The notes beneath the pieces are model-generated. The model saw only the letters and a list, made by a program, of their open reading frames with translations. It was not told the DNA's origin and made no database searches. The translations under genes were made by a program, and so were the position numbers. Of a stretch of 64,000 nucleotides of DNA, positions 1-64,000 are shown one piece after another; within the stretch, counting starts at the first letter, position 1, and each line of letters starts with the position of its first letter. Location of the stretch: the NCBI RefSeq assembly GCF_052425735.1, contig NC_135770.1, positions 4,278,001-4,342,000 of the forward strand, in the 5' to 3' direction. The DNA is from Oculina patagonica (taxonomy: Eukaryota).

Positions 1-3000
1 CACAGCACGGCAACTGTTACGAGTCCTTGAACTTCAGATGGGAAATTGCAAAAGCAACTGATGAATCTAGCGAATTTGGACCCTTTGATGTCCGTGGTGA
101 TCCATTTAACAGCACAACAGGAAAACTGGAACTACAAGGGAGAGAACTGGAAGAAGGTTATCTGTACGTTAGATGTATAGCTTTTATCAAAACTTTATTA
201 GGCGACTTGGAAGTAAAAACGTATGACTATGGCTATGTTCGTGTACTATATCCACCATTGGTTGTACAGATTATTGGTAGCATTGCTGCATTAAAGGGGA
301 ACGGCAGTGTCACATTAGACGCATCAAGGTCTTATGATCCACATACGCCATTTAACAACCGTAGTGGATTAGCCTTCAGTTGGTACTGCCAAAGAATCAC
401 TGTCAACGTCACCAAGCAGGGTCCCAGTGGTTGCTATGGTCACCGTTCAAGGAAGCTAAGTAGTACAGAACCGACGATTGTAGTGGATGTTGATAGGATG
501 GAAGCAAATCACACTTACCTCTTTGAACTGGTTGTCACAAAGGATCGTAGGGTATCAAGAGCATTTCATGATCTCACTGTGAGTCCACCGTTTGTAATTA
601 CATTAAGGTAAGAAGGACAAGTTATATCTGGCAGTAGGAAAAGATCCTTTCCCTTTTATAGCATAGGCTCCAGGCAAAGTCAGATCTGGTCAATAAAAAA
701 AGCACCTTTAAGAAGAAGACGTGTCGTCCATCTAGAAAGCAGTTTTTAGTGTACATGCTATGCTATATTGATTGAGTGGCGAAGGTTTGCCAAAAGGGTG
801 CAAGTGAACGATAAAACTTAAGCGCTTGTTGCTGTTGAGATTGTTGTGCGCTACCCATCACCAAAATGACAAGATAGTACTTCATGTTGAGGCAAAAACT
901 TTGTACAAATAAAATGGACAGCAACCACAGCCAAGGCAATCGCATCCCTTGCTGTTAAATGGTTATCTAGCTGTCACTGCACAAAGTTCTACTCGATCTA
1001 AACAGGAACACACAAGGTCATGAAGCAGTTTTAATAATTTTCTTGTGGAAAACAGATTTCTCTTGCAAAAAACCGATTTCCGTTGCTAACACGTGCACTC
1101 TAGCCATAACCTTACTTAATCTGGTTTCAAATTCTTCCTACGGCCATGCCTACTAGTGCCCTTGTCCACTGGTCATATATTACTCACGCTGTTTGTTTTC
1201 ACTTTCTTTCTTTTCGTTGAAAAATAGAGAGGCTGTGAAAAGTCCGAATATATTTCCTCATTGCATTGTAACGACTGCTTAAAGTCTCTTAATTTACTTT
1301 AATAACAGGTGTGTCATCAACTGCGGTCGCAAGATCAACACGAACAGACGAATGATCATAGAAACTACATGTAAAGGACATTATTGTCTCGAAGATATTA
1401 GTTACAGTTGGAAGTTACACCAGTCGGCTTCGCTTTCAACAAACAGTCCATCTTGGTTGGAAGTTCAAAATCTTCAAAGTTACATACTAACAAACTTGGA
1501 GAGTACAAATATCGTCTTCTCTGGTTCAAGGAAACCACTGGAGCACAAAACTAAGTATAAGGTTATAGCATCTGTCCTTCTTCGTGACGAGATTGTAGAA
1601 AGAGGTGAAATGGTCTTTGTCACTAATTCACCACCGCATAATCCTTTCGGTGAGAAAGGATGTGTTGTCCATCCTAAGAAAGGCCGCGTCCTTCAGACGA
1701 AGTTTAAGGTCGCCTGTTTCGGTTGGAAGGATGAGGATATTCCTCTTAGCTATCAACTGAGGTGGGTAACGAACGTTCAAATTCAAGTCACTGCAAAATG
1801 CACGTTAAATGTTCGAACTTTTCCAATAGTTTTTATCAGAAGATATAATAAGAAAGCAATTTAAAGATGAATTCCAGTCCGTACTGCGCAATCTCGGCTG
1901 CAATGTTTATCTGAGCCCACCACGAAGGAATGTTTACAAGCAAAACTAAAAATTCCGCGACAAACTTACGGTTTTCTTCATTATTAACGCCAGATATCCT
2001 TGCAGAACAAATAATAACGAGTAGAAGAACCTTGACGCTATTTCAAACCGACGTTTCAGCTCATCGGAAACTCTTGAACGAAACGAACTGTAATGGCGGA
2101 CTAAAAAACTTCATGTATGCTGTCACCGAAGTGTAACGTTTCAACGAATTCAAAACAAAAACGAAAACAAACCACGAGTCTGCGCAGTACGGACTGGAAA
2201 TCAGCTTTAATCAAACATTTTAAACTAGGGATGATGTTACTATTGACACATTAAAAGTTAAAATACTTTCAAATGCCACATAAGAACAGCCCTTAGTTTT
2301 AATGATCTCCTGGTTTCCAGAGCAATACAACAGATTTTTAAAGCTTTAGGTTTTCTATGAAGTGTAGTTTAGATAAATCAACTGGCTTGGACGTAATCAA
2401 AATTGTCATACTTTGTTGTTTCGCAGTTATCGTTCTCCCGAAGGACTTGTTATTATTGCCAGTGGAAACTCCTCAAGTTTTATCACTATGCTTCCTCTTG
2501 GAAATCAGTCTGAAAATTACGAAGTGAAGCCAGAAGTGCAGATCTTTGATTCTTTGGGTGATGCAAGTACAGTCGAGATTACTGTTCAGGTTAGAGTATT
2601 GCGGTACCTGATTGTGCTAAATTTTTCTTTAAACATGCCTTTCCCAAGTTGTATAATTTAAGGTTTTCTTTAAACATTTCAACTGGATTGTGATTTAATG
2701 ATAGAAACGCGAAATGTATGAAATGATCTATAGTCGATCTATGCAGTGTGGAAGCAGCTAACGCAAAAGGAAATATATAGTGCTGAGATTATTCCGTTAA
2801 TTTCATGTCATGTATAGCTGCATGCATAGATCGAACAAGCTGTATGAGCCTTATAGTAGTATAAAATAGACGACTCACTTGACCATAAATATATTTCAGA
2901 TGTACGTTGTTGAACAATAAAATGCTGATTTGGTCCAGAAAGTTACCTGCATGAGGCTTGCTTTCGATTATTTTATGATCATGTGTTCCTTAATCTTGTC

Positions 3001-6000
3001 GGCCCTTCTTCAATCACAGTGGATCACAGTGAATACTGTGGTCTGAACGGCATTGTAAATGGTACAGGCTGAACAGCAAACTATTTCTTTAAAGCACATA
3101 CCAGTCTAAATGCTATTACTATATATAATAAAGCCTTAATATTGCTGCATGCATATTTTGGTATTTAGGTTAATCCTCTCAGTAAGAAGGAGGTAGCCAC
3201 AGCAGTTAACAAGGCCATCTATGGACCGAATAGCACATCAGCTACACTCCTTAGATCTGGGAACCTGCAAGGTGCTACCTTGACGTCCTACTTCACTCTT
3301 ACAGCCACTGAGGGCACAGGGTTGTCAGCTGTGGAAACGAACTCGGTAAAAAGATTAATGCATTTACAATTTTTGACTTATTGCCAAAGCCCTATGTGGG
3401 CATAGGGCCGGACATTTTCCTCCGCCATGCTGCACGGTCGCGGGCAGCCACCGCTGCCTCGTTCCACGAGCCAAAACCCAAAGCCGCTCTTTCTCTTTCG
3501 GCAGTTATTCGCCAAGTCTCCCTCGGTCTGCCACGACTTCGCCTTCCCTCTGGGGTCCATGTTAATGCCGTCTTGGGATGTTTGCTTGGATCCATTCTGA
3601 GGATGTGGCCGATGAACTTCCAGCGCCGCCGGAAGATTTGCTTACTAATGGTGTTGATGTTAGCTCGATTTCGAATCTCCTCGTTTGATATTTTCATAGG
3701 CCAAAAGATCTTCATAATCCTTCTCAGACTTTTATGCAGAAATACGTCCAGCTTGGTCGCATCTAGTTTAGTCATACGCCAAGTTTCACATCCGTATAAC
3801 AGGACAGATAAAACACTGGACTTAAATATCTTCAGCTTAGTTTTTAGTTTTAGCTGGCTGCTCTTCCATATGTTTCTAAGCTTGCTGAATGCTGCTCTGG
3901 CTTTTCCAAGTCTGCTTTTGATGTCTTCGTCTGAACCCCCTTCCTGGGTCACTGTTCCTCCTAGATAAACAAATTTTGACACCTCGTCTAGCTCTTTTCC
4001 ATGGATCTGGACATTTCTGCCTGCGGGGTTGTTCCAGCTCATCATCATGGTCTTTGCTTTACAATGTTTATGAAGACCTAAATAATTTTGCCTCTTTTCT
4101 CTGCAATATTAAATTAAACGCGTTTATAAGCAAAAAAGTGCGCATTTAGCCGTTAGCCAAGAAAGACGATTTTTATCTTCAGTAGTTAACAAAGTGTCAA
4201 AGAAGTGTGGTATGTCAGACGGTACAAGGTCGTGCACTGATTTGATAACATTGGAATATTTAATAAATCAGGCTAATGACCTAGACTAGGCTAACCATCT
4301 AAGCATAAATAAGGACACCTTTTTCTGCCAGCCATAAAACGAAAGAAGGTCTCAATGGGCTTGCAATAATGTAAAAGGTCCTATAAATTGTATACTTAAC
4401 CGTAGGACGCACTCTTATACTACAATGCAACCGTTATGTACCCCAGAACAAAACGTTTTCTTTTATTAACAAGTTAATCACTCTTGCTGTCGTTTAAGGC
4501 CAAAGACGAAGTCTTGAGACATCTGGCTGGTGCTCGACCACAAATGCTTCAAGAAGTCACACAACTTTCAGCAGTTGTTAACAGAGCAACCCGACGAAGG
4601 AACAACATGACAGTTAATGCCGTGGTAAGGTTTTAGTAGTGAGGAATTTGATTTAAAAAAATACACAAAAGTCTCAGGAAGTAAAAAAAAGCGCAATAAA
4701 GACAACCGTTACCTAACTGAGCTGCTCCTAGTTCACTTTTTCTCTTAATTTCCCCTTGAAAAAAAAAAAACGAGTAGCTGTGGCTTAATACCAGTACTGA
4801 GCGCTGAAGTAGATTGTTGTCTAGTCATAACCAATATTACCAATACTTAGCACATTCTAACTTTGCCTTCAGAGCAATGCTTCTACTTTACTGGAATCCA
4901 TGACAAATCACTTGGATAAAGAGGCAAATAACAGCGAAGATATAGATGTAATCCAGCAAGTTGGAGATGGTCTGCTTAATGGAATGTCCCACGTTCTTGA
5001 AGTCTTGACCAAGAATGAAGCGGCTGGCACCAAACACATTGACGGACTAGAAAACAACAAAAAGCGTCTCGAAAACGTTAGAACGAAATTAAATAAGGTA
5101 CGGACACATATAAATTGATTAGCCCTAGCAGGCTCCCGATCTGATCGGCGAGCAAAGATCGCCTGGGGGAGGAATAGGCTAAAAATTGATATTTTTAGAC
5201 ATCAATAAGTAAAACGCCGGAAAGACGAGTACTAAGGGAAATTAAAAACGCGTTGAACTCAGCATCGAGCAATTTGGATTCGAGCCCGGTACCGGGGTCA
5301 TTATGTTGTGTTCTTGGAAGAGAAACTTTAGGGAAACCTGGTATAATAATGGGATGGTGGAGCTAGGGGACCTGCGATGAACGAGCATCCTTACAAAGTG
5401 GGACGGCTGTATTAGAAATACAGAACTCATAACCACCTCATGCTGTAAAATCATGCCGGCAGTTGTGAGCAATTAATAATGGTAATAGCACTGAGTGGAG
5501 TCCAATTTGGTCTGTAATCATACGAGTGATTGACGAAAGCGGACGACCGCGAAGCAGGAGTCCGATGTCCAGTTACCAATTAATCAAAACTATGACAAAC
5601 TTCGAGAAACAAACAAACTTTACCAGTGAAATGGTTAAAAGTTTTGTGAATACTGAAAAACATAACAGTTTACTCAACAAAATGCACAACAACAGCGCGC
5701 GCAAAATGACGCGTACTTTCCAAGCACACAGGCATGACACGTAATATCATATGACCCGTACGGACCCGCGCGCAATTTCCTTGGAAAACCATATGAAAAA
5801 AAGTCCCGTATGAGGGCCGTACGCCTCGCTCTAGCAGGGCCGGAAAAACACGTACGGCCCTACTAGAAAAGCTTACGGCCCCGCTACTGCCGCGAGATGC
5901 CGGAATTGGAACCAGTCGATTCCACAGCTTTGAATTCAGATAAACGATAGTTAAGATTTTTTAAAAAGCAAAGAATGTCCAACATGTTAAATGTATTAAA

Positions 6001-8176
6001 ACTTTACTATCTAGAAAGCGCTGTAGTTTGAAGGCATGTTTAAATTAAACTTGGCAAATGAGGAAGAAATACTCCTTACAACAACAATAAAATCGAAATA
6101 AAAGCCGTCAAAAACAACATAATCGGACAAAGACCTGAAAAACGTATCCTGGTTTGAAGTCATGATAAACGTTGAATAAAAATGTAAATGCGAAGTAACT
6201 CAAATTTCTCTTTCTGCTGCGTAATCACAACAAACAAAATGCGAGTACATGTTTACGACTAACCTGCATGCCGAGTGATTATGACACAGTTTCCCGCTTG
6301 TTTTCACGAAGCATTTTAAGCACAATTTGGACATCAACGGTAATGCAGAGCTCAACATCGTCGAGGAACTAGCGAATTCAAGGACTAAGCAGCAACAGCA
6401 GACGTTCATGAATCCTACGATCCGTGGTAAACAAAACAACTTGAAGCCGAAGGGAAACGAAGCGAAGCAAAATCCTGATCTGCCAGTACAATCCCTTTCC
6501 AAGTCTTTACGTAGTTTCATAGATTAAGATCTAATGCTGTTTTAACATCCAAAATCCTTCTTGGTGGAAAATTGATTAATCTTCTCGTTCAAACCAATTG
6601 TGAATTTCGGCTCAGACTGAAACGTCGCTAAGTTGTGGCAGGATAAATTCAGTCTTCGCTGAGAGACGAGCACGACTAGCCGAAACGTTGTGCAAATTCT
6701 TTGTTGTAGTCCTTCATCCCGTTTCCTTTGAAATTTTTACTAGCTGCAATCATGTACGAGGAATTTAGTCGGATTTAAATCTTCTTGGAATGGAGCTAAA
6801 ACTAGAAGATTTGGTTGACAACTTAACAGAAGTTCAAAAACTTTGTACGCACATCGCAGTTTAAATGCACTTTACAGGCTTCCCAAACAAATTACGAGCT
6901 ACCATTGGCTTTTCAAAATGCGCGCGAAACGGGCCGCCGCGTCTGTATGATCTGTATCCACGAAAGAAAAACAAACAAAAAAACAATCAGTGGTCATATG
7001 ATAAAATGCTTATTGACTGAGTTAGGTCGGGCCGGACGGGAAAATATTTGGCTCTCGGTCAGTTAAGATTTTTTAAAAAGCAAAGAATGTCCAACATGTT
7101 AAATGTATTAAAACTTTACTATCTAAAAAGCGCTGTAGTTTGAAGGCATGTTTAAATTAAACTTGGCAAATGAGGAAGAAATACTCCTTACAACAACAAT
7201 AAAATCGAAATAAAAGCCGTCAAAAACAACATAATCGGACAAAGACCTGAAAAACGTATCCTGGTTTGAAGTCATGATAAACGTTGAATAAAAATGTAAA
7301 TGCGAAGTAAACTCAAATTTCTCTTTCTGCTGCGTAATCACAACAAACAAAATGCGAGTACATGTTTACGACTAACTGACCTGCCGAGCGATTATGACAC
7401 AGTTTCCCGCTTGTTTTCACGAAGCATTTTAAGCACAATTTGGACATCAACTGTAATGTAGAGCTCAACATCGTCGAGGAACTAGCGAATTCAAGGACTA
7501 AGCAGCAACAGCAGACGTTCATGAATCCTACGATCCGTGGTAAACAAAACAACTTGAAGCCGAAGGGAAACGAAGCGAAGCAAAATCCTGATCTGCCAGT
7601 ACAATCCCTTTCCAAGTCTTTACGTAGTTTCATAGATTAAGATCTAATGCTGTTTTAACATCCAAAATCCTTCTTGGTGGAAAATTGATTAATCTTCTCG
7701 TTCAAACCAATTGTGAATTTCGGCTCAGAAGAAACGTCGCTAAGTTGTGGCAGGATAAATTCAGTCTTCGCTGAGAGACGAGCACGACTAGCCAAAACGT
7801 TGTGCAAATTCTTTGTTGTAGTCCTTCATCCCGTTTCCTTTGAAATTTTTACTAGCTGCAATCATGTACGAGGAATTTAGTCGGATTTAAATCTTCTTGG
7901 AATGGAGCTAAAACTAGAAGATTTGGTTGACAACTTAACAGAAGTTCAAAAACTTTGTACGCACATCGCAGTTCAAATGCACTTTACAGGCTTCCCAAAC
8001 AAATTACGAGCTACCATTGGCTTTTCAAAATGCGCGCGAAACGGGCCGCCGCGTCTGTATGATCTGTATCCACGAAAGAAAAACAAACAAAAAAACAATC
8101 AGTGGTCATATGATAAAATGCTTATTGACTGAGTTAGGTCGGGCCGGACGGGAAAATATTTGGCTCTCGGTCAGGA

Positions 8177-8207
<31 letters not shown>

Positions 8208-11200
8208 TCCTGACCTCGAGCCAAATATTTTCCCGTCCGGCCCGACCTAACTCAGTCAATAAGTACACCGTCCTATTACACTGTCCAAATACACGCATGA
8301 CGCGTACACTGTCCCGTCCTATTACACTGTCCAAATACAAGCATGACGCGTACACTGTCCTATTAGTGCTCAAATCAGGCTGCTGATAACCAATCACGTT
8401 CGAGAATTTGTTATAGTTTTGATTAGTCCCGTAACACTTTTCTTATCAATAGTATCGACAAAAACTTCTGCTGGACATCGCTACCTTTTAGTTATAAAAA
8501 TTACAAAACATTATTTAATGTACTCGAATTATTGAGCATCGAACTTCCAACTTTTCCCACTCATTTGCTGTGTTCTTCCCGTAAATGCCTCCTAACCAAG
8601 ATGGCGCCAATAAAAACGTGTCTGCTTGGTGATGCATTTGATCTGCGTCTCTTTGGCGGTTCATAACATACCGTGTCTTCTCATTAATGAATTGAACTGT
8701 ATTATTATTGTTATTATTTTGAAGGAGACACCGCGTATGATTGAAGAGTCAGTCGTATTGATGGACAAACTCGGCACTACTCTCCTATCGACCAAAGTCG
8801 TCGGTGAGTCGGAGCCCAGCGTTTTTAAAACAGCCGTGCTATCTATGGTTCTTGACCGACAAACTCCATTAATGTTAGTGAAGAAACGTCTTCAATTGGA
8901 TGCTGGTAGCGGTGGTGTGACGTTTCCCTCACTAGGGGTACTGCTCCAGAACTTTCAGTTCCCGGTACATTCGTTAGATGCACAGGTAAGCACCAGAACT
9001 GGTCTAAACGAATTAAATTAATAAAATGCCTTTGCAGTTTAATAGCACTGACCGTTGCAAATAGCTATCAAAGCTTTTAGAGAGAGAGACTCAACGAACG
9101 ATATATATATATATATAAATTTGTGTTGACGATAACCTCGTGTTTTACAAACTACGTACAAAATGTGACAACTCGCTCAACGAGTTGTAAAGACTGCCAA
9201 GTTGGCTGTCATGCAGATTCAATTAAGACCTCGTTCGCCTAACGTGAAGTTCAAAAGTAGCGTTATTCTAACCTCAATCCTAATACAGGATGTTGCCAAA
9301 CCGGAAGTCCATACAAGAAAGGTCATCCAGCTGGTTTGGATGGCTGATCAGACTCGTTCCCAATCGCTCTCAAGGTGGTTTTGACTAGAACGCATTGCAT
9401 CAAGGGAAAGCCCCTCCCAGACTGCCACACAACATCCATATCATTTCTCACCAGTCTTTCATCACCTTTAGGAACGAATAAGTAGCGACTAGGAACGAGT
9501 CTGATGGCTGGTTCCAACTGGCAAACCTGAAATTGGATAAACTGTTGTTGTGTAGCACTGTGGATTGCAGTTACTACAACAAAGTTTTGAAAAAATGCTT
9601 TTATTCATATTAAAAAAATACATTTCTTCAAGTAGAAAAAGCGCTCTGTCCAGCGAAGGCGCGGTTTCGGACTGATTTTCACATCAATTCACCGGTTAAT
9701 TTTCAATGTTTTTGTAAAAAGAAATCGACCAGGTTTTCCATAGTCTACATTAATTCCTATGAATTAGGCCATAGAAATGAAGCCATGAAATGCCCAATAT
9801 TTTGCCGTGAAGCCACTGGCCTGCGGCTCGTGGTTCCATTCTACTTGAGTTTTGAACATTTTATGACGTCATTATGTTTGGTCTGTAGCAACGGAAGCTA
9901 TTAATTTTCTAGAAAGGAATATAAAATTGTGATTGTTAATTTTTTTCTACAGATGATAACATTTAAATCAAACCCATTTGTTTGGGACGCGAGTTCTAGG
10001 GACGTCACATCTGATGTCATGGACGTCAGCATAAAAACAAACCGTGGTCCTCTTCACTTATCAAAGCTTGAGGAGCCCTTTGAACTGTATATTCCTTTGA
10101 AGCATCAAAAGAAGAAAGAAACGGGTGGCCAGTTTTTCGTGAAAATGAGCAAGAGTTTTGAAAATATCCGCTACCACAAGATAGTAATTCCATCTCATAA
10201 GGCAGTTGCTATCATTGAAATTGTACCTGAAGAAAACTATTCAGTCTTAAACATTTTTATCAGTGCTGGTGTCAGGCCAACCCCCGAGAATTATAGCCAC
10301 AGTACTCATGTGCCCAATTACTCAAGTTGTAGAAATAACATTACTTCTGGAAACGGGTACCAGCAATGTAGCACCATATCGCCATACAGACTGCTGGTAT
10401 CAAGTAGTATGACGGGTGCAACAGGAATTCATTACATTGGAATTTTGTTGAATAAAAACTCTTCTGATGGACTGATATCGAACAACACTAGTACTAAAGA
10501 GGATTTCCACAGACGCCATTCGCGGCGATCCATATGCAACACTAAGAGTGGTCGTAAAAAGCGTTCATGTATTGGGGTGAAAGATCCTCCAACCACCCCT
10601 CCCCCAACGCCAAAGATTATCAAGCCAGTTTATAACTCCAGCGCTGATGCTAACTACACGATGTCTGTATCAATCAGTAGCTGTTTATATTGGTCGAAAG
10701 AGAAACAACAATGGACCAACGACGGATGTAAGGTAAAAAGAGTCGACTTGTCGCAAGTCTAGGCCTTTCCAAGGGAAAGGACTTACCCATGAATTGCTAG
10801 TATACAATTGGAAATAAAATGGCTACCTTTTAATTTTGTTAATTTTGTTGAATTACGATAACATTAGCTTGCCTGTTGTTAGTGGCAAAATGGTTATCTG
10901 TTAGTGTCAAGTGTTGGCAAAGCACTTCAAAAATCCGCCATACTGGTTCCGCCATCTTGAATTTTAATTCATTGTCATGACGTCATGATCAAAAGTTGAT
11001 TAAGGGGATAGCAAATTATTTCCAAACAATACAAAGGAATGCTAACAAAATTAATTTGCAAAGTGACTAAAAAGAATAAGAACTAACATTAGATTGAAGA
11101 GCTATATGGTATCAGATAATTCAAAATTTGGCCACGAATGTTGGACTTCTTACAGCGCACTGGAAGAAAGCTTCCTTTCTTTCCATGGTAACATTTCGAA

Positions 11201-14200
11201 CCCTGAAGTAACAGTTGCCATATCAAAATCCTTTCGAGGAATGAATGAACAGTTTTAGCATTGCAGATTGAAACCTTCAAAATTAAGTTTAAAAAAGGGG
11301 AAGGGGAGTGGGGGAACTCCTATGGTGTTTCCGAGGGAGATTTAAAACAAGAACTCACGGTCATAATTCAATCTGGCATGCTAAAGTTTGTACATTAACA
11401 ACCATCATTTATTATATACGAAATTAATATTTCAATATAATTTTAAAGGGTAAAGTGTGTTCATAATTAGCTGCGTAAGCTAAATACTCCGACACTTCAA
11501 AGTTATCCATTCACTAAGTTAACCAGTTTTTTATCGTAGGTTGGTCCAAAAACTAATCCCAGCAAACTTCACTGCCTGTGCACTCATCTATCGGCATTTG
11601 GTGGGGATTTTTTTGTGGCCCCAAATCCCATCGACTTTGACAAAGTCTGGTTTGAGTTTGGCAGACTGGGAGAGACTGGGAACTTTGTAACAACCGTGGT
11701 ATTCTGTATATATGGGGCATATTTTGTGGGTTTACTTTTGGCTCGACGGGCTGACAAGAAGGACCAAGAAAAGGTGTGTTTTGGAAATAGTTTTATGAAA
11801 AATGTACTTCTCTGATTAACCAATCAAATTGGTTTATTTTTGACAGGTTCACGTGCTCACGTGTTTACGATTGGATGATTTACAATATTCAAATTGAATT
11901 TGAATGTTTGAAACGAATAATGCAATCCGTTCGCCGTTAATCAAAACTATTCCGGGATTATAGGCGGCACACGCTGAGTATTTTGACTGTAAATAATAAT
12001 TGTTGTATGTTATTGTGGTTGTGTGATTAAGTTTGATGCTGTTTTCCCCAAGTATCTTTTTACGATTTTTTTGCAATACATAAACAACATTATCATCATC
12101 ATCATCATCATCATCATCATTGTAACCATGATTCTGTGTGTAGGGGCTGTTTCAAGTGTGAACCGAGTTTGAGTACCTGTGGACACCGCAGCGTTACTGG
12201 GATCGCAGACTATTTATATATTCACGTTTTTCTTCTAGGTTGTGGCAAATGTAATCCTAAGCGATGGCGACCAGGGAGGCTACATTTACGAGATCCAAAT
12301 CCAAACAGGAATTTGGAAAGGCTTTGGAACAACTGCTAATGTGACAGTAAACATCGTCGGGGAAGAAAGCAGCAGCGGTCCGATAAAGTTAACAGACTTC
12401 TCGCTGTACAAAAAAGTCTTTTCTCGTGGAAGCGTGACTAACTTTGTGATATATCTTCCACGCAGTCTTGGAAGACTAGTTAAACTTTGCATTTGGCATG
12501 ACAACTTTGGTCAAAGTCCATCTTGGTTTCTTCAACAAGTCATGATCACCGAGGTTCACAATGGAAGTAAATGGCATTTCTTTGCAAACAAATGGATTGC
12601 TGTAGAACGAGGATCAGGGAACCTCTTCCTAGAACTAAGAGCTTTGGATGAAAACGAACGCGCTGGATTCAAACATTTGTTTTATTCCAAAACGTCAAGG
12701 AGCTTAGGCGATGAGCATCTTTGGGTGTCACTTTTTACTCGCCCGCCCCACAGTCCGTTCACTTGCTGTCAAAGGCTATCTTGTTGTGTATCGTTTCTGT
12801 TTACATCGATGGTAGCCAACGCCATGTTTTACCAGTTTTCAGACAAGCCAACGCATTCATTTAAGTTTGGACCACTGGTGCTAAGCTTGAGGCAGATTAT
12901 GATTGGGATACAAAGTAGTTTTATAGCAATCCCTGTCAATCTGCTTACCGTTACGATCTTTAGAAATGTGAAGCCCTTTTTTGAGACTTCTCATGATACT
13001 AAATCACCAGTTGCTGTCGAGAACACATCTGGTCAACTACCACGATGCTTTGTCCTCGTTGCATGGGTTGTGTGTATATTGGTGACGCTGGCCTCTTCAG
13101 CATTCACAGTCTTTTACAGTTTATCTTGGGGTGCGGAGATTTCCAATCAGTGGCTCACGTCCATTATTGTATCTCTTGTTCAAGATGTGGTATTCTTTCA
13201 GCCAGTAAAAGTAATTGTCCTAGCAGCGATCTTGTCGCTAATAATAAGAACAAGTCCAGGGAAGGAACATGTTCAAGGAGCCACAGTTTATATAGACAAC
13301 AAAGGTCAAGAACACAATGAATATACTGCTCCAAATGAGTACTTGCTAAGAAAGGCAAAGGAGTATGGAGCTAAATTCCTTCAGATGTACAGAACGATTA
13401 AACACGTGGTCGCGTTTCTTATATTTGTCATTCTCTTAATGGTGGTCTGTTACGGTAACAGAGACTCTAAGCGGTTCGCGATGACTTCTTCTGTGGAAAA
13501 TATATTTAGTGGGTTTAACAAGGTAAGCATGGTAGTAATTTCATTTTCAAATAGGAACGTTATGCAGTTTGTCTACTTTTAGTCTGCGTTGCTCATTTCT
13601 TCATGTGCTCGTAAAATTCCATACTTACATTTGATTAATAGGACTGTTTCCCCTTACGTAAAGTGCGACCCGAGATCATTTCTTCTCGAGTAAATTCGGG
13701 TAAATTTTTCCCAGGTAAAGGCATGTACTATTTTCACAGCCAATATTTAAAGTTACTCAGATTTTGAAATATTGGAGACACGGCTCCACCAATTATTCTG
13801 AGCAATAGCACCTTAAGTACACGCATTTTACGGTGACTTTACTATGCAAAGTGAATGTGTTTTGGACTTTTTCGTTGCCAGGTAGTAGACAAGGATTCCT
13901 TCTGGGTCTGGACAAGGCAAAAGCTTATCCCAGGACTTTACCATGTCTCGTGGTATAACAGTCAGCCCTTTCATTATCAAGAAGGATTTCTTAGCAATAG
14001 AGAAGTGTTCCTGATTGGTATGCCGCGACTAAGGCAAATTCGGATAAAACAAGGTGAGAGCAGCTCAGACCTCTATACTTATTTTCACTTCACCCTATAT
14101 TTTTCTCTTGAACCGATTTAGCTTAAAAGGAAAGTTCATTCCAAAATGGCACTTTATTTCTTCGCGTCAGCGAAAAGGTAATACAAAGATATGTTACTCA

Positions 14201-16680
14201 CCAAAATTTCGGCTTCCAAAGAGTATTTAAACTATGAAATTGTTGTCTGAAGTAGTCCAAAAATTGAGAACAAGCCGCGATCTTGAAAAAACTTAACAGC
14301 TTCAGTGGCGATGTATGCGTGACGCCAAAGAGTTCACCTTTTACTCTCTTGGAGCTCATTTTGCGCAAAATGATGTTGCACAAAAAACAGGCATTTCGTA
14401 AACGAGCCAATGCAAAATTAACAAGAAGTATCGAGTATTTAAACATTGTTTTAATCCCTGCCAGACTTCAGTTTGAGCTCTTTGACGTCACACATACATC
14501 ACCAGGCTGTTTAGTTACTCCAAGATGGCGGCGGTCGGTTCTCGATTTTGGGACTACTTCACACAAGGATTTCATAGGGTTTGAATACTCTTTTGGAAGC
14601 TTAAATTTTGGCGCCCAACATATCTTGGAATTACCTTTTCGTTGGCGTGAGGAAGAAAAAAGACATTTTAAAATGAACTTCTCCTTTAACCAGTATGTTC
14701 GGCTTCAATGGCTATGAAATGGTTATGTTTCTGGCTGGCCCTCGTTGCCTCAGGCGTCGGAGTGGTGACTCTATCTACTAGCTTGAAGATGCCATATTAC
14801 CTACCTATTTGTTTTTGTAACAAAAATGTATGTTTTACTCTTACTTTGGAGGGTGACTGTTCGATCTTAATTGTTTAACAGAAAAGAAGTGTCAAGTCGA
14901 CAGTGACATTTTGCCAGCAACGCAGGATCTCAAGAGATGCTTACTTTCCTTATCTGAAGACAACGAAGACAAAAGCCAACACTATCAACGCAAATGGATT
15001 CCAGTTATAGAATCTAACTAAATTTTCGAAACAATTTGGATCTTTACGAGCTTTGCCCGGAGCCGTGGAGATACCAGTCACCACAGACACTGAAAACTCT
15101 TCCATACCGAGGACTGAGCAGTGAATATGATGGTGGAGGGTATGTGGCAGATTTAGGGATACAATGAAGAGGTGGCCTTGGATGTTGTTAGCAAACTTCA
15201 AAACAACGACTGGATCAACGAGTTTACAGCGGCTGTGTTCATTGAATTTTCTGTCCACGAACCATCGAGTAGGTTGTTTAGCTTTGCCAAGTATTTGTAC
15301 GAGAGGCTACCCACGGGCGGAGTAGTGACCTCTGTTAATGTGCAGACGTTGGCCCTTTATCCGCCATTAAGTAGCTACTTCAAAACGTTTTACGAATTAT
15401 GCCAACTTCTCTTTGTCGTTTCGATCCTGATCCTCGTATTTTTGGAAATCAAAGAACTCGTTCGTCAAAAGAAAGCTTACTTTACTCACTTTTGGAACTG
15501 GGTCAATATTTCGCAAATATTGACCTCAATGTCTGCTGCGATTATTGCGTTGCTCAAGGCAAAGCAAACCAGTTTGTATGTAAGAAGAGTGCAAAAGAAT
15601 CCTTACGATAATTCCAGTCCAGATCGCATAGCCAGATTGTCTGACTACGAGGACTACTTACTGGCTGTAGTAATTTTCATCGTGACGATCCGTCTGCTGA
15701 ACCTTTTCAAGTTCAATTCCCAGATTTGTCACATGGCAGCAACGTTACGAAGATCACTAAAATCACTTGTGTCCTTTGCAGTCGTTTTTGGAAACTCTTT
15801 ACTGGCCTTCTCGTTAGCAGGAGTCCTGGCGTTTGGCGTGGACATTGCAACATTTTCATCTTTCTATTATTCTTTTGAAACTGTCGTACGGATGTCTGTT
15901 GGTGGAAAAGTTAACTTCCCCGAGATGAAGCTTTATCACCGGACCATTGGTCCTTTGTTTCTGTCAATGTTCGTGATTTGGATGGTGCTGATTTTGGTAA
16001 ATATATCTATAGTAATTTTGGTCGACTTTTACAAAGTCCAACGGGAGAATGCCTGGGAAGATTCCTTGGCTAGCTTTATGTACACTTATTTTTCAGCAAA
16101 AACAAAAGAGTTCTTAAAATCGTTCCCTTCCAAAGTTAAATCGAAAGTTGTAAAGCGAAGAGAGGAATACTCAAGAACACATTGGAAAAGATCTGGACAA
16201 AAGATCATTGCAGTGTCTCGAACATTGCAGATTGCCAAAGGTCAAAGATTGACCAGCGACCAGGAATCCGAATCAATCTCTCTTGTCCAGGAATTTCGAA
16301 GCTTTCGGGGTGGCGTACACTGGAAAAATGTCAGTAAATCTGACTCTTACATTCATTGTACGTGTACATGCAGTAACAACAAGATATCATGTCCAGAGAT
16401 TAACACGTCGGAAAACGTCGGAGGGCATTCAAAATATGGAAACCTGCCAAATACAAACAGTTCCGAAAAAATACCATTTACTTCAAATGTAACATCGTGT
16501 AGTAACGACGAAGAGCAATTCAAATCTCCTGCTACTAGACAGTTAGCTTTAGAACTGGCTTCAACAGAGTTTGTACTCGGTCTCGATGACAAAGATATTG
16601 ACCACGTGAAATCAAATATTTTCGACGTTGGTTTGGAACTAAAAGAGATGCTTGCCAACTTTAAGGAAACAAACTTATAA
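1..16680 (+). CDS. Polycystin-1-like (PKD1L-type) REJ-GAIN/GPS-PLAT-multi-TM protein; 5' end outside the window; 12 exons here (~2,090 codons); last exon frameshifted in this assembly
   Basis: Phase-consistent GT-AG exons: <1-607, 1309-1761, 2427-2589, 3169-3345, 4499-4624, 4873-5097, 8725-8985, 9953-10732, 11540-11773, 12239-13522, 13882-14053, 14882-16680. Motifs: REJ-like (LDASRSYDP; GCVVHP..G..LQTKF.V.C.GWKDED.PLSY); GPS (CLYWSKEKQQWTNDGCKV..LHCLCTHLSAFGG); PLAT (YEIQIQTG..GTTANV..IWHDN.G.SPSWFL..WHFFANKWIA); HLWVSLFTRPPHSPFTCCQRLSCC; IGMPRLRQIR; YDGGGY; polycystin channel TM segments. Confidence 0.9.
1865..2206. mobile_element. TTAA-target MITE (Kolobok/T2-like) in PKD intron
   Basis: TIRs agatgaattccagtccgtactgcgca / tgcgcagtacggactggaaatcagct, flanked by TTAA at 1861-1864 and 2207-2210. 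Confidence 0.7.
3378..4060 (-). mobile_element. 5'-truncated RTE-clade non-LTR retrotransposon (C-terminal part of the RT ORF), antisense in a PKD intron
   Basis: ORF 3392-4048(-): FVYLGG..DIKSRLGKARAAF.KL..IW..TKLKIFKSSVLSVLLYGCETW..RRWKFIGHILR..GRRSRGRPRETW..ARDRAAWR, typical of RTE ORF C-termini. Confidence 0.9.
5474..8426. mobile_element. Composite non-autonomous hairpin-type element, with a nested second element (~5744-8265) that contains a 1.1-kb tandem duplication
   Basis: Inverted repeat taatcaaaactatgacaaac (5581) / tttgttatagttttgatta (~8408-8426); the nested element ends in a 143-bp hairpin (8121-8263); no credible ORF. Confidence 0.6.
5949..8172 (+). repeat. Near-identical tandem duplication, 2 x ~1112 bp (5949-7060, 7061-8172)
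   Basis: Both units start agttaagattttttaaaaagcaaag and end tttggctctcggtc; duplicated short ORFs 6200/7313 and 6327/7440. Confidence 0.95.
12093..12120 (+). repeat. (CAT)n microsatellite
   Basis: atcatcatc... about 9 units. Confidence 0.9.
14128..14685. mobile_element. TTAA-target MITE (Kolobok/T2-like) in PKD intron
   Basis: TIR aggaaagttcatt / aatgaacttctcct with flanking TTAA (14123-14126, 14686-14689); explains spurious ORFs 14198 and 14283. Confidence 0.65.
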
Positions 16681-17834
16681 ATAATAAGTATTTTCAAGTA
16701 ATATAGGTTCATAGTTAAATATTGCATTTGCTCATGCATTGCGTGTAAAAAATTATTCTTAGACGAAGATCTAGAAAGTCTGAAGCTGCTTATAGTTAGT
16801 AGAAACGCCACGTAAAATGATATGGGAGTTTTCTTAGCAGAAATTCCCTATTCAAGAAAGTTGAGGTATCACGGAAAGAAAATTAATATTTTCATTCAAA
16901 TGAAGAAGTGCGCATACTATGCGCACTATCCCTAATAGAATATAAATTTCCTAAAAGCTCAAATAAAACCAGATTTTGTAAAATTATCTTATTTATTTTG
17001 ATAATTACACTTTTTTAAGGGTAGTTATTATAACAACGAAGTTCGTGATTTGTGCATTTAGTGCTAATAAAAAATTTTCTTTTAAAAACTTTATTTAGTT
17101 GAATTAAGTTATAACGTTTAAATCGAGAGAAAACAACTCTCCAAATGTGCGAACACTTGCTACGTAGGCTATATATATAGTAAATGGAACGACCTAATTT
17201 GACTAAGAATATACGGAACAGAACGACTTAATTAGACTAACAATAGACGGATCACTTTTTGGCATTATTTGGCTTTGCGAGCATTTTCTTTAACATTTTT
17301 TTATAAAAAGCACTGCTAGCATTATTTTGGATTTTCTACTAATTATTTGTATAATTTTATGTTAAAAAGCACAATCTGACTTTATTTATGCATGGCGTCC
17401 AAAGCCTCCCAGATGCATTTGGCCCTCATTTTAGTCAAAGAAGCCGAGGAGGCCTGGGGAATAGGTTTGATAGGTCAGCGGTTGCCTTCTATAAACCTAG
17501 TCCGACGTCACACCCGTTCCAAAGACGACGTCATCCACGTTGTCATCGAGGAACAATGGAAGTCAGCCAGCCAAGGCAGAAAATGAAAAATGTAACTGAA
17601 AATCTGAAAAATGTAATATTTTCATCTACATACATACATACTTTTTTCGTGGAGTCACACTAGCTGGCTAGTTTACAGGTGCTCCCGAAAAAGTTTAGTA
17701 TTTAAAAGTTTAGTATTTTCCTTTTATGTTTAAAAAATGGAAATTAACATTATTTTAGCACTTTTTGGCAAAAAAAACAAGCACTGCTTTAAGCATTTTA
17801 TGCTCTTTTTACGAGCACTATCGGTAAGAGCCTA

Positions 17835-18075
17835 ATCGAAACTGACCAATTATTGATGACAAACTTTACACAAGTCTTACAGCCAATAAAATCGCGGCTT
17901 AACTGACCATTCAACTTCAACGGACCAGACTTATAACCTCATCGACTGACAACAACTTTTCACTTGACTCTGAAGATTACTTCCACTCAGGTTGTCGAAA
18001 CGTCAGTCGCCAACAACAGTTCAACAACACTTCTCTCACCCCGACGACCACGCTCGGGGTACGACCTACTGTAGG
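17835..18075 (+). mobile_element. Penelope-like element terminal-repeat remnant
   Basis: Contains the minimal hammerhead-like motif tgact-CTGAAGA-...-GAAAcgtc-agtc typical of Penelope-like terminal repeats; boundaries approximate. Confidence 0.65.
17965..18009 (+). ncRNA. Minimal type I hammerhead ribozyme motif (Penelope-type), degenerate helix II
   Basis: Helix I gact(17966-69)/agtc(18005-08); core CUGAAGA 17970-76; GAAA 17997-18000; palindromic ACGU helix III; GUC cleavage triplet. Confidence 0.65.
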
Positions 18076-18392
18076 CTATACAGGTGGAAGAACTTGGAAT
18101 TGGGACACACATGTACAACTCAGAACTGCTTGATATATAGCTTTCGTAACTATTTGTGACAAATGCAAAATTGTCTTTATACTTTAAAGATCGTTTACAG
18201 AACTAGTCGATCCTCAAAAACAAAATCCTAGACATTTCAGGGCCGTATACGAAGCCACTTTAATATAAACGGAGGCACTTGCCTTAGTTATTTACATACC
18301 TACCTTATATCTAGGAAGAGAATTTTAACCATGTCATGGACTTTGCCAAAGTCACAATTTTTTTTCTAGATACAGCCCTGCATTTTGGAGGC

Positions 18393-18478
18393 TATTCTCG
18401 TCCCCATAGCCCTTTCGTTTCTCTGAGCCGGCTAAGAGAAACGAAAGGGCTATGGGGACGTAAATGGGGACGAGAATG
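18393..18478. mobile_element. Short hairpin MITE with 9-bp TSD, ~160 bp upstream of the ASPG start codon
   Basis: attctcgtcccca...tggggacgagaat; TSD tttggaggc at 18384-18392 and 18479-18487; related copy at ~31430-31512. Confidence 0.75.
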
Positions 18479-18640
18479 TTTGGAGGCGAAAAATCTTCCT
18501 TCCCCAGACTCCCCTCGTACAGTGTTAATTTACCAGTCTTTCAACGGTCCTCAGTTTCGGCTCGGTTGCACAGACCAAAGATGGCGACTTCCGGAGAAAA
18601 TAAGAGTTTCTTAGCAGTCTCCTGTGCTGTTTAAAACGTT

Positions 18641-21600
18641 ATGAGCGACCCTGGAAATAAATCAGCGACGAGTCCCAGGAAAAGCCTAGAAACCCTCGTT
18701 GAACATGGCGACAGTGACGTCTTTGCCTCTGCAACAGGTGGCGCGCATGGCAAGGAAGATCGCGGATCGGTAGATTCCAAAACATTTTCGAGAAAACATC
18801 TTTCCGGCCCAGCTGTTTCGGAAAAACAAACCATGCAAGCATCATCCAGTTCAGACGTTTCTGATAAAGTCGATGCGATAAAAAGGTCTTTTCACGCACA
18901 ACTGTCGAGAAGTTTCTTTCGGTCGCGGTCTATGAGTTCGTCGTCTATCGATGGCGGTTCGCCGAGTCCTTCCAAAAGCCGACATGGAACAGTCCCAGTG
19001 GAAGACCCTATAACGCACGAGAGTGTAGTGAACAGTAAAGTGCTGTTGCTGTATACTGGTGGAGCTCTTGGATGGAAGGTGGATCCTGAAGATCTTGAAG
19101 GTAGTAAAAAATGTAAACAAAAATTGCGTGACCAGCTGTTGCTTTTTCCAGGGGGGAAAGGGGGCGAAAAAAGCATTTGGGTGTGGTAGTGCCACTGAGG
19201 CCAACAAACCCTGACCTTGTTCAGGACAGGATGTAGAAGTAGGTTAGGGGGAGGGGGGGGGGGGGTAAAAATAAAAGTAAAAATAAACCAAAAAAGGTCT
19301 TAATCTGAGGCATGTAGCTTAGAAAACTGGACTACATAAGGGTCGCCATTTTAAGCATTTTTCAAGGGGCCCAGTGGGGTCACACTTTTCCGGGACTTTG
19401 AGAGCACTAAAATTATCTCAGTCTGTGTTTTATGAACTGAAATTTCAGCCGAAAAAAATGTTACCGTATTTATTCTGTTTTCATATTTGACAAACAGCTC
19501 CTAGAAAGTGACTAAGTTGGGGTCGTAAATTAAATTACCCAAAAGTGACTAAGATGGGGTCAATTGGCCATAGAATAAGATATAATGGGGTAGGGGTTCT
19601 GAGAGGCCAGCGGCACATACCCAACAAAAATTTAATGCTACAACCTTAAATCTTAATGCTGCTATTTACTAGTGACAGAGCCAAGAGTCAGACAAAAAAG
19701 ATAAACCTTATGATATAGAGAAAATAAAACCAACTGAAACATAAGCAGAGTTCCAATTGATCCAGTAGAAAACTAGATAAAGTAAACTCTGGTTATAGCG
19801 GACACATTCAGGGCGTCGTTTAGTGTCCGTTTAGAACAGCAATAATCCGTAATAGTGGGAGCCATTTCCAGTCAAACGTCTTTCACCAGGGATCTAGAAT
19901 TTGTCCCTAAGAGCGTATGTCCGCAATAGCAGGGTGTCCGCAAGGCGAGAGTTAACTGTAGTCTGAGGGGTGAAAAATAGGGCTGTGATTGGTTTGTCCT
20001 TCCGCTTCTGCTTGCAACTTCAACAGTATACAACCCCAGACAAAAAGAGTTAAGAAGGTTGTAAACATGCCCGATTAGAGAGAGTTTCAATCCAAATTAG
20101 CAATCCCCATTCCTGTACTGCTGTAGGATGATCCCCCTGTTCCCCCTATCAATGCTGGTCCCTCACTTTATAATCTTGTATGCGTAAGGTGGCTTTTCGC
20201 TCAACGTTGAATAGGAGAGGGGAGGGGAAGAACAAAAGGGCAAAACTTCCCAAGATTTTTGTCACAGGCTGTACACATAGTTTTCACTGGATCATAAGTG
20301 ACAGATTTGTAAGCAGATCAGAAGAACATGGAAATATACCATTTTTTTCTGAACTCCGACTCCATCAAGCTTATGACTTTGCTTACGACTCTGATTTTCA
20401 ATTTCAATAGATTGTAAGTGCTCATACAATTCTGATTATGACCCCAGCTACAACTCCGTATCTATCTACCACACAACCATGTATTTGTTTTGTTGGCAGG
20501 ATTCCATCTTGATAAGAAAAATGTGTTAAAGGAACTCAAGAAACTTCCAATGATGCATGATGTTGAGTATGTAGACTACATCCAAACTAATGTCCTGGAT
20601 GATATTCCAGAGGAAGGGATTGGATCAGACACAATAGTTATGCCGTAAGTAAAGTTTTATCAACTCACTGGCTGGTCAATGGCTGATCTAGGGTGGGGGG
20701 GGGGGGGGGGGGGCAAGATCCCCACCTTGTTTTTAGGCCAAACTGAGGCCTAAAGGGCCAAGGAAAATAATTTTTGAGAACACCCCCTCCCCCCTTATTT
20801 CAAGGTCTGGATAATGGGAGCCCTGACTTACCTGCCACTGCTGGTCACCAACTGACAGCTAGGCCATTTTTCAATTGATGATGTGTAATTTGTTAAGAAA
20901 TGGGGGAGCACTGATAGCACATGTGCTATCAGTGCTCCCCCATTTCGTACAGTGGTGAGAGCACTCGCTTCTCACCAATGTGGCCCTAGTTTAATTCCTG
21001 GATCCAGCATCATAAGTGGGTTAAGTTTGTTGGTGGTTCTCTTCCTTACTCCAAAGGTTTTCTACGGGTTCTCCGGTTTTCCTCCCTCCGAAAAAAAAAA
21101 CAAAAACCAACAGTTCTAAATTCCAATTTAATTGGGAATTTGAGGACCACAGGTTTGTCAGTCACAAGACTATTAATCCTAATGTGCAACCCTCGTTACA
21201 TGTTATACAGTACCTGCCAATTCTCACGCCTTAGGCATGGGTCTCACGCCTGCAAGTTAAAAACTTTGATCTCATGTCAACTCACGCTAACAAACCAATT
21301 TCTCACGCCTAGCCGAAAAATGTGAGTTATTACAACCATAAATGACAAACTTTTCAAAAATATGTGAACTCAAACCAATGTGAGAAACGAAAACTCCATC
21401 CTCCCCCTCCCCCCAAAATCTCAGAGTTTTGACAAGAACAGCATTGCATTGGGATCAGGATATGTTTGTTATGTCTTTGGTATATTTCGGAAAACCTCAG
21501 ACATGGTCATGGATCGTCTTCGGAAATTCAGGCACTCTCAGGATAAAAATCTCATGCCTTTGACCCAGAAAAAGTTGGCAGGTATACACTGTAACATGTT

Positions 21601-24600
21601 ATGACAGGCAATTTAATATCTGTCCGTGTTATAAATTTTTCAACATATTAATTTAAGGTGTATTTACTTTACATAAGCTATATAAATTTCTTCCAAACAT
21701 GTACCGGTAGTAAATGGATATTAATATGGAGATTTTTTATTTCACTCAGTGTAAGCAAATATGGAAAACGTATCTTTGTTGACGTTCTTGAGATGAAGGA
21801 AAGTGACGTGGTTGTCCATTCAAAGGATCAGGACATTCAAGATTGGTCCAACATTGCTTTGCAGATCAAGGAATACTATGAGAATTATCATGGTTTTGTT
21901 ATTCTTCACGGCACAGATACTATGGCTTATCTTGCATCTGCGCTCTCATTTATGTTTGAGAACCTTGGGAAATCAGTCATTTTTACTGGTTCACAGGCAA
22001 GTCAAAGAATTCTTAATTTCTTAAGATTAAAGGCTTAGCAATAACTTATTAACTTGTTAACAAACTTTAAGACAATATCCAGTAATATAACAGTATATAT
22101 ATAACAGTAATCCAGCATTTAGAGACATAAAAATTAAAACCACTTTTTTCATCTTTTTGACATTGTTTTCAGCAACAGAAATTCCACACTTTTTTCCTGG
22201 CTATTATTTCAGTGGTTTGATTTACAATATTCAGAAATTAGCAAAATAAATTTTTCATAAAAATAATTATGGTGTTGGTTAACAACTTACATACATTTAC
22301 CTCACCTTAGGCTTTTTAGTAAATTATTCCTTATGGTCATAATATTAGAAATTGTTAAGTTCTTATTTTTGTTTTTCTCACAGTATGCTCTAAGTGATCA
22401 TTTGAATGATGGAAGACAAAACCTACTAGGGGCTATAATGATTGCAGGTCATCATGTTATTCCAGAGGTAAATTAATTTTAAAGTATGTTGAAAAAATTA
22501 TATAATTATGTTTATTAGTGAACTGATTCACCGCCGGATGCACGCTCATCCCAGACTGAGGTACACACCACCGAGGGACGCTGCGCCCTGGGACCGCAGC
22601 ACGAAAGGAGGGGGAGAAAAGTCATTTCCCCACCTTAGTGATCCAACACTGTGACACAAGGTGGACCGGAGGGCAAGAGTCAGACTACTGGTGCGCTCAT
22701 AATTACTGGTGCGTTCATAATTATTTCCTTCAAGTTGTGTATGAACTAATTAATGCATTCTGGAACCTATAATATTTATATTTGTTTTTTATGGATTTCC
22801 CAAAAGGTGACATTATTCTTCCATGGAAAACTTTATCGTGGGAATCGTGCCTTGAAGGTAGATGCACGTAGATTTGGTGCCTTTGATTCTCCGAATTGTC
22901 CTCCATTGGCTACAGTAGAAGCAGGAATTGAAGGTATATGGATTGAAATGAGTGAACTGCTGTAGGGCGTGTGGTGTCCTAATGGTCAGTGAGTCACATT
23001 GCACTTAAGGTTTGGAGCAGGTGGGAATCAGGTTTTGTCACCAGGGCAAAGTCTCAGCAAGGCCCTACCCTATTCGGTAAACTGAAGTCAGTTCAGATGT
23101 TGAAAACAGCTGGGCAAAGTCCTGCCCTTTTCCGGCACAGCCGGTCAATTTGCCCTGTCATCATCATCGTCATCAAGTCTCTTCACGCCAGTAGGCACAT
23201 AAGTCTGTCACCCTTTCTTTCCAACCCTCCCTTTTCCTTCCCCCCCTTTTCCCTCCCCCCCCTCTCCCCCCCCCTCCCTTTTTTCTTTCCTTTTCCCCTC
23301 TCCTTCCCCCTGGCCTGACCCTTAATGAAACCCCTGCTGATCCACTGATCTCACTTAGAAGAGAGAAGATTTAAGTCTTCCCAGGGTTATTGTGTTGTGT
23401 TTTTGAGCAAGACATACACTTTAAATACTTTAACAATGCCCTCTCTAGGAGTGAAACACGATCGCCCCTAAAAACAACGCGTTACCGGCTCATTTCTGGA
23501 CTTCTTTCTCCAAAGACCGGTAATAAAATTATGTAAACCATTACTAGGCTACCAAACCACTCACAACAAATGGAAGTCAGCATGAGCCTTATTATAATCC
23601 ATTTCCAGCCCCACTATTGAGGCCTTCCAAAGTTGTTCTAAAGTTGTGTTGCAAAAAACAAAAAAACAAAAAAATGATGGTCACTATTGTTAGCCATCCC
23701 TAAATCCTAAAGAAAAATAATGGTCTGTATTAATTAGTCTCTTATTACTTTTCGCTTTTGTTTCTCTATGGGAGACACAAATTTAGCCCCAGGCCCTGTC
23801 TTGTCCCAGGTCCTTTCAGTAGCCACGTCCAATGAATTTAACCTAAAATTACAGCGATTTCCCATCATTTAGTTTCCTTTTTTCACTGTTTTCCTACCAT
23901 TTATCAACTAAAGCAAATGATCTCCTTTAGATGATTATTTTCTAGTTAAATAATTCATGCTAAAATACATGACTACAGTGTATGACACTTGCAAATAATT
24001 GTTTCATTTAATTTCCTTCTCTTTGTAGTTGAATGGGAGGAGCTGTTCTATGAAAACCAAGCTACTAAATTCAAAGTGCATACCAAGATGAGTTCAAGAA
24101 TAGGAGTCTTGAGAATTTTTCCAGGCATTACAGCTGAAGCAGTGAGTACTTTATATACAACCATTCATCTCCTAAGAGTGTCACTGAGTTTAATTTACCG
24201 GTAAACATGTTATTTAGGTGGCCCGCGGCTATTCGGGAGGAGGTGTATTTTAAATGATTTTGGGGATAACCGTCCGTTTTATTTTTGTAGTGTAATAAAA
24301 ATTTAAATTTTATAATTTTACATTTTAAAGCCCAAATAAAATCGCGAGAAAAAATTCCTTTTTTCGAAATATGCGAATATTTCAAACGCGATAGATTTTT
24401 TTCTAATTAAGGTCAATTACTTCAAGTAAGCTTGTTTCAGTGAGCAATCAATAAACGGTGAGAAATTGCGCAGTTGACTGTTTATTTTTCGCATAAAAAT
24501 TTTAATTATTTTTCGCCAGCTAGCAGTAATTATTTAGATCACTTCTGTCATTTAAGCTCAATACCTCCTAATTATTACGATCACCCGAAAAGTGTTTACG

Positions 24601-27600
24601 TATATCATCTTTTCATATGACCGTTTTTCTTTTTTTAGTATGAAAATAACATATAGCACGCCCGCTCCCATCCCAGATAGCTACCCCTCCCGAGCGCTTG
24701 GAAACCCTCAACTAAAGTAAATATTCAAACATCCGCACTCTCAAGATATTTAGCACCTGGAAATGAACGCCCGTTTTTCGTTAAATGAGGTTATATTACT
24801 GGAGGTTAGCGGGAAGACGAGAGGTAGCCACGGAGTCAAAACTCTTTTTCTATTAAAAATAAAAAAAAAAATCGTATTTTTTTGTATTCGAAAAAAATAT
24901 TTTTTGCACTTACGCACCTTCTCTTTTTTTTTTTATAACTTTTGCTAAGTTTCCGATCTTTTAGTTTTTAGCATTTTTTAGCTGTATTAAGCTTTCAAAT
25001 AATCAATGCAATCAAAACATACAAGCTTACAGGAAAAAAAAAGATAATTTTTTAGCTACAACTACAGTCAACTGTGCAGCAATTCTACCCAGCCGATAAA
25101 CTCCAATTTATTTGAACGTATTGACAGCAATAAGAAAAATTATCTTCGCGTTTAAAAATTTCGCGTTTTATTAAAAATAGTTATTTAAGTGCTTATTTTC
25201 GTGTTCACTGTTTTTTTTTTCCAAATTTCAAAGCTTTATTAAATTTAAACATTTGTTTTTTCGACTACCAAAAATCAGAGAAATCGGTTAAGGTTTCCAT
25301 GCCCAAAATTCGATTTAAAAAATAGCACCTTCGCTCCCGGAATAGCCGCGGGCCACCTTAAACTCAGTATCACCGAGTAAAATTAAAGAGAGACAGTACT
25401 ACATGGTCACACACTAGGGCTAGGTCCGTAGTCTTAAACAATAGCCTGTACTATAAACAATCACATGAAAGTACTGCCCAATACAGTACTGCTCAAATGT
25501 TAGTTACCACTGTCCGCGAGGCGCGTCTCGTTTCTCTTGAGTCGCGTCTCGTTTCGCTCAAGAAGTTCTCGTTCCGCGAGGACTGCAAGTACCAACGTCA
25601 CCTTTTAAGATGTCAAAACTAGGGTGATCACCGCAGACTTAAAAGTTAGAACTACCTTGCACAGCATAGTAAACAGGACCACATGAAAGTACAGTTCACT
25701 AGCTTTCATTTGAATGGCCACATACTAAAGTTTAATCCACAGACTTTTAAGTTAGAACTAGCCTTGCAGCCAGAAGTTTCACAAAATCATTACCTTTCCC
25801 TGACCACACTTCACCCTAACCCTAACCCTAACGGTCGACACTTGGATCTCAACATGGGATGAGATTCTCTTAGAATTGCATTGCTAGTGTATCAAAATAC
25901 ATAATTTTCACCCTTCCCTCCCCGCCCTATCAGGTGCATGCTTTCCTGGAGCCCCCTATAGAAGGAGTAGTGCTTGAAACCTATGGCGCTGGGAATGGTC
26001 CTGATTCACGAGAAGAACTGCTGGAGGAGATACGAGCTGCTGCCAAGCGTGGAGTGATCATTGTGAACTGCACTCAGTGTCTGTATGGTCATGTAGTCGA
26101 CTCCTATGCTACAGGAAGGGTACGAGAATTGCTACTTTTTTACTTGGTTTTCTAATGATTTAAGACCATCATGTGATTTCTGATTTAAAAAAAAAATCGC
26201 TTTAAATTTAATTCGTGTAGATCAAATGGGACATTAATCTCAGCGTCCTTGACAAACGGGATGGTTAATTTCCACAACAGTAATTTCCCAATAAGTCTAA
26301 ATGTCGCCCAAAGTTTTTTTTTTACCATTCCTGAATTACCATATTATGGTGTCAACCATCTTCACCCAGAAACTAGATAATCGAGATTGGAGGTAACTGG
26401 AAATTGTCATTTTTTTTTGGTCATGAATTTTTGTTAGACTGTTACATACTTGTGGCGTGGAGGATGGGAAGCAGTGTATGCCCTTTGATGGGAGGGGGGA
26501 GGGGAGGGAGAGTTGAACTTTAATTTCCTTTTATGTTTATGATATTTGGTATTGTAAAGGCTTTGTTGCCATTTTTTTTTCTTGGAGTGCACAAATGATA
26601 CCAAGAGTCCAAGACCTTACCAAAGTATCCGCACTTCGAGACCTTATAAAAACCTTGACACAGTACGAGCCTTGCTGTATTGTTTGACACCTGAAGCTGC
26701 ATTTACGTTCTTATCAGGTTTTGGTGGAAGCTGGCGTGATATCAGGCAATGATATGACTGTGGAGGCGGCACTCACCAAGCTTTCCTATGTACTGGGACA
26801 TGACGAGCTCACACTTGAAGAAAAGAAAGAGGTAAAACGGCTTATGAACTATTTCAAATACTTCGAAATACAACACGTCACCTTCACCGCGGTCAAATGT
26901 CTTAGGCAGCTTTTCTTTCCGTTTCGGCGTTTTTTGTTCATATTGAAGTGTTAGTATGAGCAAGGATAGATAAAATAGTTGCTGAGTGTAAGCATAATCC
27001 CATTTTCTCAGACAAACAAGTGTTTTTACTTTTGAAATGTTCCGCATCCGAACCAAAGTGCTTTGACAAAATGGCGCCAACAAGTCCGCATATCGCTATC
27101 AGTTTAAAACATGTAGAACTTTTTTAGTAAAGCTTCAAAACACTTAGTAAAATCTTAGGATACCGGTTATGTATCGAACTTTGAACTGTGAAAATTAAAA
27201 CCTTATCTTTGCAGTACTTTTCCTATTTTTTGCATATTTCTGTCGTTTGACCGTGGTCGACACGTTACCTCGTCGCCAAGAGCGTCACACTCATTATCAC
27301 GTAACGCGCCCGCGAGGGAGAAGCGTTGCGTGACGACCCAAATGTGAAGTCATTCAATCTTCAGACTTAGAAGTGTGTTAAAAGAGACATACATTTTCTT
27401 GACTATTTTGTCCACTGCAATCTTTTTCTCAACAAAAAGTGCGAGAGCGTCCATGCCCACCCCCTTGCAAACGTGCTTGTTCAATCCTCAACAGTTAAAG
27501 TTTGCTAGCGCACTCTCGGTTGACTTGGAAGTCCATTTGAGTTTTCCAGTTGCCCCTTAGCCTGCGTAGCTGGTGGTATTAAGCCTCTTGCGGCTGGGCC

Positions 27601-30068
27601 GCTCCTTGTCGTGGCTTACCTGCTTGCTTGTGCGCACTTTAGAAGCCAACAATACCGCTAGCTATGCAGGCTAGTTGCCCCTTTACTCATGCCATTCACA
27701 ATGTTACTAGTACTGTCTTTTTTAATATCAGGACATGAACTGTTCATTGCAATATTTCAGATGATGAAAACAAACCTACGTGGCGAGTTAACATTGTACA
27801 AAGATGACGAAATGCATCAATTCTCTTTGCGTGACAATGAACTGATTGATGCGGTAGCTTCACATTTCAAAGTTGGGTCAACGGAGGTAAGAGTAATTAA
27901 ACACAATATTTTGCTGTGTAGTGACCTATTTGATTGTGTGGAGAAATTGATTGTGTTGATCACTTTGAAACAATTGTAGTCGTGCTTGTGACCTATGGTT
28001 AACACACTGTTTTCACGTGTCACGCATTTTTCCATGGCAGGAAGTGAGGTTCATCAAGCAAGCGTTATTTCCGGTTTTGATGTGTCACGCTGCAAGTAGA
28101 GGCGACATTGATGCCATGGAAGAGCTATGCCAACAGGTGACTTTTTACCTTTCGCATCAACATTTTAACACCCACACATTTTGACACTGTAGGGTTGTGT
28201 AAAATGTGGCCCCTTGACAACTCGAGTGCGAAAATCTGAAGTGTAGCGAAAGGAAGGGACTTCAATGGATTTCAAAACGTTCGACGCGCAACGCGCTCTC
28301 TAATTATCTGAAAGCTGCGCTATAGAAGCACAGAAAAGAGAAGAAAACTTTTCTAAAAGGTTACTGAAAAAAGCAAACGCTCTCTCCGTGCTTCTACTTT
28401 ATGATAAATTAAAAGACTCTCTTGAAAGTTTAGGAAAACTCGAGACTGCTGCGGAAATGCTACCTGTACGGCATTTCCTATTTTCCTAAACTTTTACTCG
28501 ACAAGTTTCTTTTGCACTACGGAAACAAGCAAAATATTTGTATTTCTTAAACAACTATAATATTATCAAGAATCCTTGGGTTCGTCTGCACCTTGCAAAG
28601 AGGTTCAATTCGTTTGTTGGTTGTAGACTGTTTTGGTAGCAGTTGTTAATTTGTTTTTGTTTTCTTGATTTTTTTTCTCCTTGACAGGGCGGCATGTTAA
28701 ATATAGCCACGAATCATGATGGCCGCACTCCACTTCATGTAGCATGCCTGGAAGGTCAACTGCAAGTCATTCGCCATCTCCTTGGGAAAGGCGCTTCACC
28801 GCACGTTATTGATAATCACGGGCAAACCCCGTTACACGATGCCATTCGTAGTGCTAACGAGGAGGCTATTTTGCTCCTCAGGGAGTTTGGAGCTCATTTA
28901 GGGCCCACCACTGTGGATATAGCCCTTAAAATGTGCTCCCTTGCCGCTGATGATAAGGTTGATATATTGCGGGCCTGGCACTTGGCAGGAGTGGACTTCA
29001 ATGTCGGTGATTACGACAGGAGAACGGCTCTTCACGTGGTAAGTGCACTGGTTTTAATCGGGAGAGAGAGTATTAATAAATCGGCTTTGTTAAACGAAGG
29101 GTAGCACAAAACAGTCTTTCGACTGACAAACGTAAACCCCTCGAATTTGGGTAAAATTTAGAATTTAGTTGTTTTGGTTTTTGTAGAGGGAGGAAAATTG
29201 GAGAACACGTTGAAAAACCCTCGAAGCAAGGACGAGAACCAACAGAAAAAACAAACGGCATATGACTTTGGCTCAGGAATTCGACCATGGCCTCATTGGT
29301 GGAAAGCGAGTGCTCTCACCACTGCGCCATCCTGCACAAATACCGCTGCCAAATGCGAATATCTCAATAGAGCGATTTTCGATCGAGTGTCGTAAAACTA
29401 AAACCAAAGTAATCATTCTGGCCAAACACAACGGACAATGACAACCTATTGAACCAATCAAAACTCAAAGCAAATTCAAGTAGCCGGCACTAAGCGCGAA
29501 AAAACGAGCGCGAGCGAGTCACAATTGGGTTTGGTTTTACAATGAACTCTCTCTAAAACGGACACCGTCGGGACCGGATCAAGCTATTCGTCTTGGAGAT
29601 GTGTCCTTCTTATAAGGAGTTAAGTTACAGGAAAATGACTGAAAAAGAACGGCAGGGACGGGACCAACACTTGGTCTCCGTTAGCAGAGAGTTGACTGTA
29701 CTTTTGATTGGTTGAGAAAGTGGTGCGGGTTTCGTAAGCCAATCACTTAGCAAAGTAAAGCAAAACCAAAGCAAACCCGAATTACTATTCAAGTGAAAAC
29801 CGCTTTAGGGGTAGGGTGCAGTAAACATCATTTTCTCCTTAACTTTTGCCGCCACTGTTTTTGTGACATGTTTCCTCTTTGTTTTTAGGCTGTTTGTCGA
29901 AATAATATGAACACGGTGACGTTTCTGATAGATTGTGGTGTTGACTTGAACGTGCGTGATCTTTATGGCTTTACTCCGCGGCAAAACGCAGAGGTGTTTG
30001 AAAACAAAGAAATGATAGAATTGCTAGAATCTGCGATGGAAAAGAAAACTGACGCAGTAGACAAGTAA
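18641..30068 (+). CDS. ASPG: L-asparaginase / 60-kDa lysophospholipase-like protein (type I asparaginase domain + C-terminal ankyrin repeats), 12 exons, 742 aa
   Basis: Exons 18641-19100, 20500-20644, 21750-21996, 22384-22467, 22807-22933, 24029-24141, 25934-26119, 26718-26831, 27761-27886, 28041-28136, 28688-29038, 29889-30068 join in frame (2229 nt). Motifs [82 protein letters not shown]; ankyrin [28 protein letters not shown]. Confidence 0.92.
20900..21200 (+). mobile_element. tRNA-derived SINE (V-SINE-like core)
   Basis: gtggtgagagcactcgcttctcaccaatgtggcc...gggttctccggttttcctccctcc; antisense family members at ~29085-29335 and ~59770-59990. Confidence 0.7.
24217..25357. mobile_element. 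Non-autonomous TIR DNA transposon (Kolobok-like) in ASPG intron 6
   Basis: TIR ggtggcccgcggctattc.gg / ccggaatagccgcgggccacc; flanks TTTA / TTAA; AT-rich non-coding interior. Confidence 0.75.
27558..27673. mobile_element. Mini TAG...CTA element with 9-bp TSD
   Basis: tagcctgcgtagctggtggtatt / aataccgctagctatgcaggcta; TSD gttgcccct at 27549-27557 and 27674-27682. Confidence 0.8.
29085..29335 (-). mobile_element. tRNA-derived SINE, same family as 20900-21200
   Basis: The reverse complement reads ggatggcgcagtggtgagagcactcgctttccaccaatgaggcc... followed by the shared core. Confidence 0.7.
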
Positions 30069-30131
30069 AGACGGGGATCTACGCTTGCGAGCTTCTTGTC
30101 TCATTAAAAATTGAGCTGTACAGATCGAACT

Positions 30132-30977
30132 TTTTTTTTTTTTTTTTAATTTTTATTGATATTTTTACACAAAGCTTACAAAACAAAAAACAAAAAAGAC
30201 AACAACAAAAAAACAAGAACTAATACAGGTACCCTAATTACAATACATTACATATTCTTGCTCGGCTTACAATACTGATACAAATGCCACTCTACTTACA
30301 AAATATAGCTACACTACTAAAAGATACAGTATATAAATATTTGTTATAAATTATGTGCAAAAATAAGACAAAAAAGAAAAGAAAACTGCATTAAAAAACA
30401 AAGAAAAATTGTTAACTAAGGTCAAAAAGTCAAAAACAAAAGCATCAACTTAGGCTTACTTAACTATTGTTAATATCAACATCAAGAAAGCCAAAAGAGA
30501 AGATGATCCCACTTTTTGTAATGATTAATTAGAATTCCATTCTTGTTTGCTATATATAATTCCAATTTATAGGTTGCTTTTAACTTAGCTTTGAAAACTA
30601 TACGTGATGGACAGTTCTTGGAAAGTTTGCATTTATAGATAAAGTATTTAGCAAGCAAAATAATATGATTAACTAAAAGAAAATCTTTGTCAAGGTCAAA
30701 TTTTCCAAAAAAAAATGTCTAAATGAGAGACATTAAGCAAAATATTGACTTCATCTGCGAGCCAAGATAAGAGCTCTTTTCAAAAAAATGTTGATGACTT
30801 ACAAAAGTACAATAAATGCTCTAGGGATTCCTCTTCTTCATTACAGAAAACACATAATATAATAATGTGTCACATTATTAGCACTATTATATGGTAAATA
30901 GTTGGTTTTTGGTTTGGGTTTTTTTTTTGGTTTTTTGTGGTTTTTTTTTAAGGAAAAAAAAAAAAATGGTGCCATAA
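30132..30977 (-). mobile_element. 5'-truncated L1/Tx1-clade LINE (ORF2 C-terminal zinc-finger region, 3'UTR, poly-A) with TSD
   Basis: Minus strand reads LCVFCNEEEESLEHLLYFC...LLVNHIILLAKYFIYKCK...HYKKW; AATAAA plus poly-A tail at ~30131-30158; TSD tgtacagat(c/t)gaact at 30117-30131 and 30978-30992. Confidence 0.85.
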
Positions 30978-32077
30978 TGTACAGATTGAACTTAACAGGG
31001 TCTGATAGCAGGTCTCGCAAGATCTCACATGAAAGGCTCACTAGCCTTGAGAGAACAATAGAACAAACAACAATAACAATGCCCTAGTCCCAAAACGATA
31101 GCAACTGCTACACTATTGGTCCAGTAGTATTAAAATCTTACGAGAGACTTTGCTAGAGTTGAACTCCTCGTCGATTCCCAAACTGTTTGTTAAAAGCTGG
31201 AGGTGGGAGGGGGGGGGGGGGGGGGGTTATACGGTAAGGCAGTAAAGATAATGTATTTGATTTTTCGTTCCAGTCTCTCTCCGAATTTCGCGACCGTTAG
31301 ATCGTGGCTGGTCCTCGCGAGGTTGTCCTAAAATTCTGGAATTTTATTCCGGGATATTTCTGTTCAATACACTTTCCAACCCGGATTTCCCGGAATTTTT
31401 GGTTGAATGGAAAGCGCCGTAGGACTGGAATTCCCTTGTCCCCAGAGCCCTTTGTTTCTCGTGCCAAGGCCTCACCGGCTAAGAGAAGCAAAAGGGGCTA
31501 TGGAGACGAGAAAGGTCCATGTTTTTTTTTTTATCTCTTCCTCTCGCTCTCTTCCGAATTTCAAGAGGAAAGGACGGATTATAGGGTGTAATGGTTCACG
31601 TGTCATAGGTGCGATGATTTGTCAATTTGTAAAAAAGTAGTTACCATCTGATTATTATGATTATAAAGTGAGTGTCCAAATTTTACTTATTTTGGACACT
31701 TTTTCATGAAATTTTGTGTTGTTAAGAAGCCACTATCGAAAATGACATTGTTATCAAATTGAATTATTTTTGATTATATTTATTTTAATGATTTGCTATT
31801 TAATAATTCTTAAATAATTTTATGAAGAGATTTTAACATATGACGAACTCTTTATGATATGATGCAAGCCTGCTATCATGGAGTATTTTTGTATTTTATT
31901 TATGTTACATTAGGTATTAAAATTGATATTTCAGTCAATTCGCTGTTTTCACCGTTCCTATAATACACCTTGTTTACCCCCGAAAGTTTTTGCATAAGCA
32001 TTGTTTTCAATTTATCTTGGGATTTACAATGGCGAACCATCGTCCCCAGAGAAATGAAAACAATGTTTATGCAAAAA

Positions 32078-32770
32078 TTAGCTCAGTTGGTAGAGCGCCG
32101 GACTTCCGTGCGGGAGGTCTCGGGTTCGAGTCCCAGACCGGACCAACACTCAAGGTCTTAACCCTATCCAGACCGGGGGGGGGGCGGAAAGTGCCCGCGC
32201 CGACTTGAACGCTTATAACTTTTTTAATATTCAACCAAACGCTGCCAAACTTCATTATCTAAATATGGATATTTGTAGGAATTTTTTGAAGACGTCACCA
32301 GGCAACATTACAGATCTTTCTATAAATAAAAATAATTAAACATTTTTCACCTTTTACTTTAAATTTTATTGTTTTAGTATTTCCAGTATTTTGGGCGGTT
32401 TTCTGACGTTTTGAAAAAATTTCGAAAGCCAAGATGGCGGATCCAAGATGGCGGCTGTTTTGACATTATGATGTAATTGTCACGTGATGTGACGTCATCA
32501 TCCCACTGACATATACCAAAAGATAGATTTTGGACATACACAATCCTGTATTCATTGTGATTGCTTAAATATTCTGGAAGTTACGGAGGGGGGACGGAAT
32601 CCGCCCCCCCCCCCCCCAGTCCGAAAAGACCAAAAAAAGCCCGGTCTGAATAGGGTTAATAGAGGAATATGCTGCCCATGACGTTAGATATTCTAGTCCG
32701 GAAAGGAACCGTAGGCCCCGTCTCCTGCATCTTCAGTGTTATGGTTAGCAGGGGACGGAACCACACACTA
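32078..32770 (+). mobile_element. tRNA-derived SINE interrupted by a piggyBac-like MITE
   Basis: A box tagctcagttgg and B box gggttcgagtccc, then ccaacactcaaggtcttaa; the body resumes after 32659 (accgtaggccccgtctcctgcatcttcagtgtt). Confidence 0.75.
32162..32655. mobile_element. piggyBac-like MITE, copy 1
   Basis: CCCT...AGGG termini (ccctatccagaccggg / cccggtctgaataggg) with TTAA TSD; related to 63229-63813. Confidence 0.85.
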
Positions 32771-35229
32771 CGTAAAGATTCCGTTTGCCCAAATAGCCAG
32801 AGGCAGCCAGAGGAAAAAAAAGGGAGAGGGAAAGATGATGAGATGAGAATTTGGGTGGAAAAAAGGAAGAAGAAAAAATAAACAAAAAAGAAAAAAACCT
32901 CATGAAAATAAGAGAAAAAAAAAGATATGACGTTAGAATAGAGAGTTGAATCAATAGTTATAGATGAACATCAATATTCTCCCTACGGTGTAGTACGTTT
33001 AAGAGACAGGTAAAAAAAATCACAGCATTGAACTAAGATATTTACTAAAATCCCTGCAGTTCCTTCAGGTTTTCTCTTGTTTTTTAAGCCCATGATAATA
33101 AAAATACATCAGGGTACTGATCTGATTTTTATTGGGATGTGGGAGGGAAAAGTATATTATTGCCATTTCTAAATTCCATGGTTGTGGGGGAAGGGTTGGG
33201 AGTAAAGGGTCTGCGTGCACACTATAACAGTGTTGAGTTTTTAAATACTTTTTTTAACTTTATATTAGTACTAATATCTTACATTTTTACTTGAAAAAAA
33301 AGGCATTCGCTTGTTAGAGATTAAAAAGTGGTTTATCGTATCAGTTAAAGGTTCAGATTTTATACTTTAAGTACAACAACAAATAAAAAGAGAAGCTGTT
33401 TTAAACCTTCAGTGTTGAGTAGTTTGTAACTCATCGTTATCTTTTCATAGCAATTTTCAGTAGGCTCAGCGCAAATGCAAGTAAAATGTTTAACGCACGA
33501 TAACACTTACTTACAACGATCTATAGCTAGACAAAATCCGAAACAAATTTCATTGTTAGTTCGGCGTCTGAAACAAAGCCGTTCCAATTCCCGGCCAAGC
33601 AAGGCGGGAAGAACGGCTGAGCCGTTCCAGACGATCCATTGTTCCCTGAGGTGATTATGTAACTGTGGTGTTAGCAATCGTCATGATGTTTGCAAGGGTC
33701 GCCTTATCGTTTATCGTTTATCTTTATCGAAAATCTTTCCAAGGCCGTCTTTACAAAGTTTTGATACAATTCTATTCAAACGCCACCTTTATTTGATTTT
33801 TTAGACAAAAAGGTGATATCTGTCTAAAGTCAAACAATTAAAAGGGATCTCAAAGGCGCGTTCTAGGCAGACTGTACGTTTCATGGAAAACAAAGGTATA
33901 GAGTACAAGGCATGATGGATTTTGCTTGAAGAGAAGCTTTATTCACGGTAGCTGCCATGTTACCAGCAATAGTTTTCACGTTATAATGCAAATTGCGAAG
34001 TCAACGTGACTTCTGACGAGGTACGACAATTTCAACTGGTTTCTTAGTATTCCTGATACATTTATCGTGCTTATTTTGAGTTTGAAATAATTTCGGAGCT
34101 TTTGTTAGGATATAGAATAAAGAAATCAATATTTAATAATCTGGCGCTCTAAATGATTTTGTCACATATAGCTGACTATTGAGACGAGCTGATTTTCCGA
34201 GAATTGTCTTCTTGCCCATGTTTGTCCTCTGGCAGACAGCATGGCGACTACTGTAAATAAAGTGCATTGTCTTTCCACTTCGAGACAGACACACACCTCT
34301 TTATTACGGACCTGGTGAGGTTTTCTTTTTTTAACCTTCTCTAGTGAAATTTAGACCTTCGTGGTCCTGATAAATTCAAAAAAGACTCTTAGGTAAGTTC
34401 CCCCCACCCCCTTGGTGGGGTGTGCCGAGCCGGTCAAAAAAAAAAAACAAAAAAAAACAAGCTCACGAAAATGAAACATGCCGGCATGCGTCATGACCGT
34501 CATAATCGGCCTGCTACAGAAAAAAATGCTGAAGTCCTTTAGGAAGTTACTCTCATGGTCCTTCTAGCCATTTTGGAGTAAACATTAACTGTTTGTTTTT
34601 GATCGACCGTTTATCTGGGCAGAGAATTACCTTGGTAGATTCTTGTCTGTCCTGGGCTGAAGTTATATCGAATCTCTGACACTTTTCCGACCAGGTTATT
34701 ATACAGAGAAAAGAAAGAACTTCAATAGGCTTTGTAGAATTTAGTTGTTTTGTGATACTGCAGCTGCAAAATTACGAATCAGTTAGAATAATGTATCTTT
34801 TGTACGAAAATCCAATAGTCGGTAACAGTTTTGCAGCAGGTGGCGGGAGAAATGAATAAAAAAAATCTCCAGTCCCCATGGTTACAGAACGGCTGAGGTA
34901 GTTCAGCTGCATTTGATTTCTTCAGCGAAAGCAAATGAACATTTGCCGCTATTAAGTTTTTATGCATGTGATCATTTTCTATTTTCTCCTTACAATGTCA
35001 ACACATTACCAAGTAAACAGGCGAAGAGAATTATCAACATCATCAACTGAAGTTATTGTCTTGATAGAACCATTAAATTCTCACACAAAAAAATAAACAA
35101 AATATATAACTTTCAATAGGGAGAGTTGATGTTACGATCTTAGGAAAGATAAGGTTATAAAAAGTGTTTGATCGCTTTCAATAAGCGCAGTTGCAGTTAT
35201 TTGTCGCCTTGAAAGGTTTAACGATCATC

Positions 35230-36066
35230 ATGGCGCAACACAAGACGGAGCTTAGAATCGTGGTCGGTTTTGCCCTGGTCGCGTTTGTGCTGGGTCATGG
35301 ACGGCTCATTGACCCTGCGAGTCGTAACGCCGCGTGGCGATTCGGATTTTCCAACCCGCCACATTACAACGACAACGAGCTGAACTGTGGAGGATTTAAC
35401 GTGCAGTGGGAAGTCAACCACGGGAAGTGTGGGGTGTGCGGAGACGCGTACCACGAGAAGAACCAAGCGCACATTTACCCAGGGAAATACGCCAACAATA
35501 TCATCACCAAGACCTACACAGAGGGGCAAGAGATCGAGGTCCTGGTCGATATTACTTCCAATCACCAGGGATTCTTTGTGTTCAGTGTGGGTCGAATTGG
35601 AACGGCTCCCATCACACAGGAGAAACTGAACTATGTTCTGAAACAAGCCAATGGTGATTCAAAGTGGCGATTGACTTCATCCGCGAATGATGTCTTTAAG
35701 ATCAAGTTGAAGCTCCCTGGCGGCCTGACATGTGATCACTGCGTGATGCAATGGTGGTGGACAGTGGGGAATAACTGGGGGTGTGATGCAGACGGCTGTG
35801 GAGTGGGACATGGAGAGAAGCAAGAGACTTTCGTCAACTGCGCTGATATAAGGATCACCGCCAAAGATGGCACTGTGGTCACGGACCCACCAACAGAAGC
35901 CCCTTCCCCCACAGTACCAGTTGTGACTGAGCCTCTCCCCACGAACGCTCCAAATCCTGGTGGATGCAAGGCGATAGGGCCCTGGGAAGGAAACACTGCC
36001 GTGGACAATTGGTGCGTGGTGAATTGTGGGAAGGGTTACTGCCCTGATTACATGTGCAAATGCTAG
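35230..36066 (+). CDS. Secreted AA15-type lytic polysaccharide monooxygenase, copy 1 (278 aa)
   Basis: 22-aa signal peptide ending VLG, then mature His1 (HGRLIDPASRNAAWR); NELNCGG; CGVCGD; TSNHQG (second His); CDHCVMQWWWTVGNNWGC; QETFVNCADI; P/T linker; 6-Cys C-terminal module; single coding exon. Confidence 0.92.
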   Translation: MAQHKTELRIVVGFALVAFVLGHGRLIDPASRNAAWRFGFSNPPHYNDNELNCGGFNVQWEVNHGKCGVCGDAYHEKNQAHIYPGKYANNIITKTYTEGQEIEVLVDITSNHQGFFVFSVGRIGTAPITQEKLNYVLKQANGDSKWRLTSSANDVFKIKLKLPGGLTCDHCVMQWWWTVGNNWGCDADGCGVGHGEKQETFVNCADIRITAKDGTVVTDPPTEAPSPTVPVVTEPLPTNAPNPGGCKAIGPWEGNTAVDNWCVVNCGKGYCPDYMCKC

Positions 36067-36809
36067 CTCAAAGCGGCATTAGTAAAATCGCTGAACTTTA
36101 AATTAATTATGCCATAATGAACATATATTACCTACTGAAACTGTTTGATTCGTAGACAATAAATCATAACGTTTGATTCAGGAGCTTAGCAACCTAAGCG
36201 GGACAGGCAACAAAACGTTTCTAAACGAAAGTTTTACTAATATGAAGCAAATTTAAAAGGCTTGTAACGTGTGTTGTATAGACATCTTAATTAGTACCCT
36301 GGTTCTTAGCCGTCAACTTCAAAACAATAATGTAAATTAACAAAAGGGCCTTGACATGTTTATCAGTTTGTGAAGAACAGAAAGCTCAGTGAATTTATCA
36401 TATATTTTATAGTAAAAGGCTCTCTCTGACTTTTTATTAGACACTTGTGGACCACACGATAGGTTAATAGATTAAAACGATATAGCCAAATACCTAAAAA
36501 AAGATTATCTGAAACCGCGTCTAACGTGATGGCTGCTTACTCCTTATGGCTAAAAAAACCTCTTCAAATTCTTGCTATCAACGGGAAAAATAATATTAAA
36601 AATACTAGCTACATGGGTGCGTTAGTTTACGTTTTAAAACCTTTGTAAAGCGCCATTATTGATTTTGTGGCTAAGATCGAGTGACTGGCTGAAGATTCTG
36701 TCCGCATATAACATGCTTATTTGTCTTGAGCTTTATTATTTCATGATTAAAGTGAGTGTTCAGTATACGTAATACCTGGATTTCATATCTTTCTATACAA
36801 CAGCGAATC

Positions 36810-37240
36810 CCCGGGGGGGGGCACTCAAAAAAGTTTTATACGGGGAGGCTCCGCCCCAAGCTCTTACCCCTTACCCTTTTATATACCATTTTCACAGAAA
36901 TTGTACCCCTTTCGTATAACTTACTGAAAAAAGGTACCCCTTTCATGTACCTAAAAGACTTGGCATAGACTTAGAACAGGACGTTTTCTTGTCATTTTCA
37001 AGTAGCGCTTTATAAATTAAAATTATACAGCCATAAAGTGCGTCTGTTCGTGCGTCTGAAGTATTCTAATCAAGGCCCTTAAAAAAACCTAAATGACGGA
37101 TTTCCATACCCTTTCGTATACCAAAACTTGTAAAATCCCTACCCTTTTATATACCTGAAGCCTGAAAAAGGTACCCCTTTCGGGCGGAGCCTCCCCGTAT
37201 AGGCCACTATATGGAGTACCCCTCCCCCCCCCCCCCCGGG
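36810..37240. mobile_element. MITE with CCCGGGG...CCCCGGG termini
   Basis: Subterminal inverted repeats tatacggggaggctccgccc / gggcggagcctccccgtata; imperfect 8-bp TSD agcgaatc / agcgaaac. Confidence 0.7.
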
Positions 37241-38829
37241 AGCGAAACTCACAATAAAACACGGTACAACACAACTAAGATTCTGTTTATACAGCTTTGG
37301 CTGGCATTCAACCCTCGCAAACTTCAACAAAGCTCTTAGAGTTTACGAACCCCGATATTTTCCCTGATAATACACAGCTGTTCACACGATTCATGTGAAA
37401 CACAGAAACTCTTCGAATATTAGCTGCTGCTATCGCGCTTATCGACCTTCTTTTTGAAGGAACGGTTAAAACACTGTATTTTCTCAAATAAACGCCGGGC
37501 TTCCAAGGAAGAATTGTAAACAACCCCCTCAAGAATTTATTTGAGGGCTAAAATGCATAGTTGCAATGGAAATATGTCAAGTCTGTCCAAAATAATGTAT
37601 GAAACCCTTGTTTAATAAACTTCAGGCTCGAATTAACATCAGGAGTCAACGCCAGGTCCACCAGGCCAAGTTTGAAATACACGCCGGGGGCGTTTAATAG
37701 AGAAATTATTACGGTACAGCGTAATCGACCTTGTCTATTCTTAAACTTTCTCTAACTTAAAGACCAATGTCCCTCCTTTAAATAAAACGGAGGTTATATT
37801 ACAATATCGTTTGTCATATAATTTTTTGTCATTTATTTGGTCTTCCCTTTGTGTTCTTATGGTCATCGTTTACTGTAACCCGGATGAACAAACTAATTTT
37901 TTTTTGTCTTTGTTCGTTTATATAGGACGAGGTTAGGATCGGAACTCCGACATTAACTCGTTTTGCAACAACTCAATTAATCGCCTTCCATATACGTTCA
38001 AACTCAACTTTCACGGAATAATCAAAATTATAATATAATGTATGCTGTCGGAAGAAGTCAAAATATAATCGCGGACATGATAAAGGTGAATAAAAATATT
38101 AGTTTACCGAACAGAAGACGTTTGTGTTCGATCACAATTTGGAGCAAAATAGGTCCTTTTTACAAGCACTTCTAGAGCTAATAACCCAAGCTCAAGCTGT
38201 GCATATCAGGGGCGATAAAAAATGCATTACCTTCAACAGTGTGCTTCTTGCTGTCAGCTTGCTGTCGGTGCGATTGCTTTACTGATTCGAAGCGATTCTC
38301 GGGTAAGACCGATAACTCACTAAAATTGCCTCCGATAAGTAGCAAAGTAAGCGCAAACAAATAAATAAACAGGTGAAGTAAGGTAATTAAGGCACAGAAT
38401 TTTTAAGTATTCCAACTTAAATTAAAGTTTCCAAAAATATCTTGGCTGATCATGATTCGCAGCTTGAGCTTGGGCCGCCTGTGGCATTGGTCACTGTTGG
38501 TTTACACAGCAGGTAGTGTCTTTTTGTCGGAGTACATCATGTAACTATGGCAACCTTTCTTCGGCTTTCAGTGTCTATAAGACATGGTATGTTAGCTCTG
38601 TGTTAGCACATGGGTTTTATTCAATAGCAATAGGAAAAACTTTTTCATTTACAAAATTTCGATAAAGACAATCAAAAGAAAGGAAGGATAACCAAGCCGT
38701 TATCCACTGCAAGAGGCGTAGCCGAGTGCAGTATTGAAAATTTCTCGTTCATTTTGCGGCCAGCGCGTGCGTGCATTTGGAGACTAAACACGAACGGTCA
38801 GACTCTTACCCTTTTAATATACAATCTTA

Positions 38830-39300
38830 GGGCCTGTTTACATGATTCCGGAATGACTTTCATTCCGGAACGAAACTCGTTCCGGAATGAAGTTCGTTCT
38901 GCATTTATATGACAGAGTCAACTGGCTCAGCCAAAAGCATTTTCACGTGTGCGATTTTCGCGCGAGATCAAAACAAGGTGGCGCATGTTTCGCGCAAACA
39001 TGTTTTTGTGCCCAGTGATGGCCGCATCTGCCATTTTAACGAGTAATTTGACCATAGAGCTGCTTCTTTGGGTAAACAGTATGCGGTTTCATGAGTTGCG
39101 ATTTCATCTCGGAACGAAATTCGTTCTGTGTTGTCATTCCAGAACGAAACTTTCATTCCGGAATGAAAACCGGAATGAACTCATTCCGGAATGACTTGAC
39201 TTTCGTCTCGGTATCATGTAAACAGATACAAAGAAATGTATGGGGATGGAATGAACTCGTTCCGGAATGAAAGTCATTCCGGAATCATGTAAACAGGCCC
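38830..39300. mobile_element. PIF/Harbinger-like MITE, copy 1 (internally deleted)
   Basis: ~45-bp TIR gggcctgtttacatgattccggaatgactttcattccggaacga; TTA/TAA flanks; internal ttccggaa palindromes. Confidence 0.8.
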
Positions 39301-40006
39301 TAAGTACACTGCAAGCGATCATCGACTTAACGAACTTCAAACAATAATGTTTAAAAATGAGAAGTGAAGTAGTACACAATTACACGGGATAAGATCAAAA
39401 ATATAAAAATCACAAATAAAATTATAAGCCATACAGAAATAAAGCTTAAAATGGTCCATAAAATCGTTTATCAGCTGTGGTCGTTCATAAATACAGTCAA
39501 CGAGAAGCTTGTTCAAAGCAAGTCCTTAGTAGATGGCTTTCACAATTAAGCAACGAACAAGTCAATCGCACACAAAAATGTATTAATTGAGCTGCAGTTT
39601 ACCTTTTAACATGAAAGCGTTTCAAATTGTTATCCTCTTCGATAGTGTTTGGTATTGGATCGTTGATAATTTGAGGAATATATTTTTCTTTCACTTCTGC
39701 AAGCCTTGAAGCTGAAGACATTTTCAATAATGCGTGATTTTTGTGCATTATTATCAATACTCAATACTGCACTTTCGGAGTTTGCTGACGACAGGTAAAG
39801 CAAAATCACGTGATCTATTTTAACCAATTTGCGCGCGTGGATTTTGGACAGTGAACGAAGATTGTATATTAAACCAAAAAGTAACTTGAGAGGAATTTTT
39901 ATTGAAATAAAGTCTTTTAAAATATCATTAAAATATCATGCTTTGCACGCTACTCTCCGGTTTTTAATTGAAAAAAAAAAGAAATGGGCACGGGCGCCTT
40001 GTGATA

Positions 40007-40578
40007 GGGCCTGTTTACATGATTCCGGAATGACTTTCATTCCGGAACGAAACTCGTTCCGGAATGAAGTTCGTTCTGCATTTACATGACAGAGTCGATC
40101 GGTTCAACCAAAGGCATTTTCACGTGCGCGGTTTTCGCGCGAGATGAAAACAAGGCGGCGCATGTTTCGCGCGAGATGAAAACAAGATGGCGCATGTTTC
40201 GCGCAAACATGTTTTTGTGCCCATTAATTGCCGTATCTGCAATTTTAACGAGTAATTTGACCATAGAGCTGCTCCAATGGGCTAAACAGTTAATGCTATT
40301 ACGTTTTTTCGATTTGAATTCAAACTGTGGAGTCCGTGTGCGGTTTCATGAGTTGCGATTTCATCTCGGAACGAAATTCGTTCTGTGTTTACATGAAACC
40401 GGAATGAAATGTCATTCCAGAACGAAACTTTCATTCCGGAATGAAAACCGGAATGAACTCATTCCGGAATGACTTGACTTTCGTCTCGGTATCATGTAAA
40501 CAGATACAGAGAAATGTATGGGGATGGAATGAACTCGTTCCGGAATGAAAGTCATTCCGGAATCATGTAAACAGGCCC
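40007..40578. mobile_element. PIF/Harbinger-like MITE, copy 2
   Basis: Same TIRs and interior as 38830-39300, about 100 bp longer. Confidence 0.8.
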
Positions 40579-43097
40579 TTAGGCCCAATTAAAACTGAAG
40601 CATTTCAAGCAAGAGCAAGAGTTCTTTAACTTTAAATTCACAAAGAATGCAAGATAACAATTTGATTTCTAAAATGTTGTGTATGTAATTCATTAAAACA
40701 TTTTGCCAGATTAGGGCTTTGCGGGTGGGATTTATATATTGCTCCGCGAACGAGTCAAAATAAATAAATAAAACAATACACTAGACCCTTAATTGTGTTC
40801 AATATTGCCCAAAAAATTCATTGCCAAAAGAGGCCCTTTGCAGCTGGGGTCGCGTGACCAAATTTTCGCTAAAAAAATATATTATGGGCTATTACTTAAC
40901 GAATGCCAGAATTCGAAATGGGAGAAGCATGTTGAAAATATCAAAACGGTTAAGTTTGACGTGCCTAGCATTAAAGAATGAGATTTTATTATGGTTGATT
41001 TTTTTTTAGAGTTATAAAGATTTGTATGGATCCCGGAGAATATTACTGGAGCCGGCAAGACCTTCATTCACATTTGAAAAACACATATCTTATAAGACTT
41101 CTTCAGGCAAAATATAAACAATTAACCGAAAGTGTCGTTGGTGTCTCAGCAGTTAGCCATTCCAAATATAAATGATTATTTACTAGAATCCATAACGTTT
41201 TAAAATGTCTATTCACAAGGCTGAAAAGGTTAAAATACTTGAAAAGGAAAAAAAAACGTTTTTGACATAATTATGTCTTGTTCAAGGTTTTTTGAGAATA
41301 ACTAAATTAGGGAGAATCGTTTCATCCTTTCCTTTTTAAGTAGTTTAAAACATTGAATGGGAAAAAATATCTTCCGTGTTCCTCACAACTCTTCTCCTGT
41401 TCGCTGTACAAGCCGAGACGTGTCAGGCTGTAGTTGTTCGATAAGGGACGATAATCTTTTCCTTATCTGATATAATGTTATTTTGAATTTGTGTCGTATA
41501 GATAGATTAAGGTGGATAGCAACAGTTTCCTGCACTTAACTTTAATAGGTCAATATTACCACTAATTATCAGTTAATACTGCGAAAAATATCTGTATCTA
41601 ACGAATGCGTAATCATTGCGGGTAAGAAATGCGTTGCCCTATATCTTTGTAATACAGTAAAAAACGACGAGTAATAAGAACCTAGTTTTTTTTTTCCAGG
41701 TTAGCCTTAACAGGTTCTTACATAAATGGTAGTTAACACAAATTTAGGCTATTTAGGGTCTTAATAGGTTCTTATTTTCTGAGGAAATATTTATATTGTT
41801 GCCTAATAGAGCTTTTAGTGATATTCGGCCTATATTTGTATACAATTTGCATACCACACAAGTGTTTAAGTAAACATGAAGCACTATTCATTCAGAACAT
41901 GACATTGTATACATGAACAGTAAAGTCTTGGCCAAAGTTATTGTCCTAAAAGTAAACATTTTTAATAACTTTTAGAAAATAAGAACCTGTTTTCAAATTT
42001 TAGGCTAAATAGGTTTTTATAAAAATGGGGAATGTTAGATTCTAACTTGCAGATTTTTACTGCATAACAGTTTGCCATAGCAGAAGTATTACTTTTATAA
42101 ACTATTGGTGGTTGTATTTTTTGTTGAAAATAATACGAGAGAGGATGAGGTGTAAAGGGCGTTTTATGTTTACATAAACTGTAAGGCCGAATTAAAACTT
42201 TGACACTCAAGTGAATTTGAGAAACGTCCAAGTAAGAGCAAGTGTGTTAACTAAAATTCACAAAAAATGCTAGATTAAACAATTTGATTTCTGAAATGTT
42301 GTGCATGTACCTTATTCTCAATTAATTTCGCGAGTATATGTACTAAATTTTGCAATTTTGATACTTTAATACTCGCGAAATATAGGACACGCGAAGTCTA
42401 AAATCGCAAAATTTAATATCGTACTGATAATATAAAAAATAATGAAACTCGATTTGTTTTATCATAGTTATTCCAACATGTCTGAGCTTCATGTTTAGAA
42501 GTTTTTTGTTTAATTTTGTCCATTAGTTATTTCTCACTCTATCAGTCGCACTGTTCGAACTGTTCTCTGCCGCCAAGTTCTTCAAAATCTCGCTCTTGCA
42601 GTCGTAGATGAACCTATAAGGTATTTAGACTGTTGAATACCTTATGTTTTGTTATGTATATATTGTTTTGTTTGCTGCTTTTACGATATTAAAACATTTT
42701 GGCAGATTAGGGCTTTGTAGGTGGGATGCACTAGACCCTTGTTTTCAATATTACAAAAAAAAAAATTCATTGCCGCATAGAGAAAATTACAGCTTAATGG
42801 GCCCTTTGCAGCTGGGATCGCGTGACCAAATTTTTACTTAAAAATTGTAGTTTTATGGAATATAACTAAACAAATGCCAGAAATAGAAAGAGCATTTCAA
42901 AAATATCAAAATGGTTAAGTTTGAGGTCCATAGCATTAAGATTTTATTATGGTTTAAATTTTTTAGAATTATAAAGATTTGCATGGAAAATGTTGCTGGA
43001 GCCGGCAAGACCTTCATTCACATTCGAAAAACAAATATTCAGGCAAAATATAAACATCGATTTGGAAATACATGATACAAGAAATATAAATGATAAG

Positions 43098-43136
43098 AAC
43101 CGACGTTTTGGAGCATCTTGCGCCATCATCAAGGTT
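43098..43136 (-). ncRNA. Degenerate Penelope-type hammerhead motif inside a small inverted-repeat insertion
   Basis: Minus strand aacc-TTGATGA-t-ggcgca-aga-tgctcc-AAAA-cgtc-ggtt; helices I and II pair, core differs from consensus. Confidence 0.45.
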
Positions 43137-43467
43137 ACATACCATGTTGACCGAGACGTCGGTTCTTATCATTTATATTTCTTGTAAAATATAAACAATT
43201 AACCAAAAAGGTCGTTGGTGTCTCAGCAGTAAGCGATTCCAAATCATTATTTGCTAGAATCCTTAACGTTTTAAAATGTCCATTTACTAGGCTGAAAAGT
43301 TAAATGCCTAAAAAGGAAAAAAAACGTTTTTGACATAATTATGTCTGGTTCAAGGTTTTTTTAGAATAACTGAACTTAGGAAGAACTGCTTCATTTTTTT
43401 TTCTTTTTACTGAGTAGTTTTAAAAACCTTTTATGTCATGTAAATACTTATCTTTCACTCAAATTTA

Positions 43468-43980
43468 CCGTATTTTCTCGATTAAACGCCGGACCCCGAT
43501 TGAACGCCGGCCTCGTATAAACGCCGGGGGCGTTTGTTCGAGGTCCCGGCAATTACTTGAAGTCAAGCTAACAAGTGAATATACTCTCTTGAATGGCAGC
43601 GCTATAACATTTTAGTATGGTATGCTGCTTTGGATCTAAAGCAGCATACCGTGCTAATATGTTATAGCGCTGCCATTCAAATATTGATTGCAACATAAAC
43701 GTGTCCAATCCGCAATAATGGACCTTTGGGTAATTATCAACTTTAAAAACCCAGGGATAGTTTTTCGGGGCACTAAACGAAGAGAAAAGTCGCCCCGCCT
43801 TGACAAACTCCCCCTTGGTCTCAAAGATCGGTAACAGTAAATCAATCTGAAAAATTGACAGAAAATTACAGTCCTTTAATAGACGCCGGGCCCCGATTAA
43901 ACGCCGGCTTCAAAAAAACGCCGAGTCTACCAAGCCAAGTTTGAAATAAACGCCAGGGGCGTTTAATTGAGAAAATACGA
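43468..43980. mobile_element. Tc1/mariner-pogo-like MITE with TA TSD, inserted between repeat units; contains a nested 92-bp hairpin
   Basis: TA-ccgtattttctcgattaaacgcc ... ggcgtttaattgagaaaatacga-TA; relatives at ~37472-37715 and ~57993-58240. Confidence 0.75.
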
Positions 43981-46269
43981 TACGTGAATTTGAGAAACGT
44001 CCAAGCAAGAGCAAGTCTTCTTTAATTAAAATTCACCAAGAATTCTAGATAACAATTTCATATCTGGAATGTTGTACATGTAATTCATTCAAACATTTTG
44101 CCACATTAGGGCTTTGCGGGTGGAATGTATTGCTCAGCAAACGATTCAAAATAAATAAATAAAACAATACACTAGACCCTTAAATTCAATATTACGAGAA
44201 AACTTCTTTGCCCAAAGAAAAAATTACAGCTTAATAGACCCTTTGCAGACAGGTTCGCGTGACCAAATTGTTACTTAAAAAAAATGTATATATTGTCGGC
44301 TACTACTAAACGAATGCCAGAAATGAATAAAGCATGTCGAAAATATCAAAATGGTTAAGTTTGAGGTCCCTAGAAGGAAAAAAATGAGATTTTATTACCG
44401 TTTAATTATTTTTAGAATTCTAAAATTTTGTATGGAAAATGTTGTTGGAGCTAGCAAGACCTTCATTCACATTTGAAAAAACAAATATTTAGGCAAAACA
44501 TTAACAATATAATTAAACTATAGGGTCGTTGTTGACTCAGCAGTTAGCCATTTGAAATCCTTATTTACTAGAATCCTTAACGTTTTACAAGGCTGAAAAG
44601 TTTAAAATACCCAAGAAGAAAAATAAAACGTTTTTGACCGTTTTTATGACTTGTTTAAGGTTTTTTGAGAATAACGTAATTAGGAATTAAAGAATCGCTT
44701 TATTTTTTCCTTTTTACAGAGTAATTTATAAAAAAACCTGTTATGTCATACTTCTCTTACCCTCAAATGTACGTGAATTTGAGAATCGTCCAAGCAAAGG
44801 TAAGTGTTCTTTACTTAAAAATTCACCAAGAATGCTAGATAACAATTTCATATCTGGAATGTTGTACATGTAATTCATTAAAACATTTTGCCAGATTAGG
44901 ACTTTGCGGGTGGAAAGTATTGCTCAGAGAACGATTCAAAATAAATAAATAAAGAAAACAAGACACTAGACCCTTGAGTTCAATATTACAAGAACAATTC
45001 ATTGCCCAAAGAGAACATTACAGCTTTTATATAAGCTGTAAAATAGGCCCTTTGCAGCCAGGTTCGCGTGACAAAATGTTTACTAAAAAATTGTATATTG
45101 TCGGCTTTAGGCCTTCATTCGCATTTGAAAAACAAATATTCAGGCAATTAAAACATAAACAATAAAACAATAGGGTCGTTGGTCACTCAGCAGTTAGCCA
45201 TTCCAAATCAATATTTGCTAGAATCCTTAACGTTTTACAAGGCTGAAAAAGTTTAAAATACCCAAGAAGAAAAATAAAACGTTTTTGACATAATTAAATT
45301 ATGACTTGTTTAAGGTTTTTTGAGAAAAACTTAATTAGGAAGAATCGCTTCATTTTTTCCTTTTTACCGAGTAATTTTAAAAACCTCTGAAGTCATGTAA
45401 ATAATTATCTTAACACTCAAAAGTACGTGAATTTGAGAAACGTCCTAGCAAGGGCAAATACTCTTTAACTAAAATTCACCAAGAATTCTAGATAACAATT
45501 TCATATCTGAAATGTTGTACATGTAATTCATTAAAACATTTTGCCAGATTAGGGCTTAAGCTTTGCGGGTGGAATGTATTGCTCAGCAAAAAAATCAAAT
45601 CAAAATAAATAAAACAATGCATTGTTCAATATTAAAAGAAAAGGTCATTACCCAAAGAGTAAATTTCAGCTTAATAGGCCTTTTACAGCTGGGGATCGCG
45701 TGACGAAATTGTTACTAAAAACTAATGTTATGGGCTATGACTTAACAAATACCAGAAATGGAAAAAGCATCTCGAAAATATCAAAATGAAAAAGGTTGAG
45801 GTCCCTAACATTAAAGAATGAGATTTTATGACGGTTTTATTACGTCTTTATAGAATTATAAAGATTTGTATGGGAATTGTTGTTGGTGCCGGCTAACATG
45901 CGATCAGGCGCGCCAAAAAGAACGCTTGATCGCAGATTAAGAGCCGGCAAGACCTTAATCACATTTGAAAAACAAATATCTTATAAATTTCTTCAGGAAA
46001 TAGTAATAATTAACCAAAAGGGTCGTTGGCGACTCAGCAGTAAGCCATTCCAAATTATTATATTTGTTTGAATCTTAGCGCTTTAAAATGTTTATTGACA
46101 AGGCTGAAAAAAAGCATAAAAGGCCTAAAAAGGAAAAAAAAATTTTTTTGACATAATTATGTCTTGTTCAAGGTTTTTTGAGAATAACGTAATTAGGAAG
46201 AATCGCTTCACACTTTTGTTTTTAAGAAGTTTTAGAAACCTTTTAAGGCATGTAAATACTTATCTTAAC

Positions 46270-46610
46270 ATACATTGAATATCATAGACGTCATTTGGGT
46301 GTGTTATTTCTTATTTTATCATCCGCAGTGATATTGGAATATTGATAATAGCTCAGCGTTGTCTTTAAATTTAATATATAGTTTCCTCTATGGAGAAATA
46401 TTGCATGCAAAGGTTATTCAGAAGCCTGAGTTCCGGAACCGCTTGTATAAATATCCCCCACAAATATCACTGTAACCATGCCACGATATGTCTATATAAG
46501 AAGCTTGCAGCTTCAAACACGTACACTTCAAAGCTCTTGCTTACCCAGCACTTGAGAGAGTGCCGAGCTACATTTGTGCAACAGCATTGTCCAGTTTACA
46601 CGAAACAACA
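46270..46610 (+). promoter_or_regulatory. Upstream/promoter block shared by LPMO copies 2, 3 and 4
   Basis: gtttcctctatgga...gcatg...ttatt...gcctga...gtataaat...agaagcttgca.cttcaaac recurs at ~51440-51660 and ~53690-53842; TATA-like gtataaat at ~46446. Confidence 0.55.
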
Positions 46611-47534
46611 ATGGGAGCGAAAGAAATTCTTCGCCTTCTCGTGGCCGCAAGCGTAATTGCTTCGGTTGTTGGCCATGGAATGCTGATAAATCCTGCTAGC
46701 AGAAACTCCGCATGGAGGTTTTTCCCCAATCGTCCAGCACAGTACACAGACAACCAGCTAAACTGTGGAGGTTTCAACGTCCAATGGTCCGAAAACCAAG
46801 GCAAATGTGGAGTGTGCGGTGACGCCTATCATCTCACAAACCCCAAGTACGTCTACCCGGGAGAGTACGCAAAGGACGGTTTCATCACCAAAACATACAA
46901 AGAAGGGCACGAGATTGACGTTACCGTAAAGATTACTTCAAATCATCAAGGCTACTTCCGCTTCAGCGTGGGCAAACTCGAAAAGCGACCAATCACTCAA
47001 GAGCAACTGAAACACGTTTTGTTACAACCCGATGGTTCTGACACATGGCCCCTTCACTCATCCGGAACTGGAGATTTCAAGATTAAACTCTTGCTTCCTA
47101 AAGGCCTGACATGTGATCACTGCGTGATGCAATGGTGGTGGACTGTGGGCAACAACTGGGGCTGTGACGAAGACGGCAATTGTGGAGTTGGAAAAGGAAA
47201 GGAACAAGAGACATTTGTGAATTGCGCTGATATTAAGATTGTGTCAGCTGGAGGCCCAGCGCCGCCTTTCACTGAGGCCCCTCCAACTGAGAGACCCACC
47301 ACTCAGGCTCCTTCCACGGCAAAGCCAACTACAGAGATGCCCTCTACGCAGAACCCACCCTCCACTCAAGAACCCCCAACTGAAGGACCTGCTACCACAG
47401 TTCCACCAACGAAATTACAATCTGGAGGATGCAAGGCCACAGGACCGTGGAAAGGAAATGCCAATATGGACGAATGGTGTAGTGTTAACTGTGCATTGGG
47501 TCATTGCCCTTCCAGCCACTGTGTGTGCGCTTAA
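46611..47534 (+). CDS. Secreted AA15-type LPMO, copy 2 (307 aa)
   Basis: MGAKEILRLLVAASVIASVVG|HGMLINPASRNSAWR; TSNHQG; QWWWTVGNNWGC; QETFVNCADI; long P/T linker; 6-Cys module; AATAAA at ~47629. Confidence 0.92.
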   Translation: MGAKEILRLLVAASVIASVVGHGMLINPASRNSAWRFFPNRPAQYTDNQLNCGGFNVQWSENQGKCGVCGDAYHLTNPKYVYPGEYAKDGFITKTYKEGHEIDVTVKITSNHQGYFRFSVGKLEKRPITQEQLKHVLLQPDGSDTWPLHSSGTGDFKIKLLLPKGLTCDHCVMQWWWTVGNNWGCDEDGNCGVGKGKEQETFVNCADIKIVSAGGPAPPFTEAPPTERPTTQAPSTAKPTTEMPSTQNPPSTQEPPTEGPATTVPPTKLQSGGCKATGPWKGNANMDEWCSVNCALGHCPSSHCVCA

Positions 47535-49703
47535 AAAGGTCGTATTTAGGTTATGTCTGTTTGATGATTGAGTCTTGTGTTGTAGCTGTTTTTGCTAGGT
47601 CGTACTGTCCGTACTGGTAATGGTATCTAATAAAAATGGGTCGACTTCTTTATCAACTGACTTTTGATTTTATTCCAAGTTAATGTATGAAGTACAAATG
47701 ATCTGATTATTTGATTGATTGATCGATTGAGCGTTTTTTTGATTGATTGATCGATTGATCGATTAATTAATAGTTATTTAATGAATGAAAAATGAGTGAG
47801 TAAATGAAAAATTGAATTAATGAATTAACGAATTAATCAATGAATAATCACGATGATGATGATGATAAAAAATAACAATACGTCTCTCCACCAGCAATCA
47901 TCCCTCGCACCCCGTATCCCATATAAGAGTCCACTAACAAAGCCTTTTGTTGAAATTGGGTATCTCAGAGTTTATTTCTGGCATTTAAGGTATTTTGAAC
48001 TGTTTATTAGTTTTTGTTAATTTAACGTTCGTTGTTTAAAAGGTTTAAAACAAGTTATACACACGGCAACGTCTGTATAGAATATTACTGACTAAAAGAA
48101 AATAACAAGCAAATATAGATAATTGTTTAAAATATAAAAATGGTTTAAACATATATATTTTTTTTAGTTCCAATCCCTCCCGTTTTTTATTTTTCACTCT
48201 CTCTCTGGGCATGATCGGCTCAGTGAATTGCTAATGAAGCGTGGCCTGAAAATTTCGTCCGGTATTGGGTGAGTTGTCATGGGTTGGATTTTTTCAGGCA
48301 AAATATAAACAATTAACCAAAGGGGTCTTTGGTGACTCAGCAGTTAGCCATTCCAAATCATTATTTGCTAGAATTCTTAACATTTTAAAATGTCTATTTA
48401 CAAGGCTGAAAAGTTAAAATACCAAAAAAGAAAAAAAAAACGTTTTGAACATAATTATGTCTTCAGGTTTTTTGAAAATAACTTAATTAGGAATAATCGC
48501 TTCATTTTTCCTTTTTAGGTAGTTTTAAAACCCTTTTAAGTCAAATCAGCCTGGTTTGGTAAGTGCTTGTCCATAAAATGCTACAATATGTTAAATATAT
48601 ATGGTACACCATAGTGTTATATATTGGATAGATAAATAATGCCTAGCTTTTGCCATAATTTCTGTACTGATTCCAAATTGGTAATTAATGATATTTCAAA
48701 GGGCGTTCATCATCCATAAATAAATCCAGAAATTTGTATTTGTATATATATGCTTTACTTTACCTATTTGTATACTTTACTTTATCGATTCGTTTATTAT
48801 ACATTTTTATTTCAATGTTTTGATTCAGCTCCTTTCTTTAGTATTTGGAAACCATAACATGTGTTTTATCAAGCTTATTTGAAGGAAGCTTATTTGAAGA
48901 AAGCCAAAGTGTAATCATTTTTGAGTCTAATGCTTGCGTGCGCTTTGCGCATGCGCATTAGACTCTTTGTTATATGAAAAAAGCTGTTAGCAATCCCAAG
49001 GGAATGGTTCGGGATCGATAATCGTTCGCTGTAATGTAGAAAACAATGATCAGCTGCAAGAACGGACTCCGTACGGACACGCACGATTAGTTTCAATTAA
49101 AAACAGCCAATCAGCGACACGTGTTCCCACGCATAATTAAAAGTTCTTTCTCAAGTCACGATTATTCAACACTTGAACAGGACGAAATAATTTTCCAGTT
49201 AAGACATTTGTAAGCTTTTTGTGAAAATAAATCTTCGTTTTCAGTTCAGTTAAGCACTTGTGTTTTCGTCTTGCTTAAAAAGCAAGACATCTTTGAGAAA
49301 AAATATTTCGACGGCGACTCGCGTTTATTTACACAATGCGACCAAATATTTATTTTGTTTTAAAAAATAGAAAACTTTACCTCGGTTTTTGTATTTAAGT
49401 CATTCGAATTTTGACCAATTTTTTCTTTACAGTGCAAACAAAAACCTTCAAAAATAAAAGATGTACATGGATAAATGTAAATCAAGTTACGCGACTAAAT
49501 CAAAATGCGTTTGTTTGGCCGCTTTGCAGTATTACACTGTCCCGGCCTTTGCCATACACTGAAATCGAATTTCATGCTTTTACGACTCTCAGAGATCTTA
49601 AGTTCTTCTTACAGCTAGAAAAATCATAAAATGGTTACATTGATATGGAAGTGATGATTCGCGAAATTTGTACATCATGATAAACAGTCTTCGCTCCTGT
49701 GTA

Positions 49704-49817
49704 TAGCCTGCGAACGCAGACGTATTTCCGCCTGTCGTTTCTCTCCGCCGAAAAATAGCACGCTATTTTTCGGCGGAGAGAAACAACAGGCGGAAATACG
49801 TCTGCGTTCGCAGGCTA
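49704..49817. mobile_element. Near-perfect palindromic mini element (TAG...CTA) with 9-bp TSD
   Basis: tagcctgcgaacgcagacgtatttccgcctg...caggcggaaatacgtctgcgttcgcaggcta; TSD tcctgtgta at 49695-49703 and 49818-49826. Confidence 0.85.
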
Positions 49818-51847
49818 TCCTGTGTATGGTAGCTCGATAATAATTGCCTAGTTTCCAGCGTTCAAAAGGTCATCATTATATTGACGTGAGCATTTACACC
49901 CGTTTTTAGGAAAATCTGTCACTAAGTGCTTACAGTACAATGGAGTATTAAACAGTCACTATTTCAAGTGCTTTTATTGCAAAATCTGTTTCAAGAGTCA
50001 TCATCAAAATGGTGAAAAATCTGAAAGAAAACGATGTGAAGTTCTTCAACCCTTGTTGTAATGAACATGCTTTTTGAAAATCGTCACGCAATCTTATCCA
50101 AATGTTTAATCGTTTCTGCTTTTACGGACAATACGAAAGAGGTAACATCAACTCCTGTTCATACTTTAAATTTTGTGAAGCATATAACATTTATGACTGT
50201 TTCGTTTTCATCCATAATCATCCATGATGCCCCTAGCTTGCTATAAGCATTTTAAATTAAACTCCCGAACACAAACCTCTAACCAATTTTAACCGGCTTA
50301 CGAAAACCGCGCAATCTGTTCACTATGCCATACGGCATTAGACTCATGTCACCCTTGGTGACCTATTTTTTATGAATGCAAAGCAAATTTGTGTCAGCAG
50401 CAAAAAGAATAAATGATAAAATCTTGGGCAGCATATTGAAATATCGAAGATAGGCCACCCCTGAGGCACTACACATGTTATTGAAAAGCTTTCAGAGCTT
50501 ACTGGCTTGTATTTTCTTTTTGTTAAGTTGTTCAGTTTAGTGCCACTCGTTTGCTCGCTTGCAATTCCCCTAATTCCATAATGGTCAAGTTTCCTTAGAA
50601 ATATCTCATGATTTACATGCAGTATCGAATGACTTTGCGAGGTCTAAAATATACTTGCAATGGCTATTTATTGTTATATATTGCTTGTGATATTTTTGTC
50701 ATCAGCCTAATAGTTGCTAAGCTTGTTGAGTGTTTTTCAGAAAACCATACTGACATTAGAATAATATGTTGCTCTGGTCAAAATATTGAAGTACTCTTTT
50801 TTTTTTAATAATTTTTCTGGGCCATGGGAGAGCAGAGCTAGGTCTGCAATTAGAGTATCCTTCTTCATTGTTTGCTTTAAATTCTGGGGTAACAAGTACA
50901 ACATAAGGTCATAAGGAATCATACCAGTAAGAAATCTAAAGAAAGCAGTGGTTACTTATGTATTTTAATTTCATCCTGACCACAAGGCTTGTTTCCATTC
51001 AGCCGGCTTATTTCAAACTCTTCTCCGTTCCTTTATTGAAAAAAAAAAGAAAGAAAGAAATTGAAACAGGCTTCTTGTGTTTACACAAAGTATCAGGCCG
51101 AATTAAGCCTACGGCGCAGTCAAGAGAATTCGGGCCAGAGTTCTTTAACAAAAACTCAGTCGTTGAGTCCATTCAAAGTGCTTAACAAATTACGGCGTTG
51201 CGGGATTTATTGCTCGGCGAAAGAATCAAAATAAACAAATAAATAAATGAATAAAACAATGCACTAGACCTTTGTGTTCAATAATAGAAGGAAAATCTAT
51301 TTACAAGGTTGAAAAGGTTGAAATACCTAAAAAGAAAAAAAAAAACGTTTTGACATAATTTGACATATCTTTTCCTTTTTAAGTAGCTAAACCTTTTAAG
51401 CCTTGTAATCAGTACTTATTTTAACCTATAGCGAATAATATGGACGTCATTTGGGCGTTTCATTTCTAATTTTATCATCACCAATGATATTAAAATATTG
51501 ATACTAGCTAAATTTAATATATGGTTTTCTCTACGAAGAAATGTGGCATGTGAAAACGTTTATTTTGATGCCTGACGTCCTGAGCCGCCTGTATAAATCG
51601 TCCACGCAAATGCAAAACGCTCGCCACTATATATTTACACTAGAAGCTTGCAACTTCAAACAGCCCACAAATCGTGCTTATTCAGCTTTGAACAGCCTTC
51701 AACCTCACGATTTTTAACAAAGCACCAAGAATTGAGGTTTCGTTGTATTTTTTGTGGACCAACACAGCTGCTAACGTTTGATAACAACTGAGTAGAGTTC
51801 TGAGCTTCATTTGTGTACCAACATTGTGAAGTACACACGCAAAGACA

Positions 51848-52789
51848 ATGGGAGAGAGAGAAATCCTTCGCCTTCTCGTGGCCGCAAACTTGATTGCTTT
51901 CGTTCTTGGCCATGGAATGCTGATAAACCCAGCTAGCAGAAACTCTGCATGGCGGTATTTCCCCAATCGCCCAGCGCAGTACACGGACAACGAGCTGAAC
52001 TGTGGAGGTTTCAGCGTCCAGTGGAGCAAGAACAAAGGCAAATGTGGAGTGTGCGGTGACGCTTATCATCTTACAAGCCCGAGGTACGTCTACCCTGGGA
52101 GGTACGCCAAAGACCGCTTCATCACCAAGACCTACAAAGAAGGGCACACAATTGAAGTTACCGTAAGAATCACTTCAAACCACCAAGGCTTTTTTCGCTT
52201 TAGCGTGGGCAAGCTCGAGAACAGAGAGCGACCCATCACTCAAGAGCAACTTAAGCACGTCCTCCTGCAACCCGATGGTTCCAACACATGGCCGCTTCAC
52301 TCATCCAGAACTGGAAATTTCAAGATTAAACTCAATCTTCCCAAAGGCCTGACATGTGACAATTGCGTGATGCAATGGTGGTGGACTGTCGGCAACAACT
52401 GGGGCTGTGACGAGGACGGCAATTGTGGAGTTGGCAAAGGGAAGAAACAGGAGACGTTTGTGAATTGCGCTGATATTAAGATTGTGGGAGCTGGAGGCCC
52501 AGCGCCGCCTGTCACTGAGGCTCCTCCGACAGAAAAACCCACCACTCAGGCTCCTTCCACGGTAAAGCAAACCACAAAAAGGCCCAACACAGAAAAACCC
52601 TCTACACAAAGACCCTCTACGCAAGGACCCCCAACTGAAGGACCTGCTACCACAGTCCCAGCAACAAGACCTCCTACTGGAGGGTGCAAAGCCACAGGAG
52701 CGTGGGCCGGGAATGCTAATATGGACAAATGGTGTCGTGTTAACTGTGCAGCGGGTTATTGCCCTTCCAGCATTTGTGTATGTGCTTAA
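51848..52789 (+). CDS. Secreted AA15-type LPMO, copy 3 (313 aa)
   Basis: Signal peptide ..AFVLG|HGMLINPASRN; TSNHQG; QWWWTVGNNWGC; QETFVNCADI; linker; GGCKATGAWAGNANMDKWCRVNCAAGYCPSSICVC. Confidence 0.92.
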   Translation: MGEREILRLLVAANLIAFVLGHGMLINPASRNSAWRYFPNRPAQYTDNELNCGGFSVQWSKNKGKCGVCGDAYHLTSPRYVYPGRYAKDRFITKTYKEGHTIEVTVRITSNHQGFFRFSVGKLENRERPITQEQLKHVLLQPDGSNTWPLHSSRTGNFKIKLNLPKGLTCDNCVMQWWWTVGNNWGCDEDGNCGVGKGKKQETFVNCADIKIVGAGGPAPPVTEAPPTEKPTTQAPSTVKQTTKRPNTEKPSTQRPSTQGPPTEGPATTVPATRPPTGGCKATGAWAGNANMDKWCRVNCAAGYCPSSICVCA

Positions 52790-54071
52790 AAGCGTATTTA
52801 CCGTAAAGGCGTTGATTTTATATGTAGTAATGTTTGTTTGATGATTCAGTCTTAGGTTGTAGCTAGGTCTTATTTACTGATATCAATAAAAGTGGGCCAA
52901 TTTCTTCACCAGCTGACTTCTGATTTTGTTCCGAAATAGTTAGTGTTTTGAGCATTTTCGGCTCAGTGAATTACCAACAAAGCATGGTCTGTATATTTCT
53001 CCCGGTCTTGAGTGACTTGTCGGGGATTGGAGTAACAAGTTCTTAAAAAATATCATAAAATGTTTAGTGTACCCTAGATCTGTTTCAGCTGGTTTATTGT
53101 TTTTCACGAGTCTTAACGATGCACTAGATCTTTGTGTGCAATAACACGAGAAAAACAAAAAAGAAAACAATTTTTTCGCGAAAAGCCAATCAAGTGCAAA
53201 CCACGAGTCGAAACGATTGGGGGGGAACTCCCTTATATAAGCTATATAAGTATGCGAGGCGCCAAAGGGTATAGTTTTTGAGCCGTTCTGGCCACAAATA
53301 GGGTAAGGATTTGGACCATCTTTGGTTTGTGATCGCAAACCGGAGCAGTTCCTGGGTAATGTCTAGTCAGAAATAAGTGAAAGAAAAACATATATTTTGT
53401 ATGAAGTATGGTAAGGGTTTTTTTGGAAACGTGCCGCACACTCCCACCAAAAATTTAGGAGAGTAACTAGGAGCCCATTCCTGGAGCCTGAGTAACCCAA
53501 CCACCAAACCACCACCCCCTCCTCCCAGACCCCCCTGGGACATACTTTTGTCACGGTCTTGGCTCGAGTTTTTGCACGAAATGCAAAGTTGAATATATAG
53601 TCATATTCCTTAATTATTATACACATCATTTGGACGGTTAAATTTTTAATTTTAACAGCAATAGTGGGAATGTTGTCGCTGTTGTTAAGTTTTATATTTG
53701 GTTTCCTCTATGGAATTGTTGCATGTGAAACCGTTTATTCAGACGCCTGCATGAGTGTCTGAACCGCCTGTACAAATCTCCCCCACCCTTACACAGCAAA
53801 CACGCCGCGCAAAATTTACACTAGAAGCTTGCAACCTCAAACATTTCAAAAATAGTGCTTATCCAGCTTTGACCAGCATTCAACCTCCCGATGTTTTAAC
53901 AAAGCTTCTAGAATTGACGCTTCGCTATATTTTTCAGGTGGAGCAACACAGCTGCTCACGTGATTCCATACTAGTCAAGTCAACTGAACGTTTGAAATCA
54001 CATTGATAGCACACGAGACAGCTCCGAACTTCATTTGTGTACCAGCACTGTGAAGTACACAAGCTAAGACA

Positions 54072-54719
54072 ATGAGAGCAAGAGAAATCATTCGTCTCTT
54101 CGTGGCCGCAAGCTTGATTGCTTTGGTTCATGGTCATGGAATGATGTTAGATCCCGCCAGCAGGAACTCCGCATGGAGATTTTTCCCCAATCGTCCAGCA
54201 CAGTACACAGACAACGAGCTGAACTGTGGCGGTTTCAGCGTCCAGTGGAGCAAGAACAAAGGCAAATGTGGAGTGTGCGGTGACGCTTATCATCTTGAAA
54301 ATCCGCAGTACGTCTACCCTGGATTGTACGCCAAAGACCGCTTCATCACCAAGACCTACAAAGAAGGGCACACAATTGAAGTTACCGTTAAGATCACGTC
54401 AAACCATCAAGGGTTCTTCCGTTTTAGAGTAGGCAAGCTCGAGGATCCGAAGAGTCCCATCACTCAAGAGCAACTGACACACCTTCTGCTGCAACCCGAT
54501 GGTTCCAACACATGGCCGCTTCACTCGTCAAAAAATCAAGAGTTCAAGATTAAGCTCGTGCTTCCCAAAGGCCTGACATGTGATCACTGCGTGATGCAAT
54601 GGCGGTACACTGCGGGCAACAACTGGGGCTGTGATAAGGACGGCGATTGTGGAGTTGGCAAAGGGGACCAACAAGAGACTTTTGTGAACTGCGCAGATAT
54701 TAAGATTGTGGCAGCTTGA
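54072..54719 (+). CDS. Secreted AA15-type LPMO, copy 4 (catalytic domain complete; 3' end uncertain, abuts the gap)
   Basis: ..ALVHG|HGMMLDPASRN; TSNHQG; QWRYTAGNNWGC; QETFVNCADI; TGA falls 4 nt before the N run. Confidence 0.85.
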   Translation: MRAREIIRLFVAASLIALVHGHGMMLDPASRNSAWRFFPNRPAQYTDNELNCGGFSVQWSKNKGKCGVCGDAYHLENPQYVYPGLYAKDRFITKTYKEGHTIEVTVKITSNHQGFFRFRVGKLEDPKSPITQEQLTHLLLQPDGSNTWPLHSSKNQEFKIKLVLPKGLTCDHCVMQWRYTAGNNWGCDKDGDCGVGKGDQQETFVNCADIKIVAA

Positions 54720-54723
54720 GCTC

Positions 54724-54864
54724 NNNNNNNNNNNNNNNNNNNNNNNNNNNNNNNNNNNNNNNNNNNNNNNNNNNNNNNNNNNNNNNNNNNNNNNNNNNNN
54801 NNNNNNNNNNNNNNNNNNNNNNNNNNNNNNNNNNNNNNNNNNNNNNNNNNNNNNNNNNNNNNNN
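54724..54864. other. Assembly gap (141 N)
   Basis: Run of N. Confidence 1.
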
Positions 54865-54932
54865 CGAACAAATGAATGAATGTATGAATGAAATAAGCTG
54901 AAGGTAAAATATGAAGAAAAAATAAATAAGTA

Positions 54933-54991
54933 AATGAATGAATGAATGAATGAATGAATGAATGAATGAATGAATGAATGAATGAATGAAT
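54933..54991 (+). repeat. (TGAA)n microsatellite
   Basis: About 14 perfect units; source of the FIHS-repeat ORFs. Confidence 0.95.
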
Positions 54992-55963
54992 AAGTGTTGT
55001 AGTGCAGCATTCAAGGCGTGCATTGAATTGAGAATTAACTGCATACACCTCTACCTAAGTGCCCTATATGACCTTTTTACAATCTTTTGTTTTTTATTCA
55101 GTTGAATGAAACATTATATCATTCTCAAAAGAGGTGCAGAGGACATGGAACGAATTTTGCCAACATTTTCGCTAGACCCGGAGTACGCAGGTATCTCCCA
55201 TGAGAAGAACGAAAGGTTGTTTGTCCTGCACAGTTGCTTCGAGTTTATTTTAATTTTTCTGTATCATATTACAGGATAGAGTTTCTTGTTAAACACCATA
55301 AAGAGTGACGAGGGGTGACGAATATCCTGCGCAGAAGAAGCAAGAGTCGAATACCTAAAGGCGCAAGATTTGGCCACTCGCGCGCGCCAGAAATACTCGT
55401 GTTTCATCGTGCGCATTTTTCTCGCGAGAAAGTACGCGGAAATGTTCCTCCTAGCTTTTATACAATATCGTGCCTGTTATGCAAGAAAGCATCGTTGACC
55501 TTTAAGTCCCAAATTCAAAAAAATTATATTCTCGTAAATCATAGCAAACATTTCTTTTTCCGTTAGTTCTGAAAATTTCGTGGCAAATCAAAACAATATC
55601 CTAAGTTGATTATTTTCTTAATTCTCTAAACGTGACTTCTTCACAATGTGTTGATATTTTGACGGGAAATTACACGCTGATCATATTATAAGAACATAAT
55701 TTAAATGAAAATGAACATTTTCTCGAGTGTCTTTATAGAACTTATTGACTGCTCTTAGACCTTTCATTGGAAGTAATAGTATCTAACAAAAAATCAAAAT
55801 CAAACATACAATCTCAGTACTCTTATAAGTCTTCGTTTATTGAAATGATACCATTACCTTATTTTCACAATGTTCACTGTCAAGTCTACAGATAACCCAG
55901 ATAACCCGTTCCCTTTCTAATCACATCGAGAAATTCAGCTAATTGGTGTCAAAGTTCTTCTTT

Positions 55964-56812
55964 CTAAGTACAAATGCAGATACTTTCTGGGCAGTGACCT
56001 TTGGCGCAGTTATCTCGGCACCAAACATCCATGGCTGCGTTCCCTTTATAAGGACCTGTAGCTTGGCAGCCCCCGGGGTTAGGGGCATTTGTGGGCGGAG
56101 GGTCGGTAGGTTTCTGGGTTGTCGGTTGTGTAGTAGGAGGCGGTGCCTGTGTTGGTGGAGGCGGGGGCACACTTCCGTCGCTTTTGGTAATTCTGATGTC
56201 TGCACAGTTAACGAAGGTCTCCTGTTCTCCTTTCCCCATACCGCAGTCATTAGGTGCGTCGCAGCCCCAGCTGTTAGCCACCTTCCACCACCACTGAATC
56301 ACGCAGTGATCACATGTCAGGCCTTTGGGAAGTACCAGCTTGATTGTGAACACCTCATTCTTCTTCGAGGGTATTGTCCACCTGCTGGCACCATTGGGCT
56401 GCTTCAGTACATGCGTCAGCTTCGCTTGAGTAACGGGAGGGGTTCCGATCGCGCCCACACTGAACGTAAAGTGCCCCTGATGGTTGGAGGTGACATCTAC
56501 CAGCACATCAATGGTCTCCCCTTCGGTGTACGTGTTAGTGATGGTCCCAGTGGCGTACTTCCCGGGATGTGTGTACAGCGCCTCGCCCTTTTTGAAATGG
56601 TACGGATCTCCACAGACGCCACACTTGCCATTGTTGGTTTCCCACTGGACGCTAAACCCGCCACAGTTCAGCTCGTTGTCTGTGTCTTGCCTCGGCGTCA
56701 AAAATCCATACCGCCAGGCTGCGTTTCGGCTAGCTGGTTGGATAAGACGACCGTGACCCAGAACTAAGGTTATCACATTAAGCGCGACAAAGGCTTGAAA
56801 AATCGCTGCCAT
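55964..56812 (-). CDS. Secreted AA15-type LPMO, copy 5 (282 aa)
   Basis: MAAIFQAFVALNVITLVLG|HGRLIQPASRNAAWR; TSNHQG; QWWWKVANSWGC; QETFVNCADI; linker; 6-Cys module. Confidence 0.92.
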   Translation of the reverse strand: MAAIFQAFVALNVITLVLGHGRLIQPASRNAAWRYGFLTPRQDTDNELNCGGFSVQWETNNGKCGVCGDPYHFKKGEALYTHPGKYATGTITNTYTEGETIDVLVDVTSNHQGHFTFSVGAIGTPPVTQAKLTHVLKQPNGASRWTIPSKKNEVFTIKLVLPKGLTCDHCVIQWWWKVANSWGCDAPNDCGMGKGEQETFVNCADIRITKSDGSVPPPPPTQAPPPTTQPTTQKPTDPPPTNAPNPGGCQATGPYKGNAAMDVWCRDNCAKGHCPESICICT

Positions 56813-59054
56813 CTTGCGCGTACTTGGCTCGGCAACTTCTTAGCTTTTGTGATCTCGAACTGATAACACCTCGAATTATAGCCTTTTACCAAAGTTTTCC
56901 ACGTGATGTACAATGTTGAATTAGCTGTTATGTGAAGAGCAAACACAGGGGAGATGTGTCTAAAATGCTGTATAAGATGTCTTGTGTTGGAAAGACTTAA
57001 AATCAGAGGATGTGTACAGTGTATTCACACCTTGATGGTTTGAGATAAGAGTGTCATTGTCGCACAGAGGAAAAGTTGACAATTTACACACAGGTGATTC
57101 TGGGTAAACATCACAGATACAGGTGATTACATCGGGCTTTGTGTACATTTAGATATTTTTGTCGGCGAGGGTGGAGGTGTAGGTAGGAGAGGAAATCAAG
57201 TTTTTGTATCGGTAAAAATGGCAAATTCACTGATTTAGAACAGAATAATAATTGTAAAACTTTACGACAAAATTAGCTCTAATTAAAAATCTATTAAAGG
57301 ATCTCAAGGATCCCTCGCAACCATGATACGTCGCCCGCGCGACGTGTGGCATCCGATATTTTTTCTGTCATCTAATTTCGGACATTTCGCATGTTGAAAA
57401 GAAATCCTCGTCCATCCTTGTGCGTTTGCATTATTGAAGTCTTTAACTGCCACAAATGCTTTTTTGGAATAAAATTTATAAGTTGAACTTGAAGATAAGG
57501 ACCCTAGACAGCCTCCGCCATTTTCGATGCCATCGAAATTATGAAAACTGTACGGCGAAACGAAATCTTAAGTTGTGTTAGGCAGTTTCAAAGTTAACCC
57601 TTTCGTTTAGACACGCTCCACGAAAAACATATTACCGAAACTCTTGCATATGAATAAAAACAAAGGCGTGGCAGACAGGGTCCTTTAAAGACTAAAAGCA
57701 ATTTCGCCATATTCTTATGCTTTTAATTCTCTTGTGAGTTTTAGTTTTGTTGTTTTGCGCATCGTTTATTAAAATTAAACCTGCGAAAGATAATCCACAG
57801 AAAAAAGGAAAGTATTACCTACATTCCTGCCATAAAATATATGTAAGACAGTAAAAATACGAATGACAGCTGTTAAAGAACCGTTATTTTTATTATCATT
57901 GCATTTGATAAGAATAGTCCGTTTTTGTACATTTTTTGCGCGTAAACCATGGAATATCGCAAAATCCAGTTTACCCGCGAAAATTTAACCAGTACCGTAT
58001 TTTCTCGATTTAACGCCGGGTCTCGAATTAACGCCGGGTTTTCAAGGTGGAGTTGTAAATAAACACCTCAGGCATTTTTGTGAGGTATGAAAAGCTGTAG
58101 TTGTAGTCCGGCAAGATATTTGACTGTCAAAATTAATGTATAAAACCCCTTTTTTACTAACCACCGTGCTCGAAAAAACTGCAGGAGTCAAATAATTGCC
58201 GGGTCCACCAGGCCAAGTTTGAAATGAACGCCTGGGATGTTTTAACCAATTTTGAACGAGCTCACGCGAATTCTAAAGCCGCGCAAATATAGAGCAGGGT
58301 TCTGTGGAAATTACTTTATCTGAAGTACACACATCGATGAAGATTGCTATACTTTAAATTTCTTAGCTTAAAACGAGCAGACGGTCACGAAGATTAAAAC
58401 GGCTAACATTGGTCGTTTTAATCAAGTTTCTAACATGCACAGTAGACACAGACAATAGTACTCAAATTCTGAATCAACTACTCAGAAGCTATATCGATTT
58501 TCCTTTTGTCCGACGAATCATGGAAAAACTCTGTACATTATTGCTAACTTTAATTTTACCAAACAGATATGAAAAGCTTAAACTTACCGTAGAAAGAGTT
58601 AGCCAAATTTCGCGTCGAAGCCTAGGTTTTTGCGTCGTTTGCGATTGTTTTTACTTAACAAATCATCCTCAAAACAATTAAAAACCGAAAAAAAAACGAC
58701 GTTTGCAGCAGAAAGAAAGGAAAGCGTCTATAGTAAAATCATATTTATTTCATCTAAAACAGATTAGTTTCAATTCATAAGCAATGAAGGCAAAACGACA
58801 TCGATGAGACACACTTGACTCATAAAGCACAATGCGTTCATGGAATGAATCTGGCTTGCAAAAGCTACACATACGAATAAGGAAGTCACATTCACCTAGG
58901 AGTACAAGTGGTAGTGAGGTGTTAACTATATATTATACCTGTTTACCCGTTTTTTTTTTTCAAATTCCGGGCAGTTTCTTAAGACTCCAAATCTTTTTTT
59001 TCCTAAACAATAATGACCCCTTGTACTTTAAAGACTCAAAAACTCATTCCCAGG

Positions 59055-59330
59055 TTGCGCGCGTTTGGTTCGGCAACTTCTTAGTGCTTGTAATTTTAAA
59101 CTGATAGCAAATCAAATCAAAGCCTTCACGGGAGTTTTTCACGTGATTCACGACATTGAATCACCTGTGTTGTGTTAAGATAAACACAGAAGATTCATGT
59201 CTGAAACGCTGCAAAAGACGTCTAATGTTTGAAATACGTTTAAACAGAAGATGTGTACAGTCCAGTTACACCTTGGTGATTTGTAAATAAGAGTGTCATT
59301 CTTGAACGCAAAAGTTACACACAGCTGATA
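59055..59330 (-). pseudogene. Orphan LPMO upstream/5'UTR block with no coding sequence (remnant of a probable seventh copy)
   Basis: Collinear similarity to 56814-57090 (upstream of copy 5) that stops at the start-codon position. Confidence 0.6.
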
Positions 59331-60948
59331 CCGTGCATATTGTGAGATTGTTTTGGGGGAGGGGACAGGAGACCTGACTTCACCACAAATTATTCACTTT
59401 TATATACGTTACGTTCAATTGAAATACTACCGGCCAGGCCATTGAGTTAAGATCGCCGTAGTGAATAAAATAAGCCCTTAATCGAAAAGAACGCTTACTT
59501 TTTATTAGCCGGACTCGCTGATATTTCGGTTAAAATCAAATCGGATTCTTGCATATGTTGTCTGAAGTTGACATACATCGATGTACTTTTTTTTTACTTT
59601 GAGAGTTCTCAGCTCGAAATGAGCAGACGTTCACGAACATTGAGATACCGGCCTAACACGGATTTTGTATTGGTTTTGCCGTTTTTAAATTTCAGCTTTC
59701 ACACACGAACATGAATAGCCTGCGAATACAACCGCCTCTTATCATTCTGGCAGGCAAAAGCGGTGTAAGAAAAGTAAATGTTACTTTATTTACCCACGTA
59801 ACACAAAAAACTTTCAAGAGCATGTTATAAAGTCTATGTGTATCAAGATTGAATTGGAATTTGAAGTGTTGGCTTTTAATTTTTGAAGGGAAGCAAACCG
59901 GAGAACATGAAGAAAAACTCACAGAGCAAGGACGAGAACCAACAACAAACATTGGTGGGAGGCGAGCGCTCTCACCACTGCGTTAACCCTGCTTAGGCGT
60001 TTTTCTCTCTATATATTTACCAGCTGCTGTTGTAACAGAACGTAGTCTTGGAAAATATATAAAAATTGAAACCTTTCCTTCACTTGTAACACGTTCCTTC
60101 ATTTTAACACGTTATTTACAACAGTTTAGACGTGAAACAATAAGAGTCATAAGTACTCTCTACATAGTTTTTTTGGTCGAACTATAATACTTTAGCGGAA
60201 CCACAGGTTGGTTTTATCATCGAACACGGAACTTGAAAATCCCACTTTAACAGAGCTAATAAAACTCGGACGGGCGAGCTTTTTGCCCTTCCTAGTGAAA
60301 TTGACACCTTCCTGGCTTAGGTAAGGGTAAATTCTGCGTTCGATGCCGGTACTAATACTTACTGCTTAGTAAAGAAAGGCACTGTAAGAGTAAACTAGCA
60401 TACACGATATACCAAAATGGCAATTGATATTATTTTCTTTTGTAACTCATTTTAATAAAGTCAGGATTTAGATTTAGGAGCCCAGGGGAAAAAGCTAGGG
60501 CTATATTTCAAATATAGCCCTAGGGAAAAGTTTCCGTGTATTCAATAAGATCAGATACCCATAATATGGGTTTCTGATAAGATCCAATCAAAAATACACA
60601 CAAATACTCCGGAAGTCATCATTTCAGCATGACGTAATGGTTTATGTTTCTTAGCAAATTGGAACGAAAACTTCGACCTCAGTCTTTTTTTGACGACATG
60701 CTCTCTCCCACTGGTAATTATTCTCCCGTGTTTAGTGCATAATTGATGAAACTCGACGCATTATAAGTGAAATATTGGCGTGTTTTATTGTAGATCTGTG
60801 CAGGATACAAGCGGAACAGTACGACTGAAAAGGTTATATGCTTTGAATTTCTCTCCTATTACAGTTTTTATTGTCCAGTCTACAGATATCCCCTCCCCTT
60901 TCTAACAACATCAATTATTTCAACTAAAACGCATGACAGTTCTTCCTT

Positions 60949-61821
60949 CTAAGTACATTTGCAGTGACTGGGTGGACAGTAGCCTGAAGCGCAATTTCTT
61001 CTGCACCAGTCATCGATGGATGCGTTCCCTGTGTGAGGACCTGTAGCTTTGCAACCGCCTGGATTAGGGGCGTTGGTGGGCGGAGGCTCGGTAGGCTTCT
61101 GAGTTGTGGGTTTTGGAGGCTGTTGCGTAGGAGGCAGGGGTTCTTGTGTAGGAGGCGGCGCCTGTGTTGTTGGAGGCGGGGGTACGCTTCCGTCGCTTTT
61201 AGTAATCCTGATGTCTGCACAGTTGACAAAATGTTCTTGTGGTCCTTTCCCCATTCCACAGTCACTCCCATCGCAGCCCCAGTTGTTACCAACCCTCCAC
61301 CACCACTGCATCACGCAGTGATCACATGTCAGCCCTGCGGGAAGCTTCAACTTGATCGTGAATACGTCGTTGCCGTGCGAGTTTATGTACCACTTCGTAT
61401 CACCATTGAGCTGCTGCTTCAAATCGTACGTCAGCTTCTCTTGAGTAATGGGAGGAGTGTCGATCTTGCCTACACGGAATATGAAGTATCCCTGATGGTT
61501 GGAGGTGACATCTACCACCACTTCAATATCTTGTCCTTCTATGTACGTCCTAGTGATGATTTTTGTCGCGTACGGTCCAGGGTGGACGTACTTGGGGTTT
61601 TTCAAATGGTACGCGTCGCCGCATACTCCACACTTGCCTTTGTTTGTGGACCATTGGACGTTGAACCCGCCGCAGTTCAGCTCGTTGTCCGTGTCTTGCC
61701 TCGGCGTTTCAAACCCGTACCTCCACGCTGCGTTTCGGCTGGGTGGGTCGATAAGACGGCCATGGCCCAAAACAAGGGCAATCAGATTTAGCGCAACAAA
61801 AACTCGAAACATTGGTGCCAT
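60949..61821 (-). CDS. Secreted AA15-type LPMO, copy 6 (290 aa)
   Basis: MAPMFRVFVALNLIALVLG|HGRLIDPPSRNAAWR; TSNHQG; QWWWRVGNNWGC; QEHFVNCADI; linker; 6-Cys module. Confidence 0.92.
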   Translation of the reverse strand: MAPMFRVFVALNLIALVLGHGRLIDPPSRNAAWRYGFETPRQDTDNELNCGGFNVQWSTNKGKCGVCGDAYHLKNPKYVHPGPYATKIITRTYIEGQDIEVVVDVTSNHQGYFIFRVGKIDTPPITQEKLTYDLKQQLNGDTKWYINSHGNDVFTIKLKLPAGLTCDHCVMQWWWRVGNNWGCDGSDCGMGKGPQEHFVNCADIRITKSDGSVPPPPTTQAPPPTQEPLPPTQQPPKPTTQKPTEPPPTNAPNPGGCKATGPHTGNASIDDWCRRNCASGYCPPSHCKCT

Positions 61822-63228
61822 CTTGCGCGCGTTTTGTCCTTAGCTTTTGTGATATGTTACTGACGCCAAATCAAATTATAGCTTTGCTGAAAACATTCAC
61901 GTGACCAGCTTTCGAAAGCTGTGTTTTCACAGCGTCAACGCAGCGGACAAGTGTACACACGAACTGCATAAAATCCACACAAGATGGTTGCAATGTTTTT
62001 GCACTTGTTTCGTTGGTAAATAACAGTGCCTGTCCAAATAGGAGAATTTTGAGCAGTTGACAAGTCAAATGCAGCTGAACTCACGTGAAAATCTTGTCTT
62101 GTTGCAGCTTGCCAACCCCTAAGAATGGAATGTCAATATGAAGGTATAGAGAAACTTTTCAAAAAAAGAAGTCCCTTCCATGTTAAGTCCGAGAGGTTTA
62201 CTTTCTTCACTAAGATAAAGCAAAAATAAAGCGCAAAGCGATAAAAACCGAAAGACAAATTCAATCGGTTTCGGCAAAGGTTTCAAACATGTTTAAAACC
62301 TCTGCGATATCGCGACGACAAAATCGCCTCTAGTGTACACCTGCTATTTTCATTGCGAGCATGTGAGTGCGAAAAAAGCTGGATTCAAAGCGCGACAAAA
62401 ATCGCATTGAAAATCGACTGTGTAAACGGGCTTTTTATGGTGAGTAAAGTTATTCACATCTCTTGTTTTACCTTTTAAACTTGAAACGGATCTTCAAGTG
62501 TTCTTTTTATTTGAGTGTTAAAAAAAAAGAAAACCCAAAGCAACAAAACTGCAACTACAAGAAACAGTTAGGGCTTTCCACAAGTTCCTCGGCAACTTTT
62601 TGGCAACTTCATGTTTCGAGCAACTTTTTTCCTCTCGAGCAACTTGTTGTATTTTGAGCAATTTCCAGACCGAAGATCTCCGAAGATTATCCGAGTGTTG
62701 TTCAAAGGCCATACGAACGTTTCCAAAAGTTTACGAAGTTTGCCGAATATTTTCGAGGAACATCTGAGGACATTTCAACTTTCGGCTCATTCTGCATTAA
62801 AACATTACAAAGCTCTTCAGCAAACATGGCGTCATCAATATCTTCACGATTTTTCTCAGCCGCATGTGTAAATATCTTCACGATTTTTCAGCTGCCGCAT
62901 GTGTAAATATTATTTAACAAGTTTTCCCCTTTATATGTTATTAAGATGCTTCTTATGCTGTAAAATTGCATAAGACTGCTTAGAAATCTTAACTTATTCT
63001 CAAAGGAAAAATTAGCATATATTTAGAAAAATTCTCTTGATTAGAAGCAGCGTTTTGGATTTCTTGGAGCAATTTTTATTATCAGAAGCAACTTTTTTTG
63101 ATTTTTGGAGCAACTATTGAGCAACTTTTTGAGAAATTAATTAGTGAAGAAACGCAACCAGCACGCACAAACCAGTGATAGATCGGCGGAAGAGGGCCTA
63201 AATTTTTGCCGTATTTGGGTTCATTTAA

Positions 63229-63813
63229 CCCTATTCAGACCGGGGGGGGGGGGCTTTTGAGGCCCGCGCTGACTTTGATCTTTTATAACTTTTTTAAGAT
63301 TTAACCAAACGCTGCCAAACTTTCTGAGTTTTCCTAAAATTTATCTGGCAACAATTTGGTGAGGTTGGATGATGCGTCAGGAACTTGACATCACCATGGC
63401 AACGGAATTTTGACAGGCATGTTTTCCCAAATTTGTAATTTTGCGTGTTTCTGTTAATAAAAATCAACTTAAATGAACCTATTTTTACATTTTTACGGGT
63501 TTAAAGCACATTTTTATTCATTTTGAGTACTTTGCAGTGATTTTGGGTGGTTTTCTGGCATTTTGGAAAAATTTTGAAATCCAAGATGGCGGATCCAAGA
63601 TGGCGGCTGTTTTGACATCATGATGTAATTGTCACGTGATGTGACGTCACAATCCCACGTGACGTATACCAAAAGAAAGAGTTTCGGACGTAAAATACAT
63701 CCTATAAGTTTCATGGTGATTGCTTAAATATTCTGGAAGTTACATAGAGGGGGCTTCCGAAGCCCCCCCCCCCCCGGTCTGAGAAGGTCCAAAAAAGCCC
63801 GGTCTGAATAGGG
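63229..63813. mobile_element. piggyBac-like MITE, copy 2 (longer)
   Basis: TTAA-ccctattcagaccggg ... cccggtctgaataggg-TTAA; interior matches 32162-32655. Confidence 0.85.
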
Positions 63814-64000
63814 TTAAAGGTAGCGTACTTTTTTGTCGACAATTATCCACTTGTATCTTGTTCAGGCGTTCGGTTAGTTGGGGACCGATCCACTTCCTGA
63901 CTTTTTGCGCCCTGTCATTACGAGGCCTGGGTTCTAGGTCAGCGGTTTTTAGAGCGCAAAAGGTAGGGACGTTATGTATGGGGAACTATTATGTCCCCAA

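Follow-up and report, generated by a model that had tools for sequence, protein, structure and literature searches.

A 64,000-nucleotide stretch of Oculina patagonica DNA (the window) contains, between positions 35230 and 61821, six intact, single-exon paralogues, four on the forward and two on the reverse strand, that by sequence and fold encode secreted lytic polysaccharide monooxygenases (LPMOs) of CAZy family AA15 and would be expected to bind copper. We consider it likely that the products are copper-dependent enzymes with chitin as their probable target and extracellular chitin breakdown as their role. The presence of AA15 in cnidaria is not new, since the family was already listed for this group in the founding paper of 2018 (Sabbadin et al., PMC5823890, Fig. 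2). However, the sequence-only reading of this DNA knew of no functional account of such a coral array, and searches of the literature on LPMOs and AA15 in any cnidarian, corals and Nematostella included, yielded none. For LPMO research, the array represents a non-arthropod animal branch of AA15.

Gene array, AA15 assignment and active site

The array is composed of two convergent blocks, in which each copy is one unbroken ORF:

35230-36066, + strand: g1, AA15 LPMO of 278 aa with signal peptide, catalytic domain, Pro/Thr linker and six-Cys module (PF03067, E 1.5e-21)
35965-36063, + strand: six-Cys module of g1
46611-47534, + strand: g2, AA15 LPMO of 307 aa with a long Pro/Thr linker and six-Cys module
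47430-47528, + strand: six-Cys module of g2
51848-52789, + strand: g3, AA15 LPMO of 313 aa with linker and six-Cys module
52685-52783, + strand: six-Cys module of g3
54072-54719, + strand: g4, AA15 LPMO of 215 aa, catalytic domain alone
54724-54864, no strand: assembly gap (N run), 3' of the g4 stop by four bases
55964-56812, - strand: g5, AA15 LPMO of 282 aa with linker and six-Cys module
55970-56068, - strand: six-Cys module of g5
60949-61821, - strand: g6, AA15 LPMO of 290 aa with linker and six-Cys module
60955-61053, - strand: six-Cys module of g6

All six ORFs, their orientation and their lack of coding introns are as the sequence-only reading had described them; the start codon of g2 is placed at 46611, with the mechanical ORF beginning at 46560, and a TATA-like box is found about 59 nt upstream of the g6 ATG. 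The same reading had set the array between two intron-rich neighbours, and such genes do exist (a PKD/REJ/PLAT-like gene and an asparaginase-ankyrin gene), but both are located upstream rather than flanking the array, and no gene is evident at 61.9-64 kb, the right end of the window. Seven introns mapped in clam, hydrozoan and sea anemone genes have no position or phase in common, and the single-exon structure could therefore be ancestral for animal AA15 genes; as a search for shared ancestral introns found none, the data support a claim of neither loss nor gain.

The assignment to AA15 proposed in the sequence-only reading is borne out by Pfam profiles, sequence and fold. All six copies match PF03067 (LPMO_10; E 1e-19 to 1e-22), a family that includes both AA10 and AA15-type proteins. 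In a phmmer search of the PDB, residues 20-208 of g6 align with residues 1-194 of the TdAA15A chain (PDB 5MSZ; E 1.7e-44), and no other LPMO chain is found by sequence at E <= 1. A structure model of g6 built from a multiple sequence alignment (pLDDT 88), which replaced a single-sequence AlphaFold model of pLDDT 43, has 5MSZ as its top Foldseek match (E 2e-22, TM 0.92, rmsd 1.4 Å, 42% identity across the catalytic domain). The next matches are AA10, AA11 and AA13 structures, with E of ~1e-5 and ~15% identity. An assignment to AA10 was considered and rejected, as no AA10 chain is found at E <= 1 by sequence, and the fold matches (E ~1e-5, 14-18% identity) fall far below that to AA15. The bacterial AA10 enzymes (such as CBP21) nevertheless have PF03067 and the histidine brace in common with the coral proteins, and resemble them in the axial Phe of their chitin-active members and in a linker-joined binding module, despite the ~15% identity and the Foldseek E of ~1e-5.

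In all six copies a hydrophobic leader ends in V-x-G and is followed by HG, and the cleavage site, predicted by rule and alignment, would place the signal peptide directly before His1; in the g6 alignment this residue coincides with His1 of the mature 5MSZ chain. The second brace histidine, His109 of g6 in the motif TSNHQG, aligns with His91 of TdAA15A and is invariant in the six copies and 89 homologues, while the axial position is taken by Phe198 of g6, which aligns with Tyr184 of TdAA15A, is Phe in every copy and lies in the motif QE(T/H)FVNCADI, kept, like TSNHQG, in all six. Eight catalytic-domain cysteines are likewise invariant in the copies and align with eight of the ten in TdAA15A, the pair in the RLC...QDC segment of the latter being missing from the corals. 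The signal peptide before His1, the second His, the Phe and the conserved Cys had been picked out in the sequence-only reading. The two enzymes of the firebrat Thermobia domestica, TdAA15A and TdAA15B, share with the coral proteins the family, the signal peptide followed by His1 and the matching position of the second His (PMC5823890). TdAA15B also has the axial Phe of the coral copies, whereas TdAA15A has Tyr. TdAA15A further differs in its additional disulfide pair and in the residue two positions ahead of the second His, which is Ala and not the Ser of the corals. In contrast to the single-exon coral genes, five of which add a linker and module, the Thermobia enzymes consist of the catalytic domain alone and are encoded by an intron-containing gene.

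The coral proteins might instead be non-catalytic binders of chitin or copper, serving for example immune recognition or adhesion, that retain the LPMO fold: some LPMO-fold proteins act mainly in binding or as virulence-spindle proteins, and the weaker fold matches of the g6 model include entomopoxvirus fusolins. However, the brace histidines, the axial Phe and their neighbours are invariant or almost so in 89 cnidarian and mollusc sequences, the pattern of a constrained catalytic site, and we regard a purely binding function as very unlikely.

Age, integrity and transcription of the copies

The nearest named relatives of the genes belong to Stylophora, Montipora, Acropora and Desmophyllum, in agreement with the cnidarian origin suggested at the outset. 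Protein identity over all aligned columns is 75-84% within subfamilies and 59-68% between them, and g1 is the only member of its subfamily (the 'g1-type') within the window. Each of the three subfamilies includes members from Stylophora, Montipora or Acropora, and on the evidence of the gene tree all three are older than the Acropora/Stylophora split. In no fewer than two further stony corals (a second coral assembly and Desmophyllum) the array likewise adjoins an asparaginase-ankyrin gene, so that phylogeny and synteny agree on an array conserved among stony corals. The catalytic domains differ by a dS of 0.46-0.77 within subfamilies, and by large or saturated values between them, with pairwise average dN/dS of 0.1-0.24, indicative of purifying selection on the copies. 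The earlier description of the locus as locally expanded and diversifying is thus correct as to expansion, although this is old rather than recent, whereas the pairwise average dN/dS values show no trace of diversifying selection.

The presence of an assembly gap within the cluster, and of a g4 shorter than g2 and g3, might suggest an artefact in the form of mis-assembled haplotigs, contamination or dead gene copies. This we consider scarcely credible. Even the closest copies have a dS of ~0.46-0.58, and with values of 0.46 or more the copies are not haplotigs; the array is found beside the same neighbour in other corals; the ORFs are all intact and under purifying selection; the g5-g6 interval is evenly covered by an independent DNA-like run (~55x over its unique intergenic DNA), with one mismatch in a 566-base piece; and three of the genes are seen in RNA runs. 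Moreover, in a gene tree broadly in line with animal phylogeny, the coral genes fall inside the cnidarian clade of animal sequences and are not bacterial.

As for g4 itself, its in-frame TGA (54717-54719) is found four bases 5' of the N run, so that the gap lies outside the g4 ORF as assembled. The stop occupies the position of the first Gly of the linker in g2 and g3. A (TGAA)n microsatellite borders the gap on the right, and on that side tblastn detected no LPMO-coding remnant. As read from the assembled sequence, g4 is therefore a catalytic-domain-only form that lacks linker and module; such forms are present in other cnidarians too.

Transcripts were looked for in the case of three of the six genes (g4, g5 and g6) and were found for all three, in runs whose RNA label is the tool's guess; the absence of transcripts, which the sequence-only reading had named as grounds for doubting the array, thus does not apply to these genes. 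RNA contigs span g5 at 55930-56838 and g6 at 60781-61854 without splicing, and in the g5-g6 interval they are confined to gene bodies and high-copy repeats, with none on unique intergenic DNA. Nine RNA-labelled runs, drawn from three studies, contain 0.46-0.72 of the sampled words of g4, and one run of a fourth study contains 0.38. Between the g6 contigs and the window there is a 4-5% difference, and the contigs may accordingly represent a divergent allele or come from a sibling taxon. The array genes go unmentioned in the tissue-transcriptome paper on F. ancora and its supplements (PMC11269664).

The linker and six-cysteine module

All copies except g4 carry a Pro/Thr linker and a C-terminal module of 33 residues with six cysteines in the pattern C-x15-WC-x3-C-x4-C-x4-C-x-C. 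No Pfam family covers the module: when four copies were scanned in isolation with hmmscan at E values up to 10, no CBM family was matched, CBM14 included, and the sole match, to DUF7949, is sub-threshold (E 0.28). CBM14 is the binding module reported on AA15 enzymes (review PMC10154629). Leads from a language-model atlas, to haptophyte hypothetical proteins (0.69) and CBM_10 (0.58), were sub-threshold and were not relied upon. A word-indexed search with the module alone (residues 246-290) returned three close coral proteins only, whereas an exhaustive profile search returned 684 cluster representatives. The 92 long ones among them include 22 with LPMO_10 and two with a GH18 chitinase domain (one at E 8.6e-89), while further long representatives are multi-copy module proteins without a Pfam match. 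GH18 chitinase is the sole catalytic domain found with the module beside AA15, and no cellulase was seen. From the enzymes that it accompanies, the module probably anchors the enzyme to its polysaccharide substrate.

The named carriers of the module are AA15 proteins of gastropods and bivalves. Those of Mercenaria, Haliotis, Solemya, Littorina and Nucella share both the catalytic family and the six-Cys module with the corals, but have 2-7 copies of the latter, the Mercenaria gene has two introns, and the mollusc proteins group separately with an ostracod sequence in the tree (SH-aLRT 93, not starred).

Probable substrate and likely biological role

In the mechanism that we propose, cleavage of the signal peptide after V-x-G would expose His1, whose amino group and imidazole, together with His109, would hold one copper with Phe198 in the axial position. 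The reduced enzyme, with O2 or H2O2, would then oxidise glycosidic bonds through its flat face on the surface of a crystalline polysaccharide. Five of the proteins would be anchored to the substrate by the module, tethered through the flexible Pro/Thr linker, and g4 would act as a free catalytic domain.

The axial residue and the companion enzymes of the module indicate that the enzymes are probably chitin-active. TdAA15B, of the Phe type, was reported to be chitin-specific, while TdAA15A, of the Tyr type, is active on cellulose too (PMC5823890). The target could instead be cellulose or another glucan, in the theca or wall of the dinoflagellate symbiont, in endolithic green algae or in ingested phytoplankton: TdAA15A, the closest solved relative, cuts both chitin and cellulose, and the cellulose-specific CBM1 is found on some AA15 proteins (PMC5823890). 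Against this, all six copies have Phe, the residue of the chitin-specific type, in the axial position where TdAA15A has Tyr, and the module is associated with GH18 chitinase beside AA15 and not with cellulase; a glucan target is accordingly unlikely.

With chitin as the probable target, the most likely role of the enzymes is in the breakdown of crustacean prey in the gastric cavity, of fungal walls, or of both. To our knowledge, the handling of chitin by corals is poorly known, whether in the taking of chitinous zooplankton, in resistance to endolithic fungi or in the coral's own matrix, and its discussion has so far been limited to hydrolytic chitinases. If chitin-cleaving, the array would add a second, copper/peroxide-dependent arm to the coral chitin toolkit. 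A chitinase is expressed in the mesenterial filaments of F. ancora (PMC11269664).

The main alternative to digestion or antifungal defence is that the same enzymes serve to remodel chitin of the coral itself, located in the skeletal organic matrix, cnidocysts or developmental structures, rather than to attack that of food or fungi. The insect group I AA15 LPMOs (PMC9156745), likewise animal-encoded and secreted, act on chitin, and one is needed for cuticle turnover at moulting; a report of chitin use by corals in skeleton building is also cited (PMC5710165). A moulting role has no obvious coral counterpart. The present results fit digestion and remodelling alike, and the three ancient subfamilies, together with the free catalytic form, suggest that several roles may coexist. 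We regard remodelling as a somewhat improbable main function.

H2O2 is a co-substrate of LPMOs, and if the enzymes cleave chitin, the H2O2 released at feeding may have a biochemical use. Stylophora gives off H2O2 when feeding on zooplankton (PMC4753443). A more tentative proposal, which we hold to be possible rather than probable, is that the module represents an undescribed chitin-binding family of cnidarian and mollusc AA15 enzymes, some GH18 chitinases and multi-copy proteins, and that stony corals pair module-tethered LPMOs with the feeding-triggered H2O2 burst against the cuticle of their prey. Compact and widespread in molluscs and cnidarians, the module could in itself constitute a new carbohydrate-binding family.

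Family assignment and active site

All six proteins of the array (g1 to g6) match PF03067 end to end (E 1e-19 to 1e-22), a model that spans AA10 as well as AA15-type proteins. The AA15 type proposed in the sequence-only reading is borne out by structural comparison: the only solved structure matched by the g6 sequence is TdAA15A, the AA15 founder from the firebrat Thermobia domestica (PDB 5MSZ; E 1.7e-44), and a model predicted from an 89-sequence alignment (pLDDT 88, pTM 0.73) superposes on it with a TM of 0.92, 1.4 Å and 42% identity, whereas AA10, AA11 and AA13 structures rank next in the fold comparison (E about 1e-5, about 15% identity). In the sequence alignment, His20, His109 and Phe198 of g6 correspond to His1, His91 and Tyr184 of TdAA15A. 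The expected histidine brace and axial Phe are present and, like eight Cys, do not vary among the six copies; TdAA15A has ten Cys, two of which are missing from the coral copies. In the set of 89 homologues the second His never varies, and 90% or more share His1 and the Phe. Likewise as proposed, each predicted leader would expose His1, V-x-G directly preceding this His in all six.

The AA15 family tree published in 2018 (PMC5823890, Fig. 2), and shown again in PMC9156745, already included Cnidaria. The earlier impression that no such coral array had been functionally described agrees with our literature search, which found no functional or genomic description of AA15 for any cnidarian. Three features are modestly new: the conserved single-exon tandem array, its three ancient subfamilies (free catalytic form included) and a widespread, uncharacterised six-Cys module.

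Organization, integrity and transcription of the array

The six paralogues are present as uninterrupted ORFs within 35230-61821, four on the forward and two on the reverse strand:

about 1-16.7 kb, +, multi-exon PKD/REJ/PLAT-like gene, upstream of the array
about 18.6-30 kb (18641-30000), asparaginase-ankyrin gene, upstream of the array
35230-36066, +, g1, uninterrupted ORF
46611-47534, +, g2, uninterrupted ORF
51848-52789, +, g3, uninterrupted ORF
54072-54719, +, g4, uninterrupted ORF
55964-56812, -, g5, uninterrupted ORF
60949-61821, -, g6, uninterrupted ORF

An independent gene call (GCA_052425735.1, CM126647.1, same chromosome) lists g2-g6, five of the six, as LPMO_10 genes, and tblastn with all six proteins found no additional copies or fragments in the window. 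Only short ORFs and high-copy repeats lie between the genes. Both intron-rich neighbours lie upstream of the array, and the rest of the window beyond g6 shows no evident gene.

Exons of the 1-16700 gene (+) resemble REJ, PLAT/LH2 and polycystin-channel domains (PKD1-like receptor), and one of its introns contains a reverse-transcriptase-like ORF (3392-4048, -). Very high-copy repeats at 57300-57700, 57900-58300 and 59900-60100 reach depths of thousands to 159,000 in a DNA-like run and are also present in RNA runs; a tRNA-like 'GGGAATCGAACCCGGGCC' end flanks the repeat near 59949 in many contigs, which suggests a tRNA-derived SINE.

Counted over all aligned columns, the proteins of g2, g3 and g4 are 82-84% identical to one another, those of g5 and g6 75%, and those of different subfamilies 59-68%. 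In the catalytic domain, dS ranges from 0.46 to 0.77 within subfamilies and is large or saturated between subfamilies; these are therefore distinct copies rather than haplotigs. They evolve under purifying selection, the pairwise catalytic-domain dN/dS of 0.11-0.24 giving no sign of diversifying selection.

Sequences of g4, g5 and g6, the copies checked, occur in RNA-labelled runs (the label being a software guess). Contigs of three such runs mapped to 55900-61899 cover only the bodies of g5 (55930-56838) and g6 (60781-61854) and high-copy repeats, with unique intergenic DNA at depth 0 versus about 55x in a DNA-like run, a 566-base piece of which is one letter off the window sequence. There are no contig joints within g5 or g6, so that the transcripts are unspliced. 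The 5'UTRs of g5 and g6 in these contigs are a few tens of bases long, and TATA-like boxes lie 59-74 nt 5' of the ATG in g1, g5 and g6. The g6 contigs mismatch the window by 4-5%, and one g5 contig by 1 base in 253.

A TCACGTG(A/G) E-box occurs 82-115 nt 5' of the ATG in g4, g5 and g6 (about 53957, 56905, and 61903 and 62087, respectively) and is mutated or absent upstream of g1-g3, CACGTG occurring just 20 times in the 64 kb. It may be a common bHLH-Zip site, but the g5 and g6 hits are not independent, the two genes being paralogues.

The in-frame TGA of g4 (54717-54719) occupies the position of the codon for the first linker Gly in g2 and g3, and precedes by four bases a run of N (54724-54864), so that, as assembled, the gap interrupts no reading frame. 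The (TGAA)n/(ATGA)n microsatellite on its right flank (54865-54990) probably caused the assembly break, and tblastn of the six proteins found no LPMO-coding remnant to the right in any frame. Catalytic-only proteins ending 3-5 residues past C-A-D-I/V are found in many other cnidarians, and one close relative, P0071, has a near-identical leader (MRAREIF...) and the C-terminus CADIRISP. Nine RNA-labelled runs, drawn from three studies, contain a fraction of 0.46-0.72 of the g4 words sampled, and one run of a fourth study 0.38, a completeness about equal to that of the best DNA runs (0.73). As assembled up to the gap, g4 most plausibly represents a live paralogue of the short form.

Evolution, synteny and introns

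Homologues occur in stony corals, sea anemones, a scyphozoan, a hydrozoan, molluscs and an ostracod. The catalytic-domain tree splits bilaterian from cnidarian sequences (SH-aLRT 93, not starred) and has starred clades of medusozoans, actiniarians and hexacorals; inheritance looks vertical. Nested in the hexacoral clade is a stony-coral clade of 57 rows (SH-aLRT 88), comprising a g1-type grade, a g5/g6-type clade (98) and a g2/3/4-type clade (97). Stylophora and Montipora have members in both of these clades, and Acropora in the latter, which places the main duplications before the complex/robust coral split; the local expansion is thus a real array, but an old one. Microsynteny is also conserved, since the asparaginase-ankyrin (ASPG-like) gene (18641-30000) has the same position relative to the array in another coral assembly (L002, 364-4252) and in Desmophyllum pertusum (L004, 1-1317).

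Coding sequences are single-exon in stony corals and Rhopilema but interrupted in Mercenaria (2 introns), Clytia (3) and Actinia (2), with no position or phase common among these seven; the intronless state is therefore not general among cnidarians. Given that virtually all invertebrate AA15 genes are reported to have intron-exon structures (PMC5823890), those of the corals and the scyphozoan stand out as exceptions.

Actinia tenebrosa has at least three tandem AA15 genes in 13.5 kb (L008, 47-13480) on mixed strands, each with introns and one with an in-frame stop. In the D. pertusum array, the member P0074 (L004, 10001-10920) is missing the segment GKCGVCGD...YPG, and the 'intron' annotated in it appears to span a deletion or frameshift; it is probably a decaying copy or annotation artefact. 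P0001 and P0003 (495 aa each) look like fusions of adjacent genes. A separate cnidarian-side clade (P0075, P0080, P0082), including members with one to three modules, has an axial Tyr (Y-A/S-N-C-A-D-I) in place of Phe, and both axial types are thus found outside arthropods.

The six-Cys module and proposed function

In five of the six copies a Pro/Thr-rich linker is followed by a 33-residue module (C-x15-WC-x3-C-x4-C-x4-C-x-C), predicted to form a small strand-helix-strand unit (pLDDT about 83-89), with no Pfam family match and no CBM14 signal. A profile search returned 684 cluster representatives at E <= 1e-3, with up to 21 copies per protein (21-22 counted in P0121); its named carriers are AA15 proteins from gastropods and bivalves. 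Among 92 long hits, LPMO_10 occurs in 22, GH18 chitinase domains in 2 and EGF repeats in 1, two have weak sub-cut-off Pfam matches, and the others have no Pfam domain. As chitin-binding modules such as CBM14 show a similar co-occurrence pattern, we infer that the module may anchor the enzyme to chitin.

The six proteins are probably secreted, copper-dependent, chitin-oxidising LPMOs. Chitin is favoured as substrate because an axial Phe marks the AA15 type that has been reported as specific for chitin (PMC5823890) and because GH18 chitinase is the module's only other catalytic partner; attack on the cellulose of algal walls is less likely. As to the biological role, our first choice would be that they digest chitinous prey extracellularly and/or defend against fungi, with the remodelling of endogenous chitin by the same enzymes as the main rival. 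H2O2 can serve LPMOs as a co-substrate. Consistent with such a digestive or antifungal role, corals eat chitinous zooplankton (PMC5710165), a chitinase is expressed in the mesenterial filaments of F. ancora (PMC11269664) and Stylophora releases H2O2 upon feeding (PMC4753443).

The module proteins include P0121 (1459 aa), P0122-P0125 and P0129, some built of many tandem copies. Gastropod AA15 proteins (Nucella, Batillaria, Littorina) carry the module 5-7 times, and in P0129 two matched GH18 chitinase stretches enclose three modules.
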